Source: Psammoneis japonica (Eukaryota). Taken from it: DNA of 33,970 nucleotides. The notes beneath the pieces were generated by a model that ran no database searches, was not told the origin of the DNA, and saw only the letters and a list, made by a program, of their open reading frames with translations. Position numbers and translations under genes: made by a program. Shown here piece after piece: positions 1 through 33,970 of the stretch. Each line of letters opens with the position of its first letter. Position 1 is the first letter of the stretch. The stretch spans positions 582,182 through 616,151 of the forward strand of contig QPGO01000036.1 of the NCBI GenBank assembly GCA_008632985.1, read 5' to 3'.

Positions 1-1576
1 TACCATCATCTGGAAACCTCAATAAAAAATAATAACTTTCAGAAGAGCACCAGCATCATACTATACCGCCATCGTGTTGCACTCGCTCGCTCCGCTCCGG
101 TTACAGTAGAGCGAGAGCATACCATACGGTAGATAGCTGGGCCTACTCTCTCTACTCTAGTAGCTACTGCTACTCTCTAGAGTAGAGCTTGTACTGTAGA
201 GAGTAGGACCGTAGCTGCTAGAGTAGCAGCAGCTCTGCGTGATGGCACTTCTTCATGGAGCGGGCGGGCGCCAGGGGCTGCAGAGCTTCTCTGCCGACTG
301 GGCATCTTGTGCAGGAAACCAAGGGACATCACCATCATAGGATCTTGGGGCCAATGTCACAATGGCCTGTTGAAAGTGAGCGTGTGCCAAGTCTTTCCCC
401 ATTGACAGATGAAGATTGTCGAGCGGGGTGAGCAACATGGGGGCAGCTGCAGAGGCATTCACACAACTCAAGAGCTTGCTGTCACAGGACCAGACAACCC
501 ACTCCAGCCAAAGGCAGGGCTCCATGTGATGTGGTCCCACAGATTCCATGTGCAAGCTCTGCAGCTTGCAGCCCAGTCAATGGATGCATTCATCATTTTT
601 GACACACTCAAGTGAAGAACAACCAACAAGGCACCACTTCACAGCTCACAGATGTTGAAGAGTGGCTTTGCATGCAAAAATGTGCCAAAAGTTGTTGAGT
701 GGACAGCCCAACAACTGTGCTGCAAGGTGGCACAAAATTCCACCAAAGTCAAGCAGAAATGCAAGTACACGACATGTGGCACATGCTGATGGGGCAAAAA
801 AAAACACCAACATGTCACAGACCAGCAGCACAGGCCATCCCACCCAGAGCTGGAGCTTGTTGAAAATGAAGCCAAGAGATGGAGGGCATTTTTGTTGAGC
901 CACTGTTGTTGCAGTGAGAAAGTTTGGATGAGGGTTCTTGCACACTGTCAACAACATGTGGAAAGGTCAATGGACACTTCTTGTGATGGTTTTCAAGTGG
1001 ACGTGGTGCTGCTGTGGTCAGTGCACAAAAGAGCCAGAGCTGATTGCTCTGTTTGGGTTTGCCCATGTGTCTTGCAAGCTGTGCAGCAGGCACCATGGGT
1101 TTGTGTGAGTGCATCTTGCCATCATTTTTTCTCAAGTTTTAGTGCAAAAATGTGCGGTGGAGTGCATTGACTCCCATGGCAATGACAGCTCTTGCACTCT
1201 TTGTGCACGCAGAACCCGCCACATGGCACATGGCAAGCACCAATTCCATCTGAAGTGGCAGGTTGAAAATTCACAAAACCATGCCAACTTCAATGAAAGC
1301 CACTGTTAAGTTGGCTGATGCATGATGGAATTGGCATGTCAGCAGTGCTGTCAAAAAAGCAGCAAGAAAAGTCCAACATGACAGAGAGCTGGTGTGTGTC
1401 ACTCACTCAACTTGTGCACCAATCTCTTTCTTCTCTGGCCAATCCTCTCCATCATCTCATGTGCTGGGGGGTGCATTCCAGACACAGGTGGGAATCAATC
1501 TGTGTGACATTGGGCCAGCAGAATTCCATGTGCAAGCTCTGCAGCAAAATTGTTGGGCAATGAATGTGTCAACGAC

Positions 1577-1596
1577 AGACCATTTTGCATGGAAGA
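1577..1596 (+). repeat. Left terminal inverted repeat (mutated copy)
   Basis: Reverse complement of 6276-6295 except one CG->TG change. Confidence 0.9.
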
Positions 1597-1687
1597 AGGC
1601 CAGACAAAGTGGGGTGCGTGGAAGATTTTGGCCTCAAACTGCACCACGGGGACACAAAGCCACAAAGGACAGAACATTTGCATTGTC

Positions 1688-4200
1688 ATGGGAGTTCATA
1701 GTTTGCCACACCCCTGCTGCCATGTGGAAGGTTCAACAACTTTCTCAAGAGAAGCCACGAGCTTGGTCTTCAAGGAAAAGTGACTGGCTTTGACGTTGCC
1801 AGACTTTTGCACATGTGTGCCCGACAACGCATGCATGCATGCACAAATGGAGACTGCGGCCCTTTGTTGCAGGACTTTTCTTTGACATTGAATTGTCTCA
1901 CCAGAATGTGTGGTCTTGGTGATGAGCTCTTTGTGGCTTTCAATGGAAGAGACTCTGAATGGAAGAGGCACGAACGTGCCACAAGAGACAATGCCAACTC
2001 TGCCTCAGACAAGAGGAACAACAGCACACAAAATGAACCTCTGTGTGTTCTTGTGACCACAAGAAGGTTTGCAACTCCTTCATGGTGTCTTCCATCAGTC
2101 TGTTGCACCAGAGGAGGCAGACTCACAGCTTTGGCACCATCCTGTTGCTGTCAAACAGAAGTGGTCATTTCTGGAGACTCTGACATGCTTGCATTTGGGC
2201 ACAAGAAACTGCTGATTGTTGACTCCTGTCACACTGAGAGTGTCTGCCTCCATGGCATGGAGAGTGACAGCATGAAAAGAGCTTTGTCAGAAGGCAGCAA
2301 AATGACTGCATTTCCTTGTGCTTGCCTTTCCTTTCTTGGTCACTCAGTCTTTCAGATCTTTGGCACTCTTTGTTGTGGGTGTGATGGCACACCCAATCAA
2401 TCTGGTGTTCCGGGTGTTGGCAAGCAGCAAGCAGAAGACAGCTCTAGAAATTTTCAGTGCACTCATTGATGAGGAATCCTGCAAGGAATCTGGCAACCCA
2501 CCAGAATTGAATGTCAATTGAGAAGCAAGCATCAATCAAGAAGCAGCAGCATCTTTGTCTTTGCAATGAGTGGCAGAATGCACACTTTGAAGTGACGAGC
2601 TTGATGACACATGGACATGCAATGGGGTTTCCATGTGTGTTGCTGTTGCAACTGAGTGCTTTTCTGAATGGGCCGTTTGTTGTGATTGCAACTGCAATGT
2701 CAGGCAACTCAATGGAAAACTTGTGATGCCAAGCATGGTCATGACAAGGAAACACGCCACTGGAGAAGTTGTGCCTCGTGGTGAGCTCTCAGAACATGAT
2801 TCCAAGAATCTTGCTGCATTCAACCCACACAACCACTTTTACACAAATCATGGCTGTCTAAGAACAAGGTTGCTGATTGCTGTCTTGAAGAGGACAAGCC
2901 AGAGCAATGCAATGTTGTGCAGTTGAGGAGCTTCCTGAATGCTCGTGGAGCCAACACCAAGACAATCTCCAGAAAGATGACTTGGCAAAGTGCACAAAAG
3001 GCTTTGTCTTTCTTGAGGCAGAGGCACCTCATCTCATCCAAGCTTTCAACTGGGACAAAAGAACCTCTGGTTCTTTCTTTGTCATTGTCACTGAAGACCT
3101 GTGAGTGAAAATTCATGAACCACTTGAGAATCTCATGACTGCGGATTTCTTTCAGAGAAAAGAACACAACAAATTGAAGTGCAAGTTTTGAAAGCATGCC
3201 ATGATCTTTGCTCCAGGGGAAAGTTTCTTGCCAAGTTTGAAGACATTGCAGTTGAGAGCCCTGAACTTGCTGATTCTTTTGTTCACAAGTGCTGTGGCCA
3301 CGTTGGTGAAAGCAAGCACCAGAAGACCATCAGCACGGCCCTCCAATGGGTTCTGGATTGTGGATTGCCAGGAACTAAAGCTTGGCATGATTGCATTCTC
3401 AGATGACAAGACAAAACTTCATGTGCCATCTGAACAATTGGCATCCATGAGCAAGAATCAGAAAGAGAGGGCAGAAGAAGGTGAGTGAAAAGCACTCTGC
3501 CTGCACCTCATTCTCATGGTGTTGCAAGTTGAGCCAACTGCCCAAGCAAAAGATGGGCACAATCTTGGGTGCATTGTTGGAGTGATTGAAAGCCATTCTT
3601 GTGCTTTGTGCACTGCTGGTTTTGGCCAATGCACACACCATTGCTGCTGTGCACTCCACATCCAGCACCATCATTGGGGTGAAGAGAGAAGCACTCCCAA
3701 GCCTGTTGCAATGGGCAAATGTTGCTGGATTGCAGGAAATCAGCAATGTCAGCATGGCGCAACTCAGGGAGTTTCAGAAATGCAGCTCTGTCAAGCTCCA
3801 AAGACAGAAGAGGAAGCTGAGAGATGTGCCTTGAGGATGCATGGAGAAACATCAACTTGGGTGTCGGACCTCATTGTGAAATGCATGGCAACAATGCAAG
3901 CTGTCAAAGAATGCTGGATTGGAGGCATTTTTCTGAGGACAACCCAGTGGTGCAAGCTCTGTTCAAGCATCTCAGAACAATGCAATGAAAAAGCCAGACT
4001 GGCTGCTTTTGGTCAAATGTGTTCCAGAAACACAGCTGCCAGGGGTTGTCACACAGCCAGTCTGCAGTTCCAGTGCATTTGTTGTGCATTGTGCTCCTCT
4101 CTGAGTTTCTGAAGCCAGTCTTCATGAATTGCCATCTCACCAACATTGACCAACAACTTTTCTGGCTCTTGTTCCGCTGGCTCCGCAAACATCTTGTGCT
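1688..4200 (+). pseudogene. Transposon accessory gene remnant: XPG/FEN1/EXO1-family 5' nuclease, SAP-like motif, SWIM zinc finger
   Basis: Motifs in order across frameshifts: MGVHSL (1688), GFDVARLLH, FVAFNG..WKRHERATR, VAPEEADSQL (~2102-2131), VVISGDSDMLAFG, H3TH-like GCDGTPNQSGVPGVGKQQA, QLRSFLNARGANT..KDDLAK (~2917-2990), SCALCTAGFGQCTH..CAL..CCW (~3595-3730). The 3' end is approximate. Confidence 0.8.
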
Positions 4201-4329
4201 CACTTGTCATGCTCCAAAGGTGAACCTGTCCATGCACATCCACCAAACCATCATCTGCAGCACCACACCAGCAAATGCAGGCTTGGCAGGGATGTTGTCT
4301 GTGGCTTCCATTGATGCAATGCATTGACT

Positions 4330-6210
4330 GCCCACGGGTGATGGCAGGATGAAAGTTCTGCACAAGGAAACACACCCGCATCAACAACAGAGCCAGGTTG
4401 AGCTGAAGCAGTGGGGCGACACTGTTGAAGCATCTGCCTGTCATCTTCGCATGCCTGCCACCTGTTTGATGACAATTCTTGCATTCCCAATCTTCTGGCA
4501 GGGAGCCGCATCCTTGCTTGGCCATTGAGTCTGTGGCTTCAGTTTCTCAGTGGGGCAGATGCACATGACTCCTGACAATGCACACAGATTGTCAATGAGA
4601 AACCCCTTGTCCACCTGGACTGCATGCCCAAATGGCACATTTTCAATTGGTTTGAAAATGTTGGGGCAGATTGAATCCCCACAACTGCCAGCCGCTCCAT
4701 CTTTTGGCAGAGAGCCTTCATGCGTGCATCCAATGGGGTCAGAGCCACCAAAGAACTTCATTGTGTCCCTGCCCTTGTGCTCAGAATGCATGGTGGCATG
4801 CCCTGTCTTCATGCAGGACATCTGTGCCTCCTCCTCTGTGGCATCAAGAATGAGGAAAATAGAAGCATGCCCAAAGGCCCAAACAAATCCAGTCTGGAAA
4901 AACAGCCCACTGCCAAATGATGTCTGAAACAATGGAAGCAGCTTTGATTCCAACAAGTGGGGCAATTGCTTCCTTCTGAGCTGATCCAACATGACAGTGA
5001 AGACAGAAAACAAAACACTCTGTTTTTCAATCAATGACCTGTGCTTTTGGTTCAGTTGAGTGTGCAGTGGGTGGCTCAACATCACCCTTGTGTTCCCCCA
5101 GTCTAACCTTGCTGTGACACTCCAGTCCTCATGCAAGACCCGGATTGCCATCTTCTTTCTTCCAGCTCAGCACACTTTTCAAGGAAGTGCTCATCAGCTT
5201 TGAAATTGGGGAAAAAGGCCAGGTGCAAGGTCCTTGCATGACAGAGGAGCTTGCTGAGACAGATCTTCTGGCTTGCCATGTGTGCACTCTAGCTTGACTC
5301 CAATTCAGAAATCTTCAACATCTCCACTGTGTTCCCTTGCTGATCTGCAGCTCTGATGCAGAGCTCTCCCATCTCATTGTCTTTGTCAGATGGCTTTTTC
5401 TTCAGATGCTCTGCCACTTCATTCATGTGCTCTACCTCCAACTTTTTTCCCTCCAATTCTTTGTTGCAACTGTGGGCTTGAGCTGTCATTGCCATGGTGT
5501 GCTTCTCTGCTGGCACTCTTTCAATGGAAGATGGGGCACCAGCATCTGGACGAGTGACAAACTTCTTGGCTGCTCTTGACCTGGCTGTTCTCAGTGCATT
5601 GCTGACATTGTTAAAAGGATTGGAACTTTCAGGCCTTGAAGTGTTGCTGCCAGGACCATTTGTCTTCATGTCGTTCCTCTTGGCGTGTCTCTCTGCCACC
5701 AGCACCCACAAGCAGCCCAAACCACTCTGACAAGTCTGATGCCACAGTGCCAGAGAAGACACTTTCCACCGCTCTTGGGACCACACCTTGCACCTTTGCT
5801 TTTCCATCTCTTTGTGTGACTCAACTTTGCAGTTTGGAGGGGGGAAGCCAGTTTTTCTTTCCCCCAATCTCGGAATGTCGCATTGCTGTTGTGCGGATTC
5901 AGGCACCAGCACTTGTCCGACACATCAAAATGCCAATGTTCAGGATGAAAATGCCATGGTGCAATCACCTGACTGTGTGGATCATTCAAAAAACTTTCTC
6001 TCAATGCTCAGGTTTGACTCCAAGAGCAGTCATGACATTTGCGACAAAATTGTTGGGCACACGCACCATGTGAGATGAAGAACACCCCATTCCGTGACAA
6101 AAGGTGTTGTCACAAATGTGCAAGATTTCCTTCCTTTCGCGTTTTCGGGTCTCATGTGTTGTGGACCAAGAAGAAAAGGACCTTTACCATCGGGGGCGAC
6201 TGGAAACCAT
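4330..6210 (-). pseudogene. DDE_Tnp_4-type (ISL2EU/Harbinger-like) transposase remnant
   Basis: LILDATE, HATMHSEHKGRDTMKFFGGSDPIG (family pattern tYSxYKxxxTxKfLxGxxPxG), VQVDKGFLID, KIGNARIVIKQ and RVCFLVQNFHPAI. The N-terminal part has a C-x4-C...HF (THAP-like) segment and a coiled coil. Several stops and frameshifts; ends approximate. Confidence 0.88.
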
Positions 6211-6275
6211 GACTGCCGATGAAACACGCATCTACAGGTGTCGCTCGGGGTTGTGTCCGCCTTGTGCGTCTGTTC

Positions 6276-6295
6276 TCTTCCGTGCAAAATGGTCT
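6276..6295 (-). repeat. Right terminal inverted repeat (retains CG and flanking TA)
   Basis: Reverse complement reads agaccattttgcacggaaga; followed by AT. Confidence 0.9.
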
Positions 6296-6365
6296 ATTTT
6301 ATACTCTAGCTTTCGCATTTCGCACCGTATTCGTATTATTTTTGCATGCTCCATGCCATCTCACC

Positions 6366-7502
6366 ATGAGCCGCCGTCATTCACCGCCGTACAAGACAAG
6401 AGGCCTTGAAGATGAAAGCGACGATTCCATGTTGTTGGATGCTCTTCGCGGCTTGAACTTGCCAAATATGCCCAGCTCTAGCAAGGAAACCCCAACAATT
6501 CGGATACTGGCAGTTGCCGATGTTGATTTGCCGAGTGCGGCGGCTCTTGCCGAGTATGCACTACGAAAAGACGACAATTCCATTGGCGGAGGTAATGTAG
6601 ACTTATGTATAGCTTGTGGATCTTTCTGTAGTGACGACAACCTCCTGACAAATCCCAGATACTTGGAAGGTCGTTCTCGACAACGTATGGAGCACAGATT
6701 GGCAGGAGCTTCGGGCAACATTGCACACACGAGAGCTTTGCGGACGCGAGAAGAATCAGCAGCATTAGAAGGACTGGTCTCAGCAACTCTGTCACAACTA
6801 GAAAGCATTGTATGTCGATTGGTATTTATTCCTGGTCCCAATGATCCGATTTCGATAATCTCGCAGCCACCAAACACACCGCCTCGCCGGCTTACATCCA
6901 ACGCACGTAACGTTCATCGGCACTGGCTGCAGCTAACACCGGGGCTTGGCTGTGCTGGATTGATGGACGAAACGAGTATTGAACCAGATGCGGAGGATGA
7001 TGGTACTGGCTATATAGAAGCTGCGTCACGATTGTTGGAGTTGGCAAACCCAAACGAGCAGCATTACTCAAGTCACCCATCCTTATTAGCTTTTGACACC
7101 CCCTTGTCACAAACTATACTATTGACAGAACCATCACCACCTTCAAGAGAAGTACAACATGACGATACAAGTAGTAGAAATAGCTACAAACATGGTGGTG
7201 AGAGTCTCAATGATACGGATCTCTTTCCCCGAGAGTTCTTGCGGTTCATCGATGCTCCAGCAACTCAAAGCCAAGTTCTTGTCAATGTCTCTTCTGGAGA
7301 CGAACCATACCTAAGCCAACGGGGTAATGTATCATTGATTATACCAGGGTCCTTGCGAAAGAGTGGTGATTTCTGTCTGATAAATGTCGGACTCTGCCGA
7401 AATGACAATGCTACTAGTGACGTGTCGACTGGGTGCTCCTCCTACAACTGGAGAGTCAATCGAGTGGAATTTCGAAACATGAGGGAGGGGTCAAGTACTT
7501 GA
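6366..7502 (+). CDS. Uncharacterised protein, probable degenerate calcineurin-like metallophosphoesterase fold (378 aa)
   Basis: Long clean ORF of normal composition. ILAVADVD, DLCIACGSF and LVFIPGPNDP resemble the DxH, GDxx and GNHD blocks. ATG 6366 chosen because the upstream part of the ORF lies in the transposon end. Confidence 0.8.
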   Translation: MSRRHSPPYKTRGLEDESDDSMLLDALRGLNLPNMPSSSKETPTIRILAVADVDLPSAAALAEYALRKDDNSIGGGNVDLCIACGSFCSDDNLLTNPRYLEGRSRQRMEHRLAGASGNIAHTRALRTREESAALEGLVSATLSQLESIVCRLVFIPGPNDPISIISQPPNTPPRRLTSNARNVHRHWLQLTPGLGCAGLMDETSIEPDAEDDGTGYIEAASRLLELANPNEQHYSSHPSLLAFDTPLSQTILLTEPSPPSREVQHDDTSSRNSYKHGGESLNDTDLFPREFLRFIDAPATQSQVLVNVSSGDEPYLSQRGNVSLIIPGSLRKSGDFCLINVGLCRNDNATSDVSTGCSSYNWRVNRVEFRNMREGSST

Positions 7503-7921
7503 AGCTCGAAATACCGACATTTGGGAAGGAAAGTTGAATATGAACGAGTACGAACGCAGAAGATGGTGTCGGGGGATACTGTTTCTGACGAAGGGGAGTC
7601 AAGCTGGCGTTGCGACAACGACGAAGACGATTTTTTCGACGCTTAGAAAGCTTGCCTGCGGGATGAAAAAAACATGTGACGATTCTCAAATTCGAAGGAT
7701 AGAAAAAATATGACATAGAAAAATGTATTGCATCGCCAACATTGCGAATTGAGCATGCGGGTGTGTGTCTGCCAGTATCACTAGAGCGTCACCGTATGAT
7801 GCAATAATTAACGATGGTTTCTGTTGTTGCATCATGGCTTTTCGACAGAGTATAATACCAAATGAAGAACTATTGTTCTATAATTGTTGAAATGCCCCCC
7901 TCTCTCTCCAGCATCTCTGTC

Positions 7922-10900
7922 TTACCTACTACTGCAAGAGCCCGTATTGGGATTTCCTGTCCATTTGCAATTCGTGCACGCGGTGCAATCGTCTTTGATG
8001 GTAATCGACGTACATGATGCACATCCGGTGGGTGCTGAGACGGGGCTCTGGGACGGAGCTGGCGTAGTCGGTGTCGGTGGAGAAGGGCTCAGGCAGAGAC
8101 TTCCCGAGCCTTGCCAGGTGCAAGAGCTTGGGCCACAATAGGATCTGCACGGGCCGCCCCCAGCACCATCCGCATCACGGCAGTTGCAAGCCACCGGGCT
8201 GGCGGAAGGTGCCGGAGTAGGAGTCTTTGTTGGAGCAGCAGAAGGCGCCGGAGTGGGACTCTTGGTCGGAGCAAAGGTAGGGCTCTTTGTTGGAGCACCG
8301 GTGCCACCTGATGTAGGGGCAGCGGTAGGACTCTTGGTTGGAGCGCCGGTTGGAGCCTTTGTTGGCGCTGCGGTGCCGCTTGGAGTTGGAGCAGGTGACG
8401 AGGAAGACAACAGAGTGCAGAGAACTGGACGAACACCTTCACCAGCAGCTTCGGTAGACCAATACTTGTACACACTGGTACCATCCAAAGCATAGATGGC
8501 CAAGGATACCTGTGAGGCTGCAATGTTTGCGTTGACGAGCGAGGTGAGGTCAAAATCAACGGGATCATTCCTGACCGTTGGTGATGCCCCAGTGGCGATT
8601 GGGCCACCGACTGTTGCCGCCCCGGGCGAGTCCCAAGTGGAGGTGCCTGCCGACCAATTGTTATTGTCTAGCTCGTAAATGGCTGTAGTGACGCTTCGGT
8701 CAGCACCGTCGGTGTAACCAAAGAGACGAAGAGTAGCGTACTCGACAGAACTCGTGACGCCGCTAACGTCAAACTTTATGAAAGTTTGTCGAATGTCTCC
8801 AGCGACTGCCTTTGTATCAATTCTGTCGGACCCAGCGTAATTATTGGTAGGATTGGCTTCACGGATGGTGGTATCTTCCAAAGCACCCGTACACACTTCG
8901 AACGGACCAGAATCAGGGGACCTTGTCGGCATGTCAGTAGGCGAATTCGTCGGAGGCTCCGTAGGCTGGGGAGTTGGGGTCAACGTGTTTCCTGCCAACA
9001 CTGCTTCGACTCTGAGCAAGGCCACGTGGGTGGTAGTGCCGTCGCTCACCTCAAGCTGCAGCTGGTACACTCCATCCGTGCTGAATGATGCCGTTGTTTC
9101 AATCGCTGTCGCGTCCGCAATAGTAGCCACGCCAGGCCCAGACACTTGGCTCCAGGTGTAGCTATGCGAGTTTCCTAGCATTGTCAGGTCACGAACAATA
9201 CCACCAATGCCAAAGGACGTACTGGGCTCCGGTGGGTACGCGTCTTCGTCCTTGAACGTGATCAAGGGATCCAAGAACAGTCCATTCCCATACCAATTTG
9301 CCAGTTCCGTCCACACATCGCCCCACAGTTGATCCGGAAGCACAACATGACGAAGCGCATTCTGGCTGTTCAACCGATCTTTGAGTTGCGCATAATAGAG
9401 GGATCGGGGCGTCACGTGCTGCCCAATCGACCTCCAGAGACCGTTCTTTTCCACAATCGAGGAGTTGGTGTGCGGACCAATGTTTCCAACCGCCCAGTTC
9501 ATGGCGTTATTGGGAGCATCATTATTGAATGTCCCTTCGCAATTCCAAAACATGATTTGCGCACCACTCCAGCCGTGGCCAGATCCGGAGTCTCCTCGAT
9601 TCCGAACGCGTATCTGGCCGTTATTACCAAACGTGTCGAGAGTTTTGATGTTATCGTAGAGCTGTCCTGTTGCGTACCTATGATGAGGCCCAATGTCCGC
9701 ATTGGATAGAGTCGCCAGGGAGTCGACAAAGACATTGGGTCCCGGCGTGCGAGACCCAGAGACGTAGTCATGGCGGCCTTCGGAAGTGAGGCATCGATGA
9801 AAAAAGACAAAGTCAGAGTCGTCCACGTTGAAGGAGTAACGGCGGCCTCCCGAGATTGGGCTCTTGTGTTCAAGCATGGCGGAATCTTCGACAGTAATAT
9901 AGCTGGAATGCGATTGAACCGAGACCAAGCCATACCCAAAATACTTTCCTGTGACTTGACGAACCCACGAGTCGCGTACACCTTCAAATTCAATACCTTT
10001 CCAGCCGTGATTTTCGTCCGTGCTGGAGGCAAACGAAGATTCCAAGCGGATGTTCTCAACTCCAACATTGTAGATCTCGTTCTTCTGATAGGCATAGACA
10101 TCCGCACCACCGTACAAGACGGTATCAATGGCCTGGACAACGGGGGCATCAATCTCAATCTGATCGCCAATGACGCTTTCTACTTTGCGACGCCAAATGA
10201 GCTGACAGTAAAAGACCGAGAAACAGTTAGAAAACATGGCAAAGTCGCTATGCGACATGTGGTAGTCTACATGATTCTCTCACCTGATAGCTTTCCGTGG
10301 TCCATCCATACAGACCCATGTTGGACATTTCATCAAGCCAGGCTTGATTTGGCGTGAGCTTGATGGCAATCTCATCACCCTCAGTGAAACCATGACCCGG
10401 AGTGACGGTGAATGTCTTGGCTCCCGTGGGAACAAAGTTATCGGCAACTTGTACGGTTGCTCCCGACGCCACGGGTGAACTCGTGTCTCCAAGAATGTTA
10501 ATCATGGAACTCTTGACATTGCTCGTGTAGGTCACATTTGTTCCTCCTACGCCGGAGCCTTCGCCACGAAGGACAACACCACTTGCCGTGATGGAAAGCT
10601 GATTAAAGACCTCGTAGTCGCCTGCCTTCAAGAGTACGGCACCACGAAACCCATCGACCAACGGAAGCCCTGATACAGTATTAATTGCGTTTTGAATCGC
10701 GGTTCCATCATCACCGGGACCGGGATTCACCTGTCGCAACAAGAGAAGGAAATTAAGAGTGAGATGACTCGAGTTACAGTTATGAAACAGAGTAGTGCAC
10801 GAGAAATTTAGCTCAGGAGTCATTCTTGCTTCTCACATACCGTCGCTTGTGTTGGAACAAAGGGGATCGCAACGCCACCACCTTTATAGCCCACGTTTGA

Positions 10901-11125
10901 AAAGTCGGGAACCGTGTTGGTTTCTCCACCACTTACAACATTGTTGTTGGGTCCACTCTCGTTTTCGTACGCGTCGTATGTCAAGGTGATGCCATCCGAG
11001 TCGAGCGACACGAGCTGCGCATTGGGATCGAGCAAGGAGCGACGACGGATACGGACGCCAGCAGCATCAGCCCCACAAAATGAGGTAGTAAGAACAGCAG
11101 CAACAACAACAAAGCCAAACTTCAT
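7922..11125 (-). CDS. Secreted pectin-lyase-like beta-helix protein with PKD-like domain, DNRLRE/CBM96-like module, Pro-Thr repeats and Cys-rich tail (~1003 aa)
   Basis: Exons 11125-10841, 10730-10284 and 10201-7922 join in frame through GT-AG introns of 110 and 82 bp. Signal peptide; PDFSNVGYKGG, GDDGTAIQNAIN, FRGAVLLKAGDY, GPHHRYATGQLYDN, GSGHGWSGAQ, PRSLYYAQL; YTWSQVSGP..YQLQLEVSDG; DTTIREANPTNNY..FIKFDVSG. Confidence 0.9.
8190..8395 (-). repeat. Coding Pro-Thr-x-Ala/Ser (PT) linker repeats
   Basis: APTKAPTGAPTKSPTAAPT...PTPAPSASP in translation. Confidence 0.85.
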
Positions 11126-11519
11126 CTTGAAAGGTGTTACTGTACTGATTTATGCCTTAGCCTTATGCCTCCATCGATGATGTCTTTTTTCTTTATTTTG
11201 ATTTTTTGGACGGCGCCACGGCCGGCCGGCGGCGGCAGATTAGATTCCGCTTGTATGTACGAGCATTACGTAGAATGTACGTGTATTGAAGTACAATCTT
11301 ACAGTGTACGTATAAGTCTCTCGAAGCAGGCAGATACAGTAGTGTATTTATTGCCTTCTTTTATCTGGCATGATCAATACTTAAATAATAAATGACATTG
11401 GAAAAATGGTATTTATTGACGGTCATTAGACGATTGTCATGACAGAGACAGGAAGGACGTGTGTTGGTGTCTGTCGCTAGCAGGCTTAGGGCCCTCTACT
11501 GTAGGTTTACGGTGGCTCA

Positions 11520-13290
11520 GCATTGGCATGCACGACACCCAAGGATTTGTGAGTCTGTCAATCCTTGCTTACATCTGATCTGCTCTCCAATGGCAGCAGC
11601 TCTAGCTGGCTGGCAGAGAGGGGGATGGGGGCTCCCCAGTTTATTTGTGTGGAGCATGTGGGTTGTGAGCCACTGCCAGTTCGCACTGCGACACTCTCAC
11701 TTGGTGCTGCCGTCTTTGTCTGAGAGCCTGGATTCTGAACTCGAGAAGGACAAAAAGAACAGAAAGTGCTGGCACTATGGCTTCATCATGCAGACTGCAA
11801 GAGTTTGCAATTGTTGCAACAAGCACCTTCGTGTGTGGTTTGAGGCCGCGTGGTGTGTCTCATCGCTTTGTTGGTCCAGCCGTCTTCTGGTGCGGCCGGG
11901 AGCAGGTCTTTTCTCTCTTGAGGAACCTGTTCAATGAAAATCAAACAAGACATCTCTCTGACAAGATTGTGCTCTCTCTCTTTCTTGCACACAACAACAG
12001 GCAGGGCTGTCCAGGCACCAAGTGGAGTGTTGGTTTAAAGCAGCACACAGCGGCGCTTGTTGCTGCAGAAGATTCAAGCACAAAATGTGGTGCGCTGCCA
12101 GCAAGAGTGTTGCTCTTCTTTAGGCACCAGCTCTGGCAAACTCACAATGAGAAATTCCTGTCAGCCTGCTGCTTCCCATCTTGTTCCCCACTTGTTCTTT
12201 CTCCACTGGCTTGCCGGCCGCTTTGCCTGCGCTGCTTGTGCAAAAGCCACGCAACCTTTTGTCATGCTGCAAAACTCTCTGCACACCTGGCAAGTGTTCC
12301 TGACACAGCAATGCTTCCATTTTTGCAAAACCATGACAGGAAACTGTTTTGGCTGGCAAAAACGCTGACAACTTCAAATGCGCCAAGTCCGTCATTGAGT
12401 TTTCAAGCAGCCCTCAAAGCTGAACCCAAAACATCAAATGCAAAGATGTGTGTGATTTGTGAAGTGTGACAAGCTGCAGGCACCACAAAGATTCTGCTGT
12501 CTCGGCTCCTCCTCTTGCGCACAAAAGTTGCCGATTGTCACCAACAAAAGCACAGCAGGCAGTGGAAGACCTTGGTTGTTCAGACTCAACCCACCCATTT
12601 GGAGCTGCCAAAATGCTGGATTGATGGACAAAACAAGCGTTGAGACAGATGCAGAGGACAACTGCACTGGCCACACCAAAGCAGCATTGTGATTGTCAGA
12701 GTTGGAAAATCCAAACAAGCAGCACTGCTCAAGTCACCCATCTTTGGCTTTTGACAACTCCTTGTGACACAAACCACACTGCAGACTGAACCATTGTGAC
12801 CATCACGAGAAGCAAAACATGCCGGTGCAAGTGACAGAAACAGCTGCGCTGTTGTTGTGAAAGTCTCAATGACACAGATCTCTTTCCCCGCAAGCTCTTG
12901 CAGCTCATCAATGCCCCTGCAACTCAAAGCCAAGTCATTGTCAATGTCTCTTCTGAAGATGAACCACACCCAAGCCAATGGGGAAACACGGCATTGATTG
13001 TGCCCCAGAGGGTCCTTGCAAAAGAGTGGTGACTTCTTCTGTCTGGCAAATGCAGGACTCTGCCGAAATGACAATGCTGCCAATGATGTGCTGACTGTGT
13101 GCTCCACCTGCAGTTGGAGAGTCAATCAAGCAGAATTTCGAAACATGAGGGAGGGGTCAAGCACTTGAAGCTCGAAATGCCGACATTCACCATGAGCAGC
13201 AAGAATGCTTGGGGAAGGAAAGTTGAAAGATGGAGGAGTGCGAATGCCGCACGCATTGTGCATTGTGCTTGGAATGAGATTCTGATGAAA
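11520..13290. other. TpA-void, CpG-poor hypermutated domain 2 (unidentified repeat remnant plus duplicated gene fragment)
   Basis: About 6 TA in 11520-12125 and none seen from there to ~13295. Confidence 0.92.
12614..13247 (+). pseudogene. Mutated partial duplicate of the 3' half and 3' flank of the 6366-7502 gene
   Basis: Collinear with 6953-7557, e.g. tgctggattgatggac, ctcaagtcacccat, gatctctttccccg, actctgccgaaatgacaatgct, gaatttcgaaacatgagggaggggtcaag; small indels and stops. Confidence 0.95.
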
Positions 13291-16289
13291 TGTGATTGTA
13301 TTCTGACTTGGGAGTCAGCCTACGGCATGGAAGCCATTACTCACTATTTCCAGCAGCGGTTTAGAATGCTCTTTCTTTCGGGAACGAAACATGTAGATCA
13401 GGACGTTAGCACGAAATTATCAGAATTTCGCTCGTAACAGACAAGAGATGAAATTCCGGAGTACTTTAGTCTGCCTTGAGGACAATGTCCTTGATGCATT
13501 GGTCGGCAAGGAGCTACGGTAGTCGAATGCCGTCTTCCCTGGTGTTTTTTTTTTTCAGATTTTAACATGGTACATTCCCTCGAGAAAGAATCGATGCTGC
13601 CTCGTTGCAAGGAGACATCGTGAACGCTTTGACTTCTTGTACCTGGTCGAGAAGAGCATCTAGATTTAAACAAGCAGAACCCAGAACATGAAGAAACGAG
13701 TGATGTGAGAACCCAGCGGTAGCTCGTAGCTCTGCATTTGCTCGCCTTCACCCGCACGGCGACCGGCCTAGCTCAATCCGGCTTCTTACGTTGAAACTTT
13801 CTTGTCGACTCCACAAGCCTTGCGAGAAAGAAGAGAGATGCAAGAGACCACAAATATCTTAGCGCTCGTAAACCTTAATGACGGTAGCTATGGATCTTAC
13901 GTTTATGGTTGCCTTCCAACACACGCTTTCCTTGCGGTGATTGAGTTTAGTCGTTGAGCTTTACACAATGTTGAGCTTTACGTACACAATATGTATCTTC
14001 CGCAGAATCCTTCAAGAGAGACCACTCTGCCGGTATAATAGATGCAGCGTGGTGCATGCTGGTGAGACGAGTAAGGGGCCCTTGTCTTTCTTTTTTAAGC
14101 TCCTTTTTCTTTAGCAAAGCGACTGCATCGGTAAACTCCTTTTCTGTTTAAACTCCTCTTTCCTTTGCGCATCAAACATGCCAAAAACTATCTCTGGCGT
14201 TAAATGAACAAGAAGACCAACAACAACAACAAAATGAGACAAGTAACAGTACTGTACGTTGTGAGAGAACGATACCATAAAACTATCATTGCAGGCTACG
14301 AGTCCAAGTCACAGCGACGCACCGGTTGGAGTTCAAAACCGAATTGTTCTCACTAAAGGTGCGATAGGAGACAGCGGCATCGATGATGAGAAAGAGATCA
14401 GACGCCCAAACCAAGAGGCAGAGTGAGACTCTGCATCGTACCATATCGAATAGACAACGATGAATGTCATCGGAGCTAAGCTTGATGGAGCGGTAAACTT
14501 CTCTGTTTGAGTGCCGCCACCGCTGTTTCTGTTGTCCCAGAGTTTCAGTCCTCCTCTTTCTTCTATGAACTTGTAATCAGTTTAAATCTTGCCCTAAAGA
14601 GATGCAAAACGGATAGACTCAGAAGGTGAGAATGCATTAGACACGGTAACTATTCTTTGAGAGCTTGCATCTCTACTCCAAAACACACCTTGACAGAAAA
14701 CCCCAAGTGCGGCTGTACAGAAGGAGAAACAGCATCTTGAAGAAGAAGACTAGAGTTCCACACTCGCTTCTCTTCTTTTCTGGGTTCATAATTGTGTGGC
14801 TTGCAATCTTAAACATCAGTGTGGATACAACAACAGTGATCTCTTCAGATTCACCAGGCGCAACCACATCTTGCGTGTCTCTGTTGCCTTTTTTATTCGG
14901 CGTGCTCATCTCCGTCGACTTCATGATGGGAGTATTTTCCAATGAAGGCACTGACAATCGCACCGTTGAAGAATTAGATAAGTTCAGTCGAGTGAGTTTG
15001 TTTCGGATCTACTGATAATCGAATACCAACAATCGATTCCACAAGTGTCTATATGGAAGACCTTGCTAGTGGTGATTTGTCACGGCTTGTGCCTTGATCT
15101 TTGGATTGTTTGCTGCCCGTGTTTATCGAATGAAGTTGAGTCAAAATGAACCTTTCGCTACGGTACCAAACATCTCATGCTCTACCAATTGACAAAGGAC
15201 AAGAACCCTTGCGCAAGCACTGGCGGTATTGAAAAATAGAATCATGACATGATCGAGGACGATTAAAAAGTGGGACCAGCATGCAAATGTAATAATACCT
15301 AAACTACCGGTACCCGTTCCTCTTGTCCGCCGAGGAAGAGGATTCATCATCCGCACTGGGTACATTTGGATTCAGGTGGGCGATGGTGATGAATTTGGGC
15401 AGCCCGTTTCGGAAGTTGGAGTAGCGACGAACGGGTCGGGCTCGGCATACGGTATGTATTCTCACAGTAGGGCCCTACCGTTAGTTAGGGTCCTTCACAA
15501 TATTCTCCTCCAGATTATCCTAGACGAGCTCAATGCAGTTGCAATGCGCTCTACTCTCTAGGGCTACTAACTACTCCTAGTGTCGGTACTTACACTACTA
15601 TTTTATGCCGTGGGTGGAGACTCTACTAGCTAGCTCTCTTCTAGGGATAGAGAATAAAGTAGTGAAGAACTCGAATGCACTATGCTTTGCTAGCCCTGCA
15701 TTACTCGAGAAATACCAGTACAGTAATGAGTTCGAAAGCGTGTCTTCCGACATAACATCCAAAGCCATGGAGAGGATCTGGCAAGATTTCAAAGAATTGA
15801 CAGATCATTGCGCCCATCGCTTGGTTTGGGACACATCGTTGCCCGTACTCGTCGTCGTGTTGTCGTCGATAAAATCTAAAAAAACCCATGAATAATCGAA
15901 AACTGAAACCGCGTTCTTGGCATCGACCTATTTTCGTTTTCCCACTTTCATTCTCGTGTTAAGAGAAATACATGTGCAATCATTTTTTTCTCCTATGGTA
16001 CCTGTACTTTTACCTCTCTGCATGACGCGACAAGCTAACAATTATACTCCTTTCCTCCCGTAGAAGATCAGACATGGTTGACTTGCCAATCTGGCGAGTA
16101 GATATGGGCCATTGTTGAAGAGAAAGAGACTGATAGACGACAACAATAGAGGTCTCACGCGCCATCATTTCCCCCATCCCCACCGTGCTCGTACGGCATG
16201 CTTTATCGAGACAAAAAACCAAACGAGCAGCGGAGACACGAAGCCAGGAAAAAATCGACAAGCGCTTCAAGAACGAGCACCGTCTTATT

Positions 16290-18225
16290 GCCTTCTTGCG
16301 TATAGGTTCGCGGCAACGAAGCTTTCTGTTTCCAAACGTGTCGTGCGGAGCGAGGCAACGCATGTTAATCGACTCGGTGATGTGATTGAGAAAATCCAAC
16401 AAGATGGGAATCGAGGTTGAAATGGCCACCTTGTTTTCCCATTCAAACTCGGCCCACATGAAAATGCGTCGGTACAAGTTGCGGGGCGACTGTAATCCAT
16501 AATGTCCATGTGAATATCATTGAGATTGATGTATCCCTTCTCTCTTGTCGCCATGTCATTGTAGACAATGGTTCCAAAGATGTGCCCCGTCTCGGTGGAG
16601 GAGACCTTGATGGAGGCGCGGAACGTGATCTGATCAAGAGGGCCAATCTTCTGAGACTGCAGGCGTTCGACAATCTTCATGTTGTTACCCATCATGGCAA
16701 GCTCATCCGTCAAGTTGGCTAGTGTGTTGGGAGTACAATTGATGACCAGAATCTCCCAAACAATGTCACAATCATAGACCTTGACAAAAGCCTCCGCGTA
16801 AACATTATCCTCAAACCTACTGAGTTGGTACACATGATTCAGTTCGGAACTAAGAAAATAGTTGGTACCGGCATACCCAGTGGCACGTTCCAAATCATCT
16901 TCGTCTTCGTCTCCGTCGTCAAGGTCGACATCACCACCCTGAACAGCCATGGAACGCAACTGACGAAATTGGATCAAGTCGTCAGGCTGCGCCGTGGCGA
17001 GTTTGCCTGCGTCGTCCTCGCCGTCGGATGAAGCATCTTTGGTTTCTTTGTCCTAGAGCGTCTTGAGAACCTGGACAAACGTTGCTTCGCCATCGTTCAG
17101 GAGAGTATCCACGAGTAATAGAAATACCTTGAAGCCCGATAGCGTAAGGCAGCATATTGCAATGCGTTCCGAACAATCAGCCACGGCGGGACGCTGAGCT
17201 GAAACGCTGTTCTGGGCCATGTTGACAATACCGCACATGATGAGCAGCGTATCGGGCGTCATTTTCTTAATCGCCAATGCGGCCACTTGAGGCAAACCCG
17301 ATATCCAAAGCTTCACAAGGAACAGATTGGCCGTGCTTTTTGTGAACTCCGTTTGTAGAGTATACACTATTCGGTTGTTCTTCCTCTTTTTCGTTCTTGA
17401 CATCACCCGAGTCACCTTCTTCTTCTTTCATGAGGGCAAAAACAACCGACTCGGTAACATTGGGAAATCGCATGGCGCATCCGTGAATGTCCCGAATCAG
17501 CATATTCCGGTGGGCCATATGCCCTTGGCTTCTGCCATGGAAGAGTCCTGCTCTTGAACAGTCTTGGCAACCTCGCGCTTGAGCGTCGATACCACATCGG
17601 CAACAATACAAAGCATGACAATGTACACAGCAACATCCAGGAGCTTCTTGCAGATATCAGCGCTTGGGGAACTAAGCGCACGAGGAATGTCCATTAGCAG
17701 CTGCAAGATTTGCAATGACGAGTCTTCCAATCAATCAAGAACAATAAGCTTGATTTTGTTGTCATTCTTGCTATTCAACAAGTTTGCACAAGTGACGGCG
17801 GTAGCACGAATGACAGTGGGTGCCGAAGAAAGTGAGACTAGAGTCCAAGCTGCCTCGTAGGACACGGTAGCAGACGTGCTGGAAAGCATCTGAAACAAGA
17901 CCCGGACAAATCGTGACTTCTGGGTAGGATCACGACGACACACCATACGAGTAAGTCCGGACACAAGCAAGGCGAACCAATCTCCGTACTTGCCCACATC
18001 GTCCATGTTTTGGGCCAAGAACTGAATGGCCAAATCCTCCGACTGATTGAAAACACGAGAAAAGTGCTTCTCCTCGCAGCCACGTCTGATTCGGCTTGGA
18101 GGAATTCGTAAGGTTACATGAGCTCTGGTGCATCAGGTATCAAGTGCTCTCCAAACAGCTTGTGAGCGTGAAATATGGCAAGCGCCTCGTTCTCACAGAC
18201 GTATTGATGACGGTGTTCGAGACAT
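16290..18225 (-). pseudogene. COPB1: Coatomer subunit beta (beta-COP) pseudogene, truncated at both ends
   Basis: [105 protein letters not shown] and FVAANLYAR, spread over several frames with stops and deletions. Confidence 0.93.
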
Positions 18226-18493
18226 CTCGTTGCCATCCGTGCTCAAGGCGTATCGATCATCACGTTGTTGCGGGTGTTCTTTCTACACTTCTTGGACCGT
18301 ACCGTAGGACATTCGATCAGAACATAAGACGACGACACCATGCAATACGCATCAACACACGAGATGTCCTTGTTGATGTAAATAGTGGAAATCATTCAGC
18401 ATCTAGAGAGAGCAGCTTATTATATACAGTAGAACCGACTTATGCCGATCATCATTGTTCTCCTGTCATCGGCCATCGGCGCAGACGATCTTC

Positions 18494-18630
18494 GATTTTT
18501 GCTCGCAGCAAAAATTTCACGGGATTTTGCCGTGTTAAAACGGACGCACAGACAGACAATCCTAGATTTTTGCTCGCAGCAAAAATTACACGGGAATTTG
18601 CCGTGTAAAAACGGACGCAGACAGACAATC
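18494..18630. repeat. Two tandem copies of a ~71-bp unit containing hairpins
   Basis: gatttttgctcgcagcaaaaatt..cacggga.tttgccgtgt.aaaacggacgca..gacagacaatc at 18494 and 18565. Confidence 0.9.
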
Positions 18631-18838
18631 TTCGGAAAGCCGTGCGCGTTTTCTGCGCGCTTCCCTCGATTTATCAGGGCGTTAAAAAGCGTTAATCGGA
18701 TCTCGTGACGTTGATTCTGCCGTTACGAAGTTCCGAAACTTCTACATCTCTGAATAATTCTATAATATGTGGGATCGATCACAATCCGATTTTTTGACCG
18801 CGACGAGTGTTCAGTGACCTCATTTTTCTGTTTCCACG

Positions 18839-20286
18839 ATGGTGTTCTCTGCCAGTCCCTCCTGCATCCCACTTCATTGCATCATTTGCTTTGATGAATT
18901 CGATCTAGTTGAAAGACCTCCTGTGGTGCTCCCGTGTGGACACACGTATCTCTGTGCTCCATGTAGCAAGAGACTCACGAAATGCATGGAGTGTCGCATG
19001 CCGCTGAATTGGTGTTCGGGAACAAATGCGCCGCAGCATCAGCCACCTCCACCTCCTTTCAATATGAGACCATCAAGTAAGCTCGATGGTATGGGCTTAA
19101 TCTCTTCTCCTCCGAGTATTCACAGACGGTCTTATTCGCAGATGGCTGAATCACAGAACGTACACATGCCAAAGAACGTGGTGTTAATGGCTCTTTTGGA
19201 ATCCTCGTTACAACAACGACAGAAAGCACGTAGCGGTGACGAAGAAGCCGAGACTGAAACAAGCCACGTTTCCAGAGGAATCGAAGGCATGAATTCGTCC
19301 TGTGGTACTTTTGCGGTGCGAGAAGAAGGACTGGCTGTGTTGCCGCAGCATCCATCAAGACGGGACGATCGGTCCGGCTTGAGTGGAGACGAGGACACTG
19401 ATTCGCGGGACTGTTCCGAGTCCGAACCTCTTGTATTGAAACGTGGTCAAAGGGTACAGGTCACTCGTATGGAAAACGGAGTTGCCACCTTGGCGAGAAA
19501 CGAGGGATACATTGTAGCTAGTTCGAACGAGTTGGTCAAAGGTACGCTATGTCTCTCATATCTGTTTCTCTCCCATACACCACGCTTGTACTGTATCTCA
19601 TCCCCCACTGTACTTTATCCTTGTTTTGTGCAGTTGGAGCTCCATTGGAATCGTCATGCAAACTACGAGGAAGTCTCGAGATGGTTGAAACAAGGATAGA
19701 AGAAACCGAGCGGGAGCTGCGAGACTTGCGAGAGCTCCACTCAGACTTGAACGAACGACTGGGCCAAGCCCTACAAGAGGAACCTAGCCATCCAGTCATC
19801 TCACAAGCATCAACCTGGTCCAGTCCTAGTACCCCGGACGAGGCGCCCCAGACGCCCGAACACAGACCTACAGGAAGAAGTGGTTACGAGAGCCCCCGAA
19901 ATTCACCTCGAGAAACAACACGACCTTTGAGGGACCCAGTCACGCCTTTGTCGACTGACACTTCTGAACCACACGAGAATCAAGAAGTTACTGTGGACTT
20001 TTCATGCTCTACAATACTGTTTGGTATAAGCCTTGATGCAGAGGATTCGGAAAATACAACTCCCACGTTGCGAGCACCAAGCTGGACCAACAATGTGTCC
20101 TCCTCTTCCTCGTTCGACAGTGGTATTGATTGGAGAACAGGAATGAGTGGCCATCGTGCATTGCTGAGTTCCAAAATCAATTCTTCACCGGCATATCGAG
20201 GAGAGATTCGAATGATGTCGCAGCATAATGGAATTGCCCGTGTAGGACGACTGGCACGACGAAAGGATAGTTTTAAATCAGTGTAG
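18839..20286 (+). CDS. RING (C3HC4) finger protein with SH3-like segment and coiled coil (~451 aa)
   Basis: CIIC..PVVLPCGHTYLCAPC..CMECR; exons 18839-19541 and 19634-20286 joined in frame by a phase-1 GT-AG intron. Confidence 0.9.
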
Positions 20287-20513
20287 CAATATAACTACGT
20301 GTCTCCAGCATACCCTAAGCAACTACTATCTTCATACGGTACGTTATAAATGGACTAGATAAAGAGTACTGTAGTCAACAAATGATAATGAAAAAAGCGA
20401 ACGGGAGCATTCTGCGCCTGTGACGGAAAAGGTGCATGACTCTTCAAGTTTCCTACGATAGAAAGAGTATCTCGAAAGGACAGTAGCACCTTGAGCATTG
20501 CTCAGGGATTCAC

Positions 20514-21404
20514 TCAAGGAGAGACAAAGTCGCGAATGAAACGGATCCCTTCCGGGGTATCTACCAATCCAATCTTCCTCGCTGCTTCGGCCCAGTATTG
20601 CTTTCCCGATCCACTGCCGATTGATTTATTCGCTTGCGCGCAAAGAAGTTGCTGTCGAAGATCTCGGGGAATGCTGGAACAAGCTTCTTGACCGTTAAAG
20701 TGGCTCGAACTCATGTTTTGAGCTGCTTGGTAAATACTCAATATAGTGGCAGGATAATACGTGGAACCTTTTTTTCGTTTGTCTGGAGATTTCTCCTGGC
20801 AATGCCTGCACCGAATACCGACTTGGCCGAATTTGATGGGTTTGTTTCTGCCGCGAATATGTAGTATCGTGTCTTCCTCTTCGGCCTGGAAGGCCTCAAT
20901 CTGCTTTCGAAGAAGAACTTGATAGGTGGACAAGATGCGATCATCTCCAGGCAATGCCAGCACAACAGGAAGTTGCAGCGGAGTGTCGACAGTTATCAGG
21001 GTTTCGTTGATGGGGTGTCTTGACGGATCCATCCGTCTTGCTACAGAATTGTGATTCGGATTGAACGATCCGTCTCTCGAGATGACCTGTTGTTGTCTTG
21101 ACTCAATTCGATCTGGTTGCTGACCCTCATTATTTGTATGTGGCAATTCATAATGGCTGCCATGCTGATGTAAAGTTTGCGCCGTGGATGTTTCTAGTAA
21201 ACGCCTCAGCAATTCAGCCTGCAGGACTTGCGGGTATAATGCTGACAATGTTTGTTGCTGGACAGGATGGATCAATGGCAAACCTGAGAGGATTCCGTTT
21301 GAATTGATTGAATTGATTGGCAGGCCCAACTGCGGCGACAATAGACTGTTGTTGTTGCTTTGAAGTAGAGAAAGATAATCAAGAGGGTATTGGTTGTTTG
21401 GCAT
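20514..21404 (-). CDS. Uncharacterised protein with a C-terminal Cys/His domain of a type common in diatoms
   Basis: LSTYQVLLRKQIEAF..RGRNKPI..GQVGIRCRHC..GSTYYP..IYQAAQNM..HF..C..GKQYWAEAARKIGLVDTPEGIRF. The true start may lie further upstream. Confidence 0.8.
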   Translation of the reverse strand: MPNNQYPLDYLSLLQSNNNSLLSPQLGLPINSINSNGILSGLPLIHPVQQQTLSALYPQVLQAELLRRLLETSTAQTLHQHGSHYELPHTNNEGQQPDRIESRQQQVISRDGSFNPNHNSVARRMDPSRHPINETLITVDTPLQLPVVLALPGDDRILSTYQVLLRKQIEAFQAEEEDTILHIRGRNKPIKFGQVGIRCRHCQEKSPDKRKKGSTYYPATILSIYQAAQNMSSSHFNGQEACSSIPRDLRQQLLCAQANKSIGSGSGKQYWAEAARKIGLVDTPEGIRFIRDFVSP

Positions 21405-22293
21405 GACCCTGATAGATGCGGAAGCCCCACGTTTGGTATACTTGGGATAAATTGGATTCCCAGCTGAAGAGGATGGAGTAGGGCTTGTCGACTCGGATAA
21501 TAATTTGGGATCTCGACCTGGTGACGTTCCTCGGTTTCAGCTGATGCATGTGGGAGAGGGCTTTCCTCGTTAGCAATATCTACTGATGAGGTCGTTTCAC
21601 CATCATCATGAAAGAATGGTCTTACTGGAAAAGACGGTCCAGTATCAAGATGTTCTTGGGGACTTTCATGCGGTTCATTGTACTCGTCCAGTTGAGAATG
21701 CTCACTGTCTGTATCTGACTGCGAAGAGAATTCTTCGTTTCGAATTGCGTTGTTGTCTTGTTCTTCTTCAGTCGATTGGACATGTTTCCTGTTTGAGTCT
21801 GAGATGGATTGATAGACCCTTGTTCAAATATTCCAGTAATTCCATATAGCTTCGACGAATGCGAAACAGTTGTGTGCGACACCGTGACACTAATACTGAA
21901 AGGAAAAGATAGAGGTAACCTATGGCGATCCAAACCACCGTTATTGCGTAACAGATTGAATCACAATGAGCTTCGCATTCCATCAGATGCTCCTGCGGTG
22001 TCGTTTGCTCAGAATGCGTTGGCACCCTTTCCGCTGATGGGAGAACGAATGAGGTGGTTGGGCTGGTCGTAGAATGCTGACTGCCCCAACAACGCAGACA
22101 TCCCTTAAATACAACTTCAATAGGACAAACTTTTGGCTCGGCTTTATGTAAAAAGTGTCATCCAAATTTGTCGTTTTCCGACGATGAGGCCCGGCTGGGC
22201 AGTCGTCTGGCGGCCACTCATCTCGTTTCATGCTTTTTCATGATGCTGTTGGCCGTAGCAGCAGTAGTCCAACACAAACACTATACAACCACA

Positions 22294-23983
22294 ATGGCAG
22301 TGAAACGACAGCGCAAAACCGCTTCTCAGGAAAAAGAAGTAAAAGTGATCTCCTGGATTGGCGTGGTCCAAGAACGATGAAGATGTCTGGTCATCTTCAT
22401 CCGAAGACGAACGTGATAATGTTGATGATGAGGTTTCATCTCAAGAAGAGGAAGAAACTGTCGAGGCGAAACGCATTCGTATGGCACGGGCCTATTTAGA
22501 CAAACTTCAGGAGAAGCAGGATAGTGAAGATAGCGGCGACGATGACGGGATTGCCGGTGATGACGACGAGGATGTTATCGCCATGGAATTGCAGCGACAA
22601 CGTTTACTCAAGCAGGGAACTCCAATTGAACGAAATTTAGCTGAGGATGTGCGACAACATATTCTCAAGGTGACGGCTACTACTCGCAGTCACGAGTCAC
22701 CAGAGGCACAAGCAAAAGAATGGGTTGCCAATGGTACTGTTCAGCTGTGGCGAGGACATGACTTGACACCGACCTGTGTCGCAATGCCTTTTCGACAGAA
22801 TGCCACTCAATGTGTTTCTGGGTCCAAGGATCATTCAGTGTACCTTTGGGACATTGGTCGAGAGGGACATACTAAGATGTGTTTGGTCAAAAAATGGAAC
22901 GAGGATGCTGATGTTGATCGCAAGGGCGGACAAGTCACGTGCATTGCTATGCGGAACCAATACGTTGCGGTGGGACGAGAGGATGCTACAGTTTGCGTGT
23001 ACGACACGAGGCTCGCGGGAAAAACCAACTGCAAAGTCACGAGCTTTGCAGGGCACAAAGGGCCGTTGACTTCCCTAGTGTTTGGGGATGACCTACAACT
23101 CTTTTCTGCAAGTACGGATCGATGCATACGGTATGTAGGATGTTGACTCAAGCCGCCTTTGTTTTGTCCCAATTTTGCGACTCATGTAGCTGTTCTTTCG
23201 TTCCGCAGCCATTATAATTTGCAGGAAATGGCGTATATCGAAACTCTTTATGGTCATCAGTCAGGCGTTGTTGATATGGATACATGCTTTGGTAGCAGCC
23301 ATCCCATTTCAGTCGGACGCGACCGTACTGCGCGACTTTGGAAGTTGCAGGAAGACGCACACTTGATCTTTCGAGGTGGCGGACAGTTGCACGCAGCAGA
23401 ACGAATCTCATACATTAGCAAGAACTGGTTCATCACTGGGCATGAAGGTAACGCAACCTTGGCCTTGTGGAATGCCCGAAAAAAGAAAACAATTTGTACC
23501 GCAACTCACACTCACGGCAACGAAAGCAACCAGTATCGTGGAGTATCGGCCTTGGCGTCGTGTCCGTCGAGTGATCTGGCGATCAGTGGATCTAATGATG
23601 GATTTATGAGATGTTGGAAGGTAAGCACATCGAAACTTCCAACGTGGGGATTTCACTGCTTGCTGTTTGGTCCTTGCTCATGTGTTGTTCCCATCGTGCG
23701 CTACAAGGTTACGACAGAGAGTCAAGAGGAAAAGATTGTACCGAACATTGAACCAATTGGCCAGATTCCCATTCATGGATATTGTAATGATATCGCTGTT
23801 TCGTCAGACGCCAAATTCTGTGTCGCCGCGGTTGGTCAGGAACCCCGACTAGGACGATGGGACCGTGTGCCGCGTGCCAAGAATCGTATTTGCTTTATCG
23901 CCTTGCAATCTGATGGTAGCTCTCACAGTAGCAATGATGGAAATGCATCGACCAGTACAGATAGTGAGTCGGAATCAGAATAG
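22294..23983 (+). CDS. RRP9: U3 snoRNP-associated WD40 protein RRP9 / U3-55K
   Basis: EETVEAKRIRMARAYLDKL, WD repeats, MAYIETLYGHQ, SVGRDRTARLWK, AAVGQEPRLGRW..AKN. Introns 23131-23208 and 23621-23707. The likely ATG (22294) is out of frame with the body at ~22330-22357. Confidence 0.9.
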
Positions 23984-24199
23984 AAACGAGACTGACACAA
24001 TTGTCGCCTCAAAATGAGAGCGCTCTGAGTAATACAGGTACGACGATATATTCTTTCTAGAATCTTTTATACGAGAGCTATTAGACTAGCTTATCATCAG
24101 ATCTCATTGACTGTGTATGTTGGAAAGAAGATGGTAACACCTCTTGAAATTAGACAACAGTTTTAGATCCGAGTGCATACCAGGTGTTGGTACATTATA

Positions 24200-25500
24200 C
24201 AGCATGCATCACCACCGCCCAACCCGACTTCCATGCAGAAGCGCCGCTTGCGTTCAGCATGTTGATTGAAGATGATGTGCCACAGTTGGCTGACGATTGC
24301 AAGGAGCAATTGTCAGGTGTGGCTTTTGCAGGAACCGGATGTTGTGATCGTGGCATGTTTGGAGTCGAGACGAAAAAGGAGTCCAGGAAGAGAAGAAGCA
24401 CTGGCATCATTTTGACAGTTGTTGGATGTGCTCAGCTCTGGACATCTCCATTCCATTGATTGTGGTTTGCAGTGGCTGCATGGAGAATGGCTCTGTTGGC
24501 TTCACAGGCAGTTCTTCAACACCAAAAAAGAAAAAAACTGCTTCAAACTTTTGGACAGATCACAAGAAGTGGTGGTTGATGAGAAGATTCTCTCACAAGA
24601 TCTCCAAGTGTTGCACAATTCACTCACTCCCTTCTCTGCCTCCAATCTTGGAAAATGCTGAAGTGGCAACTCTCTCCAGCAACCGCCCCTGAGAGTTCAC
24701 ACAGTGCCCGTGTTGGCTTGTGATGTGCGCCAAGCAATTTTTCAAGCTCTGGTGGCAGTTTCTCAATCAAGTCTTTCTCAAAGTCCTTGGCAGCATCATT
24801 GCCCCCATGCTGGCAACATGTTGAGTGGATCTTGGAGCCAACCACACACGGCTGCCACAAGTCGCTCCCCAAAATCATCATCTGTGCAGCCCTCGTGTTG
24901 GCTCCTGCTGCTCTGAGAGAGTGTCATTTTCAACATGCTGCAGCAGCTGACAATGACACTGCCCCATGCCTTGCATTCATCCAACCACCATCAGCTGCAA
25001 CTCGAGCTGGCCCAAAACCCAAAACACCGCCACGCCGCCACCAGCAAAAACCCCGGTGTGCAGAGCTGTGGCAACAAGGTGAGTGGGTGGACTGGCAGAA
25101 GGCACAAGAAAATGGGCAAATTCTGTTGCACTGCTTGTTGAGTGCATGCACTCCGCAGCCACAGCTGAAATGTTGTGACGGTGATCACTTCTTTTGCCAG
25201 CTGACTTGCAGCACCTGATCCGAGGGTGGCTCCAAAGTTTCGAAGAAAGCTCTGAGGGCCCTCCAATCTCTTTTTTTCTGTGCAACAAATTCTGCATAAT
25301 TTTCAACTGAGTTCTGAGTGCAACTTGTTTTGAGGCATCACTGATGATGGGATGCTCGCGAGGAGTGAGGATGTCTTTTCTGGATCTTTGCCGTTTGCCT
25401 GATCTTTGCGACCTCGTCAAGACTGAACAAGACCTCGCGAAACTTCGAGATGATGCGCGATGGCGGTGCGCCGCAGCTTTCCGTCCCAGCTTCGTGATGC
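24200..25500. other. TpA-void hypermutated domain 3 (unidentified repeat remnant)
   Basis: Only one TA seen (~25297) in ~1.3 kb; CpG is depleted in the core but retained at both edges. Confidence 0.92.
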
Positions 25501-26886
25501 CACGTGTAAAAAATAATCCCCCGTTTTTAACCAAATACCCACCTCGATCGACTAACAGTATACAGATACGGAGTTCAGCACACTTTTGGGGGCCTAGAAT
25601 GGGGGTGAACGTTAGTTACTAACCAATCACTGAAAATCGTCCCTCGTACTTTCACGTGTAATAAAGGTGCTCCACGAAAAGTTGGTTCTATTTTGAAATA
25701 CCAGATATCATGAACAATACATACCTATTACATTCTCGCAAGACATCGGTTTAATGAGGATGAGACCGATAATGCTCATATCTTGTGTATTTTGTTGCTC
25801 TAGCAGGGGTCAAAATCTAGCTAAAACTTCCAAAAAATTCGAGTCGAGCGGTTCCCACGGGATTCAATATGAAATACTCGTGACTCGCTGTACGATGAAG
25901 TGAAATTGACCCGTTCTCGACACCTAGATTAGATGATAACATCACCACAAACCGATTTTATGGCAATGTTCTACTTTCTAATTTGTCTTTGACCTCGTGA
26001 CCACTATATCCGACCTCTTTAATGCTATAAATGGGTGAAGCAATCCACGAATACTCATTCACAAGCCACACTTTTCTATTTTCAGATTTGACATTTGTGT
26101 CTTTGCGATCAATCTACTGTAGAGAGTATATACAAGCCAGGGAGGAGATCTATTCACTATTATTTATCATTCTATAGAATAATAGCATCAGAATATTTTG
26201 TCAACCATGTTTGACTGCTTTTTTCTTGAACCGTACGCCAACTTCATTCTTCATTTTCACTCTCATCCGCCCGACTCTCCCCATTCAAGAATACTTGGCT
26301 GAATGCATTACAGTTGCTTTATCAAAGTCTTCAAAAATACTCGTCTGGTCAACACCATTGATGAAATGGGTTTGACGATGTGACGACGACGTTGGATTCG
26401 TCGATGTGTTCATACTAGGAAAGACAACAAGAATTGACTGCAGCGGCAAGAAAGTTGAGTGAGACAACAATTGGTGAGCCTTGGATACATTGATAGCACC
26501 ATTTTGATTTTCAATTTACTTGCCTTTTTATAAACTAGGACTTTAACTCAGTGGGTGCCGAATATCCGGCAAATGGTGAGTTGATGGCGTCGTCTGCATG
26601 CAACATGCAACATGGCGTCACGAACGGGTGCAACGGCATGTTTGCATAAAACTCGACTCACTGCCGTTATCTGATGGTCCCTTTACAACCCCAAACGAAA
26701 GATAGTGTAATAAACCTGCTGTAGTAATGGGACTAGAAACGACGATTGTTTAGACACCTTATCTACCGCGTCAATGTCATCGTCGGCTCCGGCTGTTTTT
26801 TGACAAGTTCTCCGTGTACGTGTTGTCACCGCGGTGATGGTCTGTACGCTCATCCGGAGCGCGCCTGCCGTGCCAGTTTGAAGTTA

Positions 26887-27051
26887 CAGTACCGTACGTA
26901 CAGTAGAGTATGGTAGGCCATACCCAACAAGGAACCCGGATCCAAGGCATTGCCTTGCATCCGGGTTATAAGAACCCGGATCCAAGGCATTGCCTTGGAT
27001 CCGGGTTCCTTTTCGGCACAATAGAGGCCCTCGTGGGACATACCGGTACTG
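26887..27051. mobile_element. Possible 165-bp Tc1/mariner-type MITE with internal palindromes
   Basis: TA|cagtaccg ... cggtactg|TA (8-bp inverted ends with TA on both sides), enclosing the double palindrome at 26929-27011. Confidence 0.4.
26929..27011. repeat. Tandem pair of 35-bp palindromes that together form one larger inverted repeat
   Basis: aacccggatccaaggca-t-tgccttggatccgggtt at 26973-27007 (perfect 17-bp arms) and 26933-26967 (1 mismatch); outer ends aagg/cctt. Confidence 0.95.
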
Positions 27052-27739
27052 TAGCCGGTACTGAGAATCTGCGTAGACTTTTTCTTTGAGTCTGTCCGCC
27101 ATCAAAACTTCCCGTGCTTTTAGTAGTGCGAGAAAAAACAGAAAACAGCAACCAACCATGGAGAATACATCGTTTGCGAAGGCGTATGCATTCAAGTCTG
27201 AGTTGGTATCATAGCAGTAATCTCTCTTATGGCACTGTGTAAAGGCTATGGTCAGTTGGTATCAACGGAGACTTGCAACGACAAGGCTATTTTTTGAAAC
27301 ATCAACTGACAGCACGTTTTCCCTCGTTGTTGTTGCTTCCATACCGTCGGACATTGTTTGCAGTGGCCAAAATTGATGGCATCGTGTAGTGTGACAATAC
27401 TTCATCAATCTCTCAAGCGCAACTCGCCCATCATGCCTGCAGCACGGAATTGACGACGTATCTGTGTTATAAGGAAATGAGCGATGGCGAAAGATAGAGA
27501 GCGACGATAGCAATGCGGGGCGCTCCGAGTCAAGGACGCACCATTCCGCGTTCGAGCAGTCGTGAGTCAGTCGTGAGACATCAGGATCGTACTTCATACA
27601 GTACTTTCTTTGTACTCGTTGTCTACTTGCCGGTGCTACTATTATCGCCATCATGACACCGGTGGAGAGTATTCTCTGATCAACATTTGCTTATATGCTG
27701 TTATGTTCCAATACGCTTGATCATCAAAGACCATTTACA

Positions 27740-29734
27740 ATGCCAAAATCACGAAAGGGCCATGCGGATGAAGAAGAGGACTGCGTGAGTCCGCCTGCAA
27801 TTCCCAGATCTTTTCGTCATGGCGGAAATAAGGCACCGACCAGGTTTGCCGACCGCTCTGAATATGAAGAGAATGACTTGAGATCAACAAGGGAATTGAG
27901 ATACCGAAGAAAATTGGAGAAGGAAATGCATTCTCCGCAATTGGTGCGGGAAGCTCCATCGTCCGCAGCCGCCCCCCACGTGCAAGCACAGGAGAAACAA
28001 CAAATGTGGAAGAATAAGTTTGTTTCTGCTTTATCCGCCGTCGCCACATCAGGTGCTGTTGCGCATACGGCAGTGTCCCGTTCATCTCCCCAGGCATCAA
28101 GAGGAGAAGAGCTGTCTCTGGTCCAGAAGCGCCTCAGCTCTTCAGATCTGATTCAACGAGTTCAGGGGGCCAACTCTTCCTGACGCCTCAGAACCAATGG
28201 AGGATGAATCGTACGCTGGCAGGTCTCAGATGTCAGAGGAAGCACCGAGATACGTTGGAATAGATCAGTCCTTAGCCGTTGCTGCGGAGGTGGTTCCGGA
28301 TGAAGAAGACGTTGAAGAGCAAATTGAGCAGCGCGCGCGTGAATTACAGCAGCGTTACAGAGAGGAGCATAACCAAGACATCGCTGCAGCAACAGTCCCA
28401 GTCATAGCTGAAGCTGTACCTCCCTTCTACAAGCGGTGGAGGCTGTTGGTGGGATTAGCCATAGCTGCGCTTTTGGCTGTGATTGCGGTCGCTGTGGTCA
28501 TTGCCACCGGTGGTGGAAGGGACAGCCCCGCAAATGAGGCAGCCTTCGAGTCCGAGATGTGTGCGTTTTGTTTCGACGGATCCATGCCGGCAGATCTAGA
28601 GGACTGGACATCCCCTGTCAACAAATCCCAGACATGTTTAGACTTGCGGGCCTCACAAGAACAGCTCCTTGCTTCAGATGCTGCTTGCGAAAGAGCTCAA
28701 GTCACAGCGTGGTTTTCTTGTGGATGTCCCACGCTACCCCCGTCTCCACCGAATTCAACTTGTAGGTTGTGTCTTGATGGGTCAGATCCCATTGATAATA
28801 CAGGGGGCAGAAATTGTTCAGACTTGTCTACATATGTATCACATGCTGGTTCAGACCCGCTTTCTGATTGCAACGACATCCGTGAGATCGTCGAAGGTTG
28901 TCCATGCCCCCCAACCTCAATGCCGACTTCTTAACCAACTCGCACCCCAATGAGTGCCTGGTATCAAGCTGAATGGTATGGAGTAAACTCAGAGGAAGAA
29001 CTTTGCATGGCCCCGTAAGTTTCAACACTCGCCTTTTCGAGTTTCGTGTGTTTCAGTTCCGTTTTTTCATAGGTGAACTCGTTCTTCGTTTTAGGGATCC
29101 CGGACTCATTATTTCCTGTGGATTAGGAGGAAAAAATTCAATCCTTAATATGACAGGTGCTACGACGTGTACGCCTGTGACAGACATGCAGCAAATAAGT
29201 TGCAACGGCGCTCATTCTGAGAATATGGATGACTTCTGGGCTGTCATCTACTCTTGTTATGGAAGTTCGCTTAGCTCTTGGACTACAATAGTCGAGGCTA
29301 TTCCGGATTCGTCCGTACCGTGTACACGCGGAGGAATTGCAAGCACGAATGTGTACATTGGCAGGGTATGTCCGGGCAGTGATGTTTATTCCGCCGAGGA
29401 ACTTGTGTGCACCCCCCACGGCGCTCTCTATCTTGAATCGGGTCCATCCTCTTGTTTCAACGGCGTCGGCTGTCTACAGGATTCGTGTGTTTTAAGCACT
29501 CCTCCTCTGGGTGGCGGTGTTAACGAAACATCTATTTCAGAGAATTGCCTCTTTGAAGCGATGACTGGAACTGCCGCTGTTCAGCGAATTCATCCCAAAA
29601 ATTTTAAATTTAGTGTGACGAACGCTTCTTTTATGGAAACCGAACTGGATGAACAAATCATCGATGAAGCAAAGGAGGAACCAAGCAGATCTCCAGTGTC
29701 ACAAACCCCAACCAGGTCCCCAAGAAACAGCTGA
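27740..29734 (+). pseudogene. Single-pass membrane protein with Cys-rich extracellular region; reading frame interrupted
   Basis: Low-complexity N-terminus, TM helix LLVGLAIAALLAVIAVAVVIA and Cys-rich repeats. Frame break at ~28145-28185, in-frame TAA at 28932-28934 within PTSMPTS*PTRTP, and intron 29015-29094 joining in frame to the last exon. Confidence 0.7.
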
Positions 29735-30116
29735 ATGGGCATTGCGCAGAAGTCACCGCGTGAAATTCGGCTAAATTTTCTAGTGTAGTAGATCCGAAAA
29801 TGGATTCCGGTACATTCGGTAGAATCGGTGAGGTACTCTAGAGATTGAACTATTGTGAAACTGACAGCGCTAAGTTGGCAAAACCATAGGGCCTTAAGTT
29901 GGTTCGAATTAAGGGCTCGTATAATAGCCGGAGATGCCGATTCAACAATGAGAAAATGTTGCTTAACAACTGTAAGACCCGTTGCTAGTGATAAAACTGT
30001 TTTCGATGTGTTATCTAGCTAGTGTAGTGTACTGGAAGTGTGGGTTAGCCAGCGTCGGCATAGCTGGCAAAGGAGTGATAGCACTTAGAAATTAGATTTG
30101 TTCTTTTTTTTCAGAT

Positions 30117-33100
30117 CTAGCTCGAATCGTCGTCATCACTGTCTTCGCCTTCGTCTTCTTCAAGATCAAACAGATCCAAGGTATTCTTTCCAGTTGTAAA
30201 CAAACCTCCAATCCCACGTGAGCCACTCATCATCATTCTTCCTGTTTTCGACGACAAATGACTAGCTTGTGATTCCAAATGAACCGTTTGCAGATGTCGC
30301 GCTAAGTATGTGCACAGTGATGCAACGACAGCAATAGCAAGGTGTGAGGATTCGCCGCATGCGCGTAAAAGTTACAATACAAGGATTGAACTCACTCCTG
30401 GCAAACACCGTGCCATCGTCGGTTGGGGAATCTTCGCCTTTCTCTTGTATTGGTTGAACATTGACCACGACGTGTGCATCACACCAGTCGATTACCAACG
30501 TACCATCCAAGATGCCTTTTCTGCTATGATGGACTGGGAGCACTTGGAACACAAGACTGTCGTATTTAAAAAGCCACAACTCCTCGGATACTGTGTCGTC
30601 TATGTCGCGGTGCACCAAAAGGGACATGGCTTGTCGGCCCTCTTCACCAGTTCCACTATCCGAACCAGACGACAGAGAACTCTTGCCGTCGTCCCCATAA
30701 AAGCAGATCTCCTGTACATGGCAGTTTAGAGGGAGGTCGAGGCGACTCGTAAGGTAGTAGTCCATAGTAGCTTCTTCGACATGCTCTCCGCTGGCGCTGT
30801 CGTCGCCCGCTTCCTCATGACGAAGCGGAATACAAACAAGTCGGATAGAATCGCTTTCTCCAAAAGACGTGACACCGGTTGCAACAATAGCCCAATGACG
30901 GCTAAACGAAAGAGCCTTGTCGGTACTATCATTGAGAAGGCGGGGAAAGAAGAACCCGGTGGCATCGTCCGTTTCAGCCGCCGCTTCGTTTTCGATTCCG
31001 ATTCTTGTGTGGATCGCAACCGCGCCGCTTGTCGATGGTAAATTGAAACGAGTCTGTGCCACAGACTCCGTAAGAGAACGCCGCGGCTATTCAAAGACTT
31101 CATCGACAAGGCGATCTACGTTACTCGCCGCATTAACGATTGTGGGTGTTTCAATCTGAGATTTTTCTTCGCCTCCTGTGATCAAAACAAACAGAGATCA
31201 TTTAGGCTCGGGTGAACTGCAACCGAACTTAACAGCAGATCTCGCACATACAACAGAGCCGCAGCAAACCTACCGTTCAAATTTTCCTCGACTGAATTTG
31301 GCGAACGAGGACGTGGTGCATAAACAGTCTCCAAGCTTTCAGAAAAGTACTCCTAGTTGGGGAGCCGCGCCACAAACGCAGAAAAATGTAAGATACATTC
31401 AGACGTGCCAGTTTCAGTGCCTGCATTGCATCGGTTAGCTTACCGATAGTGGTAATCCGAGCAAGGATTCAGTGACGCTTGAGCCGGCACTGGCTTTCCC
31501 CGAATTACTCAGCGCTTGTTGAAAATACTCCGTCATGCGTTGAACAACGACTTGTGGTACACGCCGTTTTTTGGCATTTCCCCGCAAAGCCGAATCCTGC
31601 GCTGTGCCCTTGGCTTTGATTTGTGACGCAACTGCCCGCAGCCATGACATTAAATCCCTTAAACGGAAGCGGAAATCTACCAGGAGGGCAATCCAAAATT
31701 GAATCGACACCAAGAGTGTATCACTGGCGCGTACCAACTCCTCGAGAGCCTCGGGTTCTTCCGTGTCGTTGGCCAGAGCCTCGCTGTATAATTCTCCGAC
31801 ATGATAAACGAGCGCCTGAGCTGGAGCCAACAGCCCTCGATGAGCTTGCGTTTCTACATTGGCAACAGCACTAAAGAGCGAGCGCTCCAATCGCTGCACC
31901 AGTTGATCATTCATTTGAATCCCCGTAAAGAATTGATCCATGGCAGAAGATGCAGGCGCGTCCTTGACGTTTCCAACCAGAATAAACTGAAACAAAATCT
32001 GCGCAAGGTCTTGTTCCACTCCGTACCTTTCAAGTATCAGAACGAGGTGCAGCAACTTTGTATCGAGTGGATGAAGCGCTGCCCGCAAGGACGCCAAGCA
32101 TTCTCGCCCGCTCGTTTGGATGGCTTTTAAATGCATTGTAATGTTGCAATACAAAGAAGCCATGATTTGATAGTGATATCGCTGGGTACAAAGCATCGGC
32201 ATATGATGAAGCATGAGATGATTATCGTTCCACGACAAGAGGTACGTAAGGTCGGAGCAGCATGCCATCTGCAAGTTTGTCAAGACTCGACCGCAGGGAA
32301 GCGTAGCAACGTGATAGCGTCCACAAAGATACAACCTGATGCCGTTCGTTTCTGTTGCTACACTCAAGATACTCAATGGGGTCTTGCATGATGGTAGAGA
32401 GCGTGTCGTGGCAGTGACGGACGAATTCGCATCTGTGAGGTGTTCTGCGTGCTCTGGATGATATGCCTTGTGCGGATCATGATATGCACTCGGAGGCAAA
32501 AACACATTGACTCGGTCCAGATATCGAGACCTTAACCTGTATATAATAGAAACGATAGCGATCGAAAATACATGTAATTCATAAGAGTAGATACATGCAA
32601 GATGAATGAGTCAAGAAGCAACATGTAACATCTTCTTTCGTACAACCCCAGGCACGCACCTCCACGTCTCCGCTTGTTCGAGTTCATCCTCGCTCAAGTT
32701 CCATTCTGAATGAGGCTTCCCCACATGTGACCAGCATAATCCCATAATACAATCATCGATACCTGTAATTACGTGAACCAGTCCGCTTTGCGTGGCATCG
32801 CCCAACATGCTCAAGTCTCCACTCAACGTTGTTGGTGATGCGTGTGGCGACATGATTGATTCAACGTGGTGCAACTCAACGTTTCCATTCGGTAGTGCTA
32901 TGCCCATTGTGCTGCCGTTGGGACTCCATACCACCGAAAGAGGTCTCGTAGCTGTCGCGTCGGCGTTTCCGTCCGTGTCGTTGTATTCGAGAGCAGCTAG
33001 TCGTTGCCAAGATACCGTTCGATGCAAATACAACTTATGCGAGAGAGACAGCAGGACCAAGTCCATGGAAGGACACAGAGCACATCCAGACAGTTTAAGG

Positions 33101-33159
33101 GGAGTTCCCAATCGTCGAGACTGAACGGAAGCAAAGCATTGCTTGGTATTCTCCGTCAT
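30117..33159 (-). CDS. ANAPC4: Anaphase-promoting complex subunit 4 (one in-frame TAG in this sequence)
   Basis: N-terminal CPSMDLV..LHRTVSWQRL..VVWSPNG (APC4 WD40) and C-terminal SGSRGIGG..DLFDLEEDE. Exons 33159-32660, 32536-31444, 31352-31274, 31175-30396 and 30301-30117 join in frame via GT-AG introns; TAG at 31089-31087. Confidence 0.85.
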
Positions 33160-33369
33160 GGTCAACTCATATTCTGGCCGCTGCTTTTTTTGTTGTGTTG
33201 CGCGGATCTTCTGTCGCCGATCCAGGCCAGGCGCGCATCTATCGCGCATCCAACAAGATTGTCTGTCTGGCGAAATCCAGTCGAAGAGTGCAGAAGAAAA
33301 GCCAAAGATGAGCATCGCCGTGATGAAATTCAAAATTGGCAAAATGGCTCAATGAGAGCACAATTGAAC

Positions 33370-33970
33370 TAAATCAGAAAGGTCACAAATTCATCATCAT
33401 CATGTGAGCCCAGTGCAAGCACGTGTGGTGCATGGCACCGCAGATTCTGCTGCTCTTGACGGAGTGGCACACATCGCCTCTGGCGCTCAACCCCCGCCTG
33501 CTTGCCAGCCACCACTTGCATTTTAGCTGGCAACAGGGCCTTGTCATTCATGCAAATGGAGCCAGGGGACTGTCACAAAACTCCTCATCTCCAGACCCGG
33601 GTCATCTGCTTGGAGTTTTCGCAAAACAAGCAAAAGGAAGAAGTTCTCACAAAAGTGTTGCCACATGCGGCCCTTTCAAACCCAGCCTTCTTCTGGCCAC
33701 ACCATTTCCCTGAACTCATTTTTCTTTTCTCAACCACTGGGACTCTGCAAACCCACTTGCTCTCTCTTTTTAATGTGCTGCTCCCCATCTTGCTCCTGTT
33801 CTTCTCTCTCCATTCTTTTTGTCTCTCTTGCTCACACTCTTTTTTCTCTTTTCTGGCGCACTTCCAACTTTCCACATTCACTCAAACTGACCCACAACAC
33901 CTTCATTGATGTCTTGAGATTCCAACAAACTTCCCTCAGTTGTGTTTGCCCATCATCATCTGACCAAAAC
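33370..33970. other. TpA-void, CpG-poor hypermutated domain 4 (runs off the window)
   Basis: 3 TA in 600 bp (ctaa, ttag, ttaa); TG/CA excess. Confidence 0.9.

Follow-up and report, generated by a model that had tools for sequence, protein, structure and literature searches.

Probable TpA-erasing hypermutation in transposon and gene-fragment DNA of a diatom-like genome, with a likely counterpart in Bigelowiella natans

How does a genome come to carry stretches of DNA that have lost nearly every TpA, side by side with genes of normal composition? The question is raised by a stretch of 33,970 nucleotides from Psammoneis japonica (QPGO01000036.1, positions 582,182 to 616,151), hereafter the window, for which a first-pass annotation had claimed four discrete domains that have lost TA, are reduced in CG and are rich in TG and CA. 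Sliding 500-nt windows across the whole stretch bear this out: the observed/expected ratio of TA falls below 0.2 in 33 of 134, and all 33 lie in four blocks (starts 251-5751, 11751-12751, 24251-25001 and 33251), the next-lowest values outside them being 0.21-0.39. From exact TA positions, D1 spans about 240-6294, and TA and CG counts divide it into a core (339-6041) that has lost CpG as well as TA and a fringe (6042-6294) with few TA and normal CpG. D2 spans 11643-13298, with a left edge graded from about 11509, and D3 spans 24199-25506, with a razor-sharp left edge and normal CpG from 25297 onward. D4 runs from 33241 to 33970 and continues past the end of the window; it begins about 80 nt upstream of the likely start codon of an APC4-like gene. 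The earlier coordinates were accurate overall, except that D4 starts about 130 nt before the position given for it. With the remainder of the window setting the expected rate, the domains together hold 19 TA against about 400 expected: 13 against 251 in D1 (Poisson P = 2e-88; about 14 had been counted before, an accurate figure), 3 against 71 in D2, 0 against 47 in D3 and 3 against 31 in D4. CG is depleted to 47 against 324 expected in the D1 core, 37 against 94 in D2 and 25 against 62 in the D3 core, and TG/CA rises to 1.6-2.0 times expectation in 500-nt windows. The books nearly balance in D1, where about 517 TA and CG are missing and about 474 TG and CA are in surplus, and the near-equal numbers of TG (666) and CA (661) point to no strand bias.

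The window contains its own control for the origin of this composition. A neighboring gene of normal composition (6366-7502, plus strand), which has a weak Pfam match to DNA_pol_E_B and no match in PDB sequences or NCBIfam, has its last 183 codons and 3' flank (6953-7557, plus strand) repeated, as self-comparison shows, within D2 at 12614-13247 on the same strand, 5.6 kb away. The D2 copy is 79% identical, with indels and two in-frame stops. Substitutions were counted over about 570 bp, with the gene (6953-7521) as reference for 12614-13187. The gene twin retains 29 TA and an open frame; none of the 29 survives in D2, where 14 have become CA, 11 TG, 2 CG and 2 something else, so that 27 of 29 end as CA, TG or CG. 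The differences comprise 84 transitions and 25 transversions, and one block of 135 nt is identical when reduced to purines and pyrimidines. The loss of tyrosine codons that had been predicted is complete here, all five in the gene twin reading CAC or TGC in D2. CG changed in the same direction, and its excess conversion to TG/CA is confined to the domain: among 22 sites, 10 became CA and 5 TG (15/22 in all), 1 became AG and 6 were kept. The TA-void state thus appears to be derived and not original, a direction of change read from end states, namely this one 570-bp twin and the protein columns described below. Since the gene twin is untouched, RIP-like pairing is not at work; the comparison shows that hypermutation follows the domain and not sequence duplication.

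The substitution spectrum of the twin is sharply dependent on context. Per base, A>G affects 30 of 58 adenines preceded by T, in comparison with 6/74 after A, 8/81 after C and 6/86 after G, which is the excess at TpA that the first-pass annotation had asked for. C>T reaches 15/44 at CG and stays at 7-9% in other contexts, with CpA (7/81) at background. The 3' base matters as well: A>G is found at 24 of 38 TAY but 6 of 20 TAR (Fisher P = 0.026), or 13/21 before C, 11/17 before T, 6/14 before G and 0/6 before A. The few TA that survive in the domains tell the same story from the other side, 13 of the 19 lying in YTAR. That context accounts for 16% of the window's remaining TA (P = 5e-7 for the difference) and for 23% of the CA/TG sites of void DNA (P = 4e-5). 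On these 58 sites and 19 survivors, T-A-pyrimidine appears as the preferred target. No long strand runs of TG versus CA outcomes were found along the twin, where sites are few. As TpA is its own complement, A and T cannot be told apart as the attacked base from sequence.

D1 is a repeat and a transposon, and the only domain for which this can be said. It contains a frameshifted relic of a PIF/Harbinger-type transposase (DDE_Tnp_4) at 4079-6245 on the minus strand, identified by phmmer and tblastn. A 241-aa frame read from it, with no tyrosine at all, has 119 relatives among all representatives in a phmmer search (best E = 4.6e-46), whose placing on 4079-6245 was done by tblastn. The frame itself scores 18.4 bits against DDE_Tnp_4, under the cut-off of 24.8, while the five relatives tested all exceed it (47.5-61.9 bits), and a word-based protein search of the mutated frame against longer proteins gave no matches. 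A Pfam search of 74 frames of at least 70 aa from the four domains returned DDE_Tnp_4 as its sole match; the second, Myb-like gene of PIF/Harbinger elements was not recognized among them, and no match came from D3, D4 or the left 1 kb of D2. Of the terminal inverted repeats and 3-bp target duplication that PIF/Harbinger elements carry, the only trace is a word of 19-20 nt at 706-725 that recurs inverted at 1540-1559 and 6039-6058, as found by an inverted-repeat scan; these may be candidate element termini, and a read contig of 832 nt has its ends at 717 and 1548. In D2 and D3 such scans turned up nothing convincing as a terminus. When the window was compared with itself, as DNA and in purine/pyrimidine space, the one twin, one 41-nt match and one short tandem duplication emerged, and no mutual relationship among D1, D3 and D4. 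The earlier description of all four as transposon and repeat domains therefore holds for D1, which has the transposase relic and is multi-copy; D2 carries a duplicated host-gene fragment, and D3 and D4 have no match or recognizable origin.

The transposase provides a second view of the direction of change. At ten columns that are mostly tyrosine in relatives of normal composition, D1 has His (CAY) at four, Cys (TGY) at two and Phe at four, and Tyr at none; His or Cys stands at columns where 27/27 and 14/27 normal relatives carry Tyr, and the four Phe are left unexplained by a process acting on TpA. Of 14 conserved arginine columns, 4 are kept and 6 now read Cys, His or Gln. Among 40 related metagenome loci, the observed/expected ratio of TA is 0.29-0.87 at the match, a value under 0.2 occurs in just 1 of their 542 windows, and none of the loci is TA-void, which indicates that the D1 family is not TA-poor by nature.

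The bases themselves are supported by reads. The TA-void DNA is covered, with the same bases, by k-mer contigs, of about 60x depth, rebuilt from a public DNA run that may be the assembly's own source, and that accordingly offers read-level and not independent support; one read contig of 10,026 nt covers 4821-14000 with a single difference from the assembly. Summed contig depth over D1 is 65.8-1288.6 against a baseline of 59.6, as for a multi-copy element, and D2 is single copy at a likeness of at least 90%. Other read contigs differ from the window in 28 listed places, of which 5 are adjacent CA<->TG doublets, and position 767 is TA in the window and TG in another contig. Going by these doublets and this site, the element copies appear to have decayed independently of each other. 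Contigs of another run, spliced at 10202-10283 and 10729-10838, look like transcripts; one set of them spans 6351-7758, over the DNA_pol_E_B-like gene, and together they span the genes at 6351-11165. Within 1-14000 they leave the void parts uncovered, an absence that proves nothing.

We propose, with a probability of roughly 80%, that a TpA-specific DNA hypermutation works in place on stretches of mobile or junk DNA and spares the adjoining genes, much as the first-pass annotation had suggested in positing that, atop CpG decay, both strands undergo A->G at TpA to near saturation; the internal twin, the tyrosine columns and the 40 TA-normal loci all speak for it. The diatom host assumed there fits as well. 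Its signature, derived nature, TpA specificity, TAY preference, confinement to domains and independence from duplication are each borne out, as far as sequence comparison can show. The process would convert A:T to G:C at TpA on either strand, giving TG or CA, until TA is nearly gone. Decay of methylated CpG would separately act on most of this DNA to strip its CG, both losses ending in TG/CA. Tyrosine codons would turn into His or Cys and arginine CGN codons into Cys, His or Gln, and the transposase would be killed by missense changes, not by stops. Such a process had been thought undescribed, but one has been measured in the chlorarachniophyte Bigelowiella natans, where the preprint reports that, in mutation-accumulation lines, A->G or T->C made up 230 of the 231 mutations found in two integrated viral regions, every such GC-biased mutation at TpA (Mettrop et al., bioRxiv 10.64898/2026.01.13.699255). 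By the same account, the rate per generation in these domains is up about 1000-fold and episodic between lines, and DDE endonuclease and reverse transcriptase domains are over-represented among TpA-poor coding sequences. With that work, our window shares TpA->TpG/CpA changes on both strands, confinement to discrete blocks (of mobile DNA in the case of D1), a gain of CpA and TpG that matches the TpA loss in clustered windows, and DDE-transposase victims. We consider it likely that the two are the same kind of process. There are differences: the host here is diatom-like, a stramenopile, and B. natans a rhizarian; the victims here are a transposon relic and a captured gene fragment, and those described there giant-virus or virophage inserts; the observed/expected ratio of TA here is about 0.03, near saturation, as compared with a Rho of 0.45 given for the NCLDV region of B. 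natans. CpG decay and the 3' pyrimidine preference are seen here, from end states; the preprint's main text does not mention CpG, trinucleotides, "context" or diatoms, and its supplements may hold trinucleotide contexts. The part of the literature covered yielded no account of TpA-specific hypermutation from any stramenopile, diatoms included.

The overlap of the two losses deserves attention, as TA and CG loss largely coincide. One explanation would be error-prone repair, in which T:G mismatches from 5mC deamination recruit a pol-eta-like polymerase that misinserts opposite T at WA. Pol eta does yield A>G at WA. A WA process should affect AA as well as TA, yet in the twin AA stays at background (6/74, against 30/58 at TA). 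The two footprints also separate: CG remains at 15% to 40% of expectation within domains whose TA loss is complete (in D2 and D3 CG loss is only about 60%), and TA loss reaches 80-250 bp past CG loss at three borders. In 592 nt of border DNA, picked post hoc, there are 3 TA against 25 expected and 37 CG against 34. Moreover, the TpA changes reported for B. natans came without accompanying C>T. Error-prone repair, a candidate of the first-pass annotation, is thus disfavored and in our view very improbable. Diatom transposons are reported to be CpG-methylated in a DNMT5-dependent manner (PMC9998398), and the decay expected of them, CG->TG/CA with arginine CGN turned into Cys, His or Gln, is present in the same domains. 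It accounts for the CG part only, with a footprint narrower than that of TA at three borders, and we infer that CG loss is a separate process, probably ordinary decay of methylated CpG.

That the domains simply came in TA-poor, for instance from a TA-avoiding donor or virus, would be conceivable for D3, D4 and part of D2, which lack recognized relatives. For D1 and the twin part of D2 this is refuted by the TA-normal twin in the same window and by normal relatives, none of 40 loci being TA-void and His or Cys replacing a tyrosine found in 27/27 and 14/27 of the normal relatives; copies also differ by CA/TG doublets, and overall we hold an ancestral or foreign composition to be highly improbable. 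An equally small chance is given to an artefact of sequencing or base-calling at modified bases, or to ADAR-type RNA editing followed by reverse transcription. Modified bases may be miscalled in some long-read assemblies, but the k-mer contigs at about 60x show the same bases, and Tyr-poor relatives of the transposase (P0121, P0122, P0137, P0157, P0158 and others), which are separate database proteins although they may stem from the same organism, show the same Tyr->His/Cys pattern at 13 of 28 residues, the figure for normal relatives being 22 of 322. As to RNA editing, D1 is a DNA transposon and the D2 gene fragment was mutated in place within sharp borders. ADAR favors G on the 3' side, but here the least affected triplets are TAG and TAA, with a 3' order of C, T, G, A. 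The 5' T does fit the 5' U preferred by ADAR according to the preprint (bioRxiv 10.64898/2026.01.13.699255). A further alternative, unlikely but to be taken more seriously, is that a modified T or A at TpA is the true target, with 5hmU or 5-formyl-U of TET/JBP type mispairing with G, or 6mA turning into inosine, and mutation as a side effect of a silencing mark. The signature is limited to domains where CpG decay leaves the trace of a further DNA mark; TpA is palindromic, as are maintenance methylase sites; and T>C is inseparable by sequence from A>G on the opposite strand. In dinoflagellates, TpA and TpC are sites of 5hmU enrichment. Against this, the known eukaryotic 6mA sites are ApT and not TpA, no feature of the window supports any such mark, a loss of 29/29 demands a very mutagenic one, and the episodic rate reported between B. 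natans lines is a better fit to a switched enzyme than to a constitutive mark.

Returning to TpA hypermutation as the preferred reading, a close likeness is fungal RIP, in which mobile DNA likewise suffers permanent, transition-only, context-specific mutation, its genes being killed and a dinucleotide scar left behind. As had been noted earlier, the direction is opposite: ascomycete RIP acts by C->T mostly at CpA and creates TpA, whereas here TpA is destroyed and C>T at CpA is at background; RIP also mutates both copies of a duplication, whereas the expressed twin keeps all its TA. In animals, APOBEC3, acting on retroelement cDNA, and ADAR, acting on dsRNA, are alike in using editing as defense, but the substrate here is apparently chromosomal DNA in place, and the 3' preference is unlike that of ADAR. 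TadA and ADAT act on the A after U33 of the anticodon loop, and the natural site of TadA, U-A-C-G, agrees with the TAY preference. As to chemistry, the likeliest candidate, at slightly less than even odds, is a deaminase, TadA/ADAT-like or other, that converts adenine in DNA to inosine. What marks the element as a target is probably silent chromatin or small RNA, and we infer genome defense as the purpose. Our suggestion that diatoms and chlorarachniophytes share an old, SAR-wide defense, a TAY-specific DNA adenine deaminase directed against new mobile or viral insertions by a mark independent of CpG methylation and inactivating them in place, is speculative and rather doubtful as it stands.

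With its mutated and unmutated twins 5.6 kb from each other, the window supplies a clean control of its own. Since the TA-void domains lose their tyrosine codons along with two of the three stops, such DNA acquires long false reading frames and escapes homology-based repeat annotation. If the enzyme is an adenine deaminase acting on chromosomal DNA with a TAY motif, it would be of interest for base editing, and if it were SAR-wide it would parallel fungal RIP, with adenine as the target, and nature would have its own adenine base editor for double-stranded DNA. If our reading is true, TpA-erasing hypermutation is not confined to one chlorarachniophyte, may be widespread in the SAR supergroup and also shapes the repeats of diatoms, which are major primary producers of the ocean; it would then be a third route, beside RIP and CpG decay, by which mobile DNA is permanently disarmed.

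When the observed/expected ratio of TA was computed in 500-nt windows (134 across the stretch), it fell below 0.2 in 33, and all 33 are confined to four blocks, outside of which the minimum is 0.21-0.39. This confirms the first-pass annotation, which had described four TA-void domains, poor in CG and rich in TG/CA. Drawn from exact TA positions, the domains extend over ~240-6294 (D1), 11643-13298 with TA thinning from ~11509 (D2), 24199-25506 (D3), and 33241 to the window end (D4). The left edge of D3 is razor-sharp, with TA at 24191, 24196, and 24198 followed by 1099 nt without any. Compared with expectation from the rate in the remainder of the window, TA occurs 13 times versus 251 in D1, 3 versus 71 in D2, 0 versus 47 in D3, and 3 versus 31 in D4 (Poisson P 2e-88 to 1e-10). 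CG is reduced in the domains and TG/CA is approximately doubled; by our own arithmetic, losses and gains in D1 balance (~517 TA+CG missing, ~474 TG+CA in surplus), and the near-equality of TG (666) and CA (661) there indicates that neither strand is favored. The same bases appear in contigs reassembled from a publicly available DNA run (~60x word depth), which may be the assembly's own source, and one 10,026-nt read contig covers 4821-14000 with a single difference from the window. Within D2, position 11891 is T in the window (TG) but C at full depth in a read contig (CG), reflecting a CpG/TpG polymorphism or else a difference in assembly. Directly beside TA-void D1, to its left, lies a very TA-rich 90-nt cluster (145-235) of nested inverted repeats of CTAG, GTAG, and CTAC words (152-167 and 211-226, for instance, are 94% complementary), where read contigs show small indels and several stop at 143.

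Genes in the window contain short GT..AG introns. A search with a coatomer-beta fragment gave 637 protein matches (E<=1e-10). Identity over the best-scoring 120 of the 637 is 55-64%, and among these all 16 entries naming an organism are diatoms. Together with the organism-named relatives of the transposase (below), this places the window in a diatom or something very closely related, distant from all sequenced and annotated species, and not in Bigelowiella. Apparent in-frame stops at 23147 and 32611, in a WD40 gene and an APC4-like gene, fall within short frame-keeping GT..AG introns, and the genetic code is standard. We also note a large gene product (7922-10279, minus strand) that looks secreted and combines CBM96 and PKD-like domains with PT repeats, introns at 10202-10283 and 10729-10838 visible in spliced contigs, and a short tandem duplication at 18482-18630 (80 nt, 90% identical, copies overlapping head to tail).

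Self-comparison of the window gives a single substantial match, a twin pair in which 6953-7521, the 3' portion of an undamaged, compositionally ordinary gene (6366-7502, plus strand), aligns at 79% identity with 12614-13187 inside D2. With the gene copy as reference, all 29 TA sites are altered in D2, to CA (14), TG (11), CG (2, both bases of the site having changed), CC (1), or AA (1), while the 22 CG sites read CA (10), TG (5), or AG (1), with 6 kept. Transitions number 84 versus 25 transversions, and after collapsing to purine/pyrimidine, a 135-nt block is identical. A>G is seen at 30/58 adenines following T versus 6/74, 8/81, and 6/86 following A, C, and G, respectively, and the value after T is near its maximum because a single change abolishes the site; C>T is found at 15/44 before G and at 7-9% in other contexts. 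The twin thus bears out the earlier proposal that A is converted to G at TpA on both strands. The predicted removal of tyrosine codons is also seen, as all five in the gene copy are CAC or TGC in D2, where there are in addition two in-frame stops plus indels. Seven TG<->CA double changes (four and three by direction, with a rough expectation of ~3 each way) are as expected if a TA or CG born by background transition is soon pushed on to TG/CA. Just 3' of the gene, at 7591-7618, contigs of two runs have 26 nt swapped for 89 letters, which may represent an alternative allele or haplotype.

The domains had been described as transposons and repeats, which is shown for D1, with its transposase relic and a summed contig depth of 65.8-1288.6; D2 contains a gene fragment and lies at the flat baseline of 59.6 shared with the genes. 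D1 is a repeat whose copies decayed separately: 128 of 206 aligned contigs show only 90-95% likeness, 10 of the 28 listed differences between window and contigs make up five adjacent CA<->TG doublets, and at 767 the window retains a TA where another contig has TG. The peak depth, 1288.6, falls at 1402-1868, probably a very abundant short element, perhaps bounded by inverted words at 706-725 and 1540-1559.

The relic extends by tblastn over ~4079-6245 (minus strand, several frames). Its 241-aa frame (4441-5166, minus strand) has no tyrosine and scores 18.4 bits against Pfam DDE_Tnp_4, below the 24.8 cut-off. A HMMER search of 1.8 billion representatives found 119 relatives (best E 4.6e-46), and all five tested pass that cut-off (47.5-61.9 bits), some with a weak HTH_Tnp_4 match; organism-named relatives are from Thalassiosira exigua and Attheya. 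With relatives below 1.5% Tyr excluded and at least five aligned relatives required per codon, the relic reads His (CAY) at four of 10 Tyr-majority columns, Cys (TGY) at two, Phe (TTY) at four, and Tyr at none. The four Phe are without explanation by the TpA process. At one column, all 27 normal relatives have Tyr and the relic has CAC. Of 14 conserved Arg columns, the relic keeps four, and six are Cys, His, or Gln. The transposase family is not inherently TA-poor, which answers the possibility of an ancestral composition for D1: in 40 metagenome loci encoding it (25-58% identity to the query), TA observed/expected around the match is 0.29-0.87, and only one of 542 500-nt windows falls below 0.2, having normal CG and TG/CA. 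Tyr makes up <1% of residues in 11 of the 100 representative relatives that reach 100 aa or more, and at seven Tyr-majority columns these 11 carry His/Cys at 13/28 residues versus 22/322 in 73 normal relatives, indicating that further hypermutated copies are present in public data.

The preferred site is 5'-T-A-Y-3', on small numbers. Surviving TA sites lie in YTAR in 13/19 cases versus 170/1055 TA elsewhere in the window (P 5e-7) and 23% of CA/TG sites in void DNA (P 4e-5); A>G in the twin by 3' base is C 13/21, T 11/17, G 6/14, and A 0/6 (TAY versus TAR, Fisher P 0.026); and both double-changed sites are GTAT, which is TAY on both strands. In three border fringes (6042-6294, 25297-25506, and 33241-33369; 592 nt in total), TA occurs 3 times versus 25 expected and CG 37 times versus 34, with a P of 3e-8 that is generous, the limits having been picked once the data had been seen. 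The fringes at the right of D1 and left of D4 adjoin a gene's 5' end. In the cores, 15% (D1) to ~40% (D2, D3) of CG remains, and TA loss is complete throughout. Diatom transposons are reported as major targets of DNMT5-dependent CG methylation (PMC9998398), which would account for the CG part of the signature.

We show that the change was made in chromosomal DNA, in place, after the copies separated, and that it struck, within sharp borders, both a DNA transposon and a fragment of a gene. The process, which can be told apart from CpG decay, is TpA-specific, favors a 3' pyrimidine, and affects the two strands to the same extent. The simplest path to A>G would be deamination of adenine to inosine, a chemistry that we place at a probability of about 0.45. 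The natural site of TadA/ADAT enzymes follows U33 of the anticodon loop, that of TadA being U-A-C-G, and is compatible with T-A-Y; the 3' G preference of ADAR argues against an ADAR-type enzyme. A mutagenic modification of T or A appears unlikely, and errors by a repair polymerase highly improbable: the pol-eta-like WA->WG candidate raised in the first-pass annotation is disfavored, as A>G after A in the twin is only at background. RIP-like pairing is rejected because the expressed twin is unaltered. Both this intact twin and the sharpness of the edges point to targeting by a mark on the element rather than by a homology search.

The process had been thought undescribed as a genome defense, and according to the main text of a 2026 preprint, the same process has now been measured in mutation-accumulation lines of Bigelowiella natans (bioRxiv 10.64898/2026.01.13.699255). 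There, two viral regions integrated in the genome accumulated 231 mutations, of which 230 were A->G or T->C; the authors place every one of these GC-biased changes at TpA, give a rate of ~6e-7 per site per generation in 11/15 lines, and put forward an ADAT2-like candidate (bioRxiv 10.64898/2026.01.13.699255). While the measured targets in B. natans are viral regions and those in the window are a transposon and a gene fragment, its TpA-poor coding sequences are enriched in DDE endonuclease and reverse transcriptase (bioRxiv 10.64898/2026.01.13.699255), in line with the DDE_Tnp_4 relic of D1. CpG, trinucleotide, "context", and diatom have no occurrence in that main text (bioRxiv 10.64898/2026.01.13.699255), and our literature search found no report of TpA hypermutation for diatoms or other stramenopiles. 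This kind of process is thus already known, from one preprint on another supergroup lineage, and what the window adds is a state close to saturation, a twin that serves as internal control, the T-A-Y motif, and the separation from CpG decay.

Follow-up and report, generated by a model that had tools for sequence, protein, structure and literature searches.

Among the DNA transposons of the PHIS superfamily, ISL2EU elements are described as a few kb long, with short terminal inverted repeats (TIRs), a 2-bp AT duplication at the target site A|AT|T, and a DDE_Tnp_4-type transposase accompanied by a second gene for a 5'-to-3' nuclease (PMC4122938; PMC4482050). PIF/Harbinger elements, as outlined in one of these accounts, likewise have two genes and a transposase of the same superfamily (DDE_Tnp_4, with an HTH_Tnp_4-like part), but their second gene encodes a Myb/SANT DNA-binding protein and their duplication is the 3-bp TWA (PMC4482050). 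DDE transposons of another transposase superfamily have repeatedly recruited a second nuclease of varying fold, the Kolobok lineages named in one account being KolobokE (lambda-exonuclease-like), KolobokD (DEDDh) and KolobokP (His-Me finger), none of them of the XPG type (PMC9587614).

Here we describe a locus that combines a DDE_Tnp_4 transposase with an EXO1-like nuclease, a pairing that we did not find in print. The AcademX lineage of Academ DNA transposons, reportedly described by Kojima in 2020, is reported to have a nuclease of the XPG type. By the available description, AcademX is also a eukaryotic DDE transposon bearing its own accessory nuclease (AcademH encodes a helicase), but its transposase belongs to a different superfamily and Academ elements make 3-4 bp duplications (PMC10045372). 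In the window (the whole stretch of 33,970 nucleotides analysed here), positions 1577-6295 hold a single 4.7-kb copy filled by two convergent genes. With a probability of about 0.8, we read it as a decayed cut-and-paste DNA transposon of the PHIS superfamily with 20-nt TIRs, a probable AT duplication, a transposase and an EXO1-like nuclease. No further copy was found within the window.

Bounds and decay of the element

The ends of the element and its flanks are as follows.
1575-1576, no strand: left flanking dinucleotide AC (junction ..GAC|AGACC)
1577-1596, + strand: left TIR, AGACCATTTTGCATGGAAGA (inverted-pair search, 19/20)
6276-6295, - strand: right TIR, TCTTCCGTGCAAAATGGTCT as read on the + strand (inverted-pair search, 19/20)
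6296-6297, no strand: right flanking dinucleotide AT, then T (junction GGTCT|ATT)

The 20-nt arms are 95% complementary (19/20), the lone mismatch setting CA on the left against CG on the right, and no other inverted pair of this length with one mismatch or none occurs within 1000-7000. The earlier note had seen one TIR pair enclosing a DDE_Tnp_4 transposase on the - strand that converges on a + strand gene; the TIRs and the colinearity of the tblastn alignments bear this out and support a two-gene, TIR-bounded element of the DDE_Tnp_4 (PIF/Harbinger-ISL2EU-Spy) kind. By analogy with ISL2EU, a 2-bp AT target-site duplication at the element ends is probable. The right side reads AT, and the related element L002 carries AT at both of its sides; against the duplication, the left side here reads AC. 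Since the decay of this island is chiefly TpA to CpA, the left AC may be a former AT in which the T before the A of the TIR changed to C.

Depth and contig joints, which are all that informs on the structure of the copies in the host, agree with the right end. In the source sample, 427 contig pieces of at least 80% identity fall on window 1-9000, and their summed depth ranges from 108 to 390 across the nuclease gene and from 133 to 274 across the transposase gene. Across the right TIR this depth falls from 151.8 (6001-6300) to 59.6 (6301-6600, and from 6301 on), and contig joints extend to 6268. The TpA count is 2 in 6076-6295 versus 9 in 6296-6500.

Judged by their sequence, both genes of the window copy are dead, because they carry frameshifts, TGA stops and replaced catalytic residues (one Asp to Asn in the nuclease, the Glu to Lys in the transposase). 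The nuclease pseudogene has four frame changes between tblastn segments, three in-frame stops in one segment, and additional frame shifts at MGV and EADSQ. The transposase segments from 6245 to 4091 lie in frames -3, -2, -1, -3, -2, -1, -2 and -1, and there are therefore at least seven frame changes. The observed/expected ratio is about 0.1 for CpG and about 0.03 for TpA. The reversion of TG/CA to TA/CG that had been proposed for rebuilding a consensus describes the decay correctly. Stops on the + strand comprise 146 TGA versus 5 TAA and 5 TAG, and the aligned parts contain no Tyr codon, the Tyr residues of relatives being aligned to Cys or His of the window in 14/23, 11/24, 9/10 and 9/19 cases. 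The decay mostly fits a host process that would turn nearly all TpA and CpG into TpG/CpA, with the exception of the final 220 nt (6076-6295), which retain 13 CpG while TpA is lost. A similar TpA-targeted hypermutation of foreign DNA, TpA to TpG/CpA, is reported in the chlorarachniophyte Bigelowiella natans, where the loss is confined to foreign or repeated DNA and 'DDE superfamily endonuclease' is one of the categories enriched among genes depleted of TpA (Mettrop et al., bioRxiv 10.64898/2026.01.13.699255). Unlike that report, the islands of the window lose CpG too; the term CpG does not occur in the available text of the preprint (bioRxiv 10.64898/2026.01.13.699255).

The transposase gene and its affinities

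The gene on the - strand has the following features.
4049-6293, - strand: DDE_Tnp_4 transposase pseudogene (tblastn against P0026, P0039, P0040 and P0041)
6049-6245, - strand: N-terminal Cys-rich region, CRC..QSWFP; ICDNTFCHGMGCSSSHMVRVPNN (alignments to P0039 residues 1-31 and P0040 residues 50-89)
4459-4851, - strand: catalytic core (alignment with relatives)
4851-4831, - strand: catalytic D of the core, in ILDATEE
4620-4600, - strand: second D of the core, in VQVDKGF
4479-4459, - strand: K replacing the catalytic E of the core, in RIVIKQV

The gene, of about 700 aa or more, is colinear with DDE_Tnp_4 transposases of 690 aa, matching residues 24-683 of P0026 over 6001-4091 (tblastn, E 9e-91) and reaching 6245 with P0039 and P0040. 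A Cys-rich part at the N-terminus is followed by a middle of low conservation, an HTH_Tnp_4-like part and the DDE core. The Cys-rich region comes to about 50 nt from the right element end, and no ATG occurs in the reading frame from the TIR to the conserved N-terminal motifs. The family assignment comes from the relatives (DDE_Tnp_4, E 1e-13 to 3e-19 in Pfam) because the window's own ORFs stay below the curated cut-offs (DDE_Tnp_4, E 0.0018, 18.4 bits versus 24.8). The transposase profile found no THAP or transposase structure at E <= 10.

A serious possibility, if not the one we favor, is that the element is not ISL2EU-like and falls within PIF/Harbinger proper or a distinct PHIS group, as yet unnamed, whose nuclease was acquired independently. 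Pfam detected no THAP domain in the four relatives P0039-P0042 at E <= 1, HTH_Tnp_4 reached only 21-24 bits in the relatives versus a cut-off of 27, and the hosts of window-type elements are marine protists, whereas ISL2EU is described in animals in one source (PMC9179366) and in animals and plants in another (PMC4122938). However, the flanks fit AT and not TWA, the second gene is for a 5'-to-3' nuclease and not for a Myb/SANT protein, and the spacing D(76-77)D(47)E of three relatives is near the D(79-80)D(44-62)E of Spy, given as the sister group of ISL2EU (PMC4122938). The label ISL2EU-like of the earlier note thus holds for the plausible AT duplication and falls short at the THAP domain; we keep it as a likeness and not as a placement within the clade.

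The nuclease gene

The gene on the + strand has the following features.
1688-3988, + strand: nuclease pseudogene, EXO1-like and of the XPG family, including a SAP-like stretch and, C-terminally, a Cys/His knuckle (tblastn against P0008 and P0036)
1688-2421, + strand: nuclease core with XPG-N, XPG-I and helix-3-turn-helix motifs (motif order and family alignment)
1688-1702, + strand: nuclease motif MGVHS
1786-1812, + strand: nuclease motif GFDVARLLH
2105-2128, + strand: nuclease motif APEEADSQ
2170-2199, + strand: nuclease motif SGDSDMLAFG
2377-2421, + strand: nuclease motif GCDGTPNQSGVPGVG
2920-2958, + strand: SAP-like stretch QLRSFLNARGANT (aligns with ELKAMIGARGG of relatives)
3600-3641, + strand: zinc-knuckle-like C-x2-C-x6-C-x-H, CALCTAGFGQCTHH (conserved in the family alignment)
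3666-3689, + strand: HHHWGEER, after the knuckle (window letters)

With an intact length of about 765 aa, the gene is colinear with residues 9-758 of P0008 over 1714-3973 (tblastn, segment-set E-values 5e-19 and 3e-43) and also with P0036. The matching family consists of 767-aa proteins in which an XPG nuclease core resembling EXO1 is joined to a SAP-like stretch and an invariant C-x2-C-x6-C-x-H knuckle. In the gene product this core, of the XPG/Rad2 family of 5' nucleases, takes up the N-terminal third. As the earlier note had read them, the XPG-N/I motifs are all present in order on the + strand, and the window copy retains six of the seven family-invariant acidic residues (D33, D81, E136, D138, D158, D160 and D249), FDG having become FNG at 1933-1953. 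Pfam places the relatives above its cut-offs (XPG_N, 27.4 bits in P0008; XPG_I, 33.5 bits in P0036) and the window ORFs below threshold (XPG_I, E 0.092, 13.6 bits versus 24.9). Against the PDB, the top match of the family profile was human EXO1 (3qea, E 1.6e-15; positions 1-171 against EXO1 1-184), followed by Rad2 (2e-8), XPG (1e-7) and FEN1 (8e-5). The D..., FDG, EADxQ and DSDLL motifs align with the EXO1 catalytic domain (3qea and other entries); unlike human EXO1, to which identity is about 30% at most, the family is transposon-borne and has its own C-terminal part of roughly 480 aa, with the SAP-like stretch and the knuckle, which found no PDB match at E <= 0.01. In the knuckle region C122, C125, G128, C132, H134 and W146 are invariant in 10/10 aligned family sequences. 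The SAP-like and SWIM motifs proposed for the gene are motif resemblances only, since Pfam found SAP or SWIM in 0/10 family members at E <= 10.

The nuclease occupies the place of YqaJ, as had been proposed, being neither YqaJ nor Myb-like, and its XPG/EXO1-type (PIN-like) fold differs from the PD-(D/E)xK fold of that ISL2EU exonuclease. Among the 14 window ORFs scanned, the 12 that belong to the element gave no Pfam match to YqaJ at E <= 0.1, nor did the relatives at E cut-offs of 0.01, 1 and 10, and there is no room for a YqaJ gene because only about 60 nt separate the two genes.

Recurrence of the pair and the putative role of the nuclease

Five distinct metagenome loci have enough sequence beyond the nuclease gene to be testable: L001, L002 (=L007), L004 (probably =L006), L005 and L008. 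A transposase or its remnant lies beside the nuclease gene in two of them and is absent in three. In L001 the nuclease (233-2404, +) faces a convergent transposase (3914-2451, -; E 3e-98), and in L008 both genes persist as convergent remnants (transposase remnant, E 7e-13). As circumstantial evidence, the records of P0029 (767-aa nuclease) and P0039 (693-aa transposase) each give a contig of 5338 nt. Because the pairing recurs in L001 and L008, it is not a one-off capture. Protein identity among the window, L001 and L008 relatives is only 30-40%, yet the pair is kept, always convergent and with no third gene. The pairing hints at a putative need of such elements for a second nuclease; that 5' end processing would be a conserved need, as the earlier note suggested, is a more speculative step, and three of the five testable loci have the nuclease gene but no transposase.

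In active relatives the transposase would, on the model of other DDE enzymes, cut and join the 3' ends of the element, and the nuclease may act on the 5' strands of the DNA ends so made, by 5'-to-3' resection or 5' flap removal, which would be the same chemistry as that of the unrelated YqaJ/lambda-type exonuclease of ISL2EU elements. The C-terminal module may bring the nuclease to DNA or to the transposase. In a complex prediction, the L001 transposase and nuclease residues 290-726 scored 0.58 versus 0.29 for the best of three controls, to be read against a mark that 51/78 solved complexes and 2/108 mismatched pairs reach, and that at scores of 0.60 or less only 5/78 solved complexes and all 4 passing mismatches (of 180) reach; the partners had pLDDT values of 46 or more, and at least 16% of contacts agreed between runs. 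This slightly favors a contact between the two proteins.

It is unlikely, in our view, that the nuclease instead cuts the second strand within a two-enzyme transposase, in the manner of TnsA with TnsB in Tn7; the DDE enzyme would then nick the 3' ends, and the structure-specific 5' nuclease would cleave the opposite strand at the flap or junction and so free the element. The retained pair in the window, L001 and L008 and, faintly, the complex prediction would suit such a role; in addition, the XPG family includes flap endonucleases and, to our knowledge, the mechanism of second-strand cutting by IS5/PHIS transposases is not settled. However, the solved structure with the best sequence match is that of EXO1, an exonuclease that acts in resection, and YqaJ, the ISL2EU counterpart, is an exonuclease type that requires a free end. 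PIF/Harbinger relatives, as described, move with a Myb-like partner and without a nuclease (PMC4482050).

A role in 5' end processing also competes with the improbable view that the XPG-knuckle protein stands outside transposition chemistry: it would be cargo, a selfish gene, or a member of a host or viral gene family, acquired by some PHIS transposons and also living on its own. L004, with gene order as in L006, holds an intact 726-aa nuclease gene amid LRR and RING-variant genes; it has no TIRs, and the 3.8 kb upstream and 4.7 kb downstream contain no transposase. L005 holds a truncated nuclease copy in a different context without transposase. L002 is TIR-bounded with the nuclease gene only, but its termini (TGACC...GGTCA) and the AT on both sides look like those of a transposase-deleted derivative moved in trans. 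The constant convergent pairing across such diverged relatives, with no third gene, argues against a cargo, as does the finding of no relative of either gene when 185,579 prokaryote genomes and viral contigs were scanned. Chance adjacency of a host EXO1 paralogue and a Harbinger-type transposase, with a fortuitous 20-nt inverted repeat, is close to refuted: the sequence is TG/CA-rich, of low complexity, and also contains an 18-nt perfect inverted pair unrelated to the TIRs (1174-1191 / 5480-5497), but a pair of TIR quality arose in just 1 of 200 shuffles that preserved dinucleotides, the right TIR is where both depth and TpA loss stop, the same two genes stand together in L001 and L008, and the conserved C-terminal module is particular to the nuclease family and was not found in the PDB entries of EXO1.

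The nuclease gene and the transposase gene

The nuclease pseudogene (1688-3988, + strand) had been recognised in the earlier note from an ordered set of XPG-type peptide motifs, and all of these were found on the + strand, in order, over three frames. They are listed here with the terminal inverted repeats (TIRs) of the element.

Features of the element (window positions, strand, description)
1577-1596, +, left TIR, AGACCATTTTGCATGGAAGA, 20 nt
1688, +, peptide motif MGVHS
1786, +, peptide motif GFDVARLLH
2105, +, peptide motif APEEADSQ
2170, +, peptide motif SGDSDMLAFG
2377, +, peptide motif GCDGTPNQSGVPGVG
2920, +, SAP-like stretch QLRSFLNARGANT
3600, +, Cys/His knuckle CALCTAGFGQCTHH
6276-6295, -, right TIR, complement of AGACCATTTTGCATGGAAGA, 19/20 match

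The window's own open reading frame matched Pfam XPG_I at 13.6 bits (E 0.092), below the cut-off of 24.9, and a 255-aa frame (1702-2469) searched against 1.84 billion representative proteins returned 22 matches with E <= 1e-3 (lowest 1.1e-16). Members of this nuclease family are ~715-770 aa long (P0008, P0036, P0007 and P0025), and in relatives both XPG regions stood above the Pfam cut-offs, XPG_N in P0008 (27.4 bits, cut-off 22) and XPG_I in P0004 and P0036 (28.4 and 33.5 bits, cut-off 24.9), confirming the XPG-type identity proposed for the second gene. A family profile compared with solved structures gave human EXO1 (3qea) as the best match (E 1.6e-15), followed by Rad2 (2e-8), XPG (1e-7) and FEN1 (8e-5). 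The acidic residues D33, D81, E136, D138, D158, D160 and D249 are invariant in 7/7 sequences of a family alignment (A1), and all but D249 line up with the corresponding EXO1 motifs; these are the catalytic residues of EXO1. Six of the seven are kept in the window copy, where D81 is replaced by Asn. There was no YqaJ match in the relatives or in the window ORFs, where the earlier note had found no YqaJ motifs.

The C-terminal part of the gene was followed through P0008 (767 aa), residues 9-758 of which are colinear with window 1714-3973, taking in the SAP-like stretch, an SPE...GH(I/V)GES motif and the knuckle followed by HWGE.R. Since this colinearity includes the knuckle, the Cys/His motif is no by-product of a composition rich in TG/CA, and C, C, G, C, H and W of the knuckle region are invariant in all ten sequences of a second alignment (A3). 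The motif had been called SWIM; it is real and conserved, but its form is C-x2-C-x6-C-x-H as against the SWIM signature C-x-C-xn-C-x-H, and Pfam SWIM (PF04434) went unmatched, like SAP and YqaJ, in 10/10 family members at E <= 10. Likewise, the stretch described as SAP-like is present, but Pfam SAP (PF02037) was unmatched in relatives at E <= 1 and at E <= 10, and the likeness of ELKAMIGARGG...K.DL to SAP was judged by eye only. An AlphaFold2 model of the C-terminal 246 residues of the nuclease, built from a 10-row alignment, had a mean pLDDT of 43.7.

On the opposite strand (4049-6293), the window's own ORF matched Pfam DDE_Tnp_4 at 18.4 bits (E 0.0018; cut-off 24.8). Three DDE_Tnp_4 proteins from metagenomes (P0001-P0003) share 54-61% identity with the frame 4441-5166 (-) and matched the window by tblastn at E 2e-75, 2e-65 and 2e-37; a cluster mate, P0026 (690 aa), is colinear with window 6001-4091 (E 9e-91), and P0039 and P0040 carry the match on to 6245 through the N-terminus, where a conserved Cys-rich motif is found. 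DDE_Tnp_4 scores were 47-54 bits in P0001-P0003 and P0026 and 69.6 bits in P0039, and the gene has the DDE_Tnp_4 (IS5-like) catalytic domain of a transposase of the PIF/Harbinger-ISL2EU-Spy superfamily (PHIS). The triad, D(76-77)D(47)E in P0026, P0039 and P0040, is intact in the family and broken in the window copy, which keeps both Asp residues and has Lys for Glu in RIVIKQV (4479-4459). An HTH_Tnp_4-like part scored 21-24 bits in relatives, under the cut-off of 27. Pfam THAP was absent from P0039-P0042 at E <= 1, and the transposase profile (A2) matched no THAP structure at E <= 10, nor any other solved relative at that threshold save coiled-coil noise.

Boundaries, repetition and decay of the window copy

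The TIRs bound the element, as in PHIS transposons, and have the form AGACCATTTTGCA(C/T)GGAAGA, the lone mismatch being CA on the left and CG on the right. They are the sole 20-nt inverted pair with at most one mismatch in window 1000-7000, and in dinucleotide-preserving shuffles of that region any comparable pair arose in only 1/200. The right flank reads AT, then T, and the left flank AC (3-nt flanks GAC and ATT); the left AC is one T-to-C change away from AT, since its C precedes the A of the TIR and a TpA change is the local form of decay. Another right end at ~6060, suggested by the 15-mer CAAAATTGTTGGGCA (1545 and 6045), was dropped, as the transposase coding sequence runs to ~6245.

When contigs of the probable source sample were aligned to window 1-9000, 427 pieces were obtained at >=80% identity: 34 at 99% or above, 44 at 95-99%, 128 at 90-95% and 221 below 90%. 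Their differences from the window comprised 450 transitions and 153 transversions, with joints as far as 6268. The summed depth of these contigs, which is not a copy number, ranged from 108 to 390 in the nuclease gene and from 133 to 274 in the transposase gene, and fell from 151.8 (6001-6300) to 59.6 from 6301 on. TpA loss stops at the same place, with 2 TpA in 6076-6295 and 9 in 6296-6500. The right boundary is supported in that depth falls and TpA loss ceases at the right TIR, and the data show that both genes of the element are repeated in the genome of that sample and that the repeat stops at this TIR. Self-comparison of the window revealed no second copy. A search of sequencing runs for the window's DNA returned the probable source sample only, with no RNA run listed, and neither tRNA genes nor Rfam families were found in the window.

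The window copy is dead. In the nuclease pseudogene the frame changes four times from one tblastn segment to another, one of the segments contains three in-frame stops, extra shifts occur at the MGV start and around EADSQ, and the family's FDG reads FNG; the transposase segments show at least seven frame changes. This decay is not random. Over window ~400-6080 the observed/expected ratios were ~0.1 for CpG, ~0.03 for TpA and ~2 for TpG and CpA, which as a description of the decay agrees with the earlier note's reversion of TG/CA to TA/CG. The + strand frames of this island hold 146 TGA stops compared to 5 TAA and 5 TAG. Where the window was aligned to four relatives it contains no Tyr codon, and the relatives' Tyr residues face window Cys or His at 14/23, 11/24, 9/10 and 9/19 positions. 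Related loci elsewhere lack the depletion (CpG 0.6-1.2, TpA 0.6-1.0).

The preprint on Bigelowiella natans, in the part available, describes TpA-to-TpG/CpA hypermutation of foreign DNA and an enrichment of TpA-poor genes for "DDE superfamily endonuclease" (bioRxiv 10.64898/2026.01.13.699255). The TpA signature of the window is the same; the CpG loss is additional and goes unmentioned in that part of the preprint. The two losses also differ in their borders, since the last 220 nt of the element (6076-6295) keep 13 CpG while having lost TpA, the rest of the element having ~1 CpG per 100 nt. The window copy displays a way in which a host can destroy such an element, the near-complete removal of TpA and CpG.

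TpA- and CpG-poor islands occupy window 400-6080, 11500-13200, 24400-25400 and 33300-33970 (observed/expected TpA 0.00-0.09 in core bins, CpG 0.04-0.34, TpG/CpA about 1.5-2.1), and in the intervening stretches the host genes (coatomer beta, RING, WD40, APC4) are of normal composition. The ORFs of the last three islands gave no Pfam match.

Recurrence of the gene pair in metagenome loci

Scanned with the nuclease alignment, metagenomes yielded 13 loci, and five distinct loci have at least 0.8 kb past the 3' end of the nuclease gene. At L001 a convergent transposase gene (3914-2451, E 3e-98) runs off the contig, and L008 holds remnants of both genes, again convergent. The pair is consequently not confined to the window, and nuclease and transposase travel convergently among relatives with only 30-40% protein identity. 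The records of the nuclease P0029 (767 aa) and the transposase P0039 (693 aa) both name a contig of 5338 nt, an agreement that is no more than suggestive. In the diatom Thalassiosira exigua relatives of both genes lie on separate contigs. Neither the nuclease nor the transposase alignment found a relative among viral contigs or prokaryote genome contigs.

At L002, L004 and L005 the nuclease gene was found without a transposase. L002 and L007 are one locus (99.9% identical), which carries a 2.8-kb element (101-2941) whose XPG-knuckle gene stands alone, broken into two frames. This element is bounded by ~240-nt inverted repeats, 93% complementary over 121 nt; its termini, TGACC...GGTCA, are flanked by AT at either end, and it lies against the end of another copy. 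On the left, TAT separates it from 99 nt that repeat its own right end with 100% identity.

L004 and L006 share the same gene order around an intact 726-aa gene of the nuclease family (3847-6027 and 10001-12181, respectively), with neither transposase nor TIRs, and L005 (1478-2734) has a truncated 418-aa copy in another context. The neighbours of the nuclease gene in L004 and L005 are LRR, RING-variant or IQ genes. These nuclease genes could represent a lineage that is domesticated, viral or independently mobile.

In L008 (37-827) and L009 (561-1544) nuclease residues up to ~185-195 are fused directly to residues from ~596 on; the junction resembles an internal deletion that has recurred, or else a naturally shorter form.

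Family placement, proposed role and surroundings

The marks of ISL2EU, in the text available of three sources, are an AT duplication (A|AT|T), the presence of DDE, HTH and THAP parts in the transposase, and a YqaJ second gene (PMC4482050, PMC9179366, PMC4122938). In the element, a right flank of AT then T and a left AC one T-to-C away may derive from an AT duplication; the related element of L002, which has AT on both sides though it abuts another copy, supports AT. The element differs from ISL2EU in that no THAP was detected in transposase relatives and that its second gene is of the XPG type, with no YqaJ. Compared to PIF/Harbinger, its flanks GAC and ATT show no 3-bp TWA duplication, and Myb/SANT was not found in the element, where the convergent genes, ~60 nt apart, leave no room for a third gene. 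The description of the element as ISL2EU-like is thus supported in part, by a target that may be AT and by the nuclease partner, but not by THAP and YqaJ, neither of which was found. On these features we would assign the element to the PHIS superfamily, where by target and kind of partner its nearest group is ISL2EU, of which it may be a member.

A published pairing of an XPG-type nuclease with a Harbinger/ISL2EU-type transposase was not found in the literature searched (Repbase lying outside its scope). Searches on Harbinger with EXO1 gave nothing relevant by title and abstract, those on transposons with FEN1, EXO1 or XPG nothing relevant among the matches listed, and those on YqaJ with SWIM and transposon nothing relevant. 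Accessory nucleases in DNA transposons are already known, in Kolobok and in AcademX, that of AcademX being reportedly of the XPG type. According to the text available in each case, the nucleases found in Kolobok lineages are of lambda-exonuclease-like, DEDDh and His-Me types (PMC9587614), a nuclease is also encoded by AcademX (PMC10045372), and the role of the ISL2EU second gene is an open question (PMC4482050). The portions available of PMC4482050, PMC9179366, PMC4122938, PMC9587614 and PMC5718144 ascribe no nuclease other than YqaJ to ISL2EU. The present analysis adds independent metagenome loci with the pair, which is now found in marine metagenome contigs as well as in the window's host, together with a nuclease-only TIR element with AT flanks (L002) and a clear case of TpA/CpG hypermutation destroying such an element.

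The EXO1-like nuclease of intact relatives keeps all its acidic residues. EXO1 and the lambda/YqaJ exonucleases share the 5'-to-3' resection of a DNA end. The presence of an unrelated nuclease with matching polarity in the place of YqaJ would narrow the role of the second gene to 5' strand processing, which could mean break resection, flap removal or second-strand cutting, and makes that role testable in intact relatives. The nuclease would act on the 5' strands of ends that the transposase generates, and we prefer the reading that it resects the donor break or the excised ends because resection is the activity common to EXO1 and the lambda/YqaJ exonucleases. The main alternative is a TnsA-like cutter of the second strand, which is likewise a form of 5' strand processing.

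A broader reading, to which we give a probability of roughly one in five, is that the ISL2EU-like branch of PHIS has an obligatory second subunit, a 5'-to-3' nuclease, with YqaJ in animals (a PD-(D/E)xK fold) and XPG/EXO1 in marine protists (a PIN-like fold) swapped onto a shared, non-catalytic, C-terminal SWIM-like module that would dock either on the transposase or on the ends of the transposon. The single hint of such a module comes from a comparison of language-model features, in which the closest neighbours of the last 238 residues of P0008 (0.86-0.94) were animal protein clusters with SWIM in 11% and Viral_alk_exo in 13-15% of their members. For docking, the single hint is a complex prediction for the L001 transposase with nuclease residues 290-726, which scored 0.58 compared to 0.29 for the best of three controls and was classed as "weak support". 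The mark used was reached by 51/78 solved complexes and 2/108 mismatched pairs; scores at the mark but not above 0.60 were given by only 5/78 solved complexes and by all four passing mismatches (of 180). With partner pLDDT of at least 46 and runs agreeing in at least 16% of contacts, the model is only a hint of nuclease-transposase contact.

Outside the element, window 250-1576 was rejected as a second copy, as its six frames had no significant match (best E 0.16). This stretch is repeated and TpA-poor, with a summed depth of 78-416 and no Pfam match, and is probably debris of a different repeat adjoining or enclosing the element. Just outside the left TIR lies a short segment, 1499-1572, of very high repetition in the source-sample contigs: the summed depth reaches 4973 (bin 1501-1800) vs 59.6 in unique flank, with loose ends at 1499-1503 and 1544-1572 and a 23-nt exact copy of its sequence at 543-565. 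An 18-nt perfect inverted pair, CCATGGCAATGACAGCTC (1174-1191 and 5480-5497), has one arm in the upstream repeat and the other inside the transposase gene; it coincides with no border of a gene or element and is possibly due to chance in TG/CA-rich sequence. Downstream, the ATG of a host gene (6366-7502, +) lies ~70 nt past the right end of the element, its product having a weak DNA_pol_E_B-type match (E 1.4e-4, below cut-off), and the gene at 7922-10279 (-) encodes a CBM96, PKD-like, Pro/Thr-repeat protein.

Follow-up and report, generated by a model that had tools for sequence, protein, structure and literature searches.

How can two copies of one host sequence, lying 5.66 kb apart on the same strand, differ so far that one has a normal TA content and the other has no TA at all? 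The question is raised by the window examined here (the whole analyzed stretch of 33,970 nucleotides), for which a preliminary description had reported a duplicated gene fragment stripped of every TA and a source copy left untouched.

Composition of the window

The window contains four islands with sharp bounds that are TA free or nearly so, poor in CG, and rich in TG and CA:

226..6184, no strand assigned: island D1, with 14 TA in 5959 bp (O/E 0.04) and a CG O/E of 0.13 in its core; a multi-copy repeat family
11510..13298, no strand assigned: island D2, with a TA O/E of 0.05 (6 TA, all left of 12122), CG O/E 0.35, TG 1.85, and CA 1.60
24199..25506, no strand assigned: island D3, with 1 TA in 1308 bp
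33371..33970, no strand assigned: island D4, cut by the window end, with 2 TA in 600 bp

O/E values in the islands ranged from 0.01 to 0.06 for TA, from 0.13 to 0.49 for CG, and from 1.5 to 1.85 for TG and CA, against background values of 0.65 for TA and 0.99 for CG. D1, the largest island (6 kb), contains 679 TG and 678 CA (O/E 1.82 and 1.80, with TA at 0.04), and in the D4 region (33241-33970) O/E is 0.06 for TA and 0.41 for CG. The ratio of TG+CA to TA is 58 to 270 in the islands, which we read as a balance between creation and destruction of TA. The most enriched trinucleotides are TGC and GCA (1.93x); RCA and YCA did not differ significantly in enrichment (P = 0.26).

Island edges are sharp to within tens of base pairs, except for the left edge of D2, which is graded (6 TA in 11510-12121, then none); its right edge is sharp, the next TA standing at 13299. 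In D3, CG is depleted in the core only (O/E 0.26) and is normal at the edges (0.75 and 1.24), which are nevertheless TA free, suggesting two processes of different reach or speed. The islands show no similarity to each other at the DNA or protein level, and no convincing terminal inverted or long terminal repeats were found at their edges. Because DNA free of TA can hold neither a TAA nor a TAG stop, whatever the frame, it yields long spurious open reading frames (ORFs), such as the one of 179 amino acids (aa) at 12589-13125 on the minus strand and, within D1, over 30 that reach 90 aa or more; these can be mistaken for genes and are thus an annotation hazard.

A host gene fragment at the edge of island D2

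The right edge of the 1.8-kb island D2 is occupied by a partial copy of a gene that lies outside the islands:

6219..7502, plus strand: ORF of the host gene, with the likely true start at a Met at about 6366
6953..7557, plus strand: source segment, with 32 TA and 25 CG; it runs through the final 183 codons and the stop codon of the host gene into 55 nt of its 3' flank
12614..13247, plus strand: copy, a decayed partial pseudogene fragment of the 3' part of the host gene; 0 TA, 11 CG, 2 in-frame TGA, and 7 indels relative to the source

Local alignment recovered exactly the pairing that had been described, 12614-13247 with 6953-7557, on the same strand and over 638 columns. The two sequences are 80.9% identical (486 of 601 ungapped columns), with 37 gap columns in the 7 indels and with 87 transitions and 28 transversions. 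The copy, which takes in the 3' 40% of the gene plus the 55 nt of flank, can be read through only in three frames, and the 2 TGA codons break it further; it is a dead partial duplicate of the neighboring host gene. Beyond these ends no homology was found: extension scores were 99 and 76, the maxima from shuffled sequence being 90.5 and 96, and the score of 99 contains 18 overlapping homologous bases and so marks no extension. There is no poly-A tail 3' of the copy, nor did we see a poly-A remnant with target-site duplications and TA-normal flanks around it.

The rest of D2 is not related to the source. Positions 12122-12613 (492 bp) are free of TA and share no homology with it, and a further TA-poor 612 bp lies to their left. 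The ORFs of this left 1.1 kb (11510-12613) gave no Pfam match and no protein-level match elsewhere in the window, and the ORF at 11669-12466 had no homologue (none at E of 0.01 or below among 529 candidates). On the other side, D2 ends at 13298, 51 bp past the end of the copy; only about 2 TA are expected in 51 bp, so this edge is indistinguishable from the end of the duplicate itself.

Direction and spectrum of the change

All 32 TA of the source are gone from the copy, in agreement with the earlier count of about 32 against none; some 40 would be expected in the copy from base composition (Poisson P of zero = 3e-18). Fourteen became CA, 12 became TG, 2 became CG, and 4 changed otherwise, so that a single transition accounts for 26 of the 32, in keeping with the earlier statement that most changes were single transitions, and the change is symmetric between strands. 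From source to copy, TG rose from 48 to 70 and CA from 39 to 70. Transitions at A or T fell on 31 of 63 positions within TpA but on only 23 of 264 elsewhere (8.7%; Fisher P = 2.8e-12, odds ratio 10); with 0 of 32 survivors, we estimate a TpA transition rate at least ~13x that of other A/T sites. The example strings quoted in the preliminary description are all present in the sequence.

CG was lost less completely. By count it fell from 25 to 11, which bears out the statement that CG was about half lost, but by fate that statement falls short, because 18 of the 25 source CG (72%) are gone: 7 were kept, 10 became CA, 6 became TG, and 2 changed otherwise, with 4 new CG in the copy. The 16 that went to CA or TG belong to an excess of transitions at C or G within CpG (16 of 50 positions, compared with 17 of 224 outside CpG; P = 1.8e-5). 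CpG retention did not differ significantly between the last 197 bp of the copy and the part before (5 of 11 versus 2 of 14; P = 0.18). The copy has thus been cleared of all its TpA and of 72% of its CpG, and the TA and CG content of its parent gene is normal.

The further differences mentioned in passing in the preliminary description proved substantial: 62 of 488 sites outside TA and CG (12.7%) differ between the copies. The duplication is accordingly old, and some of the TA states may have arisen in the lineage of the source.

The source was said to be untouched and the change polarised from source to copy, and both points hold. The host gene belongs to a conserved family with 111 homologues, those with names being from diatoms, and with the C-terminal motif PGSLRxxGEFCL...WRV; a match to PF04042 is weak and below threshold. 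Among 12 homologous proteins, scored over the 55 codons that differ, 33 columns favor the source as ancestral, 6 favor the copy, and 16 are uninformative, the alignment having been made with the source and not the copy, so that it leans toward the source at variable columns. The two copies differ at four columns that are invariant or nearly so (I300, R380, A276, and F343), and each time it is the source that keeps the family residue; in the copy, I300 has gone from ATA to ACA and R380 from CGA to CAA. TA O/E is 0.72 in the duplicated part of the source and 0.65 both in the remainder of the gene and in the window background. A 1,408-nt contig of run X2 spans 6351-7758 with 0 differences, and contigs of this run show intron-like joins. 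Hit alleles of a parent gene under purifying selection would be purged, and it is possible that such selection contributes to the intact look of the source.

The window also holds a coatomer-beta exon. It was compared with 8 named diatom proteins and 2 unnamed ones from the database, to which its identity is 63 to 68%; these 10 proteins share 83 to 97% among themselves, which places the organism outside the sampled crown diatoms.

Transposon sequence in island D1

Island D1 ends ~180 bp before the start codon of the untouched source gene and contains this coding remnant:

4444..5166, minus strand: decayed PIF/Harbinger-type transposase ORF in D1, with no Tyr in 241 aa and 119 homologues (best E = 4.6e-46)

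The ORF scores 18.4 bits for DDE_Tnp_4, under the Pfam cutoff of 24.8; the same domain was matched by 11 of 11 scanned homologues, 10 of them above the cutoff, and HTH_Tnp_4 was matched weakly in 4 of the 11, all just below its 27-bit cutoff. In DNA run X1, the summed depth over D1 reaches 1107, against 59.6, and 465 contigs fall on positions 1-20000 of the window, 201 of them at 90 to 95% likeness. D1 is a multi-copy PIF/Harbinger transposon remnant. Convincing terminal inverted repeats were not found at its edges, nor was the pairing of such repeats with a 3-bp target-site duplication that characterizes PIF/Harbinger elements; decay of the ends, or a composite island, would lead one to expect their absence.

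Lack of TA is not a property of this transposon family, since 12 of 12 related metagenome loci keep TA (O/E 0.19 to 0.72 in the matched part) and since Tyr makes up ~2 to 4% of homologues beyond the two closest, against 0 of 241 residues in the D1 ORF. Replacement of Tyr by His or Cys is also seen in the closest database homologues. Five loose-end consensus strings listed from D1 (places 1499-1572) contain no TA. The host-derived sequence of D2 has been mutated in the same way as the transposon sequence of other islands, which agrees with the preliminary statement that host-derived sequence is mutated inside such a domain, and a foreign origin is not required.

Comparison with known systems

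The hypermutation of ascomycete fungi, repeat-induced point mutation (RIP), shows a general likeness: transitions ruin repeated or transposon DNA, leaving a dinucleotide footprint and sharp compositional islands. RIP needs a sexual cycle and RID/Dim-2. As generally described, RIP changes CpA to TpA (C to T), so that new TA and stop codons arise; in the present case TA is lost instead, and TAA and TAG stops disappear. Moreover, RIP mutates both duplicates, unlike the present case, in which the parent is intact (TA O/E 0.72, intact ORF, conserved residues). We rejected RIP as a candidate because the direction is wrong (TA from 32 to 0, CA from 39 to 70, island TA O/E 0.04) and the parent is not mutated; the earlier contrast with RIP, that only one copy is hit, is sound.

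Decay of CpG in cytosine-methylated transposons by deamination of 5-methylcytosine (5mC) is known in animals, in plants, and in diatom transposons. It resembles the loss of CG seen here (16 of 25 source CpG turned into TG or CA; island CG O/E 0.13 to 0.49, against 0.99 in the background) but covers only this half of the signature, and the depletion of CG is less strong than that of TA and more gradual.

The closest likeness is to the chlorarachniophyte Bigelowiella natans, in which integrated NCLDV and virophage DNA undergoes TpA-targeted hypermutation (Mettrop et al., bioRxiv 10.64898/2026.01.13.699255). In mutation-accumulation lines of that alga, integrated viral DNA shows de novo change of TpA to TpG or CpA at ~6e-7 per site per generation, a rate raised about 1000-fold, and TpA-depleted clusters are enriched for DDE endonuclease and reverse transcriptase (bioRxiv 10.64898/2026.01.13.699255). 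The mutations there are solely A:T to G:C transitions at TpA, which give TpG or CpA according to strand, as at 26 of the 32 source TA here; the change is restricted to certain regions of an otherwise normal genome, and here the source gene ~180 bp from D1 has normal TA; and the long-term footprint is likewise TpA depletion with CpA+TpG enrichment. All four islands pass the cluster cutoffs given there (Rho TpA at or below 0.43, Rho CpA+TpG at or above 1.52), although D2 to D4 are shorter than 3 kb.

There are also differences. The organism is another one: for two genes the best matches do not exceed 68%, and the nearest named proteins come from diatoms. TA erasure is near complete here (O/E 0.01 to 0.06), whereas in B. 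natans the NCLDV region is given a Rho of 0.45 and the virophage region is not depleted. CpG is co-depleted in the islands, and surviving TA show a flank bias; the main text of the preprint mentions neither CpG nor a flank preference. Its authors frame the target as foreign DNA, in contrast to the mutated host gene fragment of D2, and they measured rates directly, as opposed to the footprint in sequence described here. Full-text literature searches returned no report of TpA-directed hypermutation of resident DNA other than this 2026 preprint. The signature resembles that of a process measured up to now in a single unrelated alga. New in the present case are the other lineage, the near-total TA erasure, the coupled CpG decay, the internal control provided by a host gene, and the flank bias.

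Region or homology

Overall, we think it probable that a real, polarised, and region-confined mutational process specific for TpA has acted on this DNA. As to what it recognizes, we lean toward region rather than homology, on the strength of three features of the sequence: an intact source, a TA-free tract that reaches past the copy into nonhomologous DNA, and sharp edges. These features suggest that mutation goes by where the DNA lies. The preliminary description had gone further and inferred chromatin-directed targeting, which is possible but not established.

An unlikely alternative, though one with some observations behind it, is a repeat- or homology-triggered mutator, RIP-like in its logic, that recognized the duplicate; the parent would look untouched as its mutated alleles were purged, and the TA-poor DNA to the left of the copy would be leakage. 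The mutated segment is indeed a duplicate and D1 is multi-copy, the TA of D2 thin out gradually toward the copy on the left, and no more than 51 bp separate the right edge from the end of the copy, so that such leakage is a possible account of D2. Purging, however, does not readily explain a parent whose TA O/E (0.72) is no lower than the background (0.65), including synonymous and cross-codon TA that selection does not protect individually. One contig only covers D2 at 88% likeness or more in the DNA reads, D3 and D4 have no duplicate within the window, leakage to one side would be odd, and the hypermutable viral region of B. natans is single copy.

Chemistry and flank preference

Of the 23 TA that survive in the islands, 13 stand in a YTAR context, against 170 of 1,058 in the background (P = 1.5e-5), and 1 in RTAY. 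At YTAY and RTAR sites of the copy, 9 of 12 changed as a T-A-Y preference predicts, which is not significant (P = 0.07).

Adenine deamination is the chemistry that we would tentatively put first, stopping just short of calling it probable; it has been proposed for B. natans, where an ADAT2-like candidate is named without test (bioRxiv 10.64898/2026.01.13.699255). The same region-confined process could instead act on thymine, the T of TpA being oxidized to 5-hydroxymethyluracil (5hmU) or a further-modified base by a TET/JBP-type enzyme, with mispairing or faulty repair then giving T to C. 5hmU in dinoflagellate DNA is enriched at TpA. The changes to CA (14) and to TG (12) are symmetric, and since a T-A-Y motif reads as R-T-A on the opposite strand, a T-centered motif fits equally well. 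Yet the sole precedent, the preprint, proposes adenine deamination and puts forward its ADAT2-like candidate, and we hold thymine chemistry to be rather unlikely.

In the process that we propose, the cell would mark the islands, which are of transposon type and probably silenced chromatin. Inside them, the A of TpA would be turned into G, the likeliest route being the one put forward for B. natans, in which an enzyme deaminates adenine in DNA to hypoxanthine, and this editing would prefer T-A-Y. CpG inside the islands would be methylated, and 5mC would then deaminate to T. Any DNA within an island would be affected, whatever its origin. The outcome would be missense scrambling (no Tyr and no ATA, CTA, GTA, or TTA codons) together with loss of TA-containing signals, as opposed to the stop codons of RIP.

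Editing, selection, and artifact

Deaminases of the APOBEC and ADAR type, which edit retroelements and viruses in animals, have as substrates intermediates of single-stranded DNA or double-stranded RNA that precede or accompany integration, and they edit a fraction of sites on one strand. They share with the present signature the context-dependent transition clusters in parasitic sequences, and ADAR, according to the Discussion of the preprint, favors U or T before the edited A. Here, by contrast, resident chromosomal DNA, including a host fragment and nonhomologous flanks, has lost essentially all its TA on both strands. The copy might still be a retrocopy of an RNA that was hyper-edited from A to I on both strands of double-stranded RNA by an ADAR-like enzyme with a 5' U preference before reverse transcription, and it does begin within the coding region and take in 3' flank. 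A loss of 100% of TA with just 8.7% transitions at other A/T sites is nonetheless unlike promiscuous editing; CpG loss is left unexplained, the nonhomologous 492 bp alongside is also TA free, no poly-A tail follows the copy, and the transposon DNA of D1 carries the same signature. We consider an edited retrocopy very improbable.

Selection against TA, to avoid transposons that target TA or TAA, a TA-reading nuclease, or AU-rich RNA signals, is just as hard to credit. PIF/Harbinger and Tc1/mariner elements insert at TAA and TA, respectively, and TA-free DNA would be refractory to them. But the copy is a frameshifted pseudogene with stops and the islands are noncoding remnants, hundreds of junk-DNA sites would each have to be under selection, and the linked gain is specifically of the transition products TG and CA.

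Some long-read base callers are known to err systematically at methylated motifs, and the sequencing platform of the runs is off record, but a base-calling or assembly error that wrote TG/CA for true TA/CG at modified bases is the least credible reading of all. The reads of run X1, although from the same sample as the window sequence, assemble independently into a 10,026-nt contig (depth 59.6) that matches 4821-14846 with 1 difference. In addition, 7 indels and 62 ordinary substitutions separate the copy from the source, and for the D1 transposase, replacement of Tyr by His or Cys recurs in its closest database homologues. Run X2 (labeled "DNA?") has no contig on D1 (668-6003) or D2 (11340-13340), which is not evidence of silence.

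Significance

The locus amounts to a natural experiment in which the same host sequence is intact outside an island and has lost every TA inside one, and the pairing of an intact with a mutated version fixes the direction and spectrum of the change. Paired copies of this kind make region-based and homology-based targeting directly testable across the genome, and the coupled but less complete decay of CpG, together with the YTAR bias of surviving TA, offers handles on the enzyme or enzymes involved. More speculatively, and with considerable doubt as to the whole, a second and unrelated lineage, nearest to stramenopile algae, may possess a chromatin-domain-directed editor with a T-A-Y preference that would erase TpA and CpG from any DNA in transposon islands, host genes included. 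Taken together with the rhizarian B. natans, this would point to a widespread and possibly ancient genome defense of the SAR group, one that works through missense scrambling and signal loss and is targeted by location and not by homology or foreign origin.

Decay of a duplicated host gene fragment

An intact host gene and a degenerate partial duplicate of it, the latter inside one of the four TA-free islands (D1 to D4), allow the change to be read directly.

Source and copy.
6219-7502 (+): host gene ORF, containing the source segment
6953-7557 (+): source segment, 3' part of the host gene
12614-13247 (+): copy, in island D2

Local alignment recovered exactly the same-strand pair given in the preliminary description (6953-7557 and 12614-13247), with 638 columns, of which 486 of 601 ungapped ones are identical (80.9%) and 37 are gaps from seven indels. 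The example strings quoted there are all present, and its central claim stands: the source has 32 TA and the copy none, against about 40 predicted by the copy's base composition (Poisson P(0) = 3e-18). The source TA became CA (14), TG (12), CG (2), or other dinucleotides (4), a single transition accounting for 26 of the 32 changes. The 25 source CG were kept (7) or became CA (10), TG (6), or other (2); the copy's total of 11 CG includes four new ones. From source to copy, TG rose from 48 to 70 and CA from 39 to 70, and the substitutions comprise 87 transitions and 28 transversions. Transitions affect 31 of 63 A/T sites inside TpA versus 23 of 264 elsewhere (Fisher P = 2.8e-12), which bears out the proposed excess at TA, and 16 of 50 C/G sites inside CpG versus 17 of 224 elsewhere (Fisher P = 1.8e-5). 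The spectrum in the copy is specific to TpA and CpG and strand symmetric. Outside TA and CG, 62 of 488 sites differ (12.7%), and the pair is therefore old.

Database comparison of the host gene protein gave 111 homologues; those with names are all from diatoms, at 33 to 45% identity (one local match reaches 63%), and a C-terminal PGSLRxxGEFCL...WRV motif is conserved across the family. Read in the source frame, the 183 codons of the copy are identical (96), synonymous (29), nonsynonymous (55), or gapped (3); it carries two in-frame TGA codons and requires three frames to be read through. The copy is a pseudogene fragment retaining the stop codon and 55 nt of 3' flank. The argument that the source represents the ancestral state held against 12 homologues: among 55 differing columns, 33 favor the source, 6 the copy, and 16 are uninformative, in an alignment that was built with the source and so is biased toward it at variable columns. 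At all four invariant or near-invariant columns with a difference, the family residue is the one in the source.

Conserved residues kept in the source and changed in the copy.
A276: differs in copy
I300: ATA to ACA
F343: differs in copy
R380: CGA to CAA

The fragment was duplicated, the copy decayed, and the change runs from source to copy. The parent gene is intact and its TA content untouched, with TA observed/expected (O/E) ratios of 0.72 in the duplicated part and 0.65 in the remainder; the window background (24,136 nt) has a TA O/E of 0.65 and a CG O/E of 0.99. A 1,408-nt contig from X2, a run with intron-like joins, spans 6351-7758 with zero differences, and X2 contigs bridge two short gaps, one of them GT..AG bounded; this coverage fits a transcribed host gene with its start at a Met near 6366. 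In the 3' flank, at 7591-7618, 26 nt are skipped by contigs of X2 (depth 11.7) and of X1, a DNA run from the same sample as the assembly (depth 60.6), probably as an indel allele. Between source gene and copy sits a single-exon 778-aa ORF (7922-10258, minus strand) with CBM96 and PKD-like domains and a weak, subthreshold PT-repeat match; just past its 5' end (10258), X2 contigs bridge an 82-nt intron-like gap (10202-10283).

Confinement to islands

TA-free, CG-poor, TG/CA-rich islands.
226-6184: D1, 14 TA, TA O/E 0.04, CG O/E 0.13 (core)
11510-13298: D2, 6 TA, all left of 12122, TA O/E 0.05, CG O/E 0.35
24199-25506: D3, 1 TA, TA O/E 0.01, CG O/E 0.26 (core)
33371-33970 (window end): D4, 2 TA, TA O/E 0.06, CG O/E 0.41 (O/E computed over 33241-33970, a span with 3 TA)

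All four islands are sharply bounded, and their TG and CA O/E ratios are symmetrically raised to 1.5 to 1.85 (679 TG and 678 CA in D1); pairwise comparison of D1 to D4 found no similarity among them. The change stays within the islands, and one of these is transposon DNA. Confinement is tight: the right end of D1 (6184) lies about 180 bp upstream of the start of the intact source gene. Because one X1 contig only (depth 59.6) covers D2, this island is single copy at 88% likeness or more. Homology of the copy to the source does not extend past 12614 or 13247; to its left, there are 0 TA in 492 bp (12122-12613) and only 5 to 6 in 11510-12121. The TA-free tract extends over more than the duplicate. 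It stops 51 bp beyond the copy on the right, at an uninformative edge, since only about 2 TA are expected there.

One of the 14 residual TAs of D1 (766-767) is TG in an X1 contig that was assembled independently (A to G at 767, depth 66.8), which may reflect allelic variation, TA loss in progress, or misassembly. TA-free DNA lacks TAA and TAG in all six frames and thus holds many long spurious ORFs, including over 30 that reach 90 aa or more in D1 (e.g., 1702-2466, plus strand) and a 179-aa one antisense to the pseudogene copy (12589-13125, minus strand); such ORFs could be misannotated as genes.

Acquisition of TA-freeness

4444-5166 (-): decayed transposase ORF in D1, 241 aa, 0 Tyr

This ORF itself falls under the Pfam DDE_Tnp_4 cutoff. 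Among its 119 homologues (best E = 4.6e-46), 11 were scanned and all match DDE_Tnp_4 (10 above the cutoff), with weak HTH_Tnp_4 matches in 4 of 11, all under the model cutoff; this identifies D1 as a PIF/Harbinger remnant. In X1 the island is multicopy, with summed contig depth up to 1,107 versus 59.6 in single-copy flanks. Among 465 X1 contigs over window positions 1-20000, 201 have 90 to 95% likeness and 85 less than 90%, and five consensus strings shown from loose contig ends inside D1 (places 1499-1572) contain no TA.

Related metagenome Harbinger loci kept TA in 12 of 12 cases (O/E of 0.19 to 0.72 over the matched part), and Tyr content is about 2 to 4% in homologues outside the two closest versus 0 of 241 in the D1 ORF. 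By this comparison, TA-freeness was acquired rather than inherited. The two closest homologues, P0232 and P0233 (54 to 56% identity, 0.6% Tyr), have, like the D1 ORF, His or Cys in columns where Tyr is conserved, as the products of TAY to CAY or TGY, and one such column is His in D1 and Cys in P0233, an anecdotal pattern of three columns in all. Both may represent copies depleted of TA, in this organism or a relative of it.

Flank preference, rates, and mechanism

The 23 surviving island TAs comprise 13 YTAR, 5 YTAY, 4 RTAR, and 1 RTAY, compared with 170 YTAR and 353 RTAY among 1,058 background TAs (YTAR excess, P = 1.5e-5); among island CA and TG, from which new TAs would originate, the YTAR class makes up 23%. 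This suggests a mutator that prefers T-A-Y (R-T-A on the other strand), which predicts the survivor ranking, RTAY being favored on both strands, YTAY and RTAR on one, and YTAR on neither. The direction of change in the copy agrees with T-A-Y at 9 of 12 YTAY/RTAR sites (P = 0.07). The most enriched island trinucleotides are TGC and GCA (1.93-fold), and TGY is enriched over TGR (P = 0.001); enrichment of RCA over YCA in the islands was not significant (P = 0.26).

With 0 of 32 survivors, TA loss in the copy would be at least about 13 times the transition rate at other A/T sites. Read as a balance of creation and destruction, the island ratios of TG+CA to TA (58 to 270) suggest that the excess is roughly hundred-fold.

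Since the extents of TA loss and CG loss differ, we read them as two processes, the TA one probably faster or wider reaching. The edges of D3 (24199-24400 and 25341-25506) are TA-free with CG O/E ratios of 0.75 and 1.24 versus 0.26 in the core, and those of D1 (226-700 and 5601-6184) have 0.24 and 0.39 versus 0.13. In the copy, 5 of 7 kept CpGs lie within the last 197 bp, a nonsignificant trend (P = 0.18).

We propose that an island-directed DNA editor would turn A to G at TpA and that CpG methylation followed by 5mC deamination would cause the CG loss. Adenine deamination is our tentative first choice for the TpA chemistry, with thymine-side chemistry as a possible alternative. For the proposed editor, we lean toward targeting by region rather than by homology, and it is reasonable to suppose, as the preliminary description did, that chromatin would direct it.

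Other features of the window

Window genes (coatomer beta, APC4, WD40, and RING) are eukaryotic, with short GT..AG-type joins in X2 contigs. For two genes, protein matches reach at most 68%, and the named best matches are diatoms; the coatomer exon is 63 to 68% identical to eight named diatom and two unnamed database proteins, which share 83 to 97% among themselves. These identities exclude Bigelowiella natans, for which matches near 100% would be expected if the database includes its proteins, as well as any crown diatom sampled there. In the coatomer-beta region (14675-18676), several X1 contigs at 88 to 95% likeness with many fixed differences stack up to a summed depth of 368 versus about 59 elsewhere, and may derive from divergent alleles, paralogues, or co-sampled organisms. 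Two repeats were also seen, a tandem direct one of about 75 to 80 nt (18482-18561 and 18553-18630, 90% identical) and an 83-nt near-perfect palindrome (26929-27011, 91.6% self-complementary) set in TA-rich sequence of low GC content.

Precedent and implications

Full-text literature searches for TpA-targeted mutation returned a single relevant study (Mettrop et al., bioRxiv 10.64898/2026.01.13.699255). According to its main text, B. natans mutation accumulation lines show a rate of about 6e-7 mutations per site per generation in two integrated viral regions, and nearly all of these mutations replace TpA with TpG or CpA. In the genome as a whole, 124 clusters are depleted of TpA and enriched in CpA+TpG, with DDE endonuclease and reverse transcriptase domains overrepresented among them, and an ADAT2-like adenine deaminase is the proposed candidate. 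The increase reported there is about 1,000-fold, and our hundred-fold estimate is lower but in the same direction. Neither CpG nor diatoms come up in that main text, and no flank context past TpA is given, points on which its supplements may bear.

This kind of process was first described in 2026, and the Psammoneis japonica islands are a further case, adding another lineage, erasure that is nearly complete, CpG decay coupled to it, an internal control in the form of a host gene, and a flank bias.
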